The position numbers and the translations under genes are program-made. The notes below the pieces were generated by a model. The model was not told where the DNA came from, ran no database searches, and was given only the letters and a program-made list of their open reading frames with translations. From a virus, in the IMG/VR virus record IMGVR_UViG_3300031707_000005, positions 20,624 to 84,623 of that record: a DNA stretch of 64,000 nucleotides. One strand, given 5' to 3'. Positions 1 to 64,000 of the stretch are shown here, piece by piece. Position 1 is the stretch's first letter. The number at the start of each line of letters is the position of its first letter.

Positions 1-1796
1 TTACCAACATAAAGAACACAAGGACAAAGTTGAGAATCGTCTGCAGCAACATTTCCGCAGCAAGTGCAGATAGTGAAAAGAGATATACAATTAGAAACTC
101 CAACGCCGTTTACAACATATGAATGATCCACATCAACTTGAAGATCATATACAAATCCATTTAATTTCGAATTTTCAATATTCTTGACGACAGAGTATAC
201 ATGGCCTTTGGAAATCCAACGATCACAATTCCCGGAATTTCTTTTTTCGAAAGAGGTACCGGATTTTCTGATTTTCTCCGACGGAATGATGAAGGAACCA
301 GAGTTTCTAATCCGAATCTGGTGATCAATACCAGAAGAATTCGGAAGCATCTTTGTCCCTTTCCTCGGGATCGAAGATAATGTTCCGATGAGACCACAGC
401 GGTTCAGAATAGTAAGAAACTGAGTTGCGAGACCCTTGTTACGAGTAGATATGAAAACTTGTTTCGTTCCACGTTTGGTCGAACTAATACACCCATCAGA
501 GTCTATGACACCCGAAAGAAATGCAAGTTGATGTTTTTTCGGCCACAAAAGAACATCTCGTTCAAGGCATTTATCAAGAGCTCGTCGACCCGTAACATGA
601 CGATCAACCAAACCACGAACGGCTCTTGATGAACTAACGAGGTAGTTGGCTCCTCTACGCGTCGAACGCGAAACAGTTTTCGGAATAGAGCCGCCGACTG
701 CTATTCTCATTTCCTTGGCAAGCCAAGAAATGCGATTTATTTCGGATTCAACGAAGTTCGTTATTGATGCGTGTTCTTCCGAAGCATCAAGGCAGAAACC
801 AACACCAACGGTTGAGTCGTGTTTATTTTCGAATTTCCAACCATCTCCAACCCAAAGACCAAGGAGCCGAGCTTCCGATTCCGTGCAAGAAGGGACCACT
901 TCGCCCTTCAAAATCGGAGTAGCAACAATATCTCCAATTTCAAGGCATCCGGCTTCACGATATTCAAAACCGTAAGCTTCCGGACGAAGACGCTTCTTAC
1001 CACGTCGTACATCATATTGCACGATATCGCGAGGGACAGCATAAAATTTATGATTATTTGTCGCATGGATCGAGGGAAGTCCTACCACCTTCACACGACG
1101 CATAGACCAACGGTTTTCCCTGATCTGAAGATTATCGACTCGACAGATATTTCCCTTTTGGGAAATGACTTCCATATCAGGGCGAATCTCTTCAATAGGG
1201 AGAGTAGTCCCATCTGCCATTAGAACGGGCGTACCCGCTTCAAAGCAGCCCATGGACATCGCGTTAATATCACCGGACACGATATCCGTAACAAGCTGAC
1301 GGTGCTTACGATCAGTAGCAACCAGTATGTCAATATAAGCTGATTTCCCGAGGTCTCGGGCGATGGCGTCAACAATGAAGCCTTTTGATAAATCCGGAAG
1401 CTGGATATGCTCGAGATAGTTATGAGCTCCGATGAACGTTCGGTATGTAGAAAGAAGAAGCGAACGTTCCCAAGCATCGCCGTTATTATTAATAATCTCG
1501 TGACATTCCGGTTTAATACGGAAATCAGGCCAACGAACATCAATCTGAACGCCCTGAGTCATACTGCGTCCGGTCTTCACACCCTTGGGGGTGTATGTAT
1601 CGACGGACGCGACAATCGTGGCATGTGATAGAAGATATTGCTTCGGATCGCATTTACGAAGAACGGTCTTAGCCACACGGTGTATATGATCACGTGGAAC
1701 CGCACCTTCGTTTTGATTACGAAGAGTTTCCATCCAGTCATCAAATTCGATTCCAGGTCTCGAGACAATAGCTTTAGCTGTGCGTCTAAATGACAT
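1..1796 (-). CDS. Prohead (capsid maturation) protease containing an intein; 3' end lies beyond the left edge of the window
   Basis: Not in the ORF track. Manual translation from ATG at 1796 gives MSFRRTAK...IINNNGDAWERSLLLSTYRTFIGAHNYLEH...KGFIVDA...IVSGDINAMSMG|intein|CISLFTICTCCGNVAADDSQLCPC. The NxNGD, H, KGxIxDA, SMGC and CxxCGN pattern matches large-myovirus prohead proteases, and the gene lies in the portal/terminase block. Confidence 0.8.
   Translation of the reverse strand, partial: MSFRRTAKAIVSRPGIEFDDWMETLRNQNEGAVPRDHIHRVAKTVLRKCDPKQYLLSHATIVASVDTYTPKGVKTGRSMTQGVQIDVRWPDFRIKPECHEIINNNGDAWERSLLLSTYRTFIGAHNYLEHIQLPDLSKGFIVDAIARDLGKSAYIDILVATDRKHRQLVTDIVSGDINAMSMGCFEAGTPVLMADGTTLPIEEIRPDMEVISQKGNICRVDNLQIRENRWSMRRVKVVGLPSIHATNNHKFYAVPRDIVQYDVRRGKKRLRPEAYGFEYREAGCLEIGDIVATPILKGEVVPSCTESEARLLGLWVGDGWKFENKHDSTVGVGFCLDASEEHASITNFVESEINRISWLAKEMRIAVGGSIPKTVSRSTRRGANYLVSSSRAVRGLVDRHVTGRRALDKCLERDVLLWPKKHQLAFLSGVIDSDGCISSTKRGTKQVFISTRNKGLATQFLTILNRCGLIGTLSSIPRKGTKMLPNSSGIDHQIRIRNSGSFIIPSEKIRKSGTSFEKRNSGNCDRWISKGHVYSVVKNIENSKLNGFVYDLQVDVDHSYVVNGVGVSNCISLFTICTCCGNVAADDSQLCPCVLYVG
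90..1247 (-). mobile_element. Intein (386 aa) with LAGLIDADG homing endonuclease, inside the prohead protease
   Basis: Starts CFEAGTPVLMADGTTLPIEEI. Contains LLGLWVGDGW and QLAFLSGVIDSDG. Ends FVYDLQVDVDHSYVVNGVGVSN followed by +1 Cys. The 1158 nt length keeps both ends in frame. Confidence 0.92.
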
Positions 1797-1831
1797 TGCA
1801 ACCGGAGAATTTAAAGCAAGTCTAAAATCAA

Positions 1832-2407
1832 ATGGGTCGTAAATTAACTATACTGGACCGTACCCGCTATATGAGCGATAAAGTAGCAGATCTACTCCGA
1901 CATGTCAGCACCTCAAAGGTGGAAATAATGTTGTCGGAGCAGAATGTGGTTTCCGGAATCCCGGACTCCGGTTTTTGGCCAAGGGTTACTATCAGTATCC
2001 CGGGCAAATTCAGGACATTTCCACTTACCTACTATAAACAGCAAACTAAACAAACAAGTAGTATACTCAGTGAACTCGAAGTAGAAATTCTCATATTGGT
2101 TAGTGGGGGCTCAAAAACCGATGTAAACCATTATGGACGTAAAAGGGAACTAAGAGGTGCTGCTGCCAGAATACAGGGTGTCATTAATAGAGCCATTCTA
2201 AAGGCATCAACGAAAGACCCGATGGCCACTAGACATGCAGCTGCATCCCGTCGATATAGAAAGAATAAATTCTTGCAAAAGTTCAAAGACTTCTGCAAGA
2301 CGAACGGTTACGGAGTCGAATATGAAGACATCAGACCATCGGAACTTGGAAAAGTCTGGGATGACGTCCGACGAACGAAGCTAGCCGAGTCCGTGATGGA
2401 CAGCTAA
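1832..2407 (+). CDS. Hypothetical protein ending in the (V/I)MxS C-terminal motif
   Basis: 191-aa ORF filling the gap between head genes on the opposite strand; ends AESVMDS*. Confidence 0.7.
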   Translation: MGRKLTILDRTRYMSDKVADLLRHVSTSKVEIMLSEQNVVSGIPDSGFWPRVTISIPGKFRTFPLTYYKQQTKQTSSILSELEVEILILVSGGSKTDVNHYGRKRELRGAAARIQGVINRAILKASTKDPMATRHAAASRRYRKNKFLQKFKDFCKTNGYGVEYEDIRPSELGKVWDDVRRTKLAESVMDS

Positions 2408-3157
2408 TTATTTTGCGGACGCCATTCTCATTCGCTTGATAACCGGCAAAAGAGCTGTTCTGAGTCTCGGACTCGAATGAGCAAGTCGGATCAATACCGG
2501 GAGAGCAGAAGAAATGGATGAAGTTTTGTGATGTTTGAGAATATCATAAATTTCTCTCATCATAACTTGGACTTCAGTCTTCGGATCCAGGACATCATAT
2601 ACTTCTTGCATCAGGGACTGGGTTTCATCTGAAGGCGTTTTTTTAGTTTCAACCTTAGGTTCAGTCTGCTTCGAGAGACCCTCGGCACCCTTCAAAACAG
2701 ACTTGATCCCGCCTTCAGAAGGTTCTTCCTCGAGATCGTCGAGCTCAACAAGAAATTGTTCCAATTCTTTAAGGTGAGGAACGTCTTTATCTTCGCCTTC
2801 ACCAGCGACTCGAGCCGAAGCGCTCTTCGCGCTCTTCGCGCTCTTCATCTTCTTAACGATCTCGCGAAGTTTTTCTTTTTCTTCAGCGGCTTCATCGTCA
2901 AAGAACTTCACAAATTCAGCCGACGCAGGATCGAGATCACCTGATTTGATTTTCTCAAGAGCCTTCTTCAAGGTATCCTGAAGCTTCTTCAGAACCGGGG
3001 CAGCCGACTCGAAATCTGAGTCAAAAGACTTCGGTTTCGGATCTGGATTTTCAGCCGCATATTGAAGAGTAGCCTTCTCGAGCTCGTATCCGAGAATTGG
3101 GTTGCTACTGGAAACGCGGCTAGCGATCTCCATTAATTTTGCGATATGCTGGTTCAT
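2408..3157 (-). CDS. Putative internal head/scaffold-like protein
   Basis: Acidic and helical, with SARVA and LIRLAHSSPRLRTALLP motifs shared with 4889-6391. Start placed at MNQHI, next to the upstream stop. Confidence 0.6.
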   Translation of the reverse strand: MNQHIAKLMEIASRVSSSNPILGYELEKATLQYAAENPDPKPKSFDSDFESAAPVLKKLQDTLKKALEKIKSGDLDPASAEFVKFFDDEAAEEKEKLREIVKKMKSAKSAKSASARVAGEGEDKDVPHLKELEQFLVELDDLEEEPSEGGIKSVLKGAEGLSKQTEPKVETKKTPSDETQSLMQEVYDVLDPKTEVQVMMREIYDILKHHKTSSISSALPVLIRLAHSSPRLRTALLPVIKRMRMASAK

Positions 3158-3159
3158 AG

Positions 3160-3603
3160 TCAAATACCCAATTCTGTATTCGCTCGAGTTAGATCGGAGA
3201 TCCACTCTGCAAGAATTTCTGGAATTTCCGTGTCCTTGGTTTTCTCAAAACGTGCAAGTGCACGATTTCCAGCGTATGAATGAGGGATACCGAGATCCGG
3301 ATAATCGATCGTTTCATCAATCGGTTTTCCGTTAAGGGTCCAAACCTCTTTCTCGGTACCACCACCAGAATCAATCAATCCATGGCCTACAAGCTCTCCA
3401 AGAGAGGTGTCGGCAACGACATGAAAACTACCATAACTACGTTTATCACCAGTTTCGTAAACAAATTCTTTAACAGTCACAGGGGCTATGGCAGCTATGA
3501 TTTTCTTCAAATCACGCGCCACAAGTGCGCGATCCGGATTCCGAGATTTATTGATTGCTGATGCAATCCGACGAAGAGTCTTGGAAAGTTCCGACGGTTC
3601 CAT
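3160..3603 (-). CDS. Putative head-associated protein
   Basis: N-terminus MEPSELSKTLRRIASAINKS resembles an internal segment of 51703-52542; lies in the head operon. Confidence 0.6.
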   Translation of the reverse strand: MEPSELSKTLRRIASAINKSRNPDRALVARDLKKIIAAIAPVTVKEFVYETGDKRSYGSFHVVADTSLGELVGHGLIDSGGGTEKEVWTLNGKPIDETIDYPDLGIPHSYAGNRALARFEKTKDTEIPEILAEWISDLTRANTELGI

Positions 3604-4292
3604 TAGTGAAGATCCTTAGGATGAATCACAAAGCTACAATCTTGGCATTGCAAGACTTTTTTACCCGCACGATAGACACGTGGCTTAAGTAAGCCTTTGC
3701 ACCGAGGACAGGACACCTTCCCAGAAGATTTCTCTTGTTGGGTTACTTTGTACCGACGCTTGTTATTCTTCCAGTAAATTGCAACTCGACGGCCGAGTTC
3801 ATATAGATTCGAGACCGTCAGTCGAACGGCTTCTTGCCCATACTCAGGACCGAAGGTAGAAGACATACGGAAATATGTCTCGACCTCGTCCATACCACAG
3901 TGCCACGCTTCACAGGCTGCTCTCCATAAAGGAAGAGTCCTATCTTCATAAGCGTCGACAGCGCGACTGGCGAGTGACTTACGGAATTTCTCATCAGCCT
4001 TCTGAACCGGCTTCGAATTAATATTCCGAGCACCTTCCCAGGTTGAATAACTCTGGTCAGCTTGTGACGGAGCGAAGTACTCAGAAGTATCTCTGATTAA
4101 CTCCGAAGCTGTCTCGAGCTCTGCACCCCAAGGCCATTGGACCTGAACTTTCCCGGTGTCCACGTTCGAATAGAGAACTCGACCAATATAGGGACTCATA
4201 ACGAAGTCGCGCAACCCAGCCTTGCGCACGACATCGCCGGTATTAAAATCCCTAGCAATCAGTTGGTCATCTACGAACGCAGTCCGGTGCAT
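3603..4292 (-). CDS. Hypothetical head-region protein with C-terminal Zn ribbon
   Basis: CPRC...CQDC at the C-terminus; overlapping stop/start with the next gene. Confidence 0.7.
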   Translation of the reverse strand: MHRTAFVDDQLIARDFNTGDVVRKAGLRDFVMSPYIGRVLYSNVDTGKVQVQWPWGAELETASELIRDTSEYFAPSQADQSYSTWEGARNINSKPVQKADEKFRKSLASRAVDAYEDRTLPLWRAACEAWHCGMDEVETYFRMSSTFGPEYGQEAVRLTVSNLYELGRRVAIYWKNNKRRYKVTQQEKSSGKVSCPRCKGLLKPRVYRAGKKVLQCQDCSFVIHPKDLH

Positions 4293-4328
4293 CTGGGTCT
4301 CCCTGGTGCCTCAGCCAGCAAACCAAGC

Positions 4329-4847
4329 TCAAGGAGCCCAGGTCTTACCAGCGGACGCGGTACGGGGAGCTTCAGAACCCTGCTTGGTGCTCTTACCGGC
4401 AGGACCCTTCGTCCAAGAAGGTTGCTTCTTGGTCGGTTCGGCCCATTCCGATAGATCACGGACCTGATGTTCCTTACGATCGGTCACCGTTGTGGTGCGG
4501 TCCTGATCGTAGTTGTCGATCCCATCAGCATTGAAAGACTTCTCAGTCTTATGCATGTATGGCTCGTCCGAATCCGACTGGATCACCTTATTCGGGTTGT
4601 CGAACGTATCCATATACTTCTCATCGGAGTCCTTCTGAAGAACCTTCGCGACCTTCGTCGCGTGGCGCTTCAGGGCATCATTACCGAACGCTGCGACCTG
4701 AAAACGGTCAGCAAACGTATCGATATCACGTGTAAGAGCCGCAGCAACCCGCGGGTCCATCTTACCCGCTTTAGCGAGAAGGTCAATCTTATTAGCGGTC
4801 TCGTCGAGATTCGCGAGGACCTTGTTAGCAACTTGCTTCTGAATCAT
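4329..4847 (-). CDS. Putative head-associated protein
   Basis: GGAG SD before MIQKQVAN; several K/R-x-A motifs. Confidence 0.65.
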   Translation of the reverse strand: MIQKQVANKVLANLDETANKIDLLAKAGKMDPRVAAALTRDIDTFADRFQVAAFGNDALKRHATKVAKVLQKDSDEKYMDTFDNPNKVIQSDSDEPYMHKTEKSFNADGIDNYDQDRTTTVTDRKEHQVRDLSEWAEPTKKQPSWTKGPAGKSTKQGSEAPRTASAGKTWAP

Positions 4848-4888
4848 GAGTATCTCCGGGCTTACCCTATAAGGGTTGCATGAAAGGT

Positions 4889-6391
4889 TCACCACTCCGC
4901 ATCGTCAATCGAAGCCTTTTTCTTGCCAAAAGGAGGAGCCTTTTTACCACCAAACGGAGGAGCTTTCTTACCTCCAAAAGGTGGTTTCTTCTTTCCGTCC
5001 TTACCGGCAGGAGCTTTCTTTTTAAGGGCTTTCTTACCCTTCTTCTTGTCCTTGTCCTTGTCCTTCTTTTTCTTGGCTGCAGCCAAGATCGGAAGAAGGG
5101 TGCTCCGAACAGCCGGAACTTCATGAGCAAGGCGGACAAGAGTGCTAAGACTGACGCGAACTGAGCTCGTCTTAACGTGTTTAGCAGCTTCTCCAACATC
5201 TGAGAAGAGTGCGTCGAGACCCTTCACGAAGGACTCGATGTCGTCATTTGCAAGAGCTTTATCAAGCTCAGAAGCTTGACCACTAAGAGTCTTCATGAAA
5301 GCTTTGCCTTCATCGTCAGACATTGAGTCGAGTGCGTCCAGAACGCTCTCAAGACTCGCGCCACCAATATCAGCAACACGCGCGGAAGCGGTCTTCTTCT
5401 CAAGAACTTCTGATATATCTTTCAAACCATCAACAAAACCTTCAACATCTTTGGAATTGACGAGCTTCTTCGTCTTTTCCTTAAGATCTTTCAGATCAAG
5501 ATGTCCTTCAACAAATGAGTTCATTTCTTTGTCAGATAAAGAACCCTGTTCTTGTTGTTGACCTTGTTGCTCCTGAGAGTTTTTACCCTCTTCCTGCTGT
5601 TCTTCCTGCTGCTGTGAGGTTTTACCCTCTTCCTGCTGCTGCTGCTGCTCTTCAGCAACACGCATTGATCGAACAGTTTTAACGATATCAAGCGCGGCGC
5701 GCGGATTTGAATGCCTTAGTTCACTGGCAATACGCAGGAAATCTTGAACATTGGTCATGACTGAGGCGCTCCTATTAGATCCGTCTCTAGGTAAAATAGT
5801 CTCGGCAAACTGATCATGCTTCCAACCTGCGACACGATTTAGAAGCATGTCGTATGTCTCAGCATCAATCTTAGATTGATATAGATTAGAGTCGGCAAGA
5901 TGGATGGCTAAGTCTAGCGCGGCTCGGATGGGAGCATCAGGAGCACCGCCTTCCCAACCATTTTTCAACCAATCTTCACCCATCAACTCTTTAGTGGCTG
6001 CCACGATAGAGTCGAAGTGGTCTTTCCCAAAATAACGCTTGTCGTACGACTTATACGGAGTATTTGTCGGACCGGACGGATGTCCTTGTCCAAGTACTCC
6101 GTGATATGAAGCAATCTTTTGAGACATAGCCTTAATAGGTCCGGTTTCATAAGAAGTTGCTATACTGGAAGCAATCTCATTAATAATAATAGGTTTCATA
6201 GACATAGTCGCGAGAGACATATCAGAATCATCTGTCTTAGTATCCGTGTCGCCAGTATCGATCCTACGACGCCTATTATCGTGTTTCGGTCCACGCTTAT
6301 CGTCTGTCTTACGAGATGGGGGAGTCTTTTTATCAATCAGGCGTTCTACCTGACGTTCCTCTTTCTCTGATGGAGTCAAATCAGTCGGCAT
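4889..6391 (-). CDS. Putative scaffold/internal head protein with Q/E-rich linker and Lys/Pro-rich tail
   Basis: Directly downstream of portal; poly-Q/E tract, KKTASARVA, LVRLAHEVPAVRSTLLP, and three KKxPPFG repeats. Confidence 0.6.
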   Translation of the reverse strand: MPTDLTPSEKEERQVERLIDKKTPPSRKTDDKRGPKHDNRRRRIDTGDTDTKTDDSDMSLATMSMKPIIINEIASSIATSYETGPIKAMSQKIASYHGVLGQGHPSGPTNTPYKSYDKRYFGKDHFDSIVAATKELMGEDWLKNGWEGGAPDAPIRAALDLAIHLADSNLYQSKIDAETYDMLLNRVAGWKHDQFAETILPRDGSNRSASVMTNVQDFLRIASELRHSNPRAALDIVKTVRSMRVAEEQQQQQEEGKTSQQQEEQQEEGKNSQEQQGQQQEQGSLSDKEMNSFVEGHLDLKDLKEKTKKLVNSKDVEGFVDGLKDISEVLEKKTASARVADIGGASLESVLDALDSMSDDEGKAFMKTLSGQASELDKALANDDIESFVKGLDALFSDVGEAAKHVKTSSVRVSLSTLVRLAHEVPAVRSTLLPILAAAKKKKDKDKDKKKGKKALKKKAPAGKDGKKKPPFGGKKAPPFGGKKAPPFGKKKASIDDAEW

Positions 6392-6439
6392 AAATATTCG
6401 ACATAACAAGACAATGAAAGTCTATTGCATGATATTATA

Positions 6440-8260
6440 TCATGCCGAGTCTTCAGACTGTCCGAATCTATCACCCTTCTTCTTAATCATTTTGAGACCG
6501 GCATTTGTGACAATTTTCTCTAGTGCATCGGTTTCGTCAATAGCTTTATCTCCAGCCTTCTGGAGAACATTTTTTAAGAATTCATTGAATGTTGAGTCAT
6601 TCGGGGTAAACATATCACGCTTTAGCTCTTCAAGAGTTTCGTCTGAATCTATATTCAGGAGTTCAAGAATAAACGAAATCGGAAGTGATCCCTTTTGATA
6701 GAGATTAAACATGAAGTCTTGGAGCTCCGTATTATCTCGGAGGGCAAGACGAGTAAACTGAAGTTTCGGATAAAGGTATACCTTATTTCCGAATTCATCG
6801 ATTTCAAAGAATCCTTTTTTCTCTGCAACGGGTTCAAAAAGCTGCTCCTCAACAAATTGGGCAATACTCTCCCGGTACAGAAGATACATCGTATTCATGA
6901 CATCAAGATGAATTCGTTCACCAGAGTAAGTTGACTCTCCGGTCAACATTGACTCAGTGATACGAAGACCGATGAACAAGAGCTTATTTGTAATCTCATA
7001 TTCAGTTCCGAGATCAAGAAGACGATCTCGTGATCCAATTTCATCCCAATGAACTTCAAAGTTCGTAACAACAGTGAAATCAGGATCAATAATAGCTTGA
7101 TCTATTTGATCACGCAAAGCATCAACGTCTGGTTCAGACATCTTATCTGCCCATATGATACGTTTCGGAGTCATCGCACGAGACGCAATTGAAGTTTGGG
7201 CTTGACGAAGTTTATCTTGATATAAAAGAGTACGGAGACAACGTTCTAAAAGTGATATTCCACGCTCATCATATGATGACTTCTTGTGGGAAAGATGGTG
7301 GCAAAATGATGAACAAAGAAAAGAATCATATGGACTTGAATTAAGAGGTATAGGTTGTCCAGACATCAAGTTTTCACGGATTTGCTCCGGAATATCATCA
7401 GCAATACGTGCCGACTCTTCGTCGTGTTGTTCCGTAGCCTTCATAACGAGAAGTCTATCCTTCTCGGAAGGAATAAGTTCTATTTTCGCTTTATTTGTAT
7501 ACTGAAAAACCTCAAGCTTAACTTGTTCTGGAGGAAGAATTTGGAGTCTTTCCCACCCAGTATAATTCTCAGCCACGTACTCGCGGATGGTTTTATTCAT
7601 CTCGCTTTCCGGTTTCATTGCGCGTTTACGCTCTGTTTTCGTTCTCGCACGACCAGCGTAATCAACTTCAACGACGTTTTCTTCAGCGGGTTCACCTTCT
7701 TTAGGAGGCTCAAGAAACATTTCGTCAGTTATACTAGAAGTAAGGTCATGGTCTTCACAGAAGATAAAAACGTTCCCGTGAAGCCAGTATTCATGGGTGG
7801 CATCATACAAAGTCTGAAATAAACGAACCCTCTTACACATTCTTTCATAAAAATGAAGAATTTGTTTGTTCCGGGTCTTGTCTTTTCCCTTCGGGAGAGA
7901 AAGACGAATTTTGCTCATCGGAACGTCTGTATGGAAATCAATAGCTGACCCAACTATAGGGTGTGTCGTGTACCAAAATCTAAAAAGCTCACGTTTTTCA
8001 CGTTCAGACTGAGGTAATTCAAGAAAGTCTGTGGAAAGCTGAGGACTATAAAATGCAGAGTCGGCATTCGCAATGGCACTGGAACCAGAGTTCCCGAAAC
8101 CACCGGCAAATGAAGCAACACGAATAGACTGAGAAGCTTCCTTCCTAGCCATCTTCTCGAGCTTTGACAATCTAGACTTAGTAGCAACCTGTTCTTGTGC
8201 CTCAACGACAGGAAGACCTGGTCGCGGGGGTTGAACTCCTGTCCGTGGTTTCTTAGGCAT
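6440..8260 (-). CDS. Portal protein
   Basis: 606 aa, near terminase. Motifs FRFWYTTHPIVGSAIDFHT, EYWLHGNVF and RGISLLERCLR are typical of large-myovirus portals. Confidence 0.8.
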   Translation of the reverse strand: MPKKPRTGVQPPRPGLPVVEAQEQVATKSRLSKLEKMARKEASQSIRVASFAGGFGNSGSSAIANADSAFYSPQLSTDFLELPQSEREKRELFRFWYTTHPIVGSAIDFHTDVPMSKIRLSLPKGKDKTRNKQILHFYERMCKRVRLFQTLYDATHEYWLHGNVFIFCEDHDLTSSITDEMFLEPPKEGEPAEENVVEVDYAGRARTKTERKRAMKPESEMNKTIREYVAENYTGWERLQILPPEQVKLEVFQYTNKAKIELIPSEKDRLLVMKATEQHDEESARIADDIPEQIRENLMSGQPIPLNSSPYDSFLCSSFCHHLSHKKSSYDERGISLLERCLRTLLYQDKLRQAQTSIASRAMTPKRIIWADKMSEPDVDALRDQIDQAIIDPDFTVVTNFEVHWDEIGSRDRLLDLGTEYEITNKLLFIGLRITESMLTGESTYSGERIHLDVMNTMYLLYRESIAQFVEEQLFEPVAEKKGFFEIDEFGNKVYLYPKLQFTRLALRDNTELQDFMFNLYQKGSLPISFILELLNIDSDETLEELKRDMFTPNDSTFNEFLKNVLQKAGDKAIDETDALEKIVTNAGLKMIKKKGDRFGQSEDSA

Positions 8261-8289
8261 TGTATGTCAAATCGAACGTAAAAAGTGTA

Positions 8290-8649
8290 TCACCGGAGCA
8301 GTTCCGGGTCTCGAATGGCTTCCTCGAGTTCGTTTCTCTTAGTCTGTAATGATTTCCCTACGGATTTAGTAACAGACGAAGTCTTAGAACTAACATTTCT
8401 TATATCCTGTATTACTGCCTGAATGGCAAGACGCCGTGATACCATAGCAGCCCTCAAAGCAGGATTCTTATCACACATTCGACGAAAGTGGTCAGCATCA
8501 ACGAGGGCGGCTTCAAGAATCGGAGTAGCTTCAGACAACCGATTAGAAACCGACCCGAATAGCTTGAGAGCTTTTTCTAAGTCATCCTGACGATCGCGCA
8601 ATTCAACAGCACTAAGTCCTCGCGATGGGTGATTTGACATATCTGCCAT
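8290..8649 (-). CDS. Hypothetical coiled-coil protein
   Basis: 119-aa ORF in operon between terminase and portal. Confidence 0.7.
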   Translation of the reverse strand: MADMSNHPSRGLSAVELRDRQDDLEKALKLFGSVSNRLSEATPILEAALVDADHFRRMCDKNPALRAAMVSRRLAIQAVIQDIRNVSSKTSSVTKSVGKSLQTKRNELEEAIRDPELLR

Positions 8650-8652
8650 GTT

Positions 8653-8940
8653 TTACCCTACTAGTCCGATAAACTTTGAAGCAATTCGAGCAGCAATCTT
8701 TCCAACCCCTCGAGACTTTACAAGATGGTCTAAGGCATCCTCAATAATCTTTACGGATCTCATATCACCATCCATGAGTGCCTGCCACGAGCCGCCTCGA
8801 CGGTGAAAATCGTGATATAAACCTATGAAATCCTTATTCGACATTTCCTCATCGTCACCATATATATGATCCATAATTTGTCGGGATATAGTATAGGCCG
8901 TCGTATCCTTAACACCGGCTTTGTTGTTAGAGTCATCCAT
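8653..8940 (-). CDS. Hypothetical head-associated protein
   Basis: Ends KIAARIASKFIGLVG; preceded by the TAGCCCTTT motif. Confidence 0.65.
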   Translation of the reverse strand: MDDSNNKAGVKDTTAYTISRQIMDHIYGDDEEMSNKDFIGLYHDFHRRGGSWQALMDGDMRSVKIIEDALDHLVKSRGVGKIAARIASKFIGLVG

Positions 8941-8963
8941 TATGCTGAAAGAAGACGAAAGGG

Positions 8964-10910
8964 CTATGGAAGTCTCCTAGCTTGCCGTGAAGCTGTTCGA
9001 AGAGATCCTCCATGTAAACGAGTACGCTGTCGATGATATTGGTGATATCCGACACTAGATTGTCTTGAGGAATGTTGCGTAGCAATTTGACGTCCATTTG
9101 AGTCAAGAACTCCAGGATTTTCACGAACATGTTCCATAACAAGCATGATGGAACGGGCAAGTGAGTCAGACATATCGTCATGTTTCCCGGCTATTTTCGG
9201 GGACTCAACGGAAATCATGTTTTTTCCACTAGACGACGACTGAAGTTCAAGAAGTTCAGATATTAAAGGAGAATGTCGTACACTTCCACTTTCAGCCAAA
9301 GCCTGCTCTGGAATAGGCCAGTCATAAAGGGCGAGCTGACGGTTGAACATCGCCATCCTGAAAGTTTGCCACATTTGAGATGTTTCTGACGGAAAGAAAT
9401 TTCGCATTTCAAATTGAGTCAAATTTTTCTTATGCAGAACTTGCTCAAAAACTGGACCTGCCCACTGATCGAAAACACCGCGATACATATAAAAACGTTT
9501 CGATAGGGCAAAAAACCAGTTAGCTATCTCATCAAGATCAAGACGAGATTGATCCTGGAGTGTCATAGCATACGGAACCATCGGAGCTTCGAGATGCGGA
9601 TTAGCGTCTTTCCAATTCCTTTTCGGATACCAAACTTCATGATAAGCAAGTTCGATTTTCCCACCAGATATATGGGTGAGAGATATAGCCGTTCCATCGT
9701 TTGAAAGACCGAAATCAACACCGGCCCAGTGGGCTTCACGTGGGAATCCACGAGTAGCAGGACGCAAAGACGGGACTATACAATCCTGCAAATCTTTCCA
9801 ATTCTCGATGAAACCACGAACGCGATCAGAAAACTCAGCCCCATACTCAGTCATGAATGACTTCGGGTCTTTAGCGTATTCGACCTTATAATCTTCTTGA
9901 GAAAGAGTCGGATTCACTTCCCAAGTCGGAGCTTGGATAATTAAAGTGTTTGAAGCTTCAACGCCACCAGACATGGCTTGTTGGTAAAGACGGTAAAAGA
10001 ATCCCTCTTTAGCGTCCGGTGACGATATGAGAATCATGCGACCGTCTGTTGGACCGATCGGTTTATGTTTATCTTTTGAATCTTTCGGAGTAAACTGCTT
10101 TAATGATGGAGCAAGACCACGATATACCTGTTCAGCGCTACTCTTACCATCATCGATAAAAAATGCGATCTCGTCCAAAATAGCACAAATAACGCCACGA
10201 CCACGAAGACCTTTTGCGATCGAACTTTTAAAAGTAGCAGTTATCGTTGCTTTCCCATCCGGTCCGAAACGTTTTCTATCACTATCTGTTCTAAACTTCA
10301 CATATGTTTGGGTGTCATGGGCAACGTTATTTTTAAAGTAATCAACTGCTTGAATATGAGATTGAATGTCACCGTAAACGATGGATGCTTGCTCTTTATC
10401 ATTAGCAATATCCAACACACGCATTTCAGAACCAGGAGGAAGGCCGTAATAAGCCTGCGGGGAACCGCGTTTCAGAAGTTTGTATAGCTCATACGCAGCA
10501 AAAATAGCCGCCATGGAGCTTTTACCAGAACGACGACCGAGAATTAAAATAAGTTCTCGACGAACTTTATCATCCTGTTCTTTAATATTGCATCGTCCCT
10601 GGTCATATAAATACTTAAGATATTCTACTTCAGTAAATTCATATTTTACACGATTGTTTAAATAATCCTTAACTAGAATGGTTTTATTTACATCATCGAG
10701 CGGTAGGTTATAATACAGTTTAACAATAAATTTTTGAGCTGGGAAGAGACCATACGGAAAAAGTTTAAATTTTTCAATAAATTCTAAAATTGAAAGAAAA
10801 TCTTCATCACCGTTGCCTTCATCGCCATATTTATCACGACGTTTCTTTCCGATAAAGTCGGAAACCTCTCCAGTGAGTTGGCTTTGAAACTTTGGTTCTT
10901 TAGTAGGCAT
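8964..10910 (-). CDS. terL: Terminase large subunit
   Basis: Walker A GRRSGKS, Walker B AILDE, motif III ISSP, RNase H-like nuclease GVDFG...HDDMSDS. Confidence 0.93.
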   Translation of the reverse strand: MPTKEPKFQSQLTGEVSDFIGKKRRDKYGDEGNGDEDFLSILEFIEKFKLFPYGLFPAQKFIVKLYYNLPLDDVNKTILVKDYLNNRVKYEFTEVEYLKYLYDQGRCNIKEQDDKVRRELILILGRRSGKSSMAAIFAAYELYKLLKRGSPQAYYGLPPGSEMRVLDIANDKEQASIVYGDIQSHIQAVDYFKNNVAHDTQTYVKFRTDSDRKRFGPDGKATITATFKSSIAKGLRGRGVICAILDEIAFFIDDGKSSAEQVYRGLAPSLKQFTPKDSKDKHKPIGPTDGRMILISSPDAKEGFFYRLYQQAMSGGVEASNTLIIQAPTWEVNPTLSQEDYKVEYAKDPKSFMTEYGAEFSDRVRGFIENWKDLQDCIVPSLRPATRGFPREAHWAGVDFGLSNDGTAISLTHISGGKIELAYHEVWYPKRNWKDANPHLEAPMVPYAMTLQDQSRLDLDEIANWFFALSKRFYMYRGVFDQWAGPVFEQVLHKKNLTQFEMRNFFPSETSQMWQTFRMAMFNRQLALYDWPIPEQALAESGSVRHSPLISELLELQSSSSGKNMISVESPKIAGKHDDMSDSLARSIMLVMEHVRENPGVLDSNGRQIATQHSSRQSSVGYHQYHRQRTRLHGGSLRTASRQARRLP

Positions 10911-10913
10911 TAA

Positions 10914-11510
10914 TCAACCGGCCACTTCAAGTAGTTTCTTCTCCCAATCCTGCATATCAGCTTCCATCTGCTTGAAGACTACGTCGATGGTAGACTCAGG
11001 AAGGTCAGCTTTTGACATCGAGTCATAGACAAATTCCATCCACAAATGAAGAACTTGTTTAAACCTCGGGCTCTGGAGATCGAGTCTCTCTGCCCTAGTA
11101 TTTTCTTGCCGTTTTTGTAGAACATCAGCAAGTTGCCGAAGAGAAGCTATACGTGAGATAGTATAATTAGCGGTATTTTTACCTTCTTCAGTTGCTTTCC
11201 GACGCTCATATTTAAGGTGAGATAACTCCTCAGCTATTTCATTTAAAACAGCATCAACAACATCAGAAACAGGAGCTTTCTCAGCAATAACCCGAACGAG
11301 TTTCTGAGAACTGACAAAATTTTCCCTTTTGCGAATTTCGCGTTCAATAAACCTGGGGTCTATAAGTTCAGTGGTGGGAAGATCCCCGCCCTGACCTACA
11401 ACAAAATCAACACCAACTTCTTTGGTGTCAACTTTTTCACCACCAGGGAATGAGAGTAACTTCCCATTACTCCCATTCTTATCGCCATCTTTATCATCGG
11501 TGTCGCTCAT
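10914..11510 (-). CDS. Probable terminase small subunit
   Basis: Helical 198-aa protein immediately upstream of TerL; call is positional inference. Confidence 0.45.
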   Translation of the reverse strand: MSDTDDKDGDKNGSNGKLLSFPGGEKVDTKEVGVDFVVGQGGDLPTTELIDPRFIEREIRKRENFVSSQKLVRVIAEKAPVSDVVDAVLNEIAEELSHLKYERRKATEEGKNTANYTISRIASLRQLADVLQKRQENTRAERLDLQSPRFKQVLHLWMEFVYDSMSKADLPESTIDVVFKQMEADMQDWEKKLLEVAG

Positions 11511-11532
11511 GCTTCACCGACTATACAAGTTG

Positions 11533-13509
11533 TTAATCGTCGAGGCTACCGCTAGGGATAAAAACATCAATCCCCCTTGACCTCGAGCCATTTAAATCTA
11601 CAGAAAGCTCGCTCGAAAGTTCATATTTTTCAACAGGATTCTCAACAGGACCGGGCTGAATGACAGGAAGGCTCCTAGCCGCAGCAATATGTTCACGAAC
11701 CTGGGTCGGGACCTGTCGAATCAGATTCTTAGCATATTTAGAACACCAACCGGGTGCAGTTTGAAGGGTGCATCCAGTGCATCCTCTGGAAGCAAGAACG
11801 CTCGAGGCACCCTGCTTCCGGAAGTGTTTAGCACCTTCAACGCACCCTTTACCATAATCCAAGTATGCGGTCGGGTCAATAAAATAATGACCCTGAACAC
11901 CGTCATCAACGGATGCCCTACGACCAACTTCCGGAACCTGACGAAGGTCTTCAACTGAATAACGCTTAAGAAGTGCGCTTTGAAGAGCTCTACCGGAAAG
12001 ACCGGTATTCATCAAATGAGAGAGAGTTCGACGAACCTCATCAGAGTCCATCTTGGTAGTGACACTAGAGTCACTTCGACCAGGATCACCGTAGTGAGCC
12101 GAAACGTTAATACCACTATATTCCGAAGGACCACTATTCGAAGGAGGCGAATAAAGATTAGCCTGAGAAGTGAGTTTAGCCCACGCAGCATTGTCGTTAA
12201 CGGCACCAAGAGCCACGCTGACTTGACTGGACGCGATACGACCTTGAGAAACGGCACGTTCCATAGCGGAAATGAAAGCGGCTTTGCCAATATCCGGTTT
12301 TGAAGCCGTCAAAACAGAACGCTTGCAAATTTCAGCACAAGCCCCGTCTGATGCATGGTTACAAATAGAACAAGATGACGATCTGCGAATGACGAAGTCA
12401 GGAGAGAGAGAACGCACATTCATTGTAGAAAGAGCGTTCCGACATCCACCGAGAGCATCCATATCAAGATATGTATGGCCAAGAATTCCAAATTCTCCGG
12501 CAAGAGAACGGACCTCGGGATCTATTGAAGCTACGAGAAAAGAACGATCATCCGCACCATTCATCATTCGACGGGCATACTTAAACCAAACAGATGATGG
12601 CGTTTTTTCAAGTTTCGGAGCAGAGGCTGCCCTATCAAGGAAACTGGCAACATCTTGATTGGTAACCTGCGGCTTTACCGGAGTGCGTTGTGTGTGAACA
12701 GTCTTAATTCCACCGTCGCGATGGGCAACCGGAGACTTCAAGAAGGCAGAACGAAGAATTTCTTTATATTCACGACCAGATGCCGATAAAATATCCGGAC
12801 CAACTTTCGGAAGGGTTATCGGACGCTTTTCAGAGGCAAGTCGCGAAGCATAATGAGAAGCAAGATTTGCACCCCAAGGAACCTCATCTACAACGCGTTT
12901 GTTACCAAACGTGGCACACATGCCAGTTTCATGACAATTACACCCGTTTTTACCACCACATCCACCGATTACAAATACAGCATTCTTTCCGAAGGTTGTC
13001 GCATATTTGCGTTCTTTCGGGTCACGGTGAGCATTTGGAAAATGGCTAGCATCAATATAAACATTCCCGAGAACACCACGTTCATCCATGACTGAACGAA
13101 TAGCATCAGCAGCTAATCTAATATCTCCAGGAGCGAATTCGAGACGAACTCGCTTCTCGATCTCAGCAGGAGGAAGACCCGCCATAACTAGTCTAGCAAC
13201 TCGGTTACGAATCGGGGAAGTTTGATCAGACTCAGAAGTCTGCATATACTCATTTGAAAGTGGATTTCGGTTCACAATTGTATGTGGACGAAGCGGAATA
13301 AGTTGAGGAACATCTTCTTTCGAATCGGCAAGGAGAGCTTTTTGAAGCTCAGGGATAATATCTAAGTTTTGTTTAGGTAGGGCCTCAGCTGCCCTATAAT
13401 CAATTTCATCGATTGCGAGCCACGACAAGTCAGATATACCTTGATTATGCATCAAGGAGGATATATCCCCTAAGCCATGTTCGGAATAAATGTCTTTCTT
13501 ATCAGCCAT
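11533..13509 (-). CDS. Large head-region protein with three repeated Cys-rich modules
   Basis: GVLGNVYID, GILGHTYLD and GVQGHYFID, each followed by a Cys cluster. Confidence 0.7.
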   Translation of the reverse strand: MADKKDIYSEHGLGDISSLMHNQGISDLSWLAIDEIDYRAAEALPKQNLDIIPELQKALLADSKEDVPQLIPLRPHTIVNRNPLSNEYMQTSESDQTSPIRNRVARLVMAGLPPAEIEKRVRLEFAPGDIRLAADAIRSVMDERGVLGNVYIDASHFPNAHRDPKERKYATTFGKNAVFVIGGCGGKNGCNCHETGMCATFGNKRVVDEVPWGANLASHYASRLASEKRPITLPKVGPDILSASGREYKEILRSAFLKSPVAHRDGGIKTVHTQRTPVKPQVTNQDVASFLDRAASAPKLEKTPSSVWFKYARRMMNGADDRSFLVASIDPEVRSLAGEFGILGHTYLDMDALGGCRNALSTMNVRSLSPDFVIRRSSSCSICNHASDGACAEICKRSVLTASKPDIGKAAFISAMERAVSQGRIASSQVSVALGAVNDNAAWAKLTSQANLYSPPSNSGPSEYSGINVSAHYGDPGRSDSSVTTKMDSDEVRRTLSHLMNTGLSGRALQSALLKRYSVEDLRQVPEVGRRASVDDGVQGHYFIDPTAYLDYGKGCVEGAKHFRKQGASSVLASRGCTGCTLQTAPGWCSKYAKNLIRQVPTQVREHIAAARSLPVIQPGPVENPVEKYELSSELSVDLNGSRSRGIDVFIPSGSLDD

Positions 13510-13573
13510 TACGAGCCTCAAACTTATCAGGACACATAGTCATATTGAAAACACGGCTATCAAAGTCGCAAAC

Positions 13574-14677
13574 CTATATGGTCTCGAGCCTCTCCAAGTC
13601 CGCGATAATATTCGAGATATTTGCAGCACAGCGTCTGAACTGTGACGATACCTCGGGTTGAAGGATTGAATCAATCTCCAACTGAATAAGCTTCTCACGG
13701 ATTGCGGATAAAGAAAACTTCCCATCCGACGCTGTCTTAGCAATCGGAAACTCGTCAAGTACATCCTTCACGAAAACTGAATGACGAAGCTTAAGGCACC
13801 TGATGATATCAGATGCCAAAAACTGCGGCTGATTCTGACCGGACAAAAACGACATAATATGTCGACGCGTCAGGTCTTTCTTCCCAAACTTCTTTACGAA
13901 GTCTTGAGTCAACCCGGTAACAAGCTCAATATTGGTTGCCTGACGATGATTCATGGTTCCTGTCTCCGACGCAATAATGCGACCTCCATTTTGAAGATCG
14001 CTCCTGTCGTAATCAACATTCTCAGAAAAATCCTCTGACGGAAAGCCCTGAGGACCCGATATATCTTCAGTCTCGTGTCCGGACCAAAAATTCCCGAGGG
14101 AATTCAGGAAGTTATCCATCGTAACTTCGTTCTTCTGAACTCCGGGAAGTGAATCTTCTTCAGTGGAATATGAACCGGAGTCCTCATCTGCCCATTCGTC
14201 GCCAGAAAAACCCATCTTCATATGATCGTAGTAGTCAGCTCGAGCTGATGGATTGTTCCCGTCATTCGGAAGCTCAGCTGTCTCAGCTACGGAAGGGGTT
14301 ACAGGTTCCTTAACATCCATCTTTGGATGTTGATGGGTCGTATTAGTGTCTTGGTCACCTGGAAGCATTCCAGTAGCATCACGAAGACGATCAGAGAGCT
14401 CCCTAGTATACGCTTCGATAGTAATAACTCGACCGTCTTGCGTAGTTATTCGACGATCTGCCGCGAACGTCTGCGGATAACTTAATAGTCGATCAGGACC
14501 GAATGGGTCCGTACCATGCGTTCCAGGCAAAGCGTCGCCATGCGGCGAGGTTTCCGATCTCGGATCCTCGTCGTCTTCCCCACGTGAGGTAACACCGTTA
14601 TCCGAGTCATAAGTCCCTATGCCAAACTCATTAACTGCTTTACCTAAGGCATTCTCTGTAGGGAGAGACGCAGGCAT
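13574..14677 (-). CDS. Acidic putative internal head protein
   Basis: Low-complexity acidic N-terminal part; RQAT and KTAS motifs. Confidence 0.6.
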   Translation of the reverse strand: MPASLPTENALGKAVNEFGIGTYDSDNGVTSRGEDDEDPRSETSPHGDALPGTHGTDPFGPDRLLSYPQTFAADRRITTQDGRVITIEAYTRELSDRLRDATGMLPGDQDTNTTHQHPKMDVKEPVTPSVAETAELPNDGNNPSARADYYDHMKMGFSGDEWADEDSGSYSTEEDSLPGVQKNEVTMDNFLNSLGNFWSGHETEDISGPQGFPSEDFSENVDYDRSDLQNGGRIIASETGTMNHRQATNIELVTGLTQDFVKKFGKKDLTRRHIMSFLSGQNQPQFLASDIIRCLKLRHSVFVKDVLDEFPIAKTASDGKFSLSAIREKLIQLEIDSILQPEVSSQFRRCAANISNIIADLERLETI

Positions 14678-16045
14678 TCAAAATTCTACCTCCCAGAGGT
14701 CTTTCGGATCAACTTTTCTTTTCGGAGCCTCGATTCCTGCAGGAAGTATCGGAGCCGCTTGTTGACGCATCCAATCGAGGTCATCATCTGTGAGACCACG
14801 TTCGTAATAATTCAGATTCCGGTCATTCGAAGCACCAGGGAGCCATGAATAACTATCTTGAACTGAGATAGCAACACGACTTGAGATTTTCAAAACTGTC
14901 TCATCACCATCGGTCGAGTTATCATCTCCAGTGACGCCATCCATCGTCCAATCCTCGTAAAGAGGTTTAGACATGTTTGTGCCACTCGGAAGGCCATCTC
15001 CGGCCAAGTCATCCGATCCAAATGAATCTCCATATCCACCACTCTCAGTCCCGGACGCACCAGGACCGATGTGTTTAACTCGAGGGCCTGGAAGAGTCTC
15101 AACCGGTATCGAGGAACTACCGCCAGCTATCATGAACCGCTCAATAAATTGTTCGAACGAAATAGGTTCACGTTTCCCAGCAACTCTAGCTTCATGATAA
15201 GACCGATATGCCTTAAAAACACGAGCCATCGCTGATGAATATCCGCCTTCATTTGATGACGTGGTATTCATTACCATTTCAGAAACAGTTTTACCCTGCC
15301 CCTGCTCGCCAGAGTCAGAAGGGAGTTCGGATCCAGGTTCTTCTGGTTCCGGATATTTAAGTTTCTTTAGGTCCTTCGCATCAGCAAAAGCATTCTCAGA
15401 GGCAATTTGAGAGAAGAAGTCATCATCTTCTTCTTCATCACTGTCATCATCCGATCCATCATCAAGGACAAAGCCCTCATCAAAGTCCTCAGGAACAGGA
15501 TTTGAAATGGGTTTTTCGTCCTCTTCATCGTCGTCGTTGCCAGGACCCGGGTCAAACCCTTCATCTTCTTCAAATTCGTCTTCTATGAATCCTTCAGGGT
15601 TCCCCTTCACTTGCTCCGCATCTTGAACCATTCCAGAAATTTTATCATCAGAAACCCGCTTCCAGTGTTCTGCATTAATTTCATCGTGAACGGTATCAGT
15701 AAAACTCGACATGGTCTCAACAGCCGTAGCAAGAGATTGCCTCATCTCTTTAACAGCTTGAATATACCCGCGACCACCAAGAAGACCGTCCGGGGAAAAA
15801 CCGGAAGACGGGATCTTACTAAACAACCGATATGCGGCGATGGCATAACTATGGGACCGTTGTGCAGCCCAAAGAATTTTTGCTAAGTTCTTAAGATTTT
15901 CAGGAGTCCATTCAAACCCTTCAACCCGAATATCACGACGTACAGGACCGGAGTCCTTAACGAACTCGATTTTCCCGGCTGTACGAACAGTCCCATGACT
16001 GGATGCAAGTCTTCGGGCGATTGTGTCAAAATCCTTCGAATTCAT
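14678..16045 (-). CDS. Acidic putative internal head protein
   Basis: Poly-D/E tract; RRLAS, RTAG, RVAG and RVAI motifs. Confidence 0.6.
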   Translation of the reverse strand: MNSKDFDTIARRLASSHGTVRTAGKIEFVKDSGPVRRDIRVEGFEWTPENLKNLAKILWAAQRSHSYAIAAYRLFSKIPSSGFSPDGLLGGRGYIQAVKEMRQSLATAVETMSSFTDTVHDEINAEHWKRVSDDKISGMVQDAEQVKGNPEGFIEDEFEEDEGFDPGPGNDDDEEDEKPISNPVPEDFDEGFVLDDGSDDDSDEEEDDDFFSQIASENAFADAKDLKKLKYPEPEEPGSELPSDSGEQGQGKTVSEMVMNTTSSNEGGYSSAMARVFKAYRSYHEARVAGKREPISFEQFIERFMIAGGSSSIPVETLPGPRVKHIGPGASGTESGGYGDSFGSDDLAGDGLPSGTNMSKPLYEDWTMDGVTGDDNSTDGDETVLKISSRVAISVQDSYSWLPGASNDRNLNYYERGLTDDDLDWMRQQAAPILPAGIEAPKRKVDPKDLWEVEF

Positions 16046-16046
16046 A

Positions 16047-16301
16047 TCAGCTCTTTACAGGCCCATCCGAGTCATCAATAAGACGCTCGATATAATACCC
16101 GTCGGTGTCTTGACCGAGTTTCCAAAAGTCATTCTGGGAAATTCGAACCAATTGGTCCTCAGCAATAATGCGAAAACCGGCAAGATGGCTGAGATTCGCT
16201 ACACGCATCTTCCCACTCGACGCAATTTTCAGTGCTGGTGAGGAGAAAAAATCGTCGATAGAACTCGACGAAAATCTCAAGTCCTCAATTTTAAGAGTCA
16301 T
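16047..16301 (-). CDS. Small hypothetical head-region protein
   Basis: GAGG SD; KIASSGKMRVAN; TAAGCCCTT upstream. Confidence 0.65.
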   Translation of the reverse strand: MTLKIEDLRFSSSSIDDFFSSPALKIASSGKMRVANLSHLAGFRIIAEDQLVRISQNDFWKLGQDTDGYYIERLIDDSDGPVKS

Positions 16302-16410
16302 AAATAAACCTCTCGATTAAACCCCGATGAAGGGCTTATGAGTTTCTTTGTCCTACGTCTAACGGCAGTATATAGTCCAGTATAAAACACTGGAACTGTC
16401 GTATAAAGGA

Positions 16411-17319
16411 CTAAGGACTTACCGTCAAACTACAAATGAGGGTGATTGGACCGTTAGAAGCATTCGGAGACGACACGAGAACGGTCTCCGTATATACCCC
16501 AGGGGATAACGGAACACCGGAGTTTATGACCGAGAAAGTGACCGGAGAAATAGCCAAAGACGCCAGCGGACCGACCGCCGTAGGAACAAACTGAAGCCAT
16601 GGACTTCGGTTTTGAACCTTCGCCAGGGTGGCGTTCAAGATGGACCCGGCAGGACCAGAGTTCGAAATTTGGACCTGTTGAGAACCACCAGACGTCGCAA
16701 AACCTATTGAATAAGTCAGGTTAACCTGTGTAATATCCGTAAGAATTGCGGGTTTCGGTAAAACCGTCGCGTTAAAGTTATATACGATAACAGTTGCCGG
16801 TTGTCTATTATCTTGAAGAGTTATATGACCAGTATAGGGAGAACCCGTAGATAAAAGAGTTGACGGAACAATTTTAATACTAAATTGTCCTTGTTCGTTC
16901 TTGTTCAAACCGGAAACAATAGATGGGTCAGATTGAAGCCACGGAACATCCGGGGTTGCAATGGCTGTAAGAAAAGACCCGAAAGCACCGGAATTTTGGA
17001 AAACAATCGTAGCGATAGATGAGGAGGCATCACCTTCTGTAACGGTTATGGAGATATTCAAATTGGACGGAGATATGATCGAAAGAAGAGGAGCAAGTTG
17101 TTGTTGAACTTGCTGAAGCGTATCAGCCATGGCCAGAACGATATCTCCCGGAAGAGGTAATTCTACATCAGAAAACCTCCCGAATGGAGACATAATATCA
17201 ATAACCCTATATAGCTGGTTGGACCCGTGCACATTGTCCGCCTGAACGGTCCAATACCACTTACCACCAACAGAGTTCAGGTCGAAAGTAAAACCACCCG
17301 CTGATATATTAGACGCCAT
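16411..17319 (-). CDS. Virion protein with tandem Ig-like/BACON-type domains
   Basis: Two repeats of PWLQ..P...G.L...........Y...I.(V/L); S/T/V/P-rich beta composition. Confidence 0.65.
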   Translation of the reverse strand: MASNISAGGFTFDLNSVGGKWYWTVQADNVHGSNQLYRVIDIMSPFGRFSDVELPLPGDIVLAMADTLQQVQQQLAPLLSIISPSNLNISITVTEGDASSSIATIVFQNSGAFGSFLTAIATPDVPWLQSDPSIVSGLNKNEQGQFSIKIVPSTLLSTGSPYTGHITLQDNRQPATVIVYNFNATVLPKPAILTDITQVNLTYSIGFATSGGSQQVQISNSGPAGSILNATLAKVQNRSPWLQFVPTAVGPLASLAISPVTFSVINSGVPLSPGVYTETVLVSSPNASNGPITLICSLTVSP

Positions 17320-17409
17320 AGTTATCTAGGCATAACGTCGAAAAAGAAGCTCATTAAGTATGGATGAAGGTCACGGAATAAAACCGAGTCCCGTACATCC
17401 CGATCGGTG

Positions 17410-18183
17410 TTATCCAGTAATAGTGAGGATTTGAGCATCCCCTCTATCCCTGAATTGCGGTAAAGATACTTCATGCAGTATATTGAAGTGCTTATCAGAT
17501 ATGGCGAAGTAAACAGTCCAATACTTACCGAATCTAGAGTTATTGATCGCATCATCAACAGCTCTCTCAGCTGTGGCGATTTCTTCAGCACTTCGACCAT
17601 GTTTTCGAAGCATTTGAACTTGAACTTGCTTTTCGCGAGCTTCCTCGGCAATGAGGTCCTTAATTTTCTGAAGAGCTCGAAAGAATCTATGTCGAACACG
17701 ACCCTGTGTCAAATTCATTTGTTTAGCAATTTCTGATTGACATGTAGTTTCATACATACGCCAGAGAATCTCACGATCTTGATCACAAAACTTGGATCCG
17801 AGCTCAAGTTCGAACTGATCACGATCAAGCTCCGGAATAGTGCGCAAAAATTGAATACGCTTAATTCCTCTATGTAGACGATATGAAACGGCAGCTTGAG
17901 TGATCCCGAAAAGTTTCGCGATCTGCTCTTGTTTCATTTTATCTTTATGATATAAACGGATCAAATCCGCTTCTCGAGGCGGAATCCTATCTAGATATCT
18001 AGATATAGCATCAAAATTAAGTGAATTACCTTCTGTAGCAAGGTCTTCTTCAACCTCTGGGGCGAGGTTATGTTCAATCAGACTTTCAAGGTCATCTGAA
18101 TCATGATCATATCCGAGACGATCCTGATTGCTAAACCTCGAAGAAAGACTACTCGGATCCTGAATCAAAATATGGGTCGACAT
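17410..18183 (-). CDS. Sigma70 region-4-like transcription regulator with two tandem HTHs
   Basis: LDRIPPREADLIRL...QEQIAKLFGITQAAVSYRLHRGIKRI and DQDREILWRM...QSEIAKQMNLTQGRVRHRFFRALQKIK. Confidence 0.75.
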   Translation of the reverse strand: MSTHILIQDPSSLSSRFSNQDRLGYDHDSDDLESLIEHNLAPEVEEDLATEGNSLNFDAISRYLDRIPPREADLIRLYHKDKMKQEQIAKLFGITQAAVSYRLHRGIKRIQFLRTIPELDRDQFELELGSKFCDQDREILWRMYETTCQSEIAKQMNLTQGRVRHRFFRALQKIKDLIAEEAREKQVQVQMLRKHGRSAEEIATAERAVDDAINNSRFGKYWTVYFAISDKHFNILHEVSLPQFRDRGDAQILTITG

Positions 18184-18325
18184 TGCTCTCCATGTGATAT
18201 TGGGCCGGGCCCATGAGGTATCCAGTATTCGTATTGATCTAGCGGGGTTCCGCGGTTTGTATACGTATTTGTCTGAATATCTCGGCGGAGAGCGGTATGA
18301 ACCGATGCCTGAATTACATTACCAA
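18184..18325 (-). promoter_or_regulatory. Structured 5' leader that could sequester the SD of the sigma-like gene
   Basis: Nested inverted repeats 18185-18191/18287-18293 (GCTCTCC/GGAGAGC) and 18196-18201/18276-18281; candidate -10 gTAATGT upstream. Confidence 0.45.
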
Positions 18326-18443
18326 GTGAAAAAATAAGAAGTTTTCATAGTTTAGTCATTATAGTAACCGATTATGTACGAGTTAGGAATACATGACTTT
18401 TATACGTGCCATGCTGATCAGTGACGGGCTAGTATTTTCAGTG

Positions 18444-19514
18444 TTATATATCAGATAACCATGAATCCATTGGAATTGATTCAGGAATTGATGGAGCAAT
18501 TGATGGAGCAATTTGTGTTCCGGTCCTAAATGGTGCTATGTCTATGGATAACATTCCGAAATCTTGACGGATGATATCAAGAGCTATTTGAAAATCTTGA
18601 CGTCCAGCTTCTCTAAGAAATTTAGGTAAATTAATTTCATTATCAAATCCGACTAAGTCATAATTAAGAGTTACACGATCACGTAGAGCAAAAGACTTTT
18701 CTCGTTCTGATGCAGACATTCCAGGAAGACCACTGGAGTATAAGTCATCAATGCTTTTGTGATGACATAAAGCAGCAGCAACTTTCTTCCTGAGTCTATC
18801 GACACCGTGTATTCCGTCAGATGAATCACCGCAGAGAGCTTTAAACATACGAACATGAGCTGGAGGAATTGCCGGATGTTTACCATTATTCATTCGAGCC
18901 CAGTGCTGAGTGGACTTATCAGCATCGAAAAATCTGTCCCCGTCAAGACCAGGGACGTAGCAAGCTACACGAGGATCCACGAGAAGCTGAAAAAAGTCCT
19001 TATCGGCGGATACAATCACCCGAATGGAATCGGGATGAGACTTACAAAAACTAGCAATAAGATCATCTGCTTCTTCTTCGGGATGATGATATATATCACA
19101 CCCGAGAAGAGAAAAAATATGAGCGACAATGTCAACTTCACATGTGGCCGCATAACCATCCTTCAAAATCTTATCAAATCTAATTCCCGTGGAAGACGGA
19201 TCAACAAGCTTCAAACCACGATTCGACGCCTCATCTCTATTTGATTTATATGTTGGATCAAGTTCTTTTCGTCGTCTTGAATACCCATCAAAAAACACTG
19301 ATATTTTGGTTATATCTGGAATAGAGTATAGCCAATTTGAAAGCATGGAAAGAGAACCGAAAATAACTCCGGTCGGATAACCGCCCGGACCAGAAAGAAG
19401 GGGTTCTCCACGACCAAAACGAGCCTCTACATATGCATAATAAGCTCTATGAACAAGATTGTTCCCGTCAACAAGCACATGACGTTCAGTCTCTTTACCA
19501 CCAACACGTCTCAT
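18444..19514 (-). CDS. 5'-3' exonuclease / flap endonuclease (PolA N-terminal-like)
   Basis: LVDGNNLVHRAYY, YKSNR, EEADDLIAS, SADKDFFQL, ALCGDSSDGIHGV. Confidence 0.9.
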   Translation of the reverse strand: MRRVGGKETERHVLVDGNNLVHRAYYAYVEARFGRGEPLLSGPGGYPTGVIFGSLSMLSNWLYSIPDITKISVFFDGYSRRRKELDPTYKSNRDEASNRGLKLVDPSSTGIRFDKILKDGYAATCEVDIVAHIFSLLGCDIYHHPEEEADDLIASFCKSHPDSIRVIVSADKDFFQLLVDPRVACYVPGLDGDRFFDADKSTQHWARMNNGKHPAIPPAHVRMFKALCGDSSDGIHGVDRLRKKVAAALCHHKSIDDLYSSGLPGMSASEREKSFALRDRVTLNYDLVGFDNEINLPKFLREAGRQDFQIALDIIRQDFGMLSIDIAPFRTGTQIAPSIAPSIPESIPMDSWLSDI

Positions 19515-20125
19515 TCTTCAATTGCTTTCAGATAAGATACAGGAAAGTCTATCAAAATCGGTTTACTCTTTAATTTTACATGTACCTGAGCATTTTCTCC
19601 ATCCTCATGTACATATGATATTTCAGCTTGAAGGCCCTTAAAGTTTCCTTTAACAATTTTAACATACTGACCTTCTTTAAAGCTCCCAAGTTTGAGAGTT
19701 TGCATACCGACTCTCATCGGAGCAATATCTTTGTCATCAAGCAGAGAAAATACCTTTCTGCGTTCTCCATTAATAGTACTTGTTTGAATCAATACGGTGC
19801 TGAAATACATGGTATCAACAAGTTTCAAATATTGAACACCATCTTCATGACGAATGAAGACATACCCATCCATATAAAACATGGTTTGAGATTCGTCTCT
19901 AACATTCTGAGAAACTGCCGGAACAAAAACATCAAGGGGTTTACCAAGTATTCGGTGAGCAGACCGAGTGATCGATTGAATATTTTTCTCACGTTCACCA
20001 AGAGAAGTAAGTTGAACGATGACCCATTTTATGGGAGCAGAAGGAGGAATTGAAGAAGTCTTAGTCTTAGTTTTAGACCCTGACTTCAATTTATTAGTTT
20101 TATCTGATTTGAGTGTTTTGTTCAC
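19511..20125 (-). CDS. nusG: NusG-family transcription elongation/antitermination factor
   Basis: NGN domain (KWVIVQ, VFVP, MDGYVFI) plus KOW (FKEGQYVKIVKGNFKGLQAEI). Confidence 0.8.
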   Translation of the reverse strand: MNKTLKSDKTNKLKSGSKTKTKTSSIPPSAPIKWVIVQLTSLGEREKNIQSITRSAHRILGKPLDVFVPAVSQNVRDESQTMFYMDGYVFIRHEDGVQYLKLVDTMYFSTVLIQTSTINGERRKVFSLLDDKDIAPMRVGMQTLKLGSFKEGQYVKIVKGNFKGLQAEISYVHEDGENAQVHVKLKSKPILIDFPVSYLKAIEE

Positions 20126-20160
20126 AAAACACTCTACCCATCAGTTCATTACGGAAGTTG

Positions 20161-21600
20161 TTATTTAACGGTATTTCCTGTCATTCTGTTTATGAAACCA
20201 CGTGAAAATTCTTTCTCAGGAAGTGGTATCTTAGATTTGTCTAATTCCGTATTTGCAGTTATGGGCACGGACTGCTGAGGTGTATGGACGCTAGGTTCTA
20301 TTTTATGATCTAATGATGTTAACTTTTCATCATGAGTAAATTTAATACCATCAATCTCAAGCGGTCTCTTAGATGGAGGATCAGCTTTCATAGGAATAGG
20401 TTTCAATGCGGGAGACGCTGTCGGAGTTGAAGACTCAACTGGAGCGGATCTCAATTGGACTAATGGCACTACCAAACTCGTAAGACTTTGAACTACTGCA
20501 GGAATAATTACAGGAACCGGAACCGGAACCGGAACCGGAATTTGCTGTTGATGCTCAGACGCGCTAAAAACTGTCGCATCAACAGATGCGGTTCCAGTCG
20601 ATATTATGGCAGCCTCGATATCATGCGATGTCGGACGATCAAGAGCACCGAGAGCACGAGCAAGATCACCCCAACGAAGTCCTCGAGCAGGGAAGAAATT
20701 TGAGTTGACTGGGTAAGTGGCTTTAGCTCCGACAGCGACACGAAGAGAACTTGAAATGGCTGCAACCATATTATCACGAACCCAAGTCACACCATCATGA
20801 GAAAAAAGAATATCAAGGTCTTCAAAAGCTGTAGATGGGTCAGAGTCTAATCTTGAAAGAACATTAACAAGAAGTTCCATGGAGCCATACCGAAATAACT
20901 CTTTTACGAGTCTGTCTGTAACTCCACCAATTATGCGAAGCGTATCAAGAGATGTGAGACATGTGCGAGGGCAGCATTTATTATGTCTCGCAACAGTGTT
21001 TAAAGCTTCCAAGTCATACTGAATATTTTCCGCTCTACAAACAAATTCAAGTTTAGAAACAATTTCCTTTTCAGAAGGAGGAGATACAGGATACTCCTCC
21101 AAACGAGAGCGAATGGCCTCTCCAATCTTATGCGGTTCAGTAGTACAAAAAATAATTATAAATCTTCGGTCTTCAACTGCTTTCAAAAGAGCATCTTGAG
21201 CTGCTTTAGATAAACGTTGAGCCTCATCTAGGATGATGACTCTTGTTTTCCCATCAATAGACCCATATTCTAGGTCATCAATTATAGATCGTATGCGGTC
21301 AACCGTTCCCTGCGTAGCAGCATCAAATTCATCCATGCTTGATGATGAATCATGGACGACAGACTCGCATGAGTTACATACGCCACATGGTTCACCATCT
21401 TGTATATCATCGCACACTATTGCCATGGCAACAATGCGAGAAAGGGACGTTTTACCACACCCCTTCGGTCCACTAAACATGATAGACCGACCAGCAAGTG
21501 TACCGGTATGTGATCTACGGAGTAAAAGATTTACAACCCCGGAGTTCCCGACTACGTCAGAAAACTTCCGAGGTCTATACTTTAAGTCTAAAACTTCCAT
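20161..21600 (-). CDS. dnaX: Clamp loader gamma/tau subunit
   Basis: KYRPRKFSDVVG, GPKGCGKTS, PCGVCNSC, ILDEAQRLSKAAQDALLK, CTTEPHKI. Confidence 0.92.
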   Translation of the reverse strand: MEVLDLKYRPRKFSDVVGNSGVVNLLLRRSHTGTLAGRSIMFSGPKGCGKTSLSRIVAMAIVCDDIQDGEPCGVCNSCESVVHDSSSSMDEFDAATQGTVDRIRSIIDDLEYGSIDGKTRVIILDEAQRLSKAAQDALLKAVEDRRFIIIFCTTEPHKIGEAIRSRLEEYPVSPPSEKEIVSKLEFVCRAENIQYDLEALNTVARHNKCCPRTCLTSLDTLRIIGGVTDRLVKELFRYGSMELLVNVLSRLDSDPSTAFEDLDILFSHDGVTWVRDNMVAAISSSLRVAVGAKATYPVNSNFFPARGLRWGDLARALGALDRPTSHDIEAAIISTGTASVDATVFSASEHQQQIPVPVPVPVPVIIPAVVQSLTSLVVPLVQLRSAPVESSTPTASPALKPIPMKADPPSKRPLEIDGIKFTHDEKLTSLDHKIEPSVHTPQQSVPITANTELDKSKIPLPEKEFSRGFINRMTGNTVK

Positions 21601-21650
21601 GAGTTAAATTACACTAACTGAATCGAAGTTAGACCATATATGTAGAGAGA

Positions 21651-22193
21651 CTAACGATCTTGCAAAGAGTTTCCGAGTTCGACAAGCTCGTTATTCCATC
21701 TACCGTAACGTTCTGCAATTTCCGAAAACTCCTGAATCTGAGGAGGACGAATGCTATATCTCATCTCACCGGATTTTTCATCTTCAGTTCCGACGCACCG
21801 TGTAAGAAGATGATCAACGAGTGCATGGCGTTGATTAGGTTGCATATTATTCCAAACTTCAAGAGCTACAGTCATGATGAAATGCGCTTCTTGGTTATCT
21901 TCATGATTACTTGAAAAGTACGAACGTGAGATATGGGCTTCAGTCGGTGTAGCTTTCTTCAAATGTCCAGGGACAAGTTTTCCAGCAGACTTCGCAGCCT
22001 TATTACGACACAAATAAATGATGTTGGCACTAGCGAGCTCAGGGTGATGTTTCGGGATAAGTCTTTTCGCTATTTCCGCAACAGTGTCCGAGTCACCAAT
22101 GATAAGTGGCTCAGGGGCAACTTTTTCTTTCTTACCACGAACAGCGTCATTTTCTTGTTTCATTGTCAGTTCATCTTGAATACGTGCAGTCAT
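21651..22193 (-). CDS. Putative phage metallopeptidase-fold protein with degenerate active site
   Basis: Family-like layout (HHPEL..ANIIYL...F.M......W..M...QR.ALVDH), but DHLLTRC and PQIQEF replace the usual HELxH and HDxEEF. Confidence 0.55.
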   Translation of the reverse strand: MTARIQDELTMKQENDAVRGKKEKVAPEPLIIGDSDTVAEIAKRLIPKHHPELASANIIYLCRNKAAKSAGKLVPGHLKKATPTEAHISRSYFSSNHEDNQEAHFIMTVALEVWNNMQPNQRHALVDHLLTRCVGTEDEKSGEMRYSIRPPQIQEFSEIAERYGRWNNELVELGNSLQDR

Positions 22194-22978
22194 GTTCTCA
22201 TTATCTCCTTGAAATGTCGCCTAAACTTATCATCCCCGATTTTTTTCCAAATATCACCAGCATCTTTACCGGCTCCAGGGATACCATATTTTACGTCAAC
22301 AATGTCGAAATCAAACCCATGCTGATGAATGAAGCTTTGCGCACCCTTCCTACCAGCTGAATCCAAATCGAGACACAAATAAATACGACGAACAAAACGT
22401 TTTAAAAAACGAACTTGAAATGTACCGGCACCAGCAGTAGTAAGAGCAAGAACGTCAGGGCGAATAAGACGTTCCATTATGAGTTGATCCCCCGGACCCT
22501 CAACTAGAACAACTTCTCGAGAGGACCAAATAGACTCCATGTTCGGACCGATACCAAAAAAGTACCCCTCTGGACGCCTCTTTAAAGCAAATGTGTCATA
22601 TTCTTTTCGATCAAGAGATCGAATTTGAAAACCAACAGCTTTACCGGAGTATGAAGTAAGAGGAAATACGACACCGCCAGTTATGCGACGGCCAACATGT
22701 CGAGTTTTCTTTGATCCTTCTTCAGGAGCTTCCCACACCGCAGACCAGTTTCGATAATGACAGGAGTCACACCAAAGGTGTTTCTTTTCCCAATCACTAC
22801 ATACTTCATTATGACCCTGGTCGTGTGTCGGATCAACGTCGAATTCACCGCCAACAAATCCGAGTTTATGCTTCGACCATTGTTCTTTCGATATACCACG
22901 ACCAAGAAGATACTCTTGAGCACGTTCGGAGTTTTCGAGATGGCCATTCGCCCATTCAATGAACTGTTCTACGAACAT
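22190..22978 (-). CDS. DnaG-like primase (catalytic core/TOPRIM)
   Basis: AQEYLLGRGI, VVFPL..YSGKAVGFQIR, VVLVEGPGD, LCLDLDSAGRKG, KDAGD. Confidence 0.82.
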   Translation of the reverse strand: MFVEQFIEWANGHLENSERAQEYLLGRGISKEQWSKHKLGFVGGEFDVDPTHDQGHNEVCSDWEKKHLWCDSCHYRNWSAVWEAPEEGSKKTRHVGRRITGGVVFPLTSYSGKAVGFQIRSLDRKEYDTFALKRRPEGYFFGIGPNMESIWSSREVVLVEGPGDQLIMERLIRPDVLALTTAGAGTFQVRFLKRFVRRIYLCLDLDSAGRKGAQSFIHQHGFDFDIVDVKYGIPGAGKDAGDIWKKIGDDKFRRHFKEIMRT

Positions 22979-22979
22979 A

Positions 22980-23597
22980 TCATTTACGGGGACAAAACGC
23001 GATACTATGCTTAATGTTGTGAAGCACAATACTTGACTTACCACCTAGAATTTGAGTATACATCCCAACGAAATCAGGTCTCGATAAAAAAATCGGGAAT
23101 TTCACCCCACACTGTTGAATGCGACATGTTTTTTTATATACAGAAACCGTATCACGTGTTCCATCTGAATTAGAAGGAGTTGATCCATGAGTCAAATTAG
23201 ATTTCCCGGCCCATTTTTCAAGTTCTTTCTGACTCCAAGATAATGGAACTAGCACACAGTGAGGCTGTGCCTCGGTCCCACTCTGCTTTTGTAACCAGTT
23301 AAATGCAGACTCTGATGTCTTATGGATATTATCCCATTTTTCACTAAGAGAAAGCTCATAAGCCGCATTCATAAGATCGGGAATAATCTCATCTAAGCGA
23401 TCAGAGTCATACTTAAAAACACCAGATCTTATCATCCCGTCTACAAGTTTTCTTGCAACACTAAACTTCGGCGTTGATAAACTTACAACAGCCGGTAAAA
23501 ATGATGGCTTTGCTGGAACTTCAATCCAAAAGATCGTCCCGTCAACCCCACGTTTGTACTTATGAAGATCGTGATCAAGTATTCGAAGAAGGATCAT
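22980..23597 (-). CDS. Hypothetical protein
   Basis: 205-aa ORF in a tightly packed operon. Confidence 0.7.
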   Translation of the reverse strand: MILLRILDHDLHKYKRGVDGTIFWIEVPAKPSFLPAVVSLSTPKFSVARKLVDGMIRSGVFKYDSDRLDEIIPDLMNAAYELSLSEKWDNIHKTSESAFNWLQKQSGTEAQPHCVLVPLSWSQKELEKWAGKSNLTHGSTPSNSDGTRDTVSVYKKTCRIQQCGVKFPIFLSRPDFVGMYTQILGGKSSIVLHNIKHSIAFCPRK

Positions 23598-24150
23598 CCC
23601 AAAGGTCCTTTGGAAGAGATGGAAGAGGGACTGTCGCGGACGGTTTTAGCACACGAATAAAGAAACATTTAACCCACAGAACAAAACGTTCCAAGTTGGT
23701 TAACGGAACTTCGTGAATACGCTCACCTAAAACCCATTGAAGCGTCGCAACATCCCTATAGTTATTGAAAACATATTCATCGTTAGCAACGAGTTCAAGA
23801 AATTCATCTTTAGCAGTCTGAGCGTCTACTCTCGGTTTGAACATTGAACATGATTTAGCAATATCATCGGAGTCACACATGGATCCTTGCCATTTATTGG
23901 AGTCAGATCCATACATGCAAAGATGAGTTACATCTTGTCTTCCGTGAAAAACAACAAGAGTAACCTGATCTCTCGGAGCTATGGGCATTTCAATGGACTT
24001 AGTCCGAGTATACGGAAGATCCCGAGTTTCATGAACTTCGTTAAAAACGCAGTTCAGATGTTTCCTTTCTTGAGAAGCACTAGCGTATTTATTTGCATAT
24101 CTAACACGCAATTTCCTAAGACGTTTCTCTATATCTTCCTGATTTTTCAC
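23575..24150 (-). CDS. Hypothetical Cys-containing protein
   Basis: 191-aa ORF in operon. Confidence 0.7.
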   Translation of the reverse strand: MKNQEDIEKRLRKLRVRYANKYASASQERKHLNCVFNEVHETRDLPYTRTKSIEMPIAPRDQVTLVVFHGRQDVTHLCMYGSDSNKWQGSMCDSDDIAKSCSMFKPRVDAQTAKDEFLELVANDEYVFNNYRDVATLQWVLGERIHEVPLTNLERFVLWVKCFFIRVLKPSATVPLPSLPKDLWDDPSSNT

Positions 24151-24791
24151 GTTACGTCTCCGGATCCACCGGATCTAATCCGCTTAAGTTTTAGGCTACC
24201 GTCTTTATGACCTTCATATGCCACATGAGCATGAGATATGAATTCCGGATTATGGGTAACCATTAAGATATTGATCCCGGTCTGTTCCGATAACTGACGC
24301 ATAAAATCAGCACAAGAAGGAACATATCCATTCCAAAGAGCTGCCATTGACTCATCAAGCAAAAGAAGATTCCCCATACCCATACGGGCCATAACGGCGA
24401 GTCGAAGTACTAAAGAAATAACGACAGCAGCACCACCACCAAATGACGCAAGTGGATCACCCTCATTCCCATCTTCCTCAACTATGAAACGCATAGCTAA
24501 ACGATTCTTTTGAGGGTCTTGGCGAATATGGAAAGATAACTCTTGATCACCAAGGACATGCCTCAACCCCGTAGTAGCCAGTTGAGCGATGGAGTTCACA
24601 TTCTTGTCAAGAGAGTCTTCAAGCCAAGTTTTGAAAACTTCAGTACACTTCTGATGTAGATCAGCATTATATCTGAGACTTTTTTCTAAAGTTTCAGCAG
24701 CATCGGCTTGAGAGACAAGAATGTCCCTGTACGCTTTCAACCTGGAAACATCATTTCTTAATTGCTTCAGACGATCTAGTGACGTCATCAC
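24147..24791 (-). CDS. SbcC/Rad50-like ABC ATPase, C-terminal half only
   Basis: Signature SFGGG, Walker B LLLLDE, H-loop MVTHN; no Walker A. Confidence 0.8.
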   Translation of the reverse strand: MMTSLDRLKQLRNDVSRLKAYRDILVSQADAAETLEKSLRYNADLHQKCTEVFKTWLEDSLDKNVNSIAQLATTGLRHVLGDQELSFHIRQDPQKNRLAMRFIVEEDGNEGDPLASFGGGAAVVISLVLRLAVMARMGMGNLLLLDESMAALWNGYVPSCADFMRQLSEQTGINILMVTHNPEFISHAHVAYEGHKDGSLKLKRIRSGGSGDVT

Positions 24792-25918
24792 GTCCCTCTT
24801 TCTTTCATCGCCTGTAGAAAATGCCGTGAACGAACACTAAAAACTTTCACTCCAAGTTTTTTAGTGTCACATATTTCTAAAATTGTCGGGGATATTTTAT
24901 GTTGAAACCTAAACAGAATTTTTTCTGATTCAGTATATGAGATAACCCCAGCAAGTATATCCGCCGGGAAATCCGCAGACATCGAGTCACCAGATAAAAA
25001 TGAAATAGGAAGACTGGAAACTTCTTGACCATTACATGACATAGTCATGGAGCCATCAGACATCTTAAAAGAAACGCGACGAGTTCCCTCACGAGCCATG
25101 TTAGCCCACTGAAGAGCTTTAACTAATTGCGATCTATCAACTTCAAATTCAACGCCATACCCATCATCTGGAAGAACTTGAAGAGAAGGTTTATTACAGG
25201 AAATTCGACTAAATGATATAATTGACCCTGACTTAGGATCAGATAAAAACATCTTTGTTCGGTCCTGGCCGATTACAACATCATCCCCAGATGATTTTGA
25301 GCAAAAAGCTCGCATAACCGGAAGATCATCTGATACAATGGATAGCTCGAGAGCAAGGTCATCCATATATGCGACCGTTGCATAAGTACGAGCATTTGAA
25401 TAACCGCACTTTTCAGTCGGATAAAAGTGAACTTGATTCACTTTTCGGTCTTCATCTGTTTTCGTTTTTTTAACTAATGCAGAACACGAAAGCTGATGAA
25501 GAAGCTCTTCAAATTTTTTCGCGGAAACAGAAGAACCAGACATGGACGGCTTAGGTGACATTGGTGAGCGTCTAGCCGAATCGACACGTTTTTTAACAAC
25601 AGCTTGACGAGTTTGGCCATCACCATCAGCTTTAATCGTTAAACCTTTGTCATTAACAGATAATGTAACTTTAGTGAGCTCACTATCAAAAAATGCAGAC
25701 CTGTCAACAGACAAATAAAAATCGTCAGAAGAACTTCCGTCTGAGTCCGATGACTGAGATGAAACAACGGCATGAACCTGACGACGTCGGTCTGTTGAAT
25801 TAATCCAAAGATCGTTACCAACAACACGAAGAACATAATCTCCAGACATCGGGCGAACCAATTTCACCATAGCAAAACCACGACGTAAATCGTCGGGAAG
25901 AAAAAATAACTTCGTCAT
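24788..25918 (-). CDS. dnaN: DNA polymerase III beta sliding clamp-like protein
   Basis: 376 aa with three-domain periodicity (INSTD, VSAKKFEELL, FEVDRSQLVKALQ); clamp-loader genes are present nearby. Confidence 0.6.
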   Translation of the reverse strand: MTKLFFLPDDLRRGFAMVKLVRPMSGDYVLRVVGNDLWINSTDRRRQVHAVVSSQSSDSDGSSSDDFYLSVDRSAFFDSELTKVTLSVNDKGLTIKADGDGQTRQAVVKKRVDSARRSPMSPKPSMSGSSVSAKKFEELLHQLSCSALVKKTKTDEDRKVNQVHFYPTEKCGYSNARTYATVAYMDDLALELSIVSDDLPVMRAFCSKSSGDDVVIGQDRTKMFLSDPKSGSIISFSRISCNKPSLQVLPDDGYGVEFEVDRSQLVKALQWANMAREGTRRVSFKMSDGSMTMSCNGQEVSSLPISFLSGDSMSADFPADILAGVISYTESEKILFRFQHKISPTILEICDTKKLGVKVFSVRSRHFLQAMKERGT

Positions 25919-25919
25919 A

Positions 25920-26219
25920 CTATAAACTTAATTCTTTCAACATTGGCTTGAGAATAATCTCAGCCGCGTCAAGATCTGCTTCATAATTGTCAAGTTTAAT
26001 CTTAAATACTTCTTTTGCTCTACGAATATCTTCCTGAATCGTATCAGGGTCCCAGTTATTCTTCTTACATTCTTCCATTATGCTCTTGAGAGTACGTTTA
26101 TTCTCAACCTGAGCAGCATCGATTCTTAGCTTTTCTTGAGTAAGTATACTTCCTCTCTGAGATAAAGTTTTATATCTAGACTCAAGTTCTTCCAAACTTT
26201 TTTCAATTATTTGTGACAT
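25920..26219 (-). CDS. Small coiled-coil protein
   Basis: GAGGAG SD; heptad pattern. Confidence 0.7.
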   Translation of the reverse strand: MSQIIEKSLEELESRYKTLSQRGSILTQEKLRIDAAQVENKRTLKSIMEECKKNNWDPDTIQEDIRRAKEVFKIKLDNYEADLDAAEIILKPMLKELSL

Positions 26220-26242
26220 GTTTCTCCTCAGGCCATCTTACA

Positions 26243-27088
26243 CTAAAAACTCTCAATGTCGAACACCGAATTATCTATTCTACCACCAGTCTCCACACGT
26301 CGATGAGCTATATATTTCTTACCATCATCACATTTTTCTCTATAGTCACATCGATGACATTCTCCAGATGGAGTAGCTCCGAAAACTTTGAGTTTAATCT
26401 TCTTAGCAATATCAAACGTGTCGTCAAGAAGAGCACGCATCTTAGACTCGTCGTAGTCTATCCACTTAATCGGATCATCCGGAAATTTCCAAAATATGAA
26501 TCCAAGTCTGGTTGGAGCTACGTGATACTTTATATAATGCTGGACCGCATACCAAATTAATTGATCAGCATCAGCATATTTCTCACGATGTTGAGAACCT
26601 TTCCCATCTATAATCCAAACATCCGTACGGTCTTTTGAATGAATAAAGTCAGCATATCCGCCGAGCTTCAGTGTCATCCCATATTTATCATTTCCATAAA
26701 CAACATTCAAATTTTCTTCAGCACGACTATGCGGAGTTAAAAATCCATGAAGTCTAATATTTTCAATTGCTCTAGGAAGATATATAGATAAATCTCTGCG
26801 TAGGAGATTAACGAATGCCGGATCCGATACACGGTCAAAGTTTTCTTTAAAGAAAATAGTGTCGATCGCATCGTCTATACGCGACATCGCAGAAGCGACC
26901 GGGTCATCTTCAGCCCAAAGTCTTTTATTATAAAACCACTCGAGTATTTTTCCAATAACAGACCCGAACATGGCGGAACGTGAATCACGAGTTACGGGCT
27001 CTTTTATTACATACCGATAATTATATGAAGATGGACATGCCTTATATGTCTTCCGACCAGAATAACTAAGATAAACATCGAAGGACAT
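26243..27088 (-). CDS. Cas4/AddB-like PD-(D/E)XK exonuclease with Fe-S Cys staple
   Basis: LSYS..KTYKACP, GYADFI, WIIDGKGS, QLIWY, CHRCDYREKC. Confidence 0.85.
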   Translation of the reverse strand: MSFDVYLSYSGRKTYKACPSSYNYRYVIKEPVTRDSRSAMFGSVIGKILEWFYNKRLWAEDDPVASAMSRIDDAIDTIFFKENFDRVSDPAFVNLLRRDLSIYLPRAIENIRLHGFLTPHSRAEENLNVVYGNDKYGMTLKLGGYADFIHSKDRTDVWIIDGKGSQHREKYADADQLIWYAVQHYIKYHVAPTRLGFIFWKFPDDPIKWIDYDESKMRALLDDTFDIAKKIKLKVFGATPSGECHRCDYREKCDDGKKYIAHRRVETGGRIDNSVFDIESF

Positions 27089-27101
27089 AAGAACACCATT
27101 C

Positions 27102-28094
27102 TTATTCGTCTGCTACGCCTGACTCTGCTGCTTCGAGAAGTTCAAGGGCAAGATTTCTTAAGTCCTGAGGGAACTTATCGAGTTCTTTCTTACGAAGTTC
27201 CATGGAAGAGTCAGATGCCATTTCTCTATTCATATGAAGTTGAGAAATAAATTCATTTAAAGAACGTCGTTCTCCGTCAAGTCTCTTTTTAAGTTCCAAG
27301 TCAAAAACGGAAGAAGAGTCTTCGTGCGGTACGATGTGTTCCTCAACTGTAATTCCACTCGAGTCTGCTTTAATCAAACCAACTTTCGGTTTACGATCTA
27401 AATTTTCAAACGTTAAAGCTCCACGAGATATAGCACCGAGATTAACAAACTTCACACCCATATGATCTACAATTCCTTGGTCTTTATGATAATGACCGAA
27501 AACGTAGACATCAGGACATCCATCAAATACTAAATCACGATAATCAAAAATATTTTCATGAAAAAATGACTGTATACGCTCTTCCGGTGCCATAGATGCG
27601 AGAGCGTGAACAAAAGCGACAGTGTATGTATCGCCAGGCTTCTTCCTAACAAGATCAGCAAGACCATCAACAGCTAAGTCAGTAGTATATTCAACACCAA
27701 CAACTCTTACTTTTAGTGTCCCATCAACAAAGGATTCATCTCGAAGTTGTCGAAAAACACCACTCTTTAAAAGAATTCCGAGTGGCTGTCTATGTATCGA
27801 CGACGGGTCATTGTTTGACATATCATGGTTACCAGCCATTGCATATGTAGGGCAATGGTAACGACGATGAATTTCAGCAGCTGCAGTTGTCGTTGCATAT
27901 GTCGTCTTATTGGCAGCCTTTACATGGAAAAAATCTCCACCGCGAAGAACAGCTGTAGCTCCGAACTTCTTAGCAATTTCACCTTGCCATTCTACTTTTT
28001 TAAGAATAGAATCGCGATAATTATCTTTGCGGAATCCTGGATTCAGATCCGCAAGATGTTCATCGGATGAGGTCAAAAGTCGAATTTCTGACAT
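27102..28094 (-). CDS. SbcD/Mre11-like metallophosphoesterase nuclease
   Basis: SDEHL, GGDFFH, AGNHD, FVH, FGHYH, NLGAISR. Confidence 0.87.
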   Translation of the reverse strand: MSEIRLLTSSDEHLADLNPGFRKDNYRDSILKKVEWQGEIAKKFGATAVLRGGDFFHVKAANKTTYATTTAAAEIHRRYHCPTYAMAGNHDMSNNDPSSIHRQPLGILLKSGVFRQLRDESFVDGTLKVRVVGVEYTTDLAVDGLADLVRKKPGDTYTVAFVHALASMAPEERIQSFFHENIFDYRDLVFDGCPDVYVFGHYHKDQGIVDHMGVKFVNLGAISRGALTFENLDRKPKVGLIKADSSGITVEEHIVPHEDSSSVFDLELKKRLDGERRSLNEFISQLHMNREMASDSSMELRKKELDKFPQDLRNLALELLEAAESGVADE

Positions 28095-28119
28095 GTGTTA
28101 TTGTACAGCAAACCATTAG

Positions 28120-28377
28120 TTACTTGTTATACCATAAAACATGAGAAAAAGTTATACCAGTTTGATTTTCTATATCATCAACTTGTTTCTTAATGTTTCT
28201 ATACTCTGAAGGAGAAACACGAAAACGTGATACACGATCAACTGTAGCGAGTTCACCATACCCATCATGGTCAACAAATGATCCATTTTTACAGGATTCC
28301 ATAAAATCCTGTAGACAAAGAATCATTCCGTCTTCCGAATCAAAAATTTCTAATTTCATATTCGTATTAGTGTTCAT
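28120..28377 (-). CDS. Hypothetical protein
   Basis: 85-aa ORF in operon (FVDHDGYG...VLWYNK). Confidence 0.7.
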   Translation of the reverse strand: MNTNTNMKLEIFDSEDGMILCLQDFMESCKNGSFVDHDGYGELATVDRVSRFRVSPSEYRNIKKQVDDIENQTGITFSHVLWYNK

Positions 28378-29318
28378 ACTTTCGGCATTATAGCATCAGA
28401 ACCAACAAACATTTCTGAGGGCCAAAGTCCAGATGACTGCGCAGCTAACCGAGTTCTAACATACCGTTTATCCCAGTTACCGTATTTCTTGCACATGAGT
28501 TCTTGGATTAGAATTTTCGAAAAATTAGGAGAAATGAGTTTTGATTGACAAAACAATAAACACTCAGCTGCAATACCAGGGGCATTAACACTATGCGCAT
28601 GATATACACACATAGCAAGGTCCACATCAATTTTTAAATGTGAGTCATCAAGAATAGATGAATCCATAACTTTAATTTTCGAAAGAGTTTGATATGTACT
28701 GAGTTCTAATTTCTGTTGACCTTCCACAAGATATTGAGTTGCACATGTTATCTGTGATGCGTAAGTTTCTGAATCAGAAAATAGGTTGTGAAATAAAATA
28801 GCCCATGTTTCTGCCGAAGCACGATCTTGTCCACTCTGAGGAACAAGTCCGTTCACGGGAGCAAAAGTATTCCTGATAACATCACCGGGGATTGGTTTAC
28901 CTAATGAATCACGAAGAACCCCGTCCGGAGAAAGATACCAACCAATTTTAGAAAAAGCACTTGAAAGGCCCTTCCAGTTTACATTTTTCTCTGGGTGCGG
29001 AGAGCCATTTTTATCCGCATATATGACACCAAGTGAGTCTCTTATTTTAGAAATTATTCCAAAAAGAGGACCCTGTTTTAAAGTACTAGGGTAAACTGCA
29101 ATCCAATGGAAAGGTCCTGCGCTTATCCCGGCACCGTCATAACTTTGAATGGAACCCCATGAAGGAGATTCCAAAGATGTGGCCAAATAAGCGGCCCTTT
29201 GAAGATGAAAGTTGGTCTTAAATGCTTTAATCGATACAGGAATAGACCCTATGGCTCGTATTCCAGCATATTTGTTATATGTAACTCTATCAAATTTCGA
29301 CAGTGTGTTTACAGTCAT
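28374..29318 (-). CDS. Putative lysozyme-like peptidoglycan hydrolase
   Basis: E...GSIQSYDGAGISAGPFHW resembles the E..G....YD...S.G..QW motif of lysozyme-fold muramidases. Confidence 0.45.
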   Translation of the reverse strand: MTVNTLSKFDRVTYNKYAGIRAIGSIPVSIKAFKTNFHLQRAAYLATSLESPSWGSIQSYDGAGISAGPFHWIAVYPSTLKQGPLFGIISKIRDSLGVIYADKNGSPHPEKNVNWKGLSSAFSKIGWYLSPDGVLRDSLGKPIPGDVIRNTFAPVNGLVPQSGQDRASAETWAILFHNLFSDSETYASQITCATQYLVEGQQKLELSTYQTLSKIKVMDSSILDDSHLKIDVDLAMCVYHAHSVNAPGIAAECLLFCQSKLISPNFSKILIQELMCKKYGNWDKRYVRTRLAAQSSGLWPSEMFVGSDAIMPKV

Positions 29319-29320
29319 AC

Positions 29321-31573
29321 CTATATACTTTCTTGCTGAATTGGTTCCGGTTCGAGTTTTTCAGACAAGCTATCTTGAATCAAATTTCTGAGATTCGAAT
29401 TTCGAATTGTTTCGCGTTCATTGTGGATGGCAAGAGAAAAAGCTCTTGGGTCTCCAAACATGAAGACCTTCTTTTTAGCACGAGTAATCGCAGTATAAAC
29501 TAAATTTCTATATAACATTATGCCATACTGCATGGTCATTGGCATCAAGACGAAATCAAATTCTTGTCCTTGAACTTTATGCGCTGTGCAAGCATATGCA
29601 ACTTTTAGAACATGCCTAGCTTCTTCAATCTTGAACAAGAAAACCTTATCTATGTATCTCGGAACAGATGAATCCTGATCAAACCAGTCAAATATTTTTA
29701 CTTCAACTTCATCCTGTTTAATTGAAACACGGGTTACTTTCCCAACGTCACCATTGAAGATCATTCGTTCATAGTCATTCTTGACTATCATGACACGATC
29801 ACCTTCAAACAAATCAACATTACCATGTTTAAGTTTTGTAGCTTTCCCAGAAATAAAATCAGGGTTCAAAACTCCACGAAGTCGTTTATTCAAAGTATCA
29901 ACACCAAGTTCACCGTTATACATCGGTGCAATAACCTGGAAATTCATATCTCTTGATTTCAACGCAGTAGACATTTTACATATTTCGTCTGCAACATCTT
30001 CAATTGGAATGTTCATGTAAACAAATTGAGACGATGTATTAGTTCGAGTATCTACCGCATTTCCTTTCAAAATGGCATGAGCAACAGTAATAATATCTGA
30101 TTGCTTCTCTTGACGATAAACACGAGTAAGAGACACGTGAGGAACGTCACGACACTGCATTAAACTATTCAAAACATAGCCAGCTCCGACAGATGGGAGC
30201 TGTGCTGAGTCACCAACCATTATTACGATAGTTGTCGGCAATAACGCGGAAATTAGGTTAAATAGAGTTGAACTATCAACCATTGACATCTCATCAACGA
30301 TAACAGCATCAACATGGAAATGATTTCCGGAATAAAACTCCCAACCACCATCTTTTTTGTAACCGAGTGCTCTATGGATCGTATAAGCAGGTTTTCCGGT
30401 AACTTGAGATAAACGCTTAGCAGCAATACCGGTAGGAGACATCAAAGTATAATGAAGACCGGCTTTTTCAAAAAGATTAACGAAAGCTGACACGAGAGTA
30501 GTTTTGCCGGTACCTGGATATCCAGATATAACACAAAACCTTGAGCGCTCAAGCATAAGAAAAGCATCTCGTTGATCATCAGATAATGAAATTCCGCGGG
30601 ATTCTTCAAAGTCATTCAAGATCAACTTTAGATCACCCATAACACGCGGAGGCTGACGAACGATTTCCGATATATACTTAGCAGACTCAGATTCATATTT
30701 CCAATTATGAGCTAGGTAGATGAAATCACCAGAACAAAAAATGTCACCAGAACTCTGGAGTGACTTCAAACCCGAGAAAAAATGCGAGTCAGACATATAC
30801 TCGCCATGAGAAAAAGCAGACACGGAGTGCCTTCGAAACATTTTCTTTGACATATACTCGAGAATTTGTCCAGAAGTGCAATAAACGTGTCCATCTGATG
30901 CAGCAAGTTCACGCATGACGAACGTAATCATTGCACAAATACGTCTCGAATCATCTACACCGATACCGGTTTTCTGAGCCGCACTGTCCGCAGTGGCAAA
31001 CCCGACACTTGGACATTCACAAAGTCTATATGGATCTTCACGAACAATATTTTTAGTTTGAATACCAAATTTCGTAAAAACATTTCTTACCTGAGCTGCA
31101 TTTAACCCAAGATCCGTTAAAAAGATCGCGACAGTTCGACTTTCTGAGGCTTCAGTCCATTCCCTAACTATAGCATCGGCCTGAGTCTTTGTAAGAAATG
31201 GCAAACTACGAACTTGTTCCGGATCAGTATTTAAAGTATTAACTAATTCATCACCGAGGGCATCATATAATCTAGTGGCAGTAATCATTCCAATAGAAGG
31301 AACGTTAGCCATTAAATATATTATGATGCCGTTTCGTCCTTTTTCAGGAAGGACTTCACAGTCGGTGGCATTGAATTGCTTGCCGAATTTTTCATGAACT
31401 TCGTAACCACCGGTAAACTTAGCTTTCAGACCAGTTGCGATAGACACTCCAGGAAATGTTCCACGAATCGTAACTTGCTGTGAATTGTTATCAAGCGTGG
31501 CCTTAACAATGTAAAAACCGGTTTGACGATTCTGAAATTGAATACCAGATACTTTTGCGGTAATTTGCTCCAT
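29321..31573 (-). CDS. recD2: RecD2-like SF1 helicase
   Basis: N-terminal OB/HhH, GYPGTGKTT, SPTGIAAKRL, TIHRAL, IVDEMSMVD, VGDSAQLPSVGAG, YACTAHKVQGQE, YTAITRAK. Confidence 0.93.
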   Translation of the reverse strand: MEQITAKVSGIQFQNRQTGFYIVKATLDNNSQQVTIRGTFPGVSIATGLKAKFTGGYEVHEKFGKQFNATDCEVLPEKGRNGIIIYLMANVPSIGMITATRLYDALGDELVNTLNTDPEQVRSLPFLTKTQADAIVREWTEASESRTVAIFLTDLGLNAAQVRNVFTKFGIQTKNIVREDPYRLCECPSVGFATADSAAQKTGIGVDDSRRICAMITFVMRELAASDGHVYCTSGQILEYMSKKMFRRHSVSAFSHGEYMSDSHFFSGLKSLQSSGDIFCSGDFIYLAHNWKYESESAKYISEIVRQPPRVMGDLKLILNDFEESRGISLSDDQRDAFLMLERSRFCVISGYPGTGKTTLVSAFVNLFEKAGLHYTLMSPTGIAAKRLSQVTGKPAYTIHRALGYKKDGGWEFYSGNHFHVDAVIVDEMSMVDSSTLFNLISALLPTTIVIMVGDSAQLPSVGAGYVLNSLMQCRDVPHVSLTRVYRQEKQSDIITVAHAILKGNAVDTRTNTSSQFVYMNIPIEDVADEICKMSTALKSRDMNFQVIAPMYNGELGVDTLNKRLRGVLNPDFISGKATKLKHGNVDLFEGDRVMIVKNDYERMIFNGDVGKVTRVSIKQDEVEVKIFDWFDQDSSVPRYIDKVFLFKIEEARHVLKVAYACTAHKVQGQEFDFVLMPMTMQYGIMLYRNLVYTAITRAKKKVFMFGDPRAFSLAIHNERETIRNSNLRNLIQDSLSEKLEPEPIQQESI

Positions 31574-31586
31574 GAGCACCTCGAAA

Positions 31587-32390
31587 TCAAGAAGCGTTGG
31601 AACCCATCATCTTATACAGGTCAGACTCAGAGATTACCTGAACACCATGTTTCTTAGCGCTCTTCATCTTGGAACTAGTGGTATCAGAGTCATTAGTAAC
31701 AAGGTATGACAAACCGGAACCAACAGAACTTTTCGAAACCCCTCCAGCGTCCATAATCATTTTTTCAACAGCTTTTCTAGGTTTTGAAGTAGATCCGGTT
31801 ATACAAAAAGATTTTCCAGAAAGAAGACCACCAACCGGTTTTTTAAGATCAAGAACCTCTGACAAGTCGAGTATAGCACGGTGATGTTCTTGGAGACCGT
31901 CAAAAACTTGCCTCGCGGTCACTTCTCCAATATTCGGAATTTTCAAAAGTTCTTCGTGAGTAACCGCTAAAACCTTGTCAACAGTATCATACCCGGCTTG
32001 AACGATATCCGTAGCCGTAGCAAGAGCAAAATTTGGAATGTTAAGTGACGCTAGGAGCAACTCAAGAGGAATTTTCTTACCTGCATGAAGAACTTCATAA
32101 CATTTCTGCGCCATTTTCTGGCCGGATGTACACATAACTAAGTCATCGATAGTTAATTTATATAGATCGGCAATGGATTGTATGCGAGGATTATTTGGAT
32201 CAGTGAGCTCGTCTATGAGGGCATCACCCCAATGAAGTAGACCAAGTCTCATAATCCATACTTTTATAGACCCGGCAAGCTTCGCAGAGCAAGACCGATT
32301 TCGACACCAAAGGAAGAAACCCTCGGTGGAAGTTGGTCCATTACATATAGGACAAAAGTCCGGAATTTTAAAGCGATCCTGGTCTCCCAT
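31587..32390 (-). CDS. ligA: NAD-dependent DNA ligase, C-terminal half (Zn finger, HhH, BRCT)
   Basis: CPICNG...WCRNRSC, IADLYKL, IPNIGEVTA, LSGKSFCITGS...SSKMKSAKKHGVQVISE. Confidence 0.9.
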   Translation of the reverse strand: MGDQDRFKIPDFCPICNGPTSTEGFFLWCRNRSCSAKLAGSIKVWIMRLGLLHWGDALIDELTDPNNPRIQSIADLYKLTIDDLVMCTSGQKMAQKCYEVLHAGKKIPLELLLASLNIPNFALATATDIVQAGYDTVDKVLAVTHEELLKIPNIGEVTARQVFDGLQEHHRAILDLSEVLDLKKPVGGLLSGKSFCITGSTSKPRKAVEKMIMDAGGVSKSSVGSGLSYLVTNDSDTTSSKMKSAKKHGVQVISESDLYKMMGSNAS

Positions 32391-32419
32391 AAGGAAGAGT
32401 ACAGGACAGAAAGTCAGCT

Positions 32420-33004
32420 TTACTCAGCAGCTTGTTCCTGAGTCTCTTCAGGAGCTTCATAATCTTCTTCAGATTCCTCCTCTTCCTCTTCTTGCCCCTC
32501 TTCCTCAGCTCCGGAAGGCTCCTGGCTCATATCAGGTGTTTCAGTATCGTAGGAAGGAGGGGTCTCACCAGCGGGAGTTCCACCGGCACCGGCTTCAACA
32601 TCATCCAGTGATTGGTTCTTCGGGATAGGCGCCCCTCCCTCATCACCATAGGTATATTCAGACTGAAGCATCTCATATTTACCTTCATAAAAGGCCTTCG
32701 AGAAGGTCGAGAGTTCGTCTCCAATAGCAAGAACAGCTTCCGAAATCTTTGAGAGCCGGGCGAGTTCCTCCCCAGCAAAGTCTCCCTGAAGTCGGGCGAG
32801 TTTAGCATATAAAACGTGAGTGTCTTTTAAGACGTCAGCAACGTAAGAATTAACGCGTTGCCACTCACCGTCACGATCTTCGGTAGCAACACGATTAAAA
32901 ATACTTTGTCGTACTTCAGAAGCTATACGGGAAAATTCAGTCCGAGGCTCATCAGACGTGGCTTTTTGAACTTCGGATGCAGCGTTGCGAAATATAGTGG
33001 TCAT
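32420..33004 (-). CDS. Acidic putative head-associated protein
   Basis: RIAS and RVAT motifs, poly-E tail, TAGACCCTTT upstream. Confidence 0.6.
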   Translation of the reverse strand: MTTIFRNAASEVQKATSDEPRTEFSRIASEVRQSIFNRVATEDRDGEWQRVNSYVADVLKDTHVLYAKLARLQGDFAGEELARLSKISEAVLAIGDELSTFSKAFYEGKYEMLQSEYTYGDEGGAPIPKNQSLDDVEAGAGGTPAGETPPSYDTETPDMSQEPSGAEEEGQEEEEEESEEDYEAPEETQEQAAE

Positions 33005-33099
33005 AGTTTTCCCTTTACAGCAGAAGGTAACAAAGGGTCTAGAAAATTAGAAAGGATACTATACTATTAAGTAAAGAACTCTCGAGCGTAGTTTTTTAG

Positions 33100-34218
33100 A
33101 TGTCACAAAATCGTATCAATGAACTAAGGTCAAGTCTCAAAAAATGGAGAGACGCATATTATAACTTGGATCCGAAAGTTTCAGACCAAGAATATGACTC
33201 AGCCAGGGATGAACTGGCAGGACTATCTCCAGATGATACGGAAATTATTGCAATAGGTGCGACACCATCTCAACACTCTGTATGGGAAAAAGTTCGACAC
33301 GAAATACCGATGGGATCACTCGGAAAAGCAAATTCTGAGAAAGAAATTGATGACTGGATTGAAAAAACAGGCGCAAAAGAGTGGTTCATAACACACAAAA
33401 TTGATGGATCATCCATGGAGCTCGTTTACAAGTCCGGAAAACTAATAAGATGCGTAACTCGAGGGGATGGAATTATCGGTGAAGATGTGACAGTAAATGT
33501 GTCAAAAATTCCATCAGTCCCGAAATCTTTACCGATGCCTATAGATACGATTGTACGCGGGGAAATAGTGATGTTGAAGAGTGTATTCACTCAGAAATAC
33601 TCAGAAGAATATGCAAATCCACGAAACACAGCAGCCGGAAAAGTGCGTGAAAAGAAAGGTGGAGGAGAAGCGTGTAAAGACCTTGAGTTTCTCGCCTATT
33701 GGATTCATTTCGAAAAACAGGCAGATAAGCAAAATGGCATGTTTGCATCCATACTTTGGCTCAAAGAGAATGGATTTAAAACTCCGACATGCACTGTAAG
33801 TCGAAATCTAGATACTATTAAATCGGTATATACTGATCAGTCGACAAAAAGAGACGATATAGATTATGAAATAGATGGAATGGTTGTTTCCGTCGAAGAT
33901 TTAAATCTAATCGAAGAGTTAGGTTCAATTAATGGGCGACCAAGAGGTCAGATCGCGTGGAAATTTGATCCCGCCATGCGAGAAACAAGAATAGTTGACG
34001 TAAAATGGCAAGTCGGTAACTCTGGAAGAATAACGCCTGTAGCAGTAGTAGAACCGGTTGATGTCGGAGGAGTTACAATAACAAATATATCCCTACATAA
34101 CCTATCACTATTTCGAGATCTCGCCTTAAATAAAGGAAATCGAGTCCTTGTGTCACGTAGAAACGACGTCATTCCGTTTTTAGAAAAGAACCTAGATATT
34201 GATATTGATCAAGAGTGA
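33100..34218 (+). CDS. ligA: NAD-dependent DNA ligase, N-terminal half (Ia, adenylation, OB domains)
   Basis: YYN..PKVSDQEYD, KVRHEIPMGSL, KIDG, TRGDG.IGEDVT, NPRNTAAG, YEIDGMV, IAWKF, QVGNSGRITPVA, RRNDVIP, then stop. Confidence 0.92.
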   Translation: MSQNRINELRSSLKKWRDAYYNLDPKVSDQEYDSARDELAGLSPDDTEIIAIGATPSQHSVWEKVRHEIPMGSLGKANSEKEIDDWIEKTGAKEWFITHKIDGSSMELVYKSGKLIRCVTRGDGIIGEDVTVNVSKIPSVPKSLPMPIDTIVRGEIVMLKSVFTQKYSEEYANPRNTAAGKVREKKGGGEACKDLEFLAYWIHFEKQADKQNGMFASILWLKENGFKTPTCTVSRNLDTIKSVYTDQSTKRDDIDYEIDGMVVSVEDLNLIEELGSINGRPRGQIAWKFDPAMRETRIVDVKWQVGNSGRITPVAVVEPVDVGGVTITNISLHNLSLFRDLALNKGNRVLVSRRNDVIPFLEKNLDIDIDQE

Positions 34219-34227
34219 CATTACAAT

Positions 34228-34419
34228 ATGATTAAACAACACAGATGGTCAGGATGGCCCGGGGCTTTCTGCCTAGATTGCTTCGCAGAAGACCAAGGCG
34301 AAGCATGCTTAGTTGACGAATGTTATGGCGCCATACAGTGCATTAAAGGACATATTCAATGTGAAGAACATGAATATATCGGTTGTGAAAAACACAAAAA
34401 TTCACCATGCACTAAATAA
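34228..34419 (+). CDS. Small Cys-rich hypothetical protein
   Basis: HRWSGWPGAFCLDC; follows the ligase N-half. Confidence 0.55.
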   Translation: MIKQHRWSGWPGAFCLDCFAEDQGEACLVDECYGAIQCIKGHIQCEEHEYIGCEKHKNSPCTK

Positions 34420-34421
34420 AA

Positions 34422-34937
34422 TCAGACTTGAATTTCACCGATATACGGAAGGTTCCGATGTTTCTCCTGATAATCCATACCATATCCAACAACAAACTTA
34501 TCTTCAATAGTAAACCCGGTATAATCGATTTTCACTGGAACTCGAGTTCTACACGATTTATGTAAAAGAGCACAAATCGAAATGGAAGCTGGTTCTCTAG
34601 TTTGAAGAATTTTAATTAAGTGTTGAATTGTAAGTCCAGAATCAACAATATCCTCAACAATAAGTATATCTTTTCCCTTAATAGACCGTGTTAAGTCATG
34701 AGTGATCATAATGGAACCGGAAGACGTTCCACCATTATACGAACTAATACCGAGAAAATCAACAAACGTATCCGGAAGCTTAATGGTCCGAATCAGATCA
34801 CCAGCAAAAACAAAAGACCCCTTTAACACAGGAATCATCGTTAATGGACTCCTAGCGAAATCCTGAGTGATAGCCTGTCCGATCCACGAAATGCGATTAG
34901 CGATACTAGACGCTGATATCAATTCGCGAATCGGCAT
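34422..34937 (-). CDS. hpt: Hypoxanthine-guanine phosphoribosyltransferase
   Basis: VLKGSFVFAGDL, ILIVEDIVDSGLT, FVVGYGMDY...RNLPYIG. Confidence 0.95.
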   Translation of the reverse strand: MPIRELISASSIANRISWIGQAITQDFARSPLTMIPVLKGSFVFAGDLIRTIKLPDTFVDFLGISSYNGGTSSGSIMITHDLTRSIKGKDILIVEDIVDSGLTIQHLIKILQTREPASISICALLHKSCRTRVPVKIDYTGFTIEDKFVVGYGMDYQEKHRNLPYIGEIQV

Positions 34938-34938
34938 A

Positions 34939-35193
34939 TTAATGTTCCTCGCTCTGAGACTGAACTTTCTGCATCATTGCTTCAATGGCTTCCATTGCAT
35001 CGAAAGCAACGCACGTCACACGAACACGTTTACCGAGGAGGGATCGAAGAAGCGCTTGATTCGAAAAAGCAATTCCTTCGTCGTCAACTATGACGACTTC
35101 TCCGGTATCTGGATCAGTTTGAACAATTCCATCAACAATTGTACCAGCATCATATCCGTGAGAAAAACGATCTCGATCGTTGTTATAGTCCAT
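34939..35193 (-). CDS. Hypothetical protein
   Basis: 84-aa ORF in operon between RNR and hpt. Confidence 0.7.
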   Translation of the reverse strand: MDYNNDRDRFSHGYDAGTIVDGIVQTDPDTGEVVIVDDEGIAFSNQALLRSLLGKRVRVTCVAFDAMEAIEAMMQKVQSQSEEH

Positions 35194-35202
35194 GGTGTTG
35201 TT

Positions 35203-38200
35203 TCAACTACAACCTGTCGTAGTTCCACATGAGGAACAAAGATAACAAGAACCATTACGTTGAGTTATGTTACCACAACGAGCACATGGAGGACCGCCAA
35301 GGTTCTTACGCGGCGTCTTTATCGTAGCATCAGTAGAATGTAACGGAGGCGGCGGTATTGAAGGCGGCGATGAATGGTATTGATCCGATACTTCATCCTT
35401 CGCAATGCTTTCATTAACGTCGTTGTCCGACTCATCAGAACGATTAGAAAGACCGGAGTGTTCCCCATTATAATAATGAACATCAAGAACTTTGAACATA
35501 TAATCATATAAACTCTTAGCAAACCGAACTTTCTTGTTCGTTGTCATCCCAGCGGGTTCAAATCGGGTATCGATGAAACTTGAAATAAGTTTCGGTAAAG
35601 GAATCCCGTATTGAATGGCAATAGAACAGAGCTGGGTGAAACCATCTATCAGACCAGATACAGTGCTACCGGGTTTCCCGAGTTTAAGAAAGATTTCACC
35701 CGGACGACCGTCAGGATACTCACTAACAATAAGATATCCCTTATATCCGTCAATTTCAAACTTATGCCGCCAACTCTTAACATCATTCGGCATTTTCTCA
35801 CGACGAACAACAGGAACTTGAATTTCACGAACAACTTCTCTGATGTTCATGTCAACGGCTTTTAAGGCCGCTTGCAGTGAATCCTTGGAGTCCTTCGTCG
35901 TGAGAGGCTGAGACGCCTTACACTTATCACGATATAGAGCTATACACTTCAAACCGAGACGCCACGATTCTTCATAAATCTTAGCAATCTCGTCAGAGGT
36001 AACGCTCTCAGGAAGATTAACAGTCTTGCTCATCGCACATGTAATAAGTGGCTGGATGGCAGCCATCATTTTGACATGCGCCATAGGCGATAGATACCGC
36101 GCCGATGGACCGGCAGGCATCGCAGTGTCGAAAACATGAATATGCTCGTCCTTTAGACCGGGAGCTCCTTCTATCGTGTCATTAGATTCGACATGATTGC
36201 AAATCTCTGCAACTTCATCTGTCGAATATCCGAGATTCACCAGGGCCTCGCGAACACCGAAGTTGATGAGCTTCATTACGCCGCCACCGACGAGCGACTT
36301 ATAACTCACAAGTGAAAACGCCGGTTCGATACCAGTAGTGTTCATTCCCATCAGGAACGATATAGTTCCGAGTGGGGCCTGCAGTGTGGCTTGAGAGATA
36401 TTATAGCCGTACTTTTCACCAAGAGAGATGGCTTCTTTCCAGACTTCAGCGGACAATGAAACCACGTCATCATTGACCGGATCCTTCGGAAGGTGCCAAC
36501 GCTCGATGATTTTTGCATCAGCTTCCTGATGCATTCGCATCACGCGAAGCATATCTTCACGGTTCTTCTCGAATTCAGAGAATGCGCCGACACGAGCAGC
36601 AAGCTTTGCTGATGTTAGATAAACAATTCCGGTCATGAGAGATGCCATGCGAGCGGCAACAGCACGACCCTCATCGGAATCATATCCATAACCGAGATTC
36701 ATGACGAGCGCACCAAGATCACCATAGTTAGTGCCAATGGGACGAAGCTTTATTGAATTAGACCCGATTTCGTCAGTCGGATATGCAGCCTTCGCAACAA
36801 TAGCCATCTGAGCGGTACTAAAGATTCTCGTGGCTTGAGTAAATCTCTCAGGAACAAATTTGCGGCCATCGAAAAACTTCGTCAGGTTAATCGCACAGAG
36901 ATTACAGGCTGTGTTGTCAACATGAAGGAATTCACTACAATTATGAGCAACAATCCCGTTTGCGATGAGCGAACTAGTTTCAGGCTCGGTAATGTCGTAA
37001 ACGGGAACAATCTCACCATTGTTAATCACACGGACAACATCATCTGTCCATTTATCGCGGCCGTTATGATTAATTGAATCAGGAATATCGGAGAATCGAG
37101 CTTGTTTCCTATCAGAAAGCAATCCGATTGATTTCATAAGATTTCTGAAAGTTTTAAGACTCTGGCCAGTGATAACAAGATCATTTGTCTTCTCTTTCGA
37201 GAAATACGTTCGAGTTTCGCCCGACACTGTCGTATATGAAAACGTCGGTTTATCGTTAGGACGACGATCTTTGTAAAGAGTGCTGTTAACACCAAGATTC
37301 AAAAGAAGATCCTGGACTCCGCGTAGAAGTTCAAGACTAGTAGAACTAAAACGAGCGTCAACATTCTTCTTCGGTTGAATATTGAAAGTCCCATCTGCAG
37401 AAAAAAGACCAGCAAGAAATGCAAGTTGTTCCTGAACTGTTGATCGAAAAACGGCATCCATGACTTTTTTAGTCGGAGCTTTAGACCCAGGTTCACAAGC
37501 CCAGACCAACATGGATTCCCAAATGGCTTTCCTGTGAATCCGAATATAATCCGGGCTTTCACCGACAGATCCATTTTGATATTTTTGAGAGAATGGGATG
37601 TCTTGATCACGGAAAAATGCAAGAATCTTATCCATTGCATCTTTGTCATCTTTACCAAAAACGAGCCCAACTTCGTGAGTATTTCTACAAGGAAGTGCTT
37701 TCAAGATCCATCCATCACCAACAATCCACCCAGCAATCTTGTGCCACATGAGATCAAGACCAGATGACTCCGTCGAGTATGCACCAACTCCGGCTTGCAA
37801 ACAAAGAACACTATCTTCCGTCAGATCGGATGCCTCTACCCACCCATCAGTCGTCATAAGACGATGATCAGGGGTTACCTTCAGTATTCTACCTCTTCTC
37901 GTATGAACTTCAACAACATTTTTCACACCAGTCGGAAAAACTGTGGCTGCTTTCAAAACAGGTCCATCTGGTGTTTGAACGAGAGTCAAAAATTTCGAAG
38001 AACAACCTGATGACTCGAATTCTGCACACAAATCTTCAATACGTACTAAGCCAAGCTCAGTGGCAATGCGAGTATCGGGATGGAAGCATGGATTTGAAGC
38101 ACGAATCTTCCCATTCTTTGGGGTAGTGTGCCACTTGTTTATATTGTCGGAGAATTGAACGCCCGGGTCACCACAACGCCACGCAGCATCGGCAACTTCT

Positions 38201-39219
38201 TTCCAAATTTCACGAGCTTTGTAGTTATGAACTACTTTTCCACTCTTACGCTCACGAGTTTGCCATGAACCGTCATCGAGCATGGTTTGCATAAACGCGT
38301 CAGGAACAGATACAGAGTGATTTGCGTTCTGATATGGAACTATTTTGTATGCACCATTCGGGTCGTCATACTCTGCAGAATAACCAATAGAAACAAGATC
38401 ATGAGCAAGCTTCTCCGACCACGACTTGCAACGAATGAAACCGGGACGACCATCACGTGTTTCAAGAATGTCAGGATGATCCATATCCATAACAACCATC
38501 TTCGCTGCGTTTCTCGTAGCACCACCCGATTTCATCGCACCAGCGTATGAATTATTCCCCTGCATCCAAGACATCGGACCAGAAGTATACGAACCAGCAG
38601 AAATCTTTTCATAAGAAGAACGGAGATTTGATAAATTAGCACCGGAGCCGGATCCACCACGGAAAATGGTAAGCTCTGACGTCTGAAAACGCATAATGTC
38701 ATCAAGAGAATCTTCAACACCAGAAATGAAACAAGCCGAAGCTGCTTGTTTACGACCTTCAACACCAAGGTTAAACCAAACCGGAGAATTAAATGCTCCG
38801 TATTGATGCAAAAGAGCATGAATAAGCTCTTCTTCAAATACTTGAGCATCAATTTCAGTATTGAAAAAGTTCTGTTCTTCCGCCCAATTTCGAATGGCAC
38901 AACAAACACGAGTAAACATTTGCTTTACTGATGTTTCACGAACACCATTAACAACACGAAGATATTTATCTGCTACAACATTTACGTTATTTTGAGTCCA
39001 CCAAGCAGGAACCTCAATATTCTTTTGTTCGAAAACAATCTCACCTTTACCATTACGAATACAGGCATCAGCAGTCTTCCATTCAACTTGGTCAAACGGA
39101 TGAGATCCTTCTGAGGTAAATACACGAGGCCAATGACCCGCATCGCGTGATATCAAGTCCTTAGTGGAGTGAGCCCTAAGGTTTACTACTGGTGCGGATA
39201 TAGCCTCAGTGTTTGACAT
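35203..39219 (-). CDS. nrdJ: Class II (B12-dependent) ribonucleotide reductase with intein
   Basis: FNSPVWFN, SACFI, KSGGATRNAAKM, SNP|intein|CSEF, CNL, APLGTIS, SKTVN, YRD, C-terminal CARCG...CSSCG. Confidence 0.93.
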   Translation of the reverse strand: MSNTEAISAPVVNLRAHSTKDLISRDAGHWPRVFTSEGSHPFDQVEWKTADACIRNGKGEIVFEQKNIEVPAWWTQNNVNVVADKYLRVVNGVRETSVKQMFTRVCCAIRNWAEEQNFFNTEIDAQVFEEELIHALLHQYGAFNSPVWFNLGVEGRKQAASACFISGVEDSLDDIMRFQTSELTIFRGGSGSGANLSNLRSSYEKISAGSYTSGPMSWMQGNNSYAGAMKSGGATRNAAKMVVMDMDHPDILETRDGRPGFIRCKSWSEKLAHDLVSIGYSAEYDDPNGAYKIVPYQNANHSVSVPDAFMQTMLDDGSWQTRERKSGKVVHNYKAREIWKEVADAAWRCGDPGVQFSDNINKWHTTPKNGKIRASNPCFHPDTRIATELGLVRIEDLCAEFESSGCSSKFLTLVQTPDGPVLKAATVFPTGVKNVVEVHTRRGRILKVTPDHRLMTTDGWVEASDLTEDSVLCLQAGVGAYSTESSGLDLMWHKIAGWIVGDGWILKALPCRNTHEVGLVFGKDDKDAMDKILAFFRDQDIPFSQKYQNGSVGESPDYIRIHRKAIWESMLVWACEPGSKAPTKKVMDAVFRSTVQEQLAFLAGLFSADGTFNIQPKKNVDARFSSTSLELLRGVQDLLLNLGVNSTLYKDRRPNDKPTFSYTTVSGETRTYFSKEKTNDLVITGQSLKTFRNLMKSIGLLSDRKQARFSDIPDSINHNGRDKWTDDVVRVINNGEIVPVYDITEPETSSLIANGIVAHNCSEFLHVDNTACNLCAINLTKFFDGRKFVPERFTQATRIFSTAQMAIVAKAAYPTDEIGSNSIKLRPIGTNYGDLGALVMNLGYGYDSDEGRAVAARMASLMTGIVYLTSAKLAARVGAFSEFEKNREDMLRVMRMHQEADAKIIERWHLPKDPVNDDVVSLSAEVWKEAISLGEKYGYNISQATLQAPLGTISFLMGMNTTGIEPAFSLVSYKSLVGGGVMKLINFGVREALVNLGYSTDEVAEICNHVESNDTIEGAPGLKDEHIHVFDTAMPAGPSARYLSPMAHVKMMAAIQPLITCAMSKTVNLPESVTSDEIAKIYEESWRLGLKCIALYRDKCKASQPLTTKDSKDSLQAALKAVDMNIREVVREIQVPVVRREKMPNDVKSWRHKFEIDGYKGYLIVSEYPDGRPGEIFLKLGKPGSTVSGLIDGFTQLCSIAIQYGIPLPKLISSFIDTRFEPAGMTTNKKVRFAKSLYDYMFKVLDVHYYNGEHSGLSNRSDESDNDVNESIAKDEVSDQYHSSPPSIPPPPLHSTDATIKTPRKNLGGPPCARCGNITQRNGSCYLCSSCGTTTGCS
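36940..38088 (-). mobile_element. Intein (383 aa) with LAGLIDADG endonuclease at the RNR catalytic Cys
   Basis: CFHPDTRIAT...IAGWIVGDGW...FLAGLFSADG...VYDITEPETSSLIANGIVAHN|C. Confidence 0.93.
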
Positions 39220-40135
39220 TCTTCACCTCCTCAGACATTCGAATAATTTCAGACTCTAAACCAAAACGAGCCGATTCATCACCGCGCTTATGCGCGACAT
39301 CTAAATCGCAAAGAGTATGGAAACTAACCATTAAAGACTTCCTAGACCACAGACCACATCTTGTAGATATAAACTTTTTGAAAACGAACGGATGAACACC
39401 GAGAAGTTCAGCTGCGCGATCATCTGAAAGTTTACGTTCAAGTGCTTCTTCAAGTTTAAGTTGTTGCAATACGTGACGTTGCATGTACGCAATAATCCAT
39501 CCAGTTTCTTCAGCTCGATCTTGTAACTTGTCATAGTAAGCAAGGGCCCTGACTGTATGTCCATCACATACAGCATCTATAACTTCACGCGGACTGATCT
39601 CCGCAGAGAAAATTATGAGAGAACGGGCTTCTTCTGGAGAAACAACGGTACCTGGAGAGGTTGCTGCGGCAAGTTTTTCAATTTCTGAATGAAGCTTACG
39701 CAGACACGTTCCTGAGTTCACAAAAAGAGCACCCGCAATCCTGCTTAGATCTATGTTAAAAGACTGGCCCTCTTTTAGAATCCACTTAGTTACTTCGTTA
39801 TTGTTACTGAATGACTTTAACTTCGGAAAAACAAGAGAACGCTTCGCTCTTTTATCTTGAAGTACACGCTTTCCTGAAGGAGAAACACATATAAGTGTAT
39901 CTATACCGGACTCAGGAAGATTTGGTATTTCTTTTACGTCCCAAAGGATAAAAACACGTGATATACCGGACATCAGCGGTACTTGTGAATCGTATGAATA
40001 CGATTCAAGTCCTTCAGGAAGAGTATATTCAATAACTTCAGAAGCTAGTGATGAAGCTGCTTCTTGTCTTGCTGCTCTCTCCATCAAGAAGTCTTCTTCG
40101 CCACTGATAAGAATGAGAGAGGACATGAGTATCAA
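39206..40135 (-). CDS. holA: Clamp loader delta subunit
   Basis: LILISGEEDFLMER, LHSEIEKL, LGVHPFVFKK, LCDLDVAHKRG. Confidence 0.82.
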   Translation of the reverse strand: MILMSSLILISGEEDFLMERAARQEAASSLASEVIEYTLPEGLESYSYDSQVPLMSGISRVFILWDVKEIPNLPESGIDTLICVSPSGKRVLQDKRAKRSLVFPKLKSFSNNNEVTKWILKEGQSFNIDLSRIAGALFVNSGTCLRKLHSEIEKLAAATSPGTVVSPEEARSLIIFSAEISPREVIDAVCDGHTVRALAYYDKLQDRAEETGWIIAYMQRHVLQQLKLEEALERKLSDDRAAELLGVHPFVFKKFISTRCGLWSRKSLMVSFHTLCDLDVAHKRGDESARFGLESEIIRMSEEVKNVKH

Positions 40136-40136
40136 A

Positions 40137-40940
40137 TTACATTAAGAGGTCGGAAACCATTCTCATCCAATGAACATCAGTATTGGCAGAAGTAGAATTA
40201 GATAAAACACTACAAAATTTAAGAATTGGAATCGATATAGACTTATTGAAAAAATATGGTTTACAAGCACAGCGAATCGTATGAATAACAGCATCACGAG
40301 TAAGACTATATCCATTTTCAAGATCGGATATTACTTTCGGTGGCTTTGAAAAAATAGACAGATCACGCTTTGCTGCAGAAATTATAGAGTTGTGAAGTTC
40401 TTCAAAACCACCGGTTTCCACAATTAGTTTATATAACTCCGGAAGACCACATGCCATCACAAGAATGTCGTTAGACACAGGAACGACGAGAGATGAAGCA
40501 TATTCTCGCATTTCGTCCATAGAAAGTGGTGTAAATCTGATTTCTGCACGGATTCTAGAAGACAGAGCTGGTTGTAAAAGGCCGACATCGTACGCAATAA
40601 GTACGATGACTACAGAATCAGGAGGAGACTCAGACAACTTCAAGAGAGCATCCTGCGCTGGTTCAGAAAGACGATCAGCATCGTCTACGAGAATAACTTT
40701 TACTAGACCACCAACCGGCTCAGTACGGGCAAATTCAACAACTTCTCGAGCTCCGTCGATACCGGATCCCATTTCCATGAAATCCGATTCATGGAAATCT
40801 CTTGAGAGAAGTACTTTAATAGAAGTACTTTGACACAAAAAACGAGAACCAGTAATAGCAATGACCGACGGATTATTCGGGTTTTTCCTCAACAGAAAAC
40901 TCTGGAGGCAGGATAGCTGGTTGTTGTTCCCCCGGTTCAT
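40137..40940 (-). CDS. holB: Clamp loader delta' subunit
   Basis: GIDGAREV, KVILVDDADRLSEPAQDALLKLSESPP, LQPALSSR; degenerate Walker A. Confidence 0.8.
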   Translation of the reverse strand: MNRGNNNQLSCLQSFLLRKNPNNPSVIAITGSRFLCQSTSIKVLLSRDFHESDFMEMGSGIDGAREVVEFARTEPVGGLVKVILVDDADRLSEPAQDALLKLSESPPDSVVIVLIAYDVGLLQPALSSRIRAEIRFTPLSMDEMREYASSLVVPVSNDILVMACGLPELYKLIVETGGFEELHNSIISAAKRDLSIFSKPPKVISDLENGYSLTRDAVIHTIRCACKPYFFNKSISIPILKFCSVLSNSTSANTDVHWMRMVSDLLM

Positions 40941-41076
40941 TTTGAAGTAAAGGTCCCGACACCTTTATAATGGCAACACTAACTGAAAATATACATCTAC
41001 AAGTTGCACACAGAAAATAATTAAATCGACCTGTAGCTTGTAAACTTGAACCGTCGTCAGGGCAGTAGAAAATCAT
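40873..41076 (-). CDS. Small Zn-ribbon protein
   Basis: CPDDG...CATC. Confidence 0.5.
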   Translation of the reverse strand: MIFYCPDDGSSLQATGRFNYFLCATCRCIFSVSVAIIKVSGPLLQNEPGEQQPAILPPEFSVEEKPE

Positions 41077-41267
41077 ATATTCAAACTACCACCAACCGGA
41101 ACTGTCCAAACGTGCTGACATAATTTACAACGAAGCTGTACATATGAAGACCCATCAGGAGTGAGTTTCTCAGCTTGCATCCCTTGGCAGGCTTGCCCGC
41201 GAGTCGCAGCGTCATTTCCACGACGACACTTCATGTGGACCACAGGGTTTTCAGTTTTTTCAGTCAT
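41073..41267 (-). CDS. Small Zn-ribbon protein
   Basis: KCRRG...C...CKLCQHVW; GGAG SD. Confidence 0.65.
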   Translation of the reverse strand: MTEKTENPVVHMKCRRGNDAATRGQACQGMQAEKLTPDGSSYVQLRCKLCQHVWTVPVGGSLNI

Positions 41268-41269
41268 AT

Positions 41270-41632
41270 CTATCTCCCGGAAAACTCTACCCGGAGATAA
41301 GCAGCAATGCGTTTTTTCAGGTCTTGTATAGGTTCAGATGAAAAAGCAGAGATCCGTCCGGGGCCATGTTTATTTTGAGAAAAAGCAATAGCGATTCGTC
41401 TACATATGATGAAGTCTTCTTCACGAAGAACGAATCGTTTCTCGAAGTATAATGGGAGAAATACATGAATATTTTCAGCGCCGTTCGGACCTGAAGCAAC
41501 GGCGTAAGAAATTGAATACTGGCCGGAAATGAGTCCGACAACTACATCAGGGTAGTCTCTGATGATCGCATCCATCGGAATTGGTCGATCAAGATGACCT
41601 TTTACAACCCTATTTGCACGAGTTCCGTCCAC
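41270..41632 (-). CDS. Hypothetical protein
   Basis: 120-aa ORF in operon. Confidence 0.65.
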   Translation of the reverse strand: MDGTRANRVVKGHLDRPIPMDAIIRDYPDVVVGLISGQYSISYAVASGPNGAENIHVFLPLYFEKRFVLREEDFIICRRIAIAFSQNKHGPGRISAFSSEPIQDLKKRIAAYLRVEFSGR

Positions 41633-41633
41633 A

Positions 41634-43088
41634 TCACCATCCGTGATTGACAGAAGCTATCCTCGCAGCAATTCCGAGAATGGATGCCTGTCGAGAGCTA
41701 GCAGTTTCTTGCTTACGCTTCTCTCTAAGACTCTTCGTTGTCTTAGCTGAACCTTCAGGGTTCTCACTTGATGGGATAGTATCAACGTCAATCCCCTGTC
41801 CCTTGAGTTTTTTAACAAGAGACTCGTAGGTCTTCTTATCCTTATCAGAGATCGTCCCTTGTTCAGTTTCCCATTTAAGGCGAGAAATTTTTCGCTCATC
41901 AATACCGCGTTGATAGGACTCTTTCTCGGATTCTTTCTTCATTTCAAGGGCTTCAACATCACCCTCAGTTGTATCACTAAAGAAAGTGTCGTAAAGAACC
42001 TGTTGTTGTGCGGGAGATAGAACGTTCTCAACGAAATCTGTTATCTTAGTGAGAAGCTTTTTTCTCGTATCTCCAACAAATCCGGACCAACGCTTTTCAT
42101 TCTTCTCAACAATGGCTTTTCCAGCCTCGGATTCAGAAAGCTTTTCTTTAAGCTTCGAGGCTTGTTTCATATTCTCTTTAATATCAGAACCGAAGCCACC
42201 TTCGTCTTCATAAAAGATGAGATCAAAAAGAGCAACTTCTTCCGGAGAAAAAGTCTCACGAAGATTCGGAACTTCGTCTTCGAGCAAATCCATGAATTCT
42301 TTAATAGCAGCTTGATCATCAAGCGCACGGCCTAAAGAACTCTCCGGATTGGTCGGCATTCTGCCTTCACCACCAGAAGGATCCCCACCTTCTTCACCTC
42401 TAGTCCCGAACGCTTCATCAATACTCTTAGTCTTTTGACTTTTCCAACCAGCCTTCGGGATAGGCTTAATGGTCGAAATATCGGTACCATCATACTCGAG
42501 GGTTTCCTCGAGTTGTTTCATTCGCTTGTCGTCATCAGGGCCCCATTTTTTAATATGGGTCTTACCTTCGTCTGTATCAAGAAGACGAGATTTTTGTTTC
42601 CCATCACCAACAAGATTCTGATTCTGTTTTCTGAAAAGAAGTTCGCCGTACTCTTCAGCCGGGTCTTTCTTTGATCTAAAACGAGACATCGACTGAGACA
42701 TGGCAGTCGTTTTAACGTTATTTAATATATTATTGAGAGCCTGTTTCCATGTTTTGGCTCCCGGGGAGCCTTTTTTCGTAGGACCACGGAAGTCAAATTC
42801 CGGTCTGTCCTTCCGACCAACGATCTTAATCATGAAGTTTTGAACGGCGTCTAAAGCCTCTGCATAGTCTCCCTGCAGTTCCTTTTTGGCCTTACTGACC
42901 ATCATATTACCGATCTGAGTGCCGTTCAGGTCTATTTCCCCGGCTTGATCAGGGTACTGACGTTTCAGAATTTCAAGGATATGCCGTCCTAGAGATGTCT
43001 CTATGTCTGCAGCAAGACGCAGCATAGCATAAATCAAACGGACTGACGCAGATATATGGGTATTGGCGACTTTAGTGGTCATCGCCAT
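41634..43088 (-). CDS. Divergent sigma-like protein bearing head-protein motifs
   Basis: EALDAVQNFMIK and KQALNNILNNVKTTAMS are region-2-like; PNLRETFSPEEVALFDLIF is region-4.1-like; termini carry KVA, RLA and IAARIAS. Confidence 0.45.
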   Translation of the reverse strand: MAMTTKVANTHISASVRLIYAMLRLAADIETSLGRHILEILKRQYPDQAGEIDLNGTQIGNMMVSKAKKELQGDYAEALDAVQNFMIKIVGRKDRPEFDFRGPTKKGSPGAKTWKQALNNILNNVKTTAMSQSMSRFRSKKDPAEEYGELLFRKQNQNLVGDGKQKSRLLDTDEGKTHIKKWGPDDDKRMKQLEETLEYDGTDISTIKPIPKAGWKSQKTKSIDEAFGTRGEEGGDPSGGEGRMPTNPESSLGRALDDQAAIKEFMDLLEDEVPNLRETFSPEEVALFDLIFYEDEGGFGSDIKENMKQASKLKEKLSESEAGKAIVEKNEKRWSGFVGDTRKKLLTKITDFVENVLSPAQQQVLYDTFFSDTTEGDVEALEMKKESEKESYQRGIDERKISRLKWETEQGTISDKDKKTYESLVKKLKGQGIDVDTIPSSENPEGSAKTTKSLREKRKQETASSRQASILGIAARIASVNHGW

Positions 43089-43110
43089 GAATAGGGCACA
43101 AAGGGCTTAT

Positions 43111-44574
43111 TCAGTTGGAATATACGTCGGAAGTAGAACTAAGGATGGACGCACGGTTAATGGCGGATAGAACACGGTCTTCCGACATACCATAACGTAA
43201 AGAAACCTCAGAAACGCTGAATCCAGACATACGTAAAAAGTCAAAGAAATATGCACGAGCAATGATAGCAGAACCAAGACATACTCGCGGAGATAACATG
43301 TCGGAGACAGAACAACCATATCTCTCCGATATTTTAGATGCCATTGCCGTAATTATATCCGGACCGGCCCCACCGGCTCGAAGTTTCTTCAGTGCTGACT
43401 GACGAATCCGGTGAATTTTCTGAATTGGTTTACCGAGTTCGTTAGACATTTCACGAATTGAAATATCCTCAAGGTCAATCTTGGTGATAACCAACGATTC
43501 TTCTTCAGTCAATTCGCACGCTTTAACCATCCGTTCGAGGTCGTGTATATCTTCCGTTTCTTGAAACTTTTTAAAAGAAGAAACGTCACATAGTATGCGA
43601 GTTTTTCCTTCTTCAGTCGTATCATCAGTCTCCCAGGAGACTTGATCCTTATCGGAAAGCTCAGGAGACTTACCGTTATTGAAAACCATTGAATGAATGT
43701 CATTTGAACGAGACATTCGTTTGAAGTCGTTTACAACTTCATTATCGATTATTTTCTCGGCATATTTCAGAAGTCCAGCATCAATGCCATGTTTACGATC
43801 AGTTCGCATGATGTAAAGAGGAGTGTTCTTGACTTTATTCGTTTGATGCCAACCGCGTAAGAACGGTTTGAGTTGAGAGTCATTCCAACGAAGTTTTGAC
43901 GCTGCAACAGCAACGGACGGGTCCCCCCAGTTATTTGCAAGGGAAAGACGGCGTGATGCTAAGATAGAACGACCATGATCGCATTCAAGGCAACCACCAC
44001 CGATGCAAACATGCTCAGTAAACTCAGCGGGTTTAATACGACCCTGGCGATACATTGATTGAAGAAGAGTATACTGAGTTTCCGGATAACCGAGCAAACG
44101 TAAAAACTTACCGGAGTCTATCGTATGATTTTGAGGAGAATAGTAGTATCTCTCATGATCAAATTTCGCAAATTCAAGAATGTCAGATACACGCCACAAT
44201 GAATTTGCGCAAGAACGCAAACAACCACGGTCTTGATCATGGCGACGAACACAAGCCTTGTTCGTACATAAACCATTCGGAATGTCGACCGGAAAAATAC
44301 TTCCGATATATACAATCGATACTTCGCCAAGAATTCTCTCAGCTTGAGACCGATCAACAAGTTCATCAGATAGGTGTTTGAAAAACCACCGACCAATGAA
44401 ATCTTTTGAAAGGAGGCGGAGCCGCACATTCTGCGCGGTGTCTAACGCTCTCTCTTTATCCCGTTTAAAATGCCGAACAACTTTGGCATAAGTCCAGTTA
44501 TACCATTGTTGGGTAAACGACTTATTCGTAGGGATGACTATGCTGACGTACGCGCGCTTCATCAGTTTCTCCAT
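43111..44574 (-). CDS. Sigma70/ECF-like factor with large insertion and C-terminal DnaA domain IV-like HTH
   Basis: RALDTAQNVRLRLL, LKYAEKIIDNEVVNDFKR, LTEEESLVI...ISIREMSNELGKPIQKIHRIRQSALKKLR, then ISERYGCSVSDMLSPR...IIARAYFFDFLR..GFSVSEV...GMSEDRVLSAINR. Confidence 0.7.
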   Translation of the reverse strand: MEKLMKRAYVSIVIPTNKSFTQQWYNWTYAKVVRHFKRDKERALDTAQNVRLRLLSKDFIGRWFFKHLSDELVDRSQAERILGEVSIVYIGSIFPVDIPNGLCTNKACVRRHDQDRGCLRSCANSLWRVSDILEFAKFDHERYYYSPQNHTIDSGKFLRLLGYPETQYTLLQSMYRQGRIKPAEFTEHVCIGGGCLECDHGRSILASRRLSLANNWGDPSVAVAASKLRWNDSQLKPFLRGWHQTNKVKNTPLYIMRTDRKHGIDAGLLKYAEKIIDNEVVNDFKRMSRSNDIHSMVFNNGKSPELSDKDQVSWETDDTTEEGKTRILCDVSSFKKFQETEDIHDLERMVKACELTEEESLVITKIDLEDISIREMSNELGKPIQKIHRIRQSALKKLRAGGAGPDIITAMASKISERYGCSVSDMLSPRVCLGSAIIARAYFFDFLRMSGFSVSEVSLRYGMSEDRVLSAINRASILSSTSDVYSN

Positions 44575-44692
44575 GCGCCGGTTGTCCCAGCGACTAGCGG
44601 AGTTGAACTACTAGAATAACGGAAAATCCGTTACCCACCAGTCACACTACCACAAAAGATCAAAAAACACAAGGCTTTTGAGACTCAAGACA

Positions 44693-44956
44693 TTACTTCA
44701 CCGTTGGTTCGATTTCCAAATATTGAGTAAAGCCCGCAAGCCCGGGTCTAGACCCATATTTAAGAATACGTCTTTTAATTAAGTAAGGACCCTCAATTAT
44801 TCTCGAGCGCTTCGTTACCTTATCTCTAACAGTCATTTGTTCAAAGACAATCTCGGAACCGGGAGAAAGGATAGGTGTAAGCCCAACCCTAAATTCAAGG
44901 TGTGCCGGGAGATCCGTGAAAACGATAACTGTTCTTACCCCACACATCCCATTCAC
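44693..44956 (-). CDS. Hypothetical protein
   Basis: 87-aa ORF with plausible composition. Confidence 0.55.
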   Translation of the reverse strand: MNGMCGVRTVIVFTDLPAHLEFRVGLTPILSPGSEIVFEQMTVRDKVTKRSRIIEGPYLIKRRILKYGSRPGLAGFTQYLEIEPTVK

Positions 44957-45403
44957 CGGGTCCGTAAATGACCCCTTATTCCTATCAAGCTACTCTTCAT
45001 GACTCGCCTCCACATCTGACTCCGTCTCCGACTCTGTCTCTATCTCTGCTAACTCTGCTTCGCTACGTTGTGTAAAAACAAGAACGGGATCGAAAAAAGA
45101 AAAAGAAAAGATCAGATCTTTCAACTAAGAAGCTTACGGATTAACCGGGCGGACTTAGTTCTGAGAGTATACCCATGCACAAGAGCTTGTAAGGTATATC
45201 CCATACTTTTTCTTCGAATCTTCCTGGAACACGCCGCTGATCTTTACTTCTAGATTCGGGGACGAAACACTTCTGACAGCTCTTGAAGTGTTCCTCCTCG
45301 CCAGACCTCTATAACGATATATTGTCATGTATGGTCTGCAGTCCGCGTTCTTGTGAGCAAACTCTACAGTTAAAACTTAAAATGAGATCGATATAGTTCC
45401 AAG

Positions 45404-46150
45404 ATGATAAAGGCAACGAAAACGCCTAGGAAGACAAAGAAGGCTCCAGAGCTACCTAACGACGTCGAAATCAAAGAGGCGGTAGAGAAATGTATCAAGA
45501 GAATCGCGGGACCGGTTGAAGCATCATATTTACGCGTATGGCTTTTGGAAGTGGTCCGGAACAATGCTATCCCGATAAGCCTTCTTGAGTATCTTCCAGT
45601 CCCAGCAGCGGAAGTTGGAAAAACAAGATTTGATCAGTTATATGACGCTTCCATGGCTCTAGTATACCCCGGTTATTCGAAAGAAACGCTTGAAAGACTT
45701 CTAGGGCCTTCACCAAAAAAAGGCATCAAAATATGGAGGGTAATTCTTCCAGAAAAATTCAAGATAGCTCATGTCTTAATACGGGCAGAAAGTTTTCAAA
45801 AAGCGTTTGCTTTAGGGTGTGATTATACGTGTAGGATGTCTCTCCGCTTATACGGGAAGATACCGACTGATGTGACCATAAGAGTGATCTATATGACCGA
45901 AAGAGCTTTAAGAAGATATCTAGATTTAAAGTGGGCGAATAGAACATCACGTCGTAGAAAATTTAAACTCGAGGGTAGAGAAATAACGCAAAGGCAGATA
46001 AACGGGGTTCGTTTGTTTGCTCTCGGTTCTACGAAAAGTCCTTTGTATAGTGTGGCCAGATATTGTGAGAAAAAAGATTTGGACCGTGTAAGAAAATCAA
46101 AAGGACTTTCACGAGAGTCGTCTGTGGAGACCGAATCTAGGCAAGCGTAA
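45404..46150 (+). CDS. Basic hypothetical protein
   Basis: 248-aa ORF; TATAGT 6 nt before the ATG. Confidence 0.7.
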   Translation: MIKATKTPRKTKKAPELPNDVEIKEAVEKCIKRIAGPVEASYLRVWLLEVVRNNAIPISLLEYLPVPAAEVGKTRFDQLYDASMALVYPGYSKETLERLLGPSPKKGIKIWRVILPEKFKIAHVLIRAESFQKAFALGCDYTCRMSLRLYGKIPTDVTIRVIYMTERALRRYLDLKWANRTSRRRKFKLEGREITQRQINGVRLFALGSTKSPLYSVARYCEKKDLDRVRKSKGLSRESSVETESRQA

Positions 46151-46202
46151 GTTATGGGTAAGTCTAGTACGGACTGTAAATAATTTAAGACTGGAGACTA
46201 AA

Positions 46203-47399
46203 ATGCAAGAGGGAAAACTGAACGTGTTGTTGGACGCATTCTGGGGGTCATCCGGTAAAGGAAAGACGTCCGCATGGCTTGCCGATAAATTCGGGGTAAC
46301 ACGAGTCTCAAGTTCAAATTTCCCGAATGCAGGTCATACAGCCGCATTTGAAGATGGCACGAAGTTCATAGCAAAAGCTATTCCGACGGCTGCAATCTTA
46401 AAGAAAGTTAAAGGAGTCGGGATGCAGTGCTGGTTATCTCCTGGTTCCGGATATGACTGGAATCAACTAATTAAAGAATGGGTTGAATCTGAAAAGCCGG
46501 AGATCAATATCCACTCACGTGCGTCAATCGTAACAGCAGAACACAAACAACGTGAAGCCAGTGGTTCAGAATCTACGAAGCATATTGCAAGTACGATGCA
46601 GGGTTCAGCCACAGCGATTGTTGACAAAGTCTTACGAAAAGCAGACTGTCAACTTGCAGAAACGATCGACCCGCGCATTATGATTGAGTCTCTATATGAG
46701 TCAAATCCAGTAACGCGTGATATTTTAGATCGTAGCGGAGCTTTACAAGAAATTGATCGAATTCGTGTTGTTGATGCGTTAGTTTTTCGTAAACTAACTC
46801 ATAGAGCACTTCGAAGCGGCCATACTTGGTTACATGAAGGCTCTCAAGGATACGCGCTTTCCATTGATCACGGATCTCATTATCCATTTTGTACGAGTCG
46901 AAACTGTTCAGTTCAAGCTGCCATGGATCATATGGCGGTTCCCCCGTCGATGGTAGGTGATGTTTATTTAAATCTACGAACTTTTCCAATTCGAGTAGGA
47001 AATGTCATTGAAGACGGAGTCCAAAAAGGTTTTTCCGGTGACTTTTATCCTGACTGTCGTGAAATGACATGGGAAGAAGTCGCGGCTGAGTCTGGTATGC
47101 CTCCTGAAGAAGCTAGAATGCTTGCTGAACGTGAAAGAACCACAGTTACGAAGAGAATTCGACGTGTCTGTAATTTTTCGTTTGAAGGACTTAAGGACGC
47201 TGTAGCAGTAAATGGCGCGACGAAACTAGTTATGAATTTTATTCAGTATATTAATTGGGAAGATGCCGGATGTGTTGAATTCGACAAACTTTCAAAAAAG
47301 AGTCGCGAGTTTATTTCGAAAGTTGAAGAAACTGTAAACGTTCCGGTCGTTTTAGTTGGAACCGGAGCACTTCATAATGAAATGATTAGTCGCTTGTGA
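46203..47399 (+). CDS. purZ: PurZ-like N6-succino-2-amino-dAMP synthetase (adenylosuccinate synthetase family)
   Basis: WGSSGKG (Ser where PurA has catalytic Asp in GDEGKG), NFPNAGHT, STMQGSA, EGSQG, YPFCTSR, FPIRVG, TTVTKRIRR, and NFIQY in place of PurA TKLD. Confidence 0.75.
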   Translation: MQEGKLNVLLDAFWGSSGKGKTSAWLADKFGVTRVSSSNFPNAGHTAAFEDGTKFIAKAIPTAAILKKVKGVGMQCWLSPGSGYDWNQLIKEWVESEKPEINIHSRASIVTAEHKQREASGSESTKHIASTMQGSATAIVDKVLRKADCQLAETIDPRIMIESLYESNPVTRDILDRSGALQEIDRIRVVDALVFRKLTHRALRSGHTWLHEGSQGYALSIDHGSHYPFCTSRNCSVQAAMDHMAVPPSMVGDVYLNLRTFPIRVGNVIEDGVQKGFSGDFYPDCREMTWEEVAAESGMPPEEARMLAERERTTVTKRIRRVCNFSFEGLKDAVAVNGATKLVMNFIQYINWEDAGCVEFDKLSKKSREFISKVEETVNVPVVLVGTGALHNEMISRL

Positions 47400-47620
47400 T
47401 TTGTTACGGGACCCAATCGGAGACCGTCTGGCTGCCTCAAGGACTTCCTGCAAAAATATTTGGACCATGTAGATATGAAGCGATTAAGCTTATCGAAGTA
47501 AAAAATCGCTTCATCAATAAATTAGTCATACGTCCTGCATGCAAGTCATGTATAGAAAGTATGGATTGTGTTGTCCTTGATGATGATTTATTCATCATAT
47601 GGGAAATAATGAATTCATGA
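47396..47620 (+). CDS. Small Cys-rich protein ending in the (V/I)MxS motif
   Basis: C...C...CKSC; ends IIWEIMNS*. Confidence 0.65.
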   Translation: MICYGTQSETVWLPQGLPAKIFGPCRYEAIKLIEVKNRFINKLVIRPACKSCIESMDCVVLDDDLFIIWEIMNS

Positions 47621-47856
47621 GTTCAAAAGTATTCGGCGTCGGCGACGTTACAATATGTTCAAATCAAGAAGAACTACGATTATATGTAGGTCATCTTGAG
47701 GTGAGTTACATTAAAAAACTGGAAGTGAAATTCGAGAATAATAAAGCATATATAGATGTATCGTTCTTCACCAGTCATGAACCAGAAACAGCTAAATCAA
47801 TAGAAGAAGCTGTTAGAACTGTCAAAACTATTCCATGGATTCGCGTTAATCCGTAG
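47617..47856 (+). CDS. Hypothetical protein
   Basis: ATGA-coupled to the upstream gene (MSSKVFG). Confidence 0.6.
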   Translation: MSSKVFGVGDVTICSNQEELRLYVGHLEVSYIKKLEVKFENNKAYIDVSFFTSHEPETAKSIEEAVRTVKTIPWIRVNP

Positions 47857-48412
47857 TATTATCGCGTTTTTTACGCTTCAGGTGTATACCAATTTGGTCA
47901 GGATTAGCATTCATATATTCATAGCATGATTGAAAATACCCGTGTACCGGTTTGGCGGCGTCACGTAGCATGAGAGCTTCGAAAATTATTTGTTTATTAA
48001 CTTCAGACCACAACCATTGTTCTGTAATTGGAACGTCCGGCGCGCTTTGACTCCAAACATTTCCATAAGGAAACATCATTAAAATGAATTCTTTTTTATC
48101 AAAATGTGGTTGCGGGAATGCTATAAACTCTTCTTTTCGTTTAATTGACAAATAAACACCATCTGGGAGATCTATCCCTTCAGGGGTTTTCGTTACCCAT
48201 CGCTTAATTGACATCCATTTAACTTCAGGAGCTTTAAGACCCATCCCTTTCCGACATGAAAGAGAACAGTTGTAAAGAGCGGAAGGTGATAGGTTGGACT
48301 CCCATGGCTTAAACCCATTCGGTATGTTACTGAATGAGTGGAGGGACTTAATGAATGGTGTCTTCATCACCGAAACCCGTTGCTGTACTTTTCGTAAGAT
48401 TTCTGAATCCAT
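47846..48412 (-). CDS. Hypothetical protein
   Basis: Start moved to MDSEIL (GGAG upstream) to avoid overlap with thyX. Confidence 0.6.
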   Translation of the reverse strand: MDSEILRKVQQRVSVMKTPFIKSLHSFSNIPNGFKPWESNLSPSALYNCSLSCRKGMGLKAPEVKWMSIKRWVTKTPEGIDLPDGVYLSIKRKEEFIAFPQPHFDKKEFILMMFPYGNVWSQSAPDVPITEQWLWSEVNKQIIFEALMLRDAAKPVHGYFQSCYEYMNANPDQIGIHLKRKKRDNTTD

Positions 48413-48427
48413 CAGGAGAACTCCATA

Positions 48428-49777
48428 ATGACGACCGGGCCGGATGTCTTTTGTCTTCGAGGTGTCGATGGTCGACTCCTCCCGCCAGCTGTCCAAGCAA
48501 CTGTACTAGCTAAATATTCACGATCCCCATTATCAGCTCGCGAGATTGTTCAGAAACTGACTGAAGAAGAGGCTGACAAATTTCAGGAGAAATTTGTAAT
48601 TGAGTATAACCACTCAAGTGTAGCTGAGTTAGCAGCTATACCAGTTTGTTTTGAAGGAGTTTCAATCGTCGCGTCAAAATTCCTCGAGTCTTTTCAACGA
48701 ATGGGTTATTCCGAGAAGAGTACTAGATATCAAATTTTCACTAGAAACTCTTTTATCACCCCTCCAGGAGCTCCTTCAACTATGAAGGAATTCGCAGCCC
48801 GGTTTTATGACACATATGAACGTTTATATCCGCGTGTAATTCGTAGATGTGCAGAGCTGATGGGGAAAGACCCAAATGACCCAAAGGTATTAGAAGATAG
48901 AACCGTAAAAGCAAGAGCCTTTGATAATGTCAGATACCTCTTGCCTGCTGGCACAGGAACTAATTTGGCCGCTGTTGGATTTCTTCGTGATTTCCGCTAT
49001 ATGATTCAAGAGGCACGCGGACATTCAAACCCAGAGATTCGTGCTCTTGGTGATGATACTCATAAAGCCGTTTCAGAAATTTGTCCAGTTTTGGTTAAAA
49101 AAGCCGACGCGGACACCTTTGAACCGACGATTAAATCACTTGGAAATCTGCCATCAACCATAAATTTTGAGAAACCGTCATGGTATGTTGGTTTATATAA
49201 ACCACACACTCTCGGTGAACCGGAACTTGTCCAAAAAGCCTTCATTTCTACATTGGCTGATCGGTATGGAATGAGTTGGTCTGCATTCAGCAAACTCATG
49301 GAAGAACGTGGGAAAAGAGCCGTACCTAAAATTTTTCGGACTGTCAGAATATCATTCGATATGATGATGGACTATGGTGCATTTCGAGATTTACAAAGAC
49401 ATCGTCGTTGCGAACAGTATGTAGAACCGCTAACTTCACATTACGGCTATTTAGTTCCAGACGATATAATCGGTACTGACATGGAAGCCGAATACCGAAC
49501 TACGATGGAGCAGGTCCATTTATATGAAGATGATCGCGTGTCACATGACATGGACCTGATGCAGTATGTAATACCTCTTGGGTACTTACATAGATCAGTC
49601 TTCGAAATGGACCTTCAAGAGTTATACTATATGACTGAGCTCAGAACTCAGCCACAAGGACACATTTCATATAGAAGAGTCGCTTATGAAATGGCAAAGG
49701 TCGGCACGAAGTTGTATCCAGAGTTGATGCAGTGGTGTAAGGCGACTGCTCCAGATAACATCGGACTTCACACTTAA
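48428..49777 (+). CDS. thyX: Flavin-dependent thymidylate synthase-like protein with tandem Thy1 domains
   Basis: YNHSSVAELA, YSEKSTRY, RYLLPAGT, FRDLQRHRR, ELRTQPQGHISYR. Confidence 0.85.
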   Translation: MTTGPDVFCLRGVDGRLLPPAVQATVLAKYSRSPLSAREIVQKLTEEEADKFQEKFVIEYNHSSVAELAAIPVCFEGVSIVASKFLESFQRMGYSEKSTRYQIFTRNSFITPPGAPSTMKEFAARFYDTYERLYPRVIRRCAELMGKDPNDPKVLEDRTVKARAFDNVRYLLPAGTGTNLAAVGFLRDFRYMIQEARGHSNPEIRALGDDTHKAVSEICPVLVKKADADTFEPTIKSLGNLPSTINFEKPSWYVGLYKPHTLGEPELVQKAFISTLADRYGMSWSAFSKLMEERGKRAVPKIFRTVRISFDMMMDYGAFRDLQRHRRCEQYVEPLTSHYGYLVPDDIIGTDMEAEYRTTMEQVHLYEDDRVSHDMDLMQYVIPLGYLHRSVFEMDLQELYYMTELRTQPQGHISYRRVAYEMAKVGTKLYPELMQWCKATAPDNIGLHT

Positions 49778-49783
49778 TTCCAG

Positions 49784-50047
49784 ATGAAACAAACAAGATA
49801 CGCAGAATGGATTAAAGAGTGGTGTAAGGAAACTGCTCGTAATGGTCTCCGAAGTCGTATTCAAGACTCGGTAGAAGCTGCAGTTCAAAGTGGAATGTCA
49901 GATGAAATCATACTGAATGAAGCAAAAAAAGCCATTCGAAGGGCAAAAAGAAAACGGGCTAAGTATGAGACTTCGGATACATCATCTCAGCATTCCATGA
50001 AATTGTCTCCCGTTCATGAAGTACCGGCATGGCAAAAATCTTCGTAA
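49784..50047 (+). CDS. Hypothetical protein
   Basis: 87-aa ORF after thyX. Confidence 0.55.
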   Translation: MKQTRYAEWIKEWCKETARNGLRSRIQDSVEAAVQSGMSDEIILNEAKKAIRRAKRKRAKYETSDTSSQHSMKLSPVHEVPAWQKSS

Positions 50048-50303
50048 GTTCCATATCAACTTGTTTTGTTTCTTCGTCATAAACCGGGACATACGCGATA
50101 GTTAGGCATGGACCTCCTTTGTCACGGGCTTTTAGACTTTCTGGCGATAAGATCATAGGGTCGACGGGCTCCCTCCCATACCCACCGACAATCTGGCAGT
50201 ATTCTGCTGGTTTATTCGGCATCCGTAATGGACTGGAACCGAAACGGTGACATGAACTTGAAATTCTACATTTTTTACAGTCCATTTTAAGAACATTTGG
50301 CAT
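49959..50303 (-). CDS. Cys-rich hypothetical protein
   Basis: Start at MPNVLKMDC supported by gTAACGT-N5-ATG. Confidence 0.6.
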   Translation of the reverse strand: MPNVLKMDCKKCRISSSCHRFGSSPLRMPNKPAEYCQIVGGYGREPVDPMILSPESLKARDKGGPCLTIAYVPVYDEETKQVDMELTKIFAMPVLHERETISWNAEMMYPKSHT

Positions 50304-50331
50304 AAAGCACGTTACCATCAGAACATTTTTA

Positions 50332-51258
50332 TTGCTTTTATATTGTATGCTTCTTGATAATAGCGAAGTTGAAACAATCAGAGACCAGGGTCGTGAATTA
50401 CGCGACCGAGGGTTTATGGAGGTCAACCTCGTCTCCGGATATTTTTCTTGGGCAAATGAATATGCGCTCGACAAGTATGGGATAACCCTTGAACAACTGC
50501 AAAGACTGACCATATTTGATCTTGTTCCGGAAGAATTCCATGATGACGTCAGAAACACGGTTTCTGATCAGGTAAACGGGAAATACCACAAGTTTTCAAT
50601 CTGGCCCGGGAAATGTCAAGAGGGGAAGCTTATATGGTGGTATTCAACACGTGTAAAAGTTAATGGTCCTTCATACTGGTTTAAAATAGAATACTTGAAC
50701 ATAACCGATGGTTACGGTCCACAATATTCTTCCATGAGGGCCGCTATGGAAACAACTAACAGTTACAATGATCTATATAATAGATTCACTGAACTTCGAA
50801 GTTGGACTGAAGAAAGTGTCCACCGTCTTGAAAAAGAAACTGCTGAAACTAGAGAAGCGATCAATAGTTTAAGAGACCAAATGCGTTCTTGCCTGGCTGC
50901 AGCAAATAGAGCGGCAAATGCAGCACTTGAAAATGTTCACGTCATAAACAAATTTAAACAAGATATGTCAAATGAGTTATCAAATCATACGACAGAAATT
51001 CTTAGACTCATCACGACTGATGCCGTACATGGTCAGCGGATGGAAGCTTTTAACGGTCATATGAAGACAGTTGAAAACCGTGTAGAAGAAGAGTTCGAAA
51101 AACATATAAAAAACACTACGAGTCAAGCTGTCATGTCAATCAGAGTTCAAGCTGAGAACTCTGGAAAAGGACTTACGAAGAGAGTTACTATTCCAGTTGG
51201 CGTAATCGCCACTATCGCCACTATCGTTCAGTGGATGCTGACTCATCTCATAAAATAG
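50332..51258 (+). CDS. PAS domain + coiled coil + C-terminal TM protein
   Basis: WANEYALDKYGITLEQLQRLTIFDLVPEE...GKLIWW (PAS-like), long heptads, IPVGVIATIATIVQWML at the C-terminus. Confidence 0.7.
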   Translation: MLLYCMLLDNSEVETIRDQGRELRDRGFMEVNLVSGYFSWANEYALDKYGITLEQLQRLTIFDLVPEEFHDDVRNTVSDQVNGKYHKFSIWPGKCQEGKLIWWYSTRVKVNGPSYWFKIEYLNITDGYGPQYSSMRAAMETTNSYNDLYNRFTELRSWTEESVHRLEKETAETREAINSLRDQMRSCLAAANRAANAALENVHVINKFKQDMSNELSNHTTEILRLITTDAVHGQRMEAFNGHMKTVENRVEEEFEKHIKNTTSQAVMSIRVQAENSGKGLTKRVTIPVGVIATIATIVQWMLTHLIK

Positions 51259-51259
51259 C

Positions 51260-51664
51260 TTAGCTACTATGGATTATTTCTACGGATTTAGCGAAATGAT
51301 CCGCCATCACAATCGATGCTTCGGTATTCGGAAGAATTGATCGAACTCCGTTAAAAATTTCAATCAACCAGTTCGAATTAATGTCGAATGGAATATCGTA
51401 AAGAATTTTTCCGTCATTATAATCAATCATGGTAATACGATTCTCGAGAGCAAGTTCGTAGCAAATTCTCGAGAGTCGGTGGATCTTTTTAAAATCTCCG
51501 GGAGTAGCATTTTCCTGTCGGGCGTTCCTCCGAATTTCCTCGGACAGAGTATCAATGAGTTGTCTGGACCTCCACTCTTCCAGTTCAATCTCCAAAAAAC
51601 CATCTTGGAGTCTCCATTTTACCTCACCGTGCCCAGTATTCCAAATAGAGTATTTACCCATCAT
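51260..51664 (-). CDS. Hypothetical protein with a variant C-terminal motif
   Basis: Ends SVEIIHSS*. Confidence 0.65.
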   Translation of the reverse strand: MMGKYSIWNTGHGEVKWRLQDGFLEIELEEWRSRQLIDTLSEEIRRNARQENATPGDFKKIHRLSRICYELALENRITMIDYNDGKILYDIPFDINSNWLIEIFNGVRSILPNTEASIVMADHFAKSVEIIHSS

Positions 51665-51702
51665 AGTATACTTACAGTTAACCCACGTGAATTTACGAAT
51701 AA

Positions 51703-52542
51703 CTACATATCATGTTCAAAGTCATCGGGCTTCTTGAAAGGCTTCGTGGGTCTTTCGGTCAGGTCAGGAGAGCGTTTCTTGGCCTTCTGAGCAGCCTTGG
51801 CCTTCTGAACGCTTTCAGACTTGCAAAAGTCTTGGAAAGCTGCTATCGGGTCCTCAGTAACCCCTTCTTTCAGGATATCCGTCCCATTTATACCGAATTG
51901 ATAATTCCACAAAAGATGATCAACTGAAACAGTAGCTTCAAAAATTTCTCCAATATCAACTGTCATGACAGTTGAATAGTCATCCCCATCAACCTTAACC
52001 TTCCAACCTTTTTCGGCCATATCTGCTCTCAGATTGGCGATATCTTTTATTTCATCATCATCTAAACCGAAAACTGTAGAGAAAATTTTTCGTACCGATG
52101 TTACATCAATATCACCAGCCATAATCGCCATGGCTCGACGTAAAGTTTTAAATAAACGCTTTGGCCCTATTGAACCGTTATCAATACTACTCGACAAATG
52201 AAGAAGAGTGCTGCATAGGTCATCAGGACTCATAGACATTCTATTTTTAAAATATTCGTCGCCTAAAGTTCCGGTACTGATAAAGTCAATGATAAACTCG
52301 ACCGGATTATCGGTTATACTTTCATCTGAATCAGATGAGTTATCCTTATCTTTAATCTTAACATAATATAAAGTTGAATCTGGTTCTACTTTCACATTAT
52401 ATGTACCGGACCACGCGGTAAGAATACCGTCATCAACAACTGATCGCCAGTTGTCTTTATCATCACGATTACTACCATGACTGCCCTTAAAGAAATAGGA
52501 AAGTTCTTTAAGAGTAACTGAACTTACATGAGTTCGCATCAT
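51703..52542 (-). CDS. Putative virion/head protein with internal duplication
   Basis: ESITDNPVEFI / EGVTEDPIAAF repeat; MSPDDLCSTLLHLSSSID resembles the N-terminus of 3160-3603. Confidence 0.55.
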   Translation of the reverse strand: MMRTHVSSVTLKELSYFFKGSHGSNRDDKDNWRSVVDDGILTAWSGTYNVKVEPDSTLYYVKIKDKDNSSDSDESITDNPVEFIIDFISTGTLGDEYFKNRMSMSPDDLCSTLLHLSSSIDNGSIGPKRLFKTLRRAMAIMAGDIDVTSVRKIFSTVFGLDDDEIKDIANLRADMAEKGWKVKVDGDDYSTVMTVDIGEIFEATVSVDHLLWNYQFGINGTDILKEGVTEDPIAAFQDFCKSESVQKAKAAQKAKKRSPDLTERPTKPFKKPDDFEHDM

Positions 52543-52568
52543 ATATATTATTTGGTATAGAAAACTTA

Positions 52569-53507
52569 CTAAGAATTGACAGCTTCTATAATTTTCTCAG
52601 AAAGTTGATCCGGTCCAGGAGCTTCGTCTACAGAAAGATGGAATCCGGCAGCTCGTTCGTGACCTCCCCCACCGTAATACTTAGCGATGACGTTAGCTGC
52701 AATCTTTTCGTTCGTTCTTATGGAAACGCTGATCTTCATCGCTCCGTCTTCGAACAAGTGAAAATAACCGATTGCTACATCAGCACCTTCATTTAGAAGT
52801 GTGTGCGCAACATCCGATATAATTTTTTCCGTGCAGTTAAAATAGGCGGTTTTCAGTTCCCCGATTTTGGTTTGAATTGGTTTCAAGTATGCGCCACGTG
52901 CAACAAGCTTCGTTTTACGTTCTGCTTGCTCGAGAAGAGATAAACCAAGACCACTTAATTCATTGAACTGAAAATCACCAGAACCGACTATTTCAATCAA
53001 TTTCTTCGAACCATGAAACTGAAGAGCCATTGCCTGCGCGCATGCTTCTCTCCATCTCGGATGGTCCTGTTTCCACGTATCTCGAATCATGGCGAGTTCA
53101 GCCAAATCTCTCCATCGGGCCAAATCTTGAATTTCGCCGTTTCCAGATCCTGCAATAGCAGAAAGAACATGATCATATGCTAGCATGGCTCCAGAATGCG
53201 TCTCATTTAGTCCATATATACCACCAAGACCTTCAGTCACCTGTTTGGCGGTTTCGTGGTGGTCTAGAATTATCGGAGAATACGCTTTCCATTCCTCCCA
53301 TCGAGGAATTGGTGGTGTGATATCAACGAAAAGTTGACCACTACGAGGCTCAAGCCTCGACATAAAATCAGTTCCATACTGAATCGAATAAAATTCAACG
53401 TCCGGACCAAGAGCGGCGCGACAAATCATCGCCGCAGCAGTCCCATCGGGACATGACTCATGGAACAGAACTTCCTTCACCATTTTTAATTGATCGATGG
53501 TTATCAT
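52569..53507 (-). CDS. DHH/DHHA1 phosphoesterase
   Basis: HESCPDG, FVDI, ILDHH, SIRT, YGGGGHERAAGF. Confidence 0.88.
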   Translation of the reverse strand: MITIDQLKMVKEVLFHESCPDGTAAAMICRAALGPDVEFYSIQYGTDFMSRLEPRSGQLFVDITPPIPRWEEWKAYSPIILDHHETAKQVTEGLGGIYGLNETHSGAMLAYDHVLSAIAGSGNGEIQDLARWRDLAELAMIRDTWKQDHPRWREACAQAMALQFHGSKKLIEIVGSGDFQFNELSGLGLSLLEQAERKTKLVARGAYLKPIQTKIGELKTAYFNCTEKIISDVAHTLLNEGADVAIGYFHLFEDGAMKISVSIRTNEKIAANVIAKYYGGGGHERAAGFHLSVDEAPGPDQLSEKIIEAVNS

Positions 53508-54493
53508 GGTATGTATGTTTCCTGTAGTTCTGGAAGAACAAATGATGGGTCCCAGTTTTTACCGACCCAGGATGGACTAGAGCATGTCTTTACAATAATG
53601 TCTATATTATTGTAAAGATCGTCGAGAGTCGAGTCATTGTTAATGATGAAATCGTATGCAGCGTCACGAATGCGAGTTTGTTCAGTTTCTGACCGATGAT
53701 TGAATGGAGGTTTCGTGACTGTCGGACGCTTAATTCTGATGAGCACCGGAACGAGAGTTTCATCTGCCGCGTTCTTAGCAAGACGGTGTTCATGAATATG
53801 GCGAAAATCAGAAAAACAAGTTATAGATAATAATTTTTCGGAGCCGAAATCCGAATTATAATATGGTGGACCCTTTAGTGTGATTCCATTTGATTTAGAA
53901 TAAACGCACCTACCAGCTGCGAGCATGCGATGGTCTTCGATGCCTTTCCGTATCCATGTATCCGCATAAAGAGTATTCATGAGCTCCATATACTTTTGGA
54001 GCGATTCTCGTGGAGAGAGCCACAGAACTGAATCACCTTCTCGAGCAAAGAAACGAAATAAATCTGCCGCATCTTTATTATTTATCTGATATGGTTTGTT
54101 TGTAAATAATGCTCCAATATGTGAATTTCGTTTTAACCATGACGAACACCATACAGGTCCGCTACCTGATATGAATGGCTTCCCATCCATATCTACGTAT
54201 GGTCTACCATGGTCGTCTTCAGCAGGAAAAATGTCATCTGGAACATCTCCTTCCCATGGTCGCAGTCGAACTTCATCGATGACCGGTTTCGGGTATCTTC
54301 GATCACCGGCATTCCGAAATGCCGATGGACCCCACAGTTGTTCATCAGAAAATCCGTAAGCGTCTTTCATATGACGCTTTCCCGGATCAGCTAAACCGGT
54401 GTGGACAGCACCATGAATTTTAACAAGCCTACCGGCACATTCGTCTTTGCCGGTTCCGGCCCATCCGGAAACACACACCATTAGATGTCGCAT
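53504..54493 (-). CDS. Deoxynucleoside monophosphate kinase-like P-loop protein with insertion
   Basis: SGWAGTGKD, LADPGK, SPRESLQ, SDFRH.HE, HRSE, IINNDSTLDDL. Confidence 0.78.
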   Translation of the reverse strand: MRHLMVCVSGWAGTGKDECAGRLVKIHGAVHTGLADPGKRHMKDAYGFSDEQLWGPSAFRNAGDRRYPKPVIDEVRLRPWEGDVPDDIFPAEDDHGRPYVDMDGKPFISGSGPVWCSSWLKRNSHIGALFTNKPYQINNKDAADLFRFFAREGDSVLWLSPRESLQKYMELMNTLYADTWIRKGIEDHRMLAAGRCVYSKSNGITLKGPPYYNSDFGSEKLLSITCFSDFRHIHEHRLAKNAADETLVPVLIRIKRPTVTKPPFNHRSETEQTRIRDAAYDFIINNDSTLDDLYNNIDIIVKTCSSPSWVGKNWDPSFVLPELQETYIP

Positions 54494-54513
54494 ATCAGAT
54501 ATTACACTGAGAA

Positions 54514-55203
54514 TTAGCGTCCGTCGACGCTTTTAATTTGAATAGTTCCGAAAGTAGATGCAGAGTACCAAAGTGCAAGGTCTACAATTCCGAGAGGAAC
54601 GTCATCTTCTTCTCTCATTGAACGGCACATCTCTTCACAATCTTTGAAACCCCAGTGTTCAGCCATACGTACAAGATGCAAGTCTGGTTTCACACAATTG
54701 AGAAGTCCAATATTTCTACCAAGATGGTACCTGGTTATCTTCCCTATGTACGGCAGTTTTCCAATTTCTTCCACGCTTGAAAGATTCTGGTTTTTCCAGT
54801 CACTCCATCCCATTTTATTATTTACGTCGTTTACTAATTTTTTCGCAGTTGAATGAATGGCTTTCGCTTTTTGAGGATTGTTGCAAACAAGTTTAACCCT
54901 CTTCATTACGTCATCAAATTTTTCAAGTCCACATTCGTCCCATGGGCTATATGCTTCAAGAAGTTTTGGCATAAAACTACCAACGGCTTTTGCTGAAAAG
55001 CCCGTCGCATGCACGACCCATATATACTCAACAAAGAAAAAATCAGGAGTTACATCTTCTAACTTAACAGAAGAAATTCGGTCTACTTCATCACCATAGA
55101 ATTTCTTCGCAAAGGCCATCGCCTTTTCGTAATAAGCTCGAGGTCCGGCTGAAATATCGGGTCGAAAATCTTCAGTTCCAGAAAGGATTCGATGTGGTTC
55201 CAT
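54514..55203 (-). CDS. HhH-GPD-like DNA glycosylase
   Basis: LPYIGKITRYHLGRNIGL..VKPDLHLVR, VDLALW. Confidence 0.65.
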   Translation of the reverse strand: MEPHRILSGTEDFRPDISAGPRAYYEKAMAFAKKFYGDEVDRISSVKLEDVTPDFFFVEYIWVVHATGFSAKAVGSFMPKLLEAYSPWDECGLEKFDDVMKRVKLVCNNPQKAKAIHSTAKKLVNDVNNKMGWSDWKNQNLSSVEEIGKLPYIGKITRYHLGRNIGLLNCVKPDLHLVRMAEHWGFKDCEEMCRSMREEDDVPLGIVDLALWYSASTFGTIQIKSVDGR

Positions 55204-55504
55204 CTTCGTATTCTAGGCAGAGAGTTACATTTTCATTCCAACTAAGAAAGACATCTCGTTTCCACTGCCCTGGAACAACATTACACTCGTCATCAACAAA
55301 TCCATTCCAACATTGTGAACAAAACATAGTACAACACCCATGTGCCGTAAATCTACGTACATTCTCATGGATGATTCCACACTGATGGCACGACCCTCTT
55401 TCTGGGTTCCATAAAACGTGTACCTCTTCCATACTTCTATCGTCAGAATAGAGAGCGATTGCCTCGACTTCTGGCCTTGCTATACACTTTCTAGAACGTC
55501 CCAT
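55172..55504 (-). CDS. Zn-finger hypothetical protein
   Basis: CHQC...CSQC. Confidence 0.55.
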   Translation of the reverse strand: MGRSRKCIARPEVEAIALYSDDRSMEEVHVLWNPERGSCHQCGIIHENVRRFTAHGCCTMFCSQCWNGFVDDECNVVPGQWKRDVFLSWNENVTLCLEYEDGTTSNPFWN

Positions 55505-55521
55505 CAGATGTAATCTCTCAC

Positions 55522-56034
55522 ATGTCCTTGAAAACGTTTAGTGTTCTGTACCATGAAGGCAGAGTCTGTTATCTAACTAATTCAGAATCTGAGTGGAAAG
55601 CAACCGTAGAATGCTACGGAGTCAAAAAAGCGTTTCGCTTTTCGTACAACGGAAAACATCCGATCCAAATTGGAGAATGGGTAAGATTTCGAGGTTCCAC
55701 CAAAATTGACTCTGAAAGTAAAAAGGGTGATGAATACTACCATAATCCTCATGATGACAGTCCGAGGAAAGTATGGGAATTTTTCGAAATGATTGATGGT
55801 ACAGAGGTACAAATCATTCCTACTCCAGAAATATTTCAGTGTCTCAAAAAGACCATGACTTATATCCGTCGTCATGTTGAATCATGGACAGCGAACTCCG
55901 GGTCAATAGAGCTTAAAGAGACAATATCCTCGTTAGAAGCAGCAATCGAAACGCTTCGACCAATATTACAATATCAAGAGAAAATAGAAGCTGATAGAAG
56001 TATTCGAATTGAAACGATAGACATCACGGTTTAG
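55522..56034 (+). CDS. Hypothetical protein
   Basis: gTAATCT-N5-ATG start. Confidence 0.7.
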   Translation: MSLKTFSVLYHEGRVCYLTNSESEWKATVECYGVKKAFRFSYNGKHPIQIGEWVRFRGSTKIDSESKKGDEYYHNPHDDSPRKVWEFFEMIDGTEVQIIPTPEIFQCLKKTMTYIRRHVESWTANSGSIELKETISSLEAAIETLRPILQYQEKIEADRSIRIETIDITV

Positions 56035-56257
56035 TCTTTTCTGTCGTGTTAGCTTTAACACCCATTCCGGCGAGGGCTTCGATGACCATTTGAAGATTTG
56101 CCTGTGGTGATTTATTCCTTATGTCAGGTATACTTGGCATGAGAAGCCCGTTTCTTCTCTTAAGTTCTTCAGAAGCACAGTCAAGGAGCTCAAAAAGCTC
56201 ATCATCATTAATTTCTTGAATTTTTGACTTGATTTCTAAAAGTATTTCGGAAAACAT
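56024..56257 (-). CDS. Hypothetical protein
   Basis: Start at MFSEIL supported by gTACAGT-N5-ATG. Confidence 0.6.
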   Translation of the reverse strand: MFSEILLEIKSKIQEINDDELFELLDCASEELKRRNGLLMPSIPDIRNKSPQANLQMVIEALAGMGVKANTTEKTKP

Positions 56258-56275
56258 ATATAACTGTACCACAAA

Positions 56276-56707
56276 ATGTCAAAATCGGAATTAAAAAGTG
56301 TTCATATCCATGATCGTATAAATTCTAATGGTTTTAACCTCGTAGTTCGTTTTACAAATGTTTCTTTCGTAGTTCCCTTAAATGATGGACTAAATGCTGA
56401 TGAAATTCTTCATTCCACGTACGGAACGATTTTATATACTGTGAGATCTGAAGTTACCTCTATACTGATATTAACCGAACACAAACCATTTTTGAGAGAG
56501 ATAATCAAAGATCTCATTTCGATACATACTAATGATAAAGTTACATTAGCTTTCAATGTGAAAAAATCGAAGTTATTTTTACAACGTTGGGAAGTGGGGT
56601 TGCTTCGAAAGTTTCTGTTAAGTTATGACCTTCCGAAAAAACTTCCAATTGAATCAGCAGTACAAGTAGTCAAAGAACTCTATGTAGAACAAGTCATGGA
56701 ATCATAG
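56276..56707 (+). CDS. Hypothetical protein ending in the (V/I)MxS motif
   Basis: Ends KELYVEQVMES*. Confidence 0.7.
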   Translation: MSKSELKSVHIHDRINSNGFNLVVRFTNVSFVVPLNDGLNADEILHSTYGTILYTVRSEVTSILILTEHKPFLREIIKDLISIHTNDKVTLAFNVKKSKLFLQRWEVGLLRKFLLSYDLPKKLPIESAVQVVKELYVEQVMES

Positions 56708-56710
56708 AGC

Positions 56711-57169
56711 ATGACGTACACGAGACCAATTCTAGAGGCCATAGAACTCGATGTAAATGAACTCGGAATGAAATATATTAAAATAATAAGACGCCCATCT
56801 GACGATAAGCCAATTCTCGATATTATGTTTCTAAATGGGTTAAGACTTACCGTAGATATGACTTATAATATGAGTGTTCATGATATAGGGAGACAGCTTC
56901 ATATCAATCTTAAAGAGGTTAGACCCCACAGCTTTATAGAGTATGAATCTGCCATCAATGCAATAATCTACTCAATTGAGAGGGTATTTAGCTATCCGAA
57001 TGGTAAAATCATCCAGATTGATTTTAATAAGAAAGAAAAAATAGAACTAGAACTTCATAAACGATGGTCAGAATCGCTTTTCTTCGTTTGGATGAAGAAA
57101 TCTGAATTTATGAAGAGATATCCGTATGAACTTATTTTACGAACTATTACCGAATTATATATAGAATAA
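56711..57169 (+). CDS. Hypothetical protein, likely paralog of the upstream gene
   Basis: Similar RW and C-terminal ELY(V/I)E pattern; ends TELYIE*. Confidence 0.65.
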   Translation: MTYTRPILEAIELDVNELGMKYIKIIRRPSDDKPILDIMFLNGLRLTVDMTYNMSVHDIGRQLHINLKEVRPHSFIEYESAINAIIYSIERVFSYPNGKIIQIDFNKKEKIELELHKRWSESLFFVWMKKSEFMKRYPYELILRTITELYIE

Positions 57170-57571
57170 TTATATTATCGGTGTAACCCATACATTCAAT
57201 ATGGGTCCGGTATACTGAACTAATTTAACTTCTCCAAAACTCCATATAAGTTTACCTTGAGAATGAATATTTTCTATTTTTGAAATGGCTTCTTGTTCGT
57301 TGTATGCACTAACGTTTTGAGTATATGCACTAATATGTATGCGTGAAGTCAGTGAAACTTGAAAGGATCCTACTTCGGATCCAATTGCCCAAACACTATT
57401 TAATGGACCAACGTACGCACCGATTTGTTGGTTTTGGTACGTCCAATAAACCTGAGCTCGCATATGGAGGCGTCTTGCTTCTATTTCTGCTGCTTCTTTT
57501 GAAGAAGCCAAAATAGACAACGAGCCCGATACACTAATTTCAGCTAATAATGAAACGTTAAAAAGTGACAT
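57170..57571 (-). CDS. Hypothetical protein with two internal repeats
   Basis: ASSKEAA...YWTY...YVGPLNSVW and AYNEQEA...IWSF...YTGPILNVW. Confidence 0.65.
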   Translation of the reverse strand: MSLFNVSLLAEISVSGSLSILASSKEAAEIEARRLHMRAQVYWTYQNQQIGAYVGPLNSVWAIGSEVGSFQVSLTSRIHISAYTQNVSAYNEQEAISKIENIHSQGKLIWSFGEVKLVQYTGPILNVWVTPII

Positions 57572-57634
57572 TTAACCCGCTTGATCACAAGGGATTTAAA
57601 CGTTTAAACGTCTTTCAGTATATCATCCAGGACC

Positions 57635-57847
57635 CTATCTATGTGATCCACGACACGTTGTGCACTGAGGCTGATTTCTGATCATCCCACTCTTCATTTG
57701 TCGAAGACCAAAGCTCTTTCCGAGCTTCCATTCACCACACTTGGTGCAGCGAAATTTAGCGTTTGTCAAAATGACGCGACCGGACTCATGTTTCACGGTA
57801 TTATGTTCTTTGCTCATTTGCTTTTCTTTCATTACGGTTTGATGCAA
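57635..57847 (-). CDS. Small Zn-finger protein
   Basis: CTKCGEWK...F...QCTTCR. Confidence 0.6.
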   Translation of the reverse strand: MHQTVMKEKQMSKEHNTVKHESGRVILTNAKFRCTKCGEWKLGKSFGLRQMKSGMIRNQPQCTTCRGSHR

Positions 57848-57852
57848 TTAGT

Positions 57853-58365
57853 TCAACCATTTCTTTCTACCAGGTATTGAGAGAGTGCTTTCGTATGTGT
57901 CGGAAATGCTAGTTCAGTATCTTGATTAGTAATAACGAGTTCTGAGACTTCAGAATTCGGCGTGAATTCTGATATGATATTGCTTGGAAGGTATGGAGTA
58001 CGACCGAAAATTATAATTCGTTCTTTATCCGTAGATGACTCAATACCGTCGAGTCTAAATAAACTTGGTGCTATATCAAGACCAGTTTCTTCTCGTAATT
58101 CTCTAGACATCCCTTCTTGCCATGTTTCGCCGATTTCTAAATAACCGCCTGGAAAAGCTAATTTTCCGAGTCCAGGGTCTCGAGCTCGACGAATCAAAAG
58201 AATACCGCCACCAATTATCACCTTAGCAACTACAACAGGTATCGGATTTTCCCATGAAGTTTGGTTGCAGTTCAAACACGTACGAGGAGACTCATACGTC
58301 ATGCTAACTCCACAGTTACTACAATAGTTCATATCAACGTTGCGACCGATTTCAAGATGCCACAC
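57853..58365 (-). CDS. Nudix hydrolase with N-terminal Zn ribbon
   Basis: CSNCG...CLNC, NPIPVV, PGGYLEIGETWQEGMSRELREETGL. Confidence 0.92.
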   Translation of the reverse strand: MWHLEIGRNVDMNYCSNCGVSMTYESPRTCLNCNQTSWENPIPVVVAKVIIGGGILLIRRARDPGLGKLAFPGGYLEIGETWQEGMSRELREETGLDIAPSLFRLDGIESSTDKERIIIFGRTPYLPSNIISEFTPNSEVSELVITNQDTELAFPTHTKALSQYLVERNG

Positions 58366-58371
58366 GACCTC

Positions 58372-58704
58372 TCAATCGTGAATTCGACGTGCTGGAAGCA
58401 TTGGTTCACCGACGTCATCAACGAAAATCTTCAAAGTTCCGGAATCCTCACCAATAACCGTCATCCCAACAATTTGTGGAGGAATTGCGAACGTTGCATA
58501 AATTTCATCCATACACGGTTCACAGATGTCGGAACAATATTTATCCCCGTCTTTTTGAGAACCATATCCGTAAGTGTTACGAATTTCAGTAAAATCAGGA
58601 TGAGTTTCATCCGAGTTCACTTTGTAGGTTTTTCCACACTTGTTGCAGACAACCTTGAACGGTTCTGCCTTGTCAATTCGAACGTTGCGATAGTATATCA
58701 TCAA
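58372..58704 (-). CDS. Zn-finger hypothetical protein
   Basis: CNKCG...GYGSQKDGD...DICEPC. Confidence 0.7.
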   Translation of the reverse strand: MMIYYRNVRIDKAEPFKVVCNKCGKTYKVNSDETHPDFTEIRNTYGYGSQKDGDKYCSDICEPCMDEIYATFAIPPQIVGMTVIGEDSGTLKIFVDDVGEPMLPARRIHD

Positions 58705-58707
58705 GCC

Positions 58708-59172
58708 CTAAAGTCGTTTGCTAAGTTTTTCGGCTTCTACGAATGTTCGACCATATCCAGCATTATATGCTGTTGTTTGAGAAATCTCAAACTCAGCCGC
58801 TATATCACGTGAACTATAACCATTGGCTACGAGGTCTCGGATTTCAGCAGCCGTTACAATGTCAAGTTTTTGCCCATTACATACTTCGCGAATAGTCATA
58901 AACTGACCGCGTTCTTGAATAGTTCCGACAAAGTGGTGATCTGGATTGATACATCTATCCTGACCACAAGTTCTAATTACTTGTTTGTTAGATGGAAGAA
59001 CTTCATCTGGGTTCTGAAATATCCAGGCTATGCGATTGGCCGCATGAAGCTTCCCAAAAATCCAGAACTTCCCGTGAGTTCCATCTGAACTGCCGGTCCA
59101 CAACCAATGACCGGAAGCAGTTTTACGAATTTTTTGTTCAAAACGCTGTTGGATTTTATCGTCAAGTTTCAT
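58708..59172 (-). CDS. HNH-like endonuclease + HTH, probably degenerate
   Basis: WLWTG...HGKF...ANRIAW...VIRTCGQDRCINPDH, then SSRDIAAEFEISQTTA. Confidence 0.7.
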   Translation of the reverse strand: MKLDDKIQQRFEQKIRKTASGHWLWTGSSDGTHGKFWIFGKLHAANRIAWIFQNPDEVLPSNKQVIRTCGQDRCINPDHHFVGTIQERGQFMTIREVCNGQKLDIVTAAEIRDLVANGYSSRDIAAEFEISQTTAYNAGYGRTFVEAEKLSKRL

Positions 59173-59188
59173 TTCTAAAGAAATACAT

Positions 59189-59434
59189 TCAACTAGTCAT
59201 AATTTCCCGACAACAAAATTCTTCAACAGATAAATTGATGAAATTCACAATAGATTCTAAATCATCATGGAAGTGTTCTTCGCATCGACGATATAACTGG
59301 TTATTATTTGCACGAGACATATAGAAATGTATGGCCGGTCGACCGCACGGTGTCGGTGTCAGTGCTAGTGGACCGGCCACATTTCCCGAAATTTCCCAGT
59401 CTAGCTTATCACATTTAATGCCATGTTCCATCAA
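59189..59434 (-). CDS. Small C-CG.PA-CxxH protein ending in the (V/I)MxS motif
   Basis: CGRPAIHFY...CEEH...SVEEFCCREIMTS*. Confidence 0.7.
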   Translation of the reverse strand: MMEHGIKCDKLDWEISGNVAGPLALTPTPCGRPAIHFYMSRANNNQLYRRCEEHFHDDLESIVNFINLSVEEFCCREIMTS

Positions 59435-60024
59435 TACGGACGACTGGGACCATTTCTGCGTGACTGTTTATATGAACGCTGCGGACGTTCGAACGATTGG
59501 TCCTGTCGATACGGCCTATCTCCATTCCCATTCTGGTGGTTATCATTCGGATAATTCGGATAACCCTGGTGATGATTCGATTGATTCGGATAGTAATCCG
59601 GTCGCCGATTTTGGCTCATATAATTCTGGTTTGATGGACGTTCTTGATAGCCATAATCCGGACGATTCTGTCGATTATTTGGCCGGAAGTTCTGCTGAGC
59701 TTCCGCCTCCCCAGCAATATGAACGTAAGTGCGACTCTGGTTCGCAACTGCCACACGACTGAAGATATGACGGATTGCTTGAATGGTCGAATGATCTCGA
59801 CCGATGACAATGCCGACGTCTTTCGGGTTCACGTGAATCATGAGAGTGGATGAATGGTTATCATTATCACGGTTTTCCTCCACTCGAATGTCAAGTGGAC
59901 ACGTGACAAACGCACGTAGAATCTCAGTCAACAAATCCGCATCAGTAAGTGGATCCATATCAGATGATGGTTCAGTGGGATTATCGGAGACGTCTTGCGA
60001 GTCAATATCGGAAGTTTTGGTCAT
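59431..60024 (-). CDS. KhpA-like KH-domain RNA-binding protein with low-complexity tail
   Basis: LMIHVNPKDVGIVIGRDHSTIQAIRHI; Q/N/Y/R/P-rich C-terminus. Confidence 0.8.
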   Translation of the reverse strand: MTKTSDIDSQDVSDNPTEPSSDMDPLTDADLLTEILRAFVTCPLDIRVEENRDNDNHSSTLMIHVNPKDVGIVIGRDHSTIQAIRHIFSRVAVANQSRTYVHIAGEAEAQQNFRPNNRQNRPDYGYQERPSNQNYMSQNRRPDYYPNQSNHHQGYPNYPNDNHQNGNGDRPYRQDQSFERPQRSYKQSRRNGPSRPY

Positions 60025-60138
60025 ATTATCTCTATACTGTCAGATTCGATTCAGTCAGATCGGGTTAGGTTGGGTTGTTGGTTGGGTTGTTGATTTGGTT
60101 CGTGTCGCGGTCATAACTGACCGAACGAATGTTGAAAA

Positions 60139-60435
60139 CTAAGACAGCCAAGAAGTCCTTGAGTCTCTACTGATGTGGATGTCGCCTGTTGCATCATAAC
60201 AAGTACTGAGATATAAAGTCGGTTCAGCTACTCTAGCATGCCATATAGCTGTTATTGCAACATCATCCAAGAATTTAGGGTCACATGAATCACGCGGTTC
60301 TTCAAAAAACTCAATCGGAAGATTAACTGTGCTACCATCTGAACCCTGTTGTACGTCGCAGTGAAAAACATTATCACCATCGAGACGGATGGTTATTTTA
60401 ACTTCACCAGAGTATCGGAATATCTTCTTCACCAT
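60139..60435 (-). CDS. Hypothetical protein
   Basis: 98-aa ORF in cluster. Confidence 0.6.
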   Translation of the reverse strand: MVKKIFRYSGEVKITIRLDGDNVFHCDVQQGSDGSTVNLPIEFFEEPRDSCDPKFLDDVAITAIWHARVAEPTLYLSTCYDATGDIHISRDSRTSWLS

Positions 60436-60442
60436 CAGATGG

Positions 60443-60660
60443 CTAGCTCATCATAATTATCCAGCAATCAAATTCTTCAACAGTTAAACGAGTAACAAGC
60501 GGAGATGTTTCAAGAACAGAATTTTTCCAGTGGTCTGGACATCGGGGATGGGATAATTCACCTTCCGGGTGATTAGAAATGAAAAAATCCGTGGCTGGTT
60601 TACCGCAATTTGACGAAGAGATATTACGACGTTTACCGGGTGGTTGCACTCATGGAACAT
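60443..60660 (-). pseudogene. CG.PA-CxxH/(V/I)MxS paralog with apparently frameshifted 5' end
   Basis: The main frame has CGKPATDFF...CPDH...TVEEFDCWIIMMS* but lacks the first Cys. MFHECNHP lies in another frame, and the TATAAT-N5-ATG start encodes only 6 aa. Confidence 0.45.
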
Positions 60661-60701
60661 TATACACTACCAAATAAAAACACTAATTTACGATCTATAG
60701 T

Positions 60702-60902
60702 TTAGCTCAACATGACCAAGTATGCAATATACTCATCATTGGAAATTTGTTCATAACTCATAAACTTTGAAGAATGTTTATCGCAACAAGACTCGAGCTT
60801 ACGTTTACAAATAATGAAAAAATGGGTGGATGGCTTACCGCATAGGAGCCATGTGCTCTGATGCCCATCCATCATGAAATAACTACAAGACTCGGTTTTC
60901 AT
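60702..60902 (-). CDS. Small C-CG.P-CxxH protein ending in the (V/I)MxS motif
   Basis: CSYF...CGKPSTHFF...CDKH...ISNDEYIAYLVMLS*. Confidence 0.7.
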   Translation of the reverse strand: MKTESCSYFMMDGHQSTWLLCGKPSTHFFIICKRKLESCCDKHSSKFMSYEQISNDEYIAYLVMLS

Positions 60903-61255
60903 GGAGTTACTAAAAAAGGGAGACTGGCGCGATAAATGACCAGTACAACATCATAAAATATCCGGTAAGTTTGTCGACTAAGTAATGAAATATCGGAGTG
61001 ATTCTCTGGATAATTCTTCTCTGGATAAACTCGATTAAGTATTTCAGATAAACTCGCACCGCCAATTATAGCGGTGGATAAACTACAGAACACTTCGCGG
61101 TCAGCGGAAGACGCTTTTTCCCATGAAGGAAAATCAGCGGTTGAGGTTATTTGGCAAAAAGAATAAACAGCCTCGGTAGCGGCACGAGCACAAATTTGTA
61201 ACTGTTGCTGAGTGTTCATAAGCCTCGGATGGTGATGTGGACGGAACTCGTGCAA
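60899..61255 (-). CDS. Hypothetical protein, weakly like phage RyR-domain-associated N-termini
   Basis: CARAATEAVYSFCQ....FPSWEKA. Confidence 0.45.
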   Translation of the reverse strand: MHEFRPHHHPRLMNTQQQLQICARAATEAVYSFCQITSTADFPSWEKASSADREVFCSLSTAIIGGASLSEILNRVYPEKNYPENHSDISLLSRQTYRIFYDVVLVIYRASLPFLVTP

Positions 61256-61262
61256 ATAAGGT

Positions 61263-61297
61263 TAGGGTGGGGGTGGACTAAATCCACCCCCACCCTA
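61263..61297. terminator. Perfect 15-bp hairpin, probable terminator or RNA-stabilising stem
   Basis: TAGGGTGGGGGTGGA-ctaaa-TCCACCCCCACCCTA, 3 nt after the stop of 61301-61735; weak U-tract. Confidence 0.65.
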
Positions 61298-61300
61298 TTA

Positions 61301-61735
61301 CTAAATGGCGGCAAGTGGCTCGGATAATTGCGGGACGTCTGATGATTTTCTGAGTCCGGGCTTTCCATAAGCGGCCAAACCGTATCGAAAGAAAACTCGA
61401 GCGAGTTCACCGATGATGGCTTTCTTAAAAACTTCGGTGAGTTCGGTGTCGGGTTTTCTTGGATACGAGTCGAAGTAGTTCGGATCGAGCTCTTGGATAG
61501 CTCGAAGAACGGCTTCAGGCTCTCGGTCGTGAAACTTATTCAGAACCATATACCCATATGCGATAGTCTCGTCCGGATTTGATGGACGCCGTGTCGCGTT
61601 CATTGCATACTGGAACACCGCAATACGTGGTTGACGGGCTTGGCGCTTCTCCCAAGGCTCAGAACACCACTTACGTTTATCAGGAGAAAGAAGACTAGGA
61701 CGAGATTCTAGTGGAAGGTGCTGTTGTTCTGGCAT
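61301..61735 (-). CDS. Hypothetical protein in its own transcription unit
   Basis: GGAG SD, upstream gTATAAT, downstream hairpin. Confidence 0.7.
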   Translation of the reverse strand: MPEQQHLPLESRPSLLSPDKRKWCSEPWEKRQARQPRIAVFQYAMNATRRPSNPDETIAYGYMVLNKFHDREPEAVLRAIQELDPNYFDSYPRKPDTELTEVFKKAIIGELARVFFRYGLAAYGKPGLRKSSDVPQLSEPLAAI

Positions 61736-61857
61736 GATGAGTCTCCGCAGTTTGATTTAGTATCGCCGGTAGTCCGATGACTTAGGAGCGTCTAGGAGCC
61801 GAAGCTCAATCTCCTCCGGTTGATTTATTAGAGCACATCGGATAAACGTAGACAATG

Positions 61858-61889
61858 ATCTGCGTTCCATCTGCGTTCCATCTGCGTTC
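61858..61889. repeat. 11-bp tandem repeat ATCTGCGTTCC, about 3 copies, intergenic
   Basis: Read directly from the sequence. Confidence 0.85.
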
Positions 61890-61921
61890 AAGCTGCTTCT
61901 GATGTAGATTATACACCTACA

Positions 61922-62266
61922 TTAATATTCTGAATGCGCGCGATTTGCTTTTTCCCACGCATCTACCAACGGGCCGATTTGCGGATGCAATCCTTTACGA
62001 TCACTGTCCACTATGTACGTGATCCGACCGCCAGCCACATGTGTCCATAGGCCGAAGCGCCCAGTACACGCAAGCCGTGCCGAGTAGAAACCCGTGGGTC
62101 GACCATGCCGCCCTTCATAGTCCCGATGCGCTTGTTGTTGCGGTTCGCGCCCACACTTGTAGCAGACGCTAGGGCGGTGGTCCGTTGCCACATAACCGCA
62201 CTGACAATTTGGCCACCACGGGATAGTAGAGCAACGTGGGCAAGCTGAGAAAATATCATCGGTCAT
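61922..62266 (-). CDS. Cys-rich hypothetical protein
   Basis: CPRC...CQCG...CYKCG; start placed at MTDDIF. Confidence 0.55.
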   Translation of the reverse strand: MTDDIFSACPRCSTIPWWPNCQCGYVATDHRPSVCYKCGREPQQQAHRDYEGRHGRPTGFYSARLACTGRFGLWTHVAGGRITYIVDSDRKGLHPQIGPLVDAWEKANRAHSEY

Positions 62267-62305
62267 AGTATTGGAAAATACACCGAGGTCGTTGTAATGT
62301 TCGAT

Positions 62306-63091
62306 ATGATTCGAGTAGAACGCCACACTTCATATGCGACTTCCACGGGTTTGTTGCAATATTCTGAACACTGTCCGGAGTCGGAGCACCTAAATCTTCG
62401 GATATGTAACTGCACGACCGATGTATCCGAACGACCGGAGGGAAAGCCGAGCCATGTGGTTCAAGATGTGACGTTATCGGGCGAATCGTGGGAATTTAGA
62501 CTCGCTAGTATGAGTTTCATATACCGATGGAAAGACGCTACGGGAAAAATTAAGTTCTCTCCGCACACCTATTTCACGTTCGGAAACGGCGGACGGTCGA
62601 TTCGGATGGAAGTCATAAGTGCGGACTACGAATCGGATATTTTGAACCCAAGAAAAGCATTTTTCGGTAACTTATATGTAGGTCCGCAGATAGATACGAG
62701 CCAAATGATGAACGGACATGCGAAAAGCCGGGTTGTTGATCCGGGTAGGATTGGTCCATCGGACGTTTGGATGCACACGTGCAACTTCGGTAAAGAAGCG
62801 ACGGGTCCGGTTTTTAAAAAAGAATTCTGGTTGGAACTGACGAATCTGGCGGAAGAACTGCACTCTATACCGACCCAATATCTAACTGATATAGAGTCTC
62901 CGGTCGAAAGCGTGTACGAGAGGGTGAAATCGAATGCCCGGTTCTTGCAGTTAGTAGACGAAATCCAGACCCGATTATCTACGATTGCGCCAATGGACGG
63001 GTTTCAAAAAACGGAGGCATTCCGGGTAGGAGTGAAGCTTTTGAAAAAAGTTAGCAATTTTAAGTCTAAACAAGTGTCCACGTCTAACTGA
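62306..63091 (+). CDS. Hypothetical protein
   Basis: gTAATGT-N5-ATG start at 62306. Confidence 0.7.
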   Translation: MIRVERHTSYATSTGLLQYSEHCPESEHLNLRICNCTTDVSERPEGKPSHVVQDVTLSGESWEFRLASMSFIYRWKDATGKIKFSPHTYFTFGNGGRSIRMEVISADYESDILNPRKAFFGNLYVGPQIDTSQMMNGHAKSRVVDPGRIGPSDVWMHTCNFGKEATGPVFKKEFWLELTNLAEELHSIPTQYLTDIESPVESVYERVKSNARFLQLVDEIQTRLSTIAPMDGFQKTEAFRVGVKLLKKVSNFKSKQVSTSN

Positions 63092-63217
63092 TAGCTGAAT
63101 ATTATTCAGGATATGTGCCGGAGAAATTCGAGCAGGTCCGAAAGTACTCGGATGTGTTGAAAATGCGCACGAGCCGGATTACTTACGGTCGCGTTCGTTC
63201 CGGTATATAAGTAGCCT

Positions 63218-64000
63218 TTAGAGGATTTGATAGGTGAAGGTATAGCGCATAGCAACTGCGGCGGTGTTTACAGCAACCCAATCCATGAAAGCCAGGTCTG
63301 TGCCGCTGTCAGCACCTATAGCCGCAGTTTCAGCACCAGTGCTCGCAGTACCGCCGCACTGCTCTTCGGCAGTAAAGTTGCTTGCGACAGGAAGACTCAT
63401 TTGCAGGCTAGCCGCAGCCGCAGCTATCGCGTCCACAACAAGTTTCCCGCTCACCGTCACCACGTTACCGATGCGCAACCACTGTGCCACCGAAGCAACA
63501 ACGGGACTCAGATTTGAAATGTTGCTAATCACAGGCGTGTACGTGCCGAAGTCGAGTCCTAACATCGCCCGCACTCCCGATGGCGTCATACTGCTCAGGT
63601 CACTGCCGACAGGACGGCCCACAAGCTCGCCTTCGCCAATCACAAGCGCCGCGATGTCGTTGCCCACCCCGACACTCGCGAGTAGCGAGTTGTCGAACAT
63701 GGCCGCGCCGTTAGGACGCCCAGCAAACGTAGATGTTGGGATAAAGCGAGGATTGCTGCCCAGTGCCCACTGGAAGACGTCTTCCGGTAACCATATCTTC
63801 GTCGAGCCGTTGAAACGCAGAATGGACACGATAGGCGCGGGCACTGAAGGCTGCTTGATCGTGTAGACCGGATTCCCTGGGATAAAGATGAAGTCGGGGC
63901 CACCCACGTTTGCCGTGATCAACATCGAACCGTTCATGCCGTATTCGTTCAAGAACCCGATTACATCACCATCGACGCCTAGCGGGAGCGCAATCGCGAG
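63218..64000 (-). CDS. Tail fibre/virion appendage protein, C-terminal part; 5' end beyond the window
   Basis: Frame stays open to 64000. GTYTP...AQWLRIGNVVTVSG...LPVAS is a common fibre-tip pattern. DNA is visibly GC-richer. Confidence 0.6.
   Translation of the reverse strand, partial: LAIALPLGVDGDVIGFLNEYGMNGSMLITANVGGPDFIFIPGNPVYTIKQPSVPAPIVSILRFNGSTKIWLPEDVFQWALGSNPRFIPTSTFAGRPNGAAMFDNSLLASVGVGNDIAALVIGEGELVGRPVGSDLSSMTPSGVRAMLGLDFGTYTPVISNISNLSPVVASVAQWLRIGNVVTVSGKLVVDAIAAAAASLQMSLPVASNFTAEEQCGGTASTGAETAAIGADSGTDLAFMDWVAVNTAAVAMRYTFTYQIL

Follow-up and report, generated by a model that had tools for sequence, protein, structure and literature searches.

Many genes of a huge-phage lineage share a C-terminal tail that is strictly terminal, is kept at the protein level and occurs on many unrelated protein bodies in lineage-specific dialects. 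Its consensus is (acidic)-h-[VI]-x-x-[VI]-M-x-[S/T/small]-COOH, the Met being fixed three residues from the free end. Judged from sequence comparisons, the tail is probably best read as a portable docking or address helix recognized in trans by one shared partner. The window analysed here, a stretch of 64,000 nucleotides from the viral record IMGVR_UViG_3300031707_000005, is best explained as the edge of the accessory arm of a phage of ~420 kb, a placement made with moderate confidence. Its main reference is the complete 427-kb genome G003, which is collinear with the window phage (TerL 60% and portal 71% identical).

Tag-Ending Genes in the Window

Translation of the window ORFs yielded exactly the seven C-termini that had been listed in the original prediction. 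The genes concerned, and the paralog p152, are as follows.

1832..2407, plus strand: p191, 191 aa, head module, ending LAESVMDS; function unassigned
47396..47620, plus strand: p74, 74 aa, ending IWEIMNS; degenerate member of the mini zinc-finger family
51260..51664, minus strand: p134, orphan of 134 aa, ending SVEIIHSS; probable His-variant of the tag
56276..56707, plus strand: p143, orphan of 143 aa, ending ELYVEQVMES
56711..57169, plus strand: p152, tandem paralog of p143, ending ..ELYIE, without the tag
59189..59434, minus strand: p81, 81 aa, mini zinc-finger family, ending CREIMTS
60443..60649, minus strand: p68, 68 aa, mini zinc-finger family, ending CWIIMMS
60702..60902, minus strand: p66, 66 aa, mini zinc-finger family, ending AYLVMLS

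The whole 84.6-kb contig contains 1454 stop-to-stop frames of 30 codons or more, in which [VI]M.S followed by a stop occurs seven times: six times in the claimed genes and once in a 50-codon frame at 18383. Both the Ser codons (AGC, TCA, AGT) and the stops (TAA, TGA, TAG) differ among the window carriers, and the common feature is thus the peptide and not the DNA. A scoring matrix trained on G003 tails only was applied to the window genes (n = 102). The six canonical carriers ranked first with 9.2–24.1 bits, and five of them scored above 10.5, the maximum of 24,215 internal windows. With the zinc-finger family collapsed to one member, 3 carriers in 99 genes are left, a number reached by 3.6% of the nulls for the [VI]M.S schema and by 27% when any schema is allowed. 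The window is therefore not significant once paralogs are collapsed, and taken alone it is no proof of a portable tag.

A Mini Zinc-Finger Family

By sequence comparison, the tail of four of the six canonical window carriers (p81, p68, p66 and p74) is shared ancestry, and for these the original description of the carriers as otherwise unrelated does not hold. The family, of which the tail is the hallmark, has the signature C..CG[KR]PA..F[YF]..RC..H..[ST]xx[DE]E[FY]x[VI]xx[VI]MxS-COOH. An HMM built from outside sequences only, with the window members excluded, matched p81 (1.5e-18), p68 (9.5e-17), p66 (2.1e-16) and p74 (2e-3), and did not match p143, p191 or p134. The first three are paralogs of one another and show the predicted metal ligands C, C, C and H in conserved columns, whereas in p74 Gln replaces the second Cys and Cys replaces the His. 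The tail of p74 was recognized by the tail HMM (E = 8e-4) and scored 21.5 bits in the matrix; the gene is inserted between a PurZ-like gene and the next gene, and G003 has no gene at this position.

In public data, the family comprises at least 25 clusters, counted as cluster representatives at E < 1e-3, and 18 genes of G003 match it. No Pfam or PDB match was found, the only hits being PHROGs of unknown function. It stands as a separate, uncharacterised family of phage proteins. The tails have V or I at position −4 in 27 of 27 members, M at −3 in 23 and S at −1 in 22; the p68 ortholog P0007 (58% identical) ends VWEIHSH. The p81 gene is part of a minus-strand operon, where it is flanked by a KH-domain gene and an HTH gene. 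Its AF2 model (pLDDT 84) consists of a beta-rich zinc ribbon and a helix at residues 70–80; in this model the tail helix is confidently folded and, instead of hanging free, may pack against the domain to which it belongs.

Carriers outside the Family

Unrelatedness stood for p191 and p143. In hhalign comparisons of the zinc-finger family with the p191 family and with p143, only the last 8–11 residues aligned, the p143 alignment being confined to the last 11. Orthologs of p191 ranging from 63% to 28% identity all end at the same position, with the tails VMES, VMDS, IMES, IMES, VMET, VHDL and VHDR. The tail is kept down to 31% identity (VMET), and the two most distant orthologs (33% and 28%) carry VHDL and VHDR. 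The tail of p191 itself scored 13.7 bits, and its AF2 model has a pLDDT of 74 overall but below 50 for the final 8 residues. The slot of p191 is occupied in G003 by a 169-aa gene ending MIMES, for which hhalign found no homology to p191.

The tail of p143 is the best tag match of the window (24.1 bits), and a database search with this protein returned p143 itself as the sole match. It resembles p152 across the C-terminal halves (BLASTP E = 1e-4); p152, the stop of which adjoins a convergent gene, ends five residues before the end of p143, which goes on QVMES.

The IHSS tail of p134 is probably a His-variant of the tag, to judge from its sequence. It scored −1.4 (p = 0.006), 8th of 102 genes, and no resemblance of p134 to the zinc-finger family was found. 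G003 shows an enrichment of the pattern [VI]H.S (4 observed vs 0.14 expected), and the Met-to-His exchange at −3 is also seen in orthologs of p68 and p191.

The Tag in a Complete Relative

Enrichment in relatives, as implied by the original prediction, was clearly found in G003, where 94 of 687 genes end in [VI]M.S against 0.13 expected (~700-fold). The broader ending [VIL]M.. is present in 168 genes (24%), which fall into 149 phmmer clusters, and the 104 strict carriers form 101 BLAST clusters. Full-length paralogy, which would have reduced the motif to simple common descent, thus applies to four of the six window carriers and not across G003, and a portable, strictly C-terminal peptide on diverse proteins is supported by these unrelated clusters together with the tail-only similarity described above. 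Near-variants were also counted above expectation (LM.S 9 vs 0.05; [VI]M.T 10 vs 0.05; [VI]M followed by other endings 43 vs 1.1), and internal copies occur as composition predicts (25 vs 25.3 expected). At position −7, which was not selected for, 86 of 104 carriers have V or I; −2 is mostly Glu, and the last residue of the strict set is Ser. The acidic-then-hydrophobic prefix (EEF, DEY) reported for most carriers proved to be mainly a feature of the zinc-finger family and elsewhere a tendency, E or D being found at −11 and −10 in about one third of the G003 carriers.

Chance or an ORF-calling artefact might have been considered from the collapsed window alone (P ~0.04–0.27). It is ruled out by the G003 enrichment and by the pattern controls, and its probability is negligible: the reversed pattern gave 31 matches vs 167 for the tag pattern in G003 and 1 vs 16 in G000, and in two complete distant relatives, LR745208.1 and Tunturi_5, the Met-tail pattern is near control level genome-wide. 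A 50-kb sample of each of these two showed no common tail, and these more distant relatives are without the tag.

Among the G003 carriers, Ser is encoded by six codons from two codon boxes, V or I by seven codons, and each of the three stops occurs; the variety of Ser and stop codons indicates that selection acts on the peptide. This bears on a cis-acting nascent-chain signal, in which the last residues would act in the ribosome at termination in a TnaC-like manner and expression would be tied to the lineage's own termination toolkit. A peptidyl-transferase-centred signal would fit the register of the tail to the stop codon, which is identical across all carriers; in addition, G003 encodes a tmRNA and a tRNA with a UCA anticodon, and TGA is somewhat commoner in carriers (45% vs 36%, P = 0.03). 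Nevertheless, the use of six Ser codons implies that the P-site tRNA varies, and carriers do not differ from non-carriers in the base that follows the stop or in how far away the next in-frame stop lies. The hydrophobic residues have a heptad-like spacing, which suggests a surface helix. Moreover, dialects differ among phages, whereas the ribosome tunnel is conserved. We regard such a signal as highly improbable.

G003 carriers range from 50 to 365 aa, and the 48 with at least 100 aa gave no Pfam match. Small carriers are rich in Cys (at least three Cys in 45% of carriers of 40–80 aa vs 17% of non-carriers), so that undetected common ancestry could inflate the number of families counted as unrelated. 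Most carriers might even descend from a few small ancestors, the helix being merely the best-kept element of the fold and having no common reader. Such descent would agree with the large share of one family among the window carriers, its 18 matching genes in G003 and the position of the helix within the confident fold of the p81 model. It is hard to reconcile with the size range and with a Cys content that is at background above 120 aa, with the match of p143 and the p191 family to the zinc-finger profile in the last residues only, with the tailless paralog p152, and with the absolute register to the stop codon. This explanation appears very unlikely.

The carriers are concentrated in the accessory arm of G003, where they make up 34% of the genes at 58–252 kb, a span of ~190 kb; the structural region is nearly free of them, and three small tagged genes lie in it at 313 kb. 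These three, and the head-module slot that holds tagged p191 in one phage and a tagged nonhomologous equivalent in G003, would be expected if the helix loaded cargo into the HK97-type prohead or another phage-built compartment, the carriers being packaged or sequestered. Terminal amphipathic helices are a known loading route for encapsulins and microcompartments, where a short terminal peptide or helix is likewise common to unrelated cargo and is read by one shell, that of encapsulins having the HK97 phage-capsid fold. However, those systems have few cargos, usually encoded beside the shell gene, and peptides unrelated in sequence to the tag. Here about a quarter of the proteome is concerned, mostly far from capsid genes; the location is terminal, but just one carrier slot, that of p191, is within the head module, and binding of the tag to the interior of a shell would be putative. 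Some 168 cargo species would also far exceed known virion proteomes. The capsid-targeting sequences known from phages lie at the N-terminus and are cleaved off. That of T4 (IPI–III, Alt) similarly sorts unrelated proteins to one destination by a short peptide, but it serves only a few proteins and requires an N-terminal position and removal by the prohead protease; it was rejected for the strictly C-terminal tag. Cargo loading is in our opinion quite unlikely.

The Tail as a Possible Degron

The tail could also direct early accessory proteins to a host AAA+ protease or to a tail-specific protease for destruction at a set time, in which case the dialects would follow the host. It lies strictly at the end of the chain, its register to the carboxylate is fixed, and the proteins that carry it are all small accessory ones. 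Neither ClpP, Lon nor an S41 peptidase is encoded in complete G003, so that a host enzyme would be needed. ssrA/ClpX degrons resemble the tag as transferable C-terminal peptides with a free carboxylate that bring many substrates to one machine. Such characterised bacterial C-degrons have non-polar final residues, whereas here the final residue is Ser, mostly preceded by Glu, with acidic residues upstream. An ssrA-type or ClpX C-motif-1 degron, which requires a non-polar end (..LAA-COOH), was accordingly rejected. The tmRNA of G003 encodes a classical tag, ANDNASLAIAA, which illustrates the form of a degron in this host range and is unlike VMES. In all close relatives the tail is present on p191, a conserved protein of the head module. 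Timed destruction is thus judged unlikely. A PDZ-binding motif was rejected as well, since the tag ends in Ser, Thr or a small residue, not a hydrophobic one, and PDZ_2 and S41 domains are lacking in G003.

Dialects and a Candidate Reader

In 10.7 kb of another phage, G004, the tails are ..VIDS, LITS, LLNS, LLNS, VLES and IINS, and this dialect occurs on zinc-finger-family and non-family proteins alike. G003 encodes a MoxR-like AAA+ ATPase (187265–188407) with intact Walker A and a protein with DUF2201_N and a vWA-like domain (183462–184934) in which HESYH (HExxH zincin) and DTSGS (DxSxS MIDAS) are intact. This MoxR/vWA/zinc-peptidase operon is the sole concrete phage-encoded candidate for a reader of the tag, and a doubtful one. 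DUF2201_N is present in the tag-bearing G003 and G004 and absent from LR745208.1 and Tunturi_5, both without the tag. The operon is absent from the window and the 84.6-kb contig, and G005 has DUF2201 and no tag. Of 70 other phage loci scored around a DUF2201 homolog, many of them from phages of 250–480 kb, only 2 had any recurrent tail within 10 kb; the recurrent ..LLFS tail at these loci belongs mostly to one homologous operon partner.

Capture of a substrate peptide by vWA domains has been proposed by Kaur, Burroughs, Iyer and Aravind (2020; PMC7159879). In the vWA-MoxR systems described there, small fast-diverging proteins likewise retain only a conserved C-terminal peptide, and MoxR, vWA and a zincin-like peptidase are encoded together as in G003. 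They differ in their peptides (FxSxx, RxD, acidic, FtsH-associated, as against [VI]xx[VI]MxS) and in being bacterial conflict systems with one precursor each, encoded beside the peptidase, whereas the phage carriers number hundreds and are spread over ~190 kb.

Proposed Role of the Tail

In the docking reading that we favour, many small, fast-evolving accessory proteins of this lineage would carry a common predicted C-terminal amphipathic helix that serves for docking or as an address. One shared partner would grip, in trans, the hydrophobic face of the helix (−8, −7, −4, −3) together with the terminal carboxylate, and could then treat hundreds of dissimilar proteins as a single class. Target specificity would come from the variable bodies, for example the CCCH mini zinc fingers, and the connection from the constant tail. 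It is conceivable, though at present a tentative proposal, that a quarter of the genes are interchangeable adaptor modules plugged into one phage-encoded machine, with dialects co-evolving with the reader. The machine might be the MoxR/vWA/zinc-peptidase complex, with the Glu-Ser-carboxylate end held by the metal site of the vWA domain, and bodies such as the mini zinc fingers might pick different host targets. Poxvirus ankyrin/PRANC proteins and cellular F-box adaptors, which are large and diversifying families, similarly join variable target-binding bodies to a constant C-terminal plug into one machine; their plug is a folded domain of ~40–50 residues on one repeat scaffold with Skp1 as reader, whereas the tag is a helix of 8–14 residues on many scaffolds with a putative reader. 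A literature search found no published account of such a tag, in agreement with the original prediction, which knew of no described system.

Most genes of huge phages are without known function; if about a quarter of them carried a single common peptide, it would follow that these orphans act via one route. Identification of the reader would place hundreds of proteins in a functional context in one step. The 14-residue tag would offer a handle for pull-downs, localisation and stability assays, as well as a sequence rule by which this class of accessory genes might be spotted in metagenomes.

Window, contig and complete relative

The 84.6-kb IMG/VR contig from which the window was taken (20624–84623) has a completeness rating of about 20%. 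Genes were called as longest ORFs by a greedy procedure, in which the C-termini are independent of start choice. The window encodes a large terminase, a portal protein, ribonucleotide reductase, exonuclease V and a clamp loader as well as a PurZ-like synthetase, ThyX, and NUDIX and KH proteins. It is collinear with G003, a complete phage of 426,960 bp with terminal repeats, and 55 of 100 proteins are common to both (identity of 60% for the large terminase and 71% for the portal). The shared block extends to about 56 kb in the window; the remaining 8 kb therefore represent the start of the accessory arm, at which the contig terminates.

The C-terminal tail in the window

Translation confirmed all seven C-termini of the original prediction as written, namely those of the six canonical carriers (p191, p74, p143, p81, p68 and p66) and of the IHSS variant p134. 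On the whole contig, [VI]M.S followed by a stop closes 7 of the 1454 frames that span 30 codons or more, six of these seven being the predicted genes. Both the serine codon (AGC, TCA, AGT) and the stop codon (TAA, TGA, TAG) vary among the window carriers, and thus the common feature is the peptide.

The carriers had been described as otherwise unrelated, which was not the case for four of the six canonical ones. The proteins p81, p68 and p66 are paralogs of one another, and an HMM built exclusively from members outside the contig detected them at 1e-16 to 1e-18 and p74 at 2e-3, with no other match on the contig. The family of mini zinc-finger proteins to which they belong comprised 25 clusters of 52–87-aa proteins in a profile search of 1.84 billion representatives and follows the pattern C..CG[KR]PA..F[YF]..RC..H..[ST]xx[DE]E[FY]x[VI]xx[VI]MxS. 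The last 15 columns of its alignment rank among the best conserved; counted from the free end, V/I occupies −4 in 27 of 27 tails, Met −3 in 23 of 27 (His in three) and Ser −1 in 22 of 27. Judged by these profiles, four of the six canonical window carriers owe their tail to common descent. Collapsing the family leaves three carriers among 99 genes, which is equalled by 3.6% of nulls under this schema and by 27% under any comparable schema, and significance from the window alone is gone. On the window alone, the alternative of full-length paralogs or of no enrichment was half borne out.

The p74 gene (window 47396–47620) is flanked by the PurZ-like gene on one side and the following small gene on the other, and overlaps both. 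In G003 these two neighbours abut with nothing in between, suggesting that a mini zinc-finger gene was inserted here recently.

Two additional candidates were rejected. A 42-aa ORF on the minus strand (window 18383–18511) within a 260-bp gap carries the tail ..RIKVMYS; its position −7 is neither V nor I, and the ORF shares 68 nt with the next gene, so that it is probably a chance match. The contig tail ..EIMRT (22190–23044) was taken as coincidence, as the G003 ortholog ends in ..FLNNWR.

Enrichment of the tail in the complete relative

G003 was reached by an IMG/VR scan for the zinc-finger signature, independently of the tail. In this relative the enrichment that the original prediction called for was clearly found: 94 of 687 called genes end in [VI]M.S compared to 0.13 expected, as do 10 further ORFs. 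Internal copies (25 compared to 25.3 expected from composition) remain at background; the enrichment is thus confined to the extreme C-terminus. V/I occupies position −7, on which the selection of carriers did not rely, in 86 of the 104; −8 is hydrophobic, and −11 and −10 are often acidic. Near-variants were observed as follows: LM.S 9 (0.05 expected), [VI]M.T 10 (0.05), [VI]H.S 4 (0.14) and [VI]M with other residues 43 (1.1). The broad form [VIL]M.. closes 168 of 687 genes (24%), and 34% of those between 58 and 252 kb. These 168 carriers, 50–365 aa in length, fall into 149 phmmer clusters when the bodies are compared without the last 12 residues, and no Pfam match was obtained for any of the 48 carriers with 100 aa or more.

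A cause at the DNA level, such as a shared terminator, promoter, ribosome-binding site or recombination cassette, was rejected, since the G003 carriers use six serine codons from both codon boxes (TCN and AGY), seven V/I codons and all three stops. The idea of a termination context was also dismissed: there is only a mild TGA excess, and neither the +4 base nor the downstream frame differs between carriers and non-carriers.

A position matrix trained on G003 tails alone was applied to 102 window genes and placed the six canonical carriers as the top six (p143 24.1, p74 21.5, p66 14.9, p191 13.7, p81 13.6 and p68 9.2 bits); no score above 10.5 bits, the highest reached, occurred in 24,215 internal windows. 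The score of p134 was weak (p = 0.006), but its IHSS ending fits the enriched His variant.

Carriers outside the zinc-finger family

The p191 family is conserved in the head module of all relatives, and its members share one end position. With identity falling from 63% to 28%, its tails read VMDS, VMES, VMDS, IMES, IMES, VMET, VHDL and VHDR. In the GC-rich relative L015, VMET on the p191 homolog is accompanied by VQES on two small Cys proteins. Aligned with hhalign, the zinc-finger profile matched the p191 family over the terminal 8 residues only and p143 over the terminal 11 only, in both cases end to end. A peptide scan of IMG/VR revealed no close relatives of p191 or p143.

In the head module, the slot flanked by the gene of a 919-aa protein and the next head gene holds an opposite-strand tagged gene both on the contig (p191) and in G003. 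The G003 gene (298904–299413, minus strand; L039:18904–19413) encodes 169 aa with the tail MIMES; no homology between its product and p191 was detectable.

The orphan p143 carries a five-residue extension, QVMES, and its tandem paralog p152 (both within window 56276–57169) stops five residues earlier at ..ELYIE, without a tail.

A conserved 130–140-aa family retains the I-M core with drifting last residues and length (..AEIMLG, ..ADIMYS and ..AEIMVAW in three relatives). Its members are:

Members of the 130–140-aa family
9706–10104 (−), window contig, upstream of the window
L011:12357–12743 (+), corresponding to G002 27357–27743
105816–106235 (−), G003

Distribution and dialects

The DNA pattern was counted in five genomes with the reversed pattern as control. 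Counts were 167 compared to 31 in G003 and 16 compared to 1 on the window contig; the values were 7 and 12 for G004, 24 and 12 for LR745208.1 (485 kb), and 4 and 8 for Tunturi_5 (309 kb). One 50-kb sample each of LR745208.1 and Tunturi_5 showed no shared tail. The 10.7 kb of G004 examined exhibit a dialect (..VIDS, LITS, LLNS, LLNS, VLES, IINS), present on both zinc-finger and other proteins. Full-text searches found no published description of such a tag.

Structure models and candidate reader

The p191 model (pLDDT 74) predicts a long C-terminal helix, the last 8 residues being below 50. The p81 model (pLDDT 84) predicts a zinc ribbon rich in beta structure and a tail helix of high confidence, and had no fold match in the PDB. 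Searches of Pfam, PHROGs, the PDB (by sequence), Foldseek and the ESM Atlas assigned a function to neither the carriers nor the zinc-finger family.

ClpP, Lon, PDZ_2 and S41 peptidase are all absent from G003. The tmRNA of this phage encodes the tag ANDNASLAIAA, and this classical ..LAIAA ending counts against an ssrA-like degron. Further loci of note in G003 are:

Loci in G003
75832–76185 (L028), tmRNA
80541–80615 (L029), tRNA with anticodon UCA, predicted to read UGA; 37 tRNAs are encoded in G003
97892–99673 (−) (L029:17895–19673), Ro60-like protein with TROVE and Ro60 vWA domains (E ~1e-62)

The lineage of G003 and the window appears to put considerable resources into translation termination. 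Genes for a full RuvB, a VanW-like protein and a saccharopine-dehydrogenase-like protein are likewise found in the accessory arm of G003.

A doubtful candidate for the tag reader is the G003 pair formed by an ATPase of the MoxR type and a DUF2201 protein whose HExxH and MIDAS motifs are intact; the pair resembles vWA-MoxR peptide systems (PMC7159879). DUF2201_N is present in the tag-bearing G003 and G004 and absent from LR745208.1 and Tunturi_5, which lack the Met tail. Thin support comes from a small family beside DUF2201 that tracks the local dialect, ending in ..ALMTD in G003 and in ..LIFT or ..LIFS in the locus L084. Among 72 other DUF2201 loci found, 70 were scored, and recurrent tails occurred nearby in two only (L084 and L056). 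The pooled ..[VIL][VIL]F[ST] tail was observed 24 times compared to 0.48 expected, the ..LLFS signal deriving mostly from one homologous operon partner. G005 possesses DUF2201 and no tags, and the IKDIIE tag is missing from five complete DUF2201-bearing phages of 430–480 kb. The two loci out of 70, the single partner behind ..LLFS and the untagged G005 count against this reader.

At least 10 phage loci (L052–L082) encode a homologous 116–144-aa protein approximately 1.3–1.8 kb upstream of the DUF2201 peptidase/vWA gene, with the tail ..K[LI][KR]TYL[LI]FS. It looks like a conserved operon partner with a conserved free end; 195–217-aa paralogs with the same tail are located farther upstream. L084 (6339–7191 and 14269–14786) contains five tandem 86–109-aa paralogs with tails ..E[DE]KIT[KE]LIF[TS], homologous to a 99-aa protein of G003 with the tail ..VHALMTD that is encoded two genes downstream of DUF2201.

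The tail is a portable, strictly terminal amphipathic helix that is selected at the protein level, with hydrophobic positions −8, −7, −4 and −3, a fixed register to the carboxylate and lineage dialects. One partner would read it in trans, and p143 and p152 provide a natural tagged/untagged pair for experiments.

Follow-up and report, generated by a model that had tools for sequence, protein, structure and literature searches.

We consider it reasonably likely that a gene on the minus strand of a 64,000-nucleotide stretch of phage DNA (IMG/VR record IMGVR_UViG_3300031707_000005, positions 20,624 to 84,623; hereafter the window) encodes an ECF-like alternative sigma factor, which would redirect the core RNA polymerase of the host in ~400-kb phages that do not encode an RNA polymerase, and that its C-terminal tail serves as an accessory DNA anchor. 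This reading draws on sequence comparison and on structural models. The open reading frame itself is real and conserved; in full it spans 43111-44574 (-), and the 487 aa of this frame provide the residue numbering used throughout. The ATG at 44562, corresponding to M5, is most likely the true start, giving a coding sequence of 483 aa (43111-44562 (-)): database copies begin there, a GGAG ribosome-binding site precedes it and the methionine is invariant in A1. A first-pass annotation had proposed a sigma factor carrying a DnaA domain IV-like helix-turn-helix, and this is borne out by both fold and profile evidence. In the usual description, a sigma factor uses two or three conserved domains to recognize two promoter elements. 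The phage protein would have two unusual features, a large folded module placed at the loop where the flipped -10 base is captured and a third, DnaA-derived DNA-binding head after sigma-4, each of which is undescribed in the literature searched, where we also found no published account of a split sigma-2 with a zinc-motif insert combined with a DnaA-type tail. Should the proposed function be true, the protein would represent a tractable experimental case of extended promoter recognition and would show how 400-kb phages without a polymerase programme the host enzyme.

A search at E ≤ 1e-3 gives 201 homologs of the sigma open reading frame, the majority of full length, and the family is present at 18 IMG/VR loci. 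None of 50,697 deposited phage genomes was matched in a tblastn search with the protein. The carriers are uncultured sediment phages of ~400 kb. RNA polymerase beta (PF00562) was absent from five complete relatives (362-436 kb) in a profile search, and several sigma-4 open reading frames are found in each of them. Gene order around the sigma gene is fixed across 17 huge-phage loci, and at every locus the gene is housed in a replication/nucleotide module that includes the clamp-loader delta and delta' subunits, RNR, ThyX and a PurZ-like gene, the last being syntenic with the sigma gene at 15/15 informative loci. A co-conserved gene for a 484-aa protein always lies immediately downstream, the only lead for which is a protein-atlas match of score 0.90 to a viral Sigma70_r2 cluster. 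Metatranscriptome contigs from a relative of 90-97% identity partly cover the sigma gene, two of the contigs ending at 44647 and 44653. They were not accepted as proof of transcription, as they derive from a single study whose DNA libraries for these samples show similar depth, and as contigs give neither strand nor ends.

The modelled domain build consists of sigma-2, a linker and sigma-4, without sigma-3 or sigma-1.1, and the order and spacing of these parts agree with those of ECF sigma factors. The N-terminal part of sigma-2 (44374-44550 (-), aa 9-67; 63% mean pairwise identity) comprises helices 1-3 of the ECF-type fold. Beyond the insert, the last sigma-2 helix (43684-43788 (-), aa 263-297) is region 2.3/2.4-like, with the motif II-x-N-xxx-N-x-FK, and is followed by an acidic linker of low model confidence (43570-43683 (-), aa 298-335; low pLDDT) and by sigma-4 (43369-43569 (-), aa 336-402), with its helix-turn-helix for reading the -35 element. 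Over aa 354-400, the protein exceeds the curated cut-off of Pfam Sigma70_r4 (E 9e-7; 28.7 bits, cut-off 24.1), and 23/30 relatives also match this model; the region 4 that had been called clear from the sequence stands. The NCBIfam sigma70-ECF profile TIGR02937 places aa 266-399 onto its positions 50-162 (E 3.6e-8; 33.2 bits, below the cut-off of 42.9), an alignment that reaches from the last sigma-2 helix through sigma-4 only.

In the models, sigma-2 is recognized mainly by its fold. The closest matches are 1h3l_B (Z 8.2; 75/78 residues aligned), 2o7g (Z 8.0), 8b3z (Z 7.6) and 2mao (Z 7.4), ECF sigma-2 structures fit model residues 9 to 285-304 with merely 69-93 aligned residues, and the top whole-chain Foldseek matches are ECF sigma holoenzyme chains. 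The Pfam sigma-2 model PF04542 gave no match in the record and matched one of the 30 relatives, at E 0.057. Furthermore, hhalign of the family without its insert against E. coli RpoE aligned sigma-4 and nothing else, and PDB sequences searched with phmmer and with profiles yielded weak sigma-4 matches only, with no DnaA. The missing sigma-2 Pfam match and the middling fold scores (Z 7-8) count against the ECF-like reading. The strong divergence of sigma-2, the interrupted specificity loop and up to four putative DNA-binding modules would also suit a protein that is no working sigma factor, and is instead a free DNA-binding regulator or decoy that represses, or sequesters the host polymerase, through the sigma-4 and DnaA-IV helix-turn-helices and perhaps winged helices in the insert. 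We regard this as distinctly unlikely, given that conservation within the protein is highest in the two halves of sigma-2 (mean pairwise identity: sigma-2, 63-65%; insert core, 57%; sigma-4 and tail, 35-36%), that the order and spacing of the domains are ECF-like and that phages without an RNA polymerase need sigma factors.

ECF (group 4) sigma factors (E. coli sigmaE, M. tuberculosis SigH/SigL, S. coelicolor SigR; 2mao, 5zx2, 6dv9, 1h3l) share with the phage protein the sigma-2/sigma-4 build, a flexible linker and the lack of sigma-3, and they provide the best structural matches for phage sigma-2 and sigma-4 alike. The phage protein differs from them in its additional helix-turn-helix after sigma-4, in a sigma-2 sequence that falls under the family thresholds and in its -10 specificity loop, which is short in ECF sigma factors and is here replaced or extended by an insert with a zinc-type motif. 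Sigma-2 of ECF factors consists of four helices with the specificity loop between helices 3 and 4, and this loop is eight residues long in SigH (PMC6411747). Combining this architecture with the sigma-2 alignment ranges places the insert of ~195 aa (43789-44373 (-), aa 68-262) between helices 3 and 4, at the -10 specificity loop; a compact sigma-2 with a short loop was not found, ~195 residues separating the two helices.

A Cys-rich insertion of ~200 aa had been noted from the sequence alone. The insertion is upheld, but its CTNKAC..C..C cluster (aa 103-122), found in few members, proved to be confined to a variable Cys loop (44203-44289 (-), aa 96-124; C-x4-C-x9-C-x3-C) that occurs in a subset of the family only. 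The motif H188-x-C190-x4-C195-x2-C198 (43981-44013 (-)), a predicted zinc site, is invariant: all four residues are kept in 30/30 sequences, which is not true of the other cysteines of the insert. In other members, a second Cys/His finger is inserted between C190 and C195. Modelled alone, the insert reaches a pLDDT of 90. Its halves match Xis/MerR-type winged helices weakly (Z ≤ 5.3; TniQ C-terminus, 5.3; a further match, 4.9; Xis, 3.8; BldC, 3.6), which counts against the favoured explanation, and hhalign of the two halves against each other gave an E-value of 0.017. Foldseek returned no match for the insert and the protein atlas no usable one.

As it grows from the sigma-2 specificity loop, the insert would be positioned beside the -10 element and the non-template strand. 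The strongly conserved 195-residue zinc-motif module would thereby extend from the loop in which ECF sigma factors capture the flipped -10 base, and may act as a buttress, as regions 1.2/NCR do in primary sigma factors, or supply extra DNA contacts. The syntenic PurZ-like gene, which would make 2-aminoadenine, further raises the idea that the insert is adapted to a modified genome, in which the host polymerase must melt and read promoters with 2-aminoadenine in place of adenine, and that the tail anchors the enzyme on this harder-to-open DNA. We consider such an adaptation very improbable.

The tail (43114-43368 (-), aa 403-487; G434, A439, R440 and R474 invariant) is joined to sigma-4 by a short, Gly-rich linker and is, through its modelled fold and through intermediate sequences, recognizable as a homolog of DnaA domain IV. 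A comparison with the DnaA C-terminal fold, suggested as a check in the first-pass annotation, gave a clear match. The best VIA match of aa 403-486 is 1j1v_A (Z 10.5; rmsd 2.1; 79/94 residues), other matches include 3pvp (Z 9.9), 8btg (Z 8.8) and 1l8q (Z 8.7), and the Foldseek probability for a DnaA domain IV fold is 1.00. Pfam Bac_DnaA_C (PF08299; cut-off 31.5 bits) has no match in the record itself and reaches 17.7 and 14.7 bits, under the cut-off, on two ortholog tails. The family profile, in turn, matches P0166 (E 2.5e-16), P0169 and P0170 (the three ranging from E 2.5e-16 to 2e-10) in segments that Pfam assigns to Bac_DnaA_C. When the tail alignment was compared with P0166 by hhalign (93% probability; E 3e-7), the invariant A439-R440 fell on the A-R of DnaA and SEDRV on RDHTT, and the same register was obtained, weakly (15% probability), against E. 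coli DnaA-IV alone. An hhalign comparison with P0177 was uninformative, and a tail-profile search for longer proteins returned the same family only.

The minor-groove arginine, which we take from 1J1V to be R399 in E. coli DnaA, is thus retained, with A439-R440 aligning to A-R in both E. coli DnaA and P0166, and the RDHTT(V) motif that reads the DnaA box is absent, SEDRV (family consensus xE(E/D)RV) taking its place. Likeness to DnaA domain IV (Bac_DnaA_C; 1j1v, 3pvp) therefore covers the fold, the Ala-Arg of the minor-groove loop and remote homology via intermediates. The phage protein differs in this motif, in scoring below the Pfam cut-off, in its fusion to a sigma factor and in its lack of AAA+, the DnaA AAA+ module (PF00308) being found neither in the record nor in complete relatives. 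Stand-alone phage 'DnaA C-terminal' proteins are numerous in BFVD (79-205 aa; uncultured phages) and superpose on the tail with an rmsd of 1.2-2.6 Å, but are single domains without a sigma fusion. A DnaA-type helix-turn-helix is likewise appended after sigma-4 in P0177, a sigma-70 and Bac_DnaA_C fusion of uncultured bacteria (Pfam domains: Sigma70_r2, r3, four r4 stretches and Bac_DnaA_C at E 1e-23). Such bacterial fusions are primary-type sigma factors whose domains are canonical and whose sigma-2 carries no insert. The phage family, by contrast, has an ECF-like build and a far more diverged tail, and the bacterial and phage fusions probably arose independently.

Most likely, the tail would have its own specificity and anchor DNA immediately upstream of the -35 element, and would not be a reader of DnaA boxes or of an origin. 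It is absent from two verified orthologs (L015 and L017), and apparently from several other clusters, suggesting that it is dispensable; when the two tail-less genomes, whose records are 72% and 47% complete, were searched for a separate gene encoding the tail, none was found. This dispensability, and an upstream promoter element not being seen, count against an accessory anchor and in favor of a regulatory or protein-contact domain that does not bind DNA, and that auto-inhibits sigma-4 or docks a partner such as the 484-aa protein. The C-terminal extensions of ECF41 and ECF42 sigma factors are SnoaL-like or TPR regulatory domains that modulate activity; they resemble the tail in forming an additional domain after sigma-4 and, unlike it, are not DNA-binding helix-turn-helices. 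Furthermore, the anti-sigma gene directly follows the sigma gene in ECF operons, the place that the 484-aa gene always takes here. A purely regulatory tail nonetheless appears fairly improbable, as residues whose equivalents contact DNA in DnaA-IV are conserved (R440 invariant; recognition-helix R467 and R474, 97-100%) and phages commonly carry small stand-alone DnaA_C proteins.

The DNA upstream of the sigma gene (44575-45403) had been described as non-coding. It holds a conserved 87-aa gene with no assigned function (44693-44956 (-), found in 14 loci), as well as the promoter and leader hairpin of the sigma gene; the divergent intergenic region proper measures 447 bp (44957-45403). A conserved polypurine/polypyrimidine tract in this region (45075-45125) contains clustered GATC and the palindrome AAAGATC-n-GATCTTT, GATC density in the region is 2-6x the locus average, and conserved non-coding blocks (45318-45369 (+)), including ..ATTGTCATGTATGGT.. 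and ACTCTACAG, lie upstream of the divergent 248-aa gene.

Coupling of promoter recognition to origin binding or to replication-dependent late transcription had further been suggested for this protein. The tail would then bind a phage origin, or an origin-like landmark, in the divergent region and tie sigma activity or late transcription to replication, which would fit the location of the gene within the replication/nucleotide module at every locus, the conserved tract, the dense GATC and the true homology of the tail to DnaA-IV. However, the DnaA-box-reading motif is replaced and no DnaA AAA+ module was found in searches of the record and the complete relatives; neither iterons nor a family of repeats or boxes was found in the divergent region, the AT content of which (0.56) equals the genome average; and the complete relatives G001, G003 and G005, in which skew is weak overall, show no cumulative GC-skew turning point at the sigma locus. 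The tail is also retained in L007, where the divergent region measures merely 91 bp and the polypurine/GATC element is missing, it is absent from the two tail-less orthologs, and the host-type promoter of the sigma gene gives it an early rather than replication-dependent appearance. The suggested coupling did not hold up, and with the conserved GATC-rich polypurine element taken into account, origin coupling appears unlikely. T4 late transcription (gp55/gp33/gp45 clamp), as commonly described and in PMC7824862, likewise involves a sigma-like factor of a phage without its own polymerase, and clamp-loader genes adjoin the sigma gene here. Replication coupling in T4 differs in proceeding via the sliding clamp and not a DNA-binding domain, and no similarity to gp55 or gp33 was found in the phage sigma factor.

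The sigma gene is preceded by a sigma-70-type extended -10 promoter at 44644-44672 (-) (-35 TTGTGT, 44667-44672; TG, 44651-44652; -10 TAGTGT, 44644-44649), the pattern of which (TTG / TG-n-T....T) is kept in 13/14 loci. As this promoter is of the host type, the sigma factor is probably made early, rather than late. The 5' leader forms a conserved, covarying RNA hairpin (44569-44602 (-); outer stem CUCC:GGAG), the outer stem of which sequesters the Shine-Dalgarno GGAG at 44569-44572; by concealing the ribosome-binding site, it would probably gate translation of the sigma mRNA. An Rfam search of 44400-45600 returned nothing, and a generic promoter and terminator scan remained at chance level.

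The holoenzyme probably reads ECF-like phage promoters. The candidate class CGTAAAT(T/C)-N13-CGTA, also written CGTAAATT-N13-CGTA, possibly represents the target of the sigma factor: it comprises 24 sites located 25-50 nt upstream of start codons across four genomes, which share the ECF-like CGT -10 element. In the window, candidate promoters are located at 1839(+) and 51696(-). As other sigma-like proteins occur in the same phages, the class may belong to one of those. The 24 aligned sites hold ≤0.2 bit of information upstream of the -35 element, which leaves the tail without a visible third promoter element to recognize. TAAGCCCTTT was not enriched, and k-mer and dyad enrichment revealed no clear additional promoter class, with TATATGG-type words lacking a common context. 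The conserved promoter, the leader hairpin and the candidate target promoters provide concrete constructs for testing. Autoregulated ECF sigma factors carry their own promoter type upstream of their own genes, and in L003, L005, L010 and L016 the phage sigma gene is itself directly preceded by a copy of the candidate promoter.

The ORF at 43111-44574 (-) translates into a 487 amino acid protein (P0001), whose numbering is followed here. The true start of the gene is most likely at 44562, giving 483 amino acids, since M5 is invariant, a GGAG sequence is found 6 nt upstream of it and the database copies begin at this residue. The family includes 201 homologues at E ≤ 1e-3, mostly full length and on contigs reaching 436-439 kb, and comprises 48 clusters (50% identity; E < 1e-30) and 18 IMG/VR loci. 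Sequence comparison and structure modelling best support a phage sigma factor of ECF ancestry that would be expressed early and whose translation may be gated via a leader hairpin, with a conserved module bearing a zinc-type motif at the putative -10 specificity loop and an accessory, presumably DNA-anchoring, DnaA-type domain after sigma-4. No description of such a sigma architecture was found in the searchable literature.

An AlphaFold2 model of the sigma protein, built from 30 relatives (mean pLDDT: 85), was aligned with VIA against 48,161 PDB representatives. Residues 330-402 match sigma-4 of many ECF and group-3 sigma factors (Z 8-9), while sigma-2 is matched by ECF sigma factors (1h3l_B: Z 8.2, 75/78 aligned; 2o7g: Z 8.0; 8b3z: Z 7.6; 2mao: Z 7.4). 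The sigma-2 matches cover the model from about residue 9 to 285-304, yet align just 69-93 of roughly 280 residues, and sigma-2 is therefore split, with helices at 17-67 forming its first part and a long helix at 265-297 its last helix. An NCBIfam ECF model places residue 266 at profile position 50 and continues through sigma-4 (E 3.6e-8, below cut-off), and Pfam detects Sigma70_r4 alone, above cut-off. The model includes an acidic, low-confidence linker (residues 298-335) and, among its domains, no sigma-3. Fold and profile matches bear out the architecture proposed in the first-pass annotation, namely a sigma factor with a split region 2, a clear region 4 and a DnaA-type tail.

The insert within sigma-2 (residues 68-262) was also modelled alone, confidently, from 18 orthologues (pLDDT: 90; pTM: 0.79). 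Foldseek found nothing resembling it and it is without a clear structural relative; VIA scores do not exceed Z 5.3. Weak matches to excisionase, MerR, BldC and TniQ-type winged helices were obtained for both halves of the insert (model residues 1-75 and 77-183), and profile comparison of the halves revealed no significant mutual likeness. The Cys clusters noted earlier in the insert hold in part: H188, C190, C195 and C198 are invariant and predict a zinc site, with an additional Cys/His finger between C190 and C195 in many relatives, while the CTNKAC..C..C cluster falls in a variable loop and occurs in few members. Sigma-2 of M. tuberculosis SigH consists of four helices, and before the last of these lies the specificity loop, 8 residues long, in which the flipped -10 base is captured (PMC6411747). 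On this basis we infer, from alignment ranges and secondary-structure order rather than residue-level superposition, that the insert grows out of the -10 specificity loop. Pairwise identity amounts to 63-65% in sigma-2, 57% in the insert core and 35-36% in sigma-4 and the tail. The two C-terminal DNA-reading heads thus appear to diverge between phages, and the insert looks integral to function because its core is about as conserved as sigma-2 itself.

The proposed DnaA-C fold of the tail was recovered in the structure alignment, where residues 403-486 match DnaA domain IV (1j1v_A: Z 10.5, rmsd 2.1, 79/94 aligned; 3pvp: Z 9.9; 8btg: Z 8.8; 1l8q: Z 8.7). The full-length family profile matches, in its C-terminal part only, the comparison proteins P0166 (E 2.5e-16), P0169 (5e-12) and P0170 (2e-10), to whose matched stretches Pfam assigns Bac_DnaA_C (E down to 7e-31). 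When the tail is aligned to P0166 (hhalign; 93% probability), SEDRV falls on the RDHTT signature and the invariant A439-R440 on the DnaA Ala-Arg, whose arginine in E. coli is R399, the minor-groove contact in 1J1V. Comparison with E. coli DnaA gives the identical register, weakly; the Pfam Bac_DnaA_C model matches the tails of two orthologues below cut-off, and many small phage proteins labelled "DnaA C-terminal" in BFVD superpose on the tail. Judged by these comparisons, the tail is a genuine yet diverged DnaA domain IV homologue, and as such should bind DNA, though not DnaA boxes. It is accessory: the orthologues in loci L015 (352-1638) and L017 (5965-7368) end directly after sigma-4, with the usual downstream gene next. 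L017 additionally lacks the divergent intergenic region together with the GATC/polypurine element, and several further clusters match the family profile only up to position ~385. P0177, an unrelated metagenomic protein, differs from the phage family in its canonical sigma-2, sigma-3 and repeated sigma-4, which are combined with Bac_DnaA_C (Pfam); this predicted domain content shows that fusions of the sigma-DnaA_C kind have also arisen elsewhere.

The window corresponds to positions 20624-84623 of a viral contig in IMG/VR that is 84.6 kb long (CheckV completeness: ~20%), and near-identical sequence is present in many sediment metagenomes. Its replication/nucleotide module comprises a class II RNR with an intein, a RecD2-like helicase, an NAD-ligase half, ThyX, clamp-loader subunits and a PurA/PurZ-like gene. 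Gene order is invariant in 17 loci: ThyX, 216 aa, 85 aa, PurZ-like and 248 aa proteins are encoded divergently from the 87 aa protein and the sigma factor, which are followed by 484 aa, 120 aa, 64 aa Zn-ribbon and 67 aa proteins, delta', delta and RNR. The adenylosuccinate-synthetase homologue (46203-47399 (+)), whose synteny with the sigma gene extends over 15 loci, has PurZ as its top NCBIfam match (E 4e-55; 187 bits, below the 300-bit cut-off), which could point to a 2-aminoadenine genome. The 484 aa protein (41634-43088 (-)), always encoded directly downstream of the sigma gene, has no match in Pfam, PHROG or PDB. Its sole lead, an ESM-atlas match (score 0.90) to a viral cluster with Sigma70_r2 in half its members, could make it another diverged sigma-like protein or, alternatively, a partner.

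The region 44575-45403, initially read as non-coding, includes the conserved 87 aa gene (44693-44956 (-)), which was assigned no family in family searches and in 14 related loci invariably precedes the sigma gene; the true divergent intergenic region is 44957-45403. Its conserved blocks include a GATC-flanked polypurine/polypyrimidine tract (45075-45125) with clustered GATC sites and the palindrome AAAGATC-n-GATCTTT, and GATC density is 2-6x the locus-wide level in most relatives. The suggested coupling to a replication origin is not supported: the region has no iterons, average AT content and no Rfam match, GC skew does not turn at this locus in three complete relatives, where skew is weak, and the tail lacks the DnaA-box-reading RDHTT signature. 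By these tests 44957-45403 does not look like an origin.

Directly 5' of the sigma gene is a sigma-70-type extended -10 promoter (TTG..17..TG-n-TAnnnT; 44644-44672 (-), with the -35 at 44667-44672, TG at 44651-44652 and -10 at 44644-44649), overlooked by a generic promoter scan and predicted to be host-type. The pattern TTG...TG-n-T....T is kept between the 87 aa gene and the sigma gene in 13/14 loci, and a phage-type GTAAAY-N14-GTA motif is found there in L003, L005, L010 and L016. Two metatranscriptome libraries from a single study of freshwater sediment yielded contigs of a 90-97% identical strain (window 44647-45622). These span the 87 aa gene and all of the divergent intergenic region, both ending at 44647-44653 beside the predicted -10 element, with DNA carry-over possible. 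A conserved leader hairpin with compensatory changes (44569-44602 (-)) also precedes the sigma orthologues of L002-L018. Covariation is clear, with 96.7% of cells paired versus 80% in shuffles (0/500 reach 96.7%) and at most 56% in slid controls, and with double changes at four pairs. Its outer CUCC:GGAG stem masks the Shine-Dalgarno sequence in 4/5 folds, suggesting that sequestration of the ribosome-binding site controls translation of the sigma gene.

The motif C-GTAAAT(T/C)-N13-CGTA occurs at 24 sites in four genomes (G000, G001, G003 and G005), 25-50 nt 5' of start codons, including those of ligase-like, HNH-like and ATPase genes. The information sits in two blocks, with nothing kept upstream of the -35. 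Window copies are located at 1839 (+) and 51696 (-), and the true start of ORF 1832-2407 (+) is probably an internal ATG ~38 nt after the motif. Its CGT -10 and A-rich -35 resemble ECF promoters, making this a candidate ECF-like phage promoter class that the sigma factor or another of the phage's sigma-like proteins may read. Autoregulation would be consistent with the copy that precedes the sigma gene in some loci.

The genomes of five relatives (362-436 kb) are complete and carry terminal repeats. They contain no RNAP beta homologue and three to six sigma-4 matches each, spread across several ORFs, which argues that these phages rely on the host polymerase and a set of sigma-like proteins. 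All five also encode homologues (274-323 aa) of a 257 aa protein of the window (17410-18183 (-)) that carries a pair of Sigma70_r4 domains (E 2e-17) but lacks region 2. The number of tRNA genes differs greatly among these related huge phages, with 45 in G001, 49 in G003 and 4 in G005.

Follow-up and report, generated by a model that had tools for sequence, protein, structure and literature searches.

An uncultured sediment phage with a genome of ~400 kb encodes, in the stretch of DNA analysed here (64,000 nt, positions 20,624 to 84,623 of IMG/VR record IMGVR_UViG_3300031707_000005; hereafter the window), what we judge, with better than even confidence, to be a PurZ-type synthetase of a lineage that makes DNA containing Z (2-aminoadenine) by what is in essence the known route, using parts that have diverged and lie dispersed. 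PurZ is the enzyme with which small phages put Z in place of adenine in their DNA. Z-containing DNA is likely in this phage because candidate helper enzymes and a polymerase of family A are encoded in its complete relatives, and helpers that clear the nucleotide pool are probably encoded in this phage too, outside the assembled 20% of its genome. The gene in question is:

46203..47399, + strand: purZ-like gene, Ser-type adenylosuccinate-synthetase homologue (398 aa), identified from PF00709, PHROG 1211, NF038379, a residue map and a tree.

The source contig (G000) is linear, 84,623 bp long and ~20% complete according to CheckV, and its proteins are collinear with 227-308 kb of G004 (IMGVR_UViG_3300012980_000004), a 393,220-bp genome with terminal repeats and 100% completeness whose PurZ is 76% identical. 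Comparisons were made with complete relatives of 363-436 kb (G002, G003, G004, G006 and G008) and with two partial ones (G001 and G013). The original prediction of a large phage thus holds, and its genome can be put at about 400 kb. The phage recurs in many sediment metagenomes, and within a widespread phage lineage with genomes of roughly 360-440 kb, purZ is one of the core genes. The ORFs from about window 57170 to the contig end have no counterpart in G004, which marks window 56000-64000, with its Nudix gene, as a variable region.

The ORF is intact from ATG to stop and occupies exactly window 46203-47399 (+). Its product matches the Pfam adenylosuccinate synthetase family (PF00709, E 2.7e-34) and PHROG 1211, the PurZ family annotated as ‘2-aminooxy adenylosuccinate synthetase’ (E 1.4e-56). 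The top solved structure by sequence is phiVC8 PurZ (6FKO/6FM1, E 2.3e-32), followed by Pyrococcus PurA (2.6e-31) and S-2L PurZ (7e-31). PurZ NF038379 is the top NCBIfam model at 187 bits, below its cut-off of 300, followed by archaeal PurA NF003295 at 178 bits (cut-off 368); TIGR00184 (PurA) scores 128 bits (cut-off 395). Since the NF038379 and NF003295 scores are both below cut-off, profiles alone describe a divergent relative and no curated member. Megablast of the purZ region against 50,697 phage records returned no match; the top tblastn match to the protein in the same records is 34% identical, and all tblastn matches in cultured phages belong to PurZ or PurZ0 phages. In two metatranscriptome libraries, contigs span parts of the purZ of a ~93-96% relative; these were rejected as evidence of expression because DNA carry-over could explain them.

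In order to examine the nucleotide pocket, the protein was aligned with PurZ of phiVC8, Burkholderia and Acinetobacter phages, PurZ0 of Wayne and Frizzle, and PurA of Salmonella and Enterococcus, with residue roles taken from the metaGPA preprint (bioRxiv 10.1101/2025.10.22.683976). The motifs GSSGKG (residues 15-20), NFPNAGHT, STMQGS and NFIQY are present as originally predicted. S16 aligns with phiVC8 S14, where Ser replaces the catalytic Asp13 of PurA, and a Thr aligns with phiVC8 T262, a position held by Gly in Asp-type PurA; the query also has W14. In the ATP-type base pocket, F346 and Y349 correspond to phiVC8 F295 and Y298, and the query is identical to PurZ at phiVC8 W252, Y244 and P233. 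The guanine-specific Asp of PurA is Gln in the query, Asn in PurZ, and Asp in PurZ0 and PurA, and the Lys/Asp guanine motif of PurA (TKLD) is lost, with NFIQY in its place. The general catalytic residues are kept, including the P-loop Lys, Asn38, His41, Thr129, Gln224 and Arg residues. At four positions that the preprint treats as discriminating (Vp I34, P144, G256 and S273) the query differs from PurZ. The protein therefore has none of the marks of PurA (catalytic Asp13, (S/T)KxD, or scores above the TIGR00184/NF003295 cut-offs), nor does it show those of PurZ0 (a GSEAKG P-loop, a retained base-motif Asp and DutZ/DmtZ partners). Judged by alignment, its predicted pocket is nearer to that of ATP-type PurZ than to that of PurZ0.

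Homologues are numerous: 1668 proteins match the query at E<=1e-10, several of them on contigs of 300-445 kb, and the best 120 of the 1668 are each at least 62% identical to it. We retrieved 269 homologues, comprising 120 close sequences and 150 representatives at 50% identity, to E 1e-35. Readable P-loops among the 269 follow GS[STCEG]GKG, with Ser at the Asp13 position and the PurA Asp in none. A quick IQ-TREE phylogeny of 77 sequences (LG+C20, SH-aLRT; built without archaeal PurA, and with its deep branches not starred) sets 74 Ser-type proteins apart from three Asp-type PurAs with a support of 100, and pairs the query with the G004 PurZ (98). The huge-phage sequences, including the query, form a separate group of 39 rows (94) outside the clade of characterised PurZ, adjoining a 15-row group (92) that contains both classical PurZ and PurZ0. 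Together, the residues and the tree identify the protein as a third lineage of the PurZ group. The assignment to PurZ rather than PurA made in the original prediction is thus borne out by residues, tree and profile matches, and the phylogeny against PurA, PurZ and PurZ0 proposed there as a check places the query in the Ser-type clade, separate from Asp-type PurA.

Several other members of the wider family were recorded during these searches. The PurZ-like homologues P0121, P0123, P0124 and L051 (G011), of 786-1197 aa, align with the query over two to four stretches and probably contain inteins. In a 735-kb uncultured phage (LR756503, locus L011) the PurA homologue is of the Asp type (GDEGKG) and falls with bacterial PurA, so both kinds of enzyme occur in huge phages. 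A more distant huge-phage group (G005, G007, G009 and G010; loci L036, L046, L039 and L050) encodes PurZ proteins that are 40-43% identical, and these genomes have DnaE, one or two dUTPase-family genes and weak NDT-like matches, without a DatZ-like gene, a gene set that resembles the DutZ/DmtZ helpers of PurZ0 phages. A profile search of 185,579 prokaryote species genomes recovered the lineage on two MAG contigs (Methylobacter and Lentisphaeria), along with one classical PurZ contig; the two MAG contigs are probably binned phage DNA, and no host is inferable from them.

Gene order across related loci places purZ in a conserved module, in which a gene for a 248-aa protein, purZ, a small ORF and thyX follow one another. 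Its other members in the window are:

45404..46150, + strand: conserved upstream neighbour (248 aa), directly upstream of purZ in related loci.
47599..47856, + strand: small conserved ORF (85 aa) downstream of purZ, with tblastn matches at related loci.
48428..49777, + strand: thyX, flavin-dependent thymidylate synthase (PF02511, 5.9e-31).

In 17 related loci the immediate upstream neighbour of purZ, on its own strand, is the 248-aa gene, and in L003 this gene is close by on the opposite strand; its product returned no usable match in Pfam, PHROG or the ESM Atlas, or by Foldseek with an AlphaFold2 model (pLDDT 70). Counterparts of the 85-aa ORF, 29-58% identical by tblastn, occur downstream of purZ at 10 related loci; the ORF has no Pfam or PHROG family match. 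In 16 related loci thyX (44-78% identity) follows purZ at a distance of 1-8 kb. No homologue of p26, the small protein that follows PurZ in phiVC8, was found in the contig or in G004. In the X18 DNA contig, from a ~93-96% relative, 243 bases of window 47386-47630 are replaced by 33 others; the 74-aa ORF at 47396-47620 is lost as a result and is thus unlikely to be a conserved gene.

Further genes of nucleotide metabolism in the window are:

34422..34937, - strand: phosphoribosyltransferase, HPRT-like (PF00156, 97.8 bits; G000 55090-55509 = window 34467-34886).
35203..39219, - strand: class II ribonucleotide reductase NrdJ with an intein (PF02867 1.2e-103, PF08471, PF14890, PF14528; phrog_84).
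53504..54493, - strand: possible dNMP kinase, a weak match (PF21448 DNMK, 20.9 bits against a cut-off of 27.1).
57853..58365, - strand: Nudix hydrolase (PF00293, 47.9 bits).

The NrdJ intein, with a LAGLIDADG endonuclease, covers residues 377-760 or thereabouts; at 952 aa, the orthologue in G004 appears to be intein-free. The Nudix gene occupies a different place in G004 and G003; searches of G002 and G006 did not find it. The first reading of the window had named Nudix, HPRT, NrdJ and a dNMP kinase as possible helpers of Z synthesis; the first three are present, the kinase match is sub-threshold, and no link of these genes to Z synthesis emerged. An NAD-dependent DNA ligase is apparently split between opposite strands, with the adenylation and OB part (phrog_3869) in one gene and an HhH+BRCT protein in the other (window 33100-34218 (+) and 31587-32390 (-)).

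Candidates for the dedicated helpers of Z synthesis come from the relatives. The first reading recognised no DatZ or MazZ in the window, and domain searches likewise found no HD, MazG or DUF550 domain across the whole 84.6-kb contig. The relatives do carry DatZ-like and MazG-like genes, and the suggestion that the phage uses different helpers in place of DatZ and MazZ is not supported. One gene matching the DatZ PHROG 7076 is present in each of the complete genomes G002, G003, G004, G006 and G008 and the partial genomes G001 and G013, at E-values of 1e-17 to 1e-23; six small classical PurZ contigs, which served as controls for the helper searches, gave 1e-21 to 1e-35. The G004 protein (204 aa; G004 93584-94198) matches the YfbR-like family PF12917, the DatZ-defining domain, with 87 bits and in pairwise comparison resembles the E. 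coli dNMP nucleotidase YfbR more than phiVC8 DatZ. Tyr/Phe-x-Ser occupies the DatZ specificity positions (W20 and I22 of S-2L) in the proteins of the huge phages, and the HD...D metal residues are kept. In this context, Tyr20-Thr/Ser22 is reportedly prevalent in YfbR-like proteins of contigs experimentally enriched for dZ (bioRxiv 10.1101/2025.10.22.683976). The same study expressed the PMBT28 genes together in E. coli and measured dZ in plasmid DNA.

In six of the seven relatives (G001, G002, G003, G004, G006 and G013) the DatZ-like gene adjoins a MazG-like gene of ~165 aa, whose product retains a GEAGE...ELPDV (ExxE...ExxD) motif. Its matches to MazG-like Pfam families are sub-threshold (PF12643 23.7 against a cut-off of 27), and above threshold in G013. 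An AlphaFold2 model has a pLDDT of 80-96 across the helical core, and its best Foldseek matches are DCTPP1/RS21-C6 (E 7e-3, prob 1.0, TM 0.68) and iMazG, with S-2L MazZ only at rank 37. MazZ of the DUF550 type was found in none of the huge genomes and in all six classical PurZ controls. The DatZ-like/MazG-like pair is about 200 kb from purZ in complete relatives, and it is carried by genomes whose PurZ proteins are 57-76% identical. In G004 only, the MazG-like protein is fused to a C-terminal multiubiquitin domain (PF14452; Foldseek 9CD2; L095:14195-14908, G004 94195-94908). Among five genomes checked, a PurB-type lyase (Lyase_1, 478 aa) was found in G003 and not in G000, G002, G004 or G006; it lies about 1 kb from a Nudix gene (L131, G003 80635-84480). 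A search for the PurZ0 helpers DutZ/DmtZ found no NDT domain in close relatives, and dUTPase only in G006 and G001.

The window also encodes replication proteins, a DnaG-like primase and a FEN nuclease together with the following sliding-clamp and clamp-loader genes:

20161..21600, - strand: DnaX-like clamp-loader ATPase (PF13177 86.5 bits, and AAA).
24788..25918, - strand: beta-clamp-like protein, a weak match (PF02768 25.1 bits, cut-off 27).
39206..40940, - strand: delta (HolA-like) and delta' (HolB-like) clamp-loader subunits (PF21694 44.8 and PF13177 42.2 bits; phrog_5846).

DnaE and PolA domains are both absent from the 84.6-kb contig. Every complete close relative, along with two partial ones, encodes, about 200 kb away from purZ, a PolA of ~960 aa (PF00476, E about 1e-66). 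Pfam searches and tblastn with the relatives' DnaE detected no DnaE, PHP or PolB in G002, G003, G004 or G006, and no DnaE was detected in G008, for which the polymerase searches covered DnaE and PolA; DnaE is present in the partial relatives G001 and G013. Pairwise comparison of the G004 PolA gave a match to Wayne DpoZ at 1.2e-8 only and none to DpoZ of phiVC8, Bm1 or the Acinetobacter phage, and the database phages nearest to the relatives' PolA carry generic PolA at 22-37% identity. Of the Pol III-type replisome first described for this phage, the clamp loader and clamp therefore stand, and Pol III alpha is found only in some relatives (G001 and G013). The idea of a different polymerase class is not supported, given that the complete relatives have PolA and that the four tested for DnaE, PolB and PHP, including the closest, have none of them; that idea, like the one of different helpers, arose mainly because only ~20% of the genome was read.

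From these parts a pathway can be proposed that would follow the known one. A MazG-like enzyme would contribute dGMP and remove dATP, and a DatZ-like HD enzyme would remove dATP or dAMP. PurZ is predicted to join dGMP and aspartate, with ATP, to yield dSMP (N6-succino-2-amino-2'-deoxyadenylate), which a PurB lyase (from the host, or phage-encoded in some relatives) and kinases could convert to dZTP. Incorporation of dZTP would fall to the polymerase, presumably PolA and in some relatives possibly DnaE. The substrate and activity of the enzyme, the helpers of this genome and Z in its virion DNA are in this scheme what we infer from sequence features, phylogenetic position and the gene content of relatives, all three of which are directly observed. 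A broader proposal, to which we give slightly less than even chances, is that the ~360-440 kb sediment and freshwater phages are fully Z-substituted by means of a third PurZ lineage, independently recruited and dispersed helpers (a Tyr/Ser-type YfbR-like dATPase and a DCTPP1-like MazG), and a family A polymerase, not a DpoZ, that acts together with a clamp and clamp loader of bacterial type.

Other readings of the same genes were weighed against this pathway. It is unlikely that the enzyme is PurZ-type and that Z replaces A only partly, or that dZ serves pool manipulation or anti-defence, with a helper set that is incomplete or differently specific. Such a set would fit the failure to find a DUF550 MazZ, the resemblance of the HD protein to the dNMP nucleotidase YfbR, a PolA that is not close to DpoZ, and helpers dispersed rather than clustered with purZ; against it stands the retention of the DatZ-like/MazG-like pair across genomes in which PurZ itself has diverged so far. 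S-2L is without DpoZ, yet fully substituted, which also counts against partial substitution. We consider it likewise unlikely that the protein is an auxiliary purine enzyme that uses another substrate (for example IMP or dIMP with ATP) for adenine nucleotide supply, with no DNA modification. The replacement of the catalytic Asp by Ser in every member, the fully supported split from Asp-type PurA and the co-occurrence of a DatZ-like gene all argue for PurZ instead, even though the PurZ and archaeal PurA profile scores are similar and both sub-cut-off, true PurA exists in huge phages such as the 735-kb phage with GDEGKG, and the neighbourhood (NrdJ, ThyX and a PRTase) is one of general nucleotide metabolism.

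It appears very improbable that Z-DNA is made by a DnaE-containing replisome of the Pol III type, aided by Nudix, PRTase and dNMP kinase as unconventional helpers, in the absence of DatZ and MazZ. The window does hold clamp-loader and clamp genes and a Nudix gene, and the DnaE of the partial genomes G001 and G013 means that the missing 80% of this genome could hold one. The closest complete relative, G004, nevertheless has PolA and no DnaE, PHP or PolB, as do G002, G003 and G006, and G008 agrees; DatZ-like and MazG-like genes exist in the relatives, and the Nudix gene has another location in G004 and G003, with none found in G002 and G006. The preferred reading is thus a PurZ-type enzyme serving a pathway of the known kind.

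Compared with classical PurZ (phiVC8, Acinetobacter, Burkholderia and S-2L; 6FKO/6FM1 and 7ODX), the query shares the Ser in place of Asp13, the dGMP-pocket S14/T262, the ATP-stacking F295/Y298, the loss of TKxD and the size of a short archaeal-type scaffold, but is only 32-34% identical and has the P-loop GSSGKG rather than GSTGKG. PurZ0 of Arthrobacter and Gordonia phages (Wayne, Ghobes and Archimedes; 7VF6) belongs to the same Ser-type superclade and is 25-28% identical to the query; it has GSEAKG and a guanine-motif Asp where the query has Gln. Archaeal short PurA (Pyrococcus horikoshii, 5K7X/2D7U) is similar in length and overall profile score, but keeps the catalytic Asp and uses IMP and GTP, whereas the query has Ser. 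Among the helpers, the HD protein of the relatives belongs to the same HD/YfbR-like family as DatZ of S-2L and phiVC8, with Tyr/Phe-x-Ser in place of Trp-x-Ile, and the MazG-like protein shares ExxE...ExxD with S-2L MazZ (7ODY), although its fold is nearest to DCTPP1/iMazG. Unlike in classical Z-phages, the helpers of the relatives are dispersed and lack a DUF550 MazZ, and the phage genome is about ten times larger. What sets this system apart from the classical one is a separate PurZ lineage, variant helpers, the absence of a gene cluster and a roughly tenfold larger genome.

Our literature search turned up no article that connects PurZ with phages called jumbo, huge, mega or giant, and a 2026 NAR survey of NCBI viruses distinguishes seven Z-phage groups without mention of huge phages. 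The characterised Z-genome phages that we retrieved are roughly 30-70 kb in size. If these phages do have Z-substituted DNA, engineering of Z-DNA would gain a PurZ branch, a Tyr/Ser-type DatZ-like enzyme and a MazG-like pyrophosphatase, and part of the huge-phage DNA in the environment may give abnormal results with restriction enzymes and nanopore basecalling. It would also mean that the pathway works without a clustered purZ-datZ-mazZ-dpoZ cassette. If phages of ~400 kb are indeed Z-substituted, theirs would be by far the largest Z-substituted genomes known, and the size range of non-canonical genomes would be extended about tenfold.
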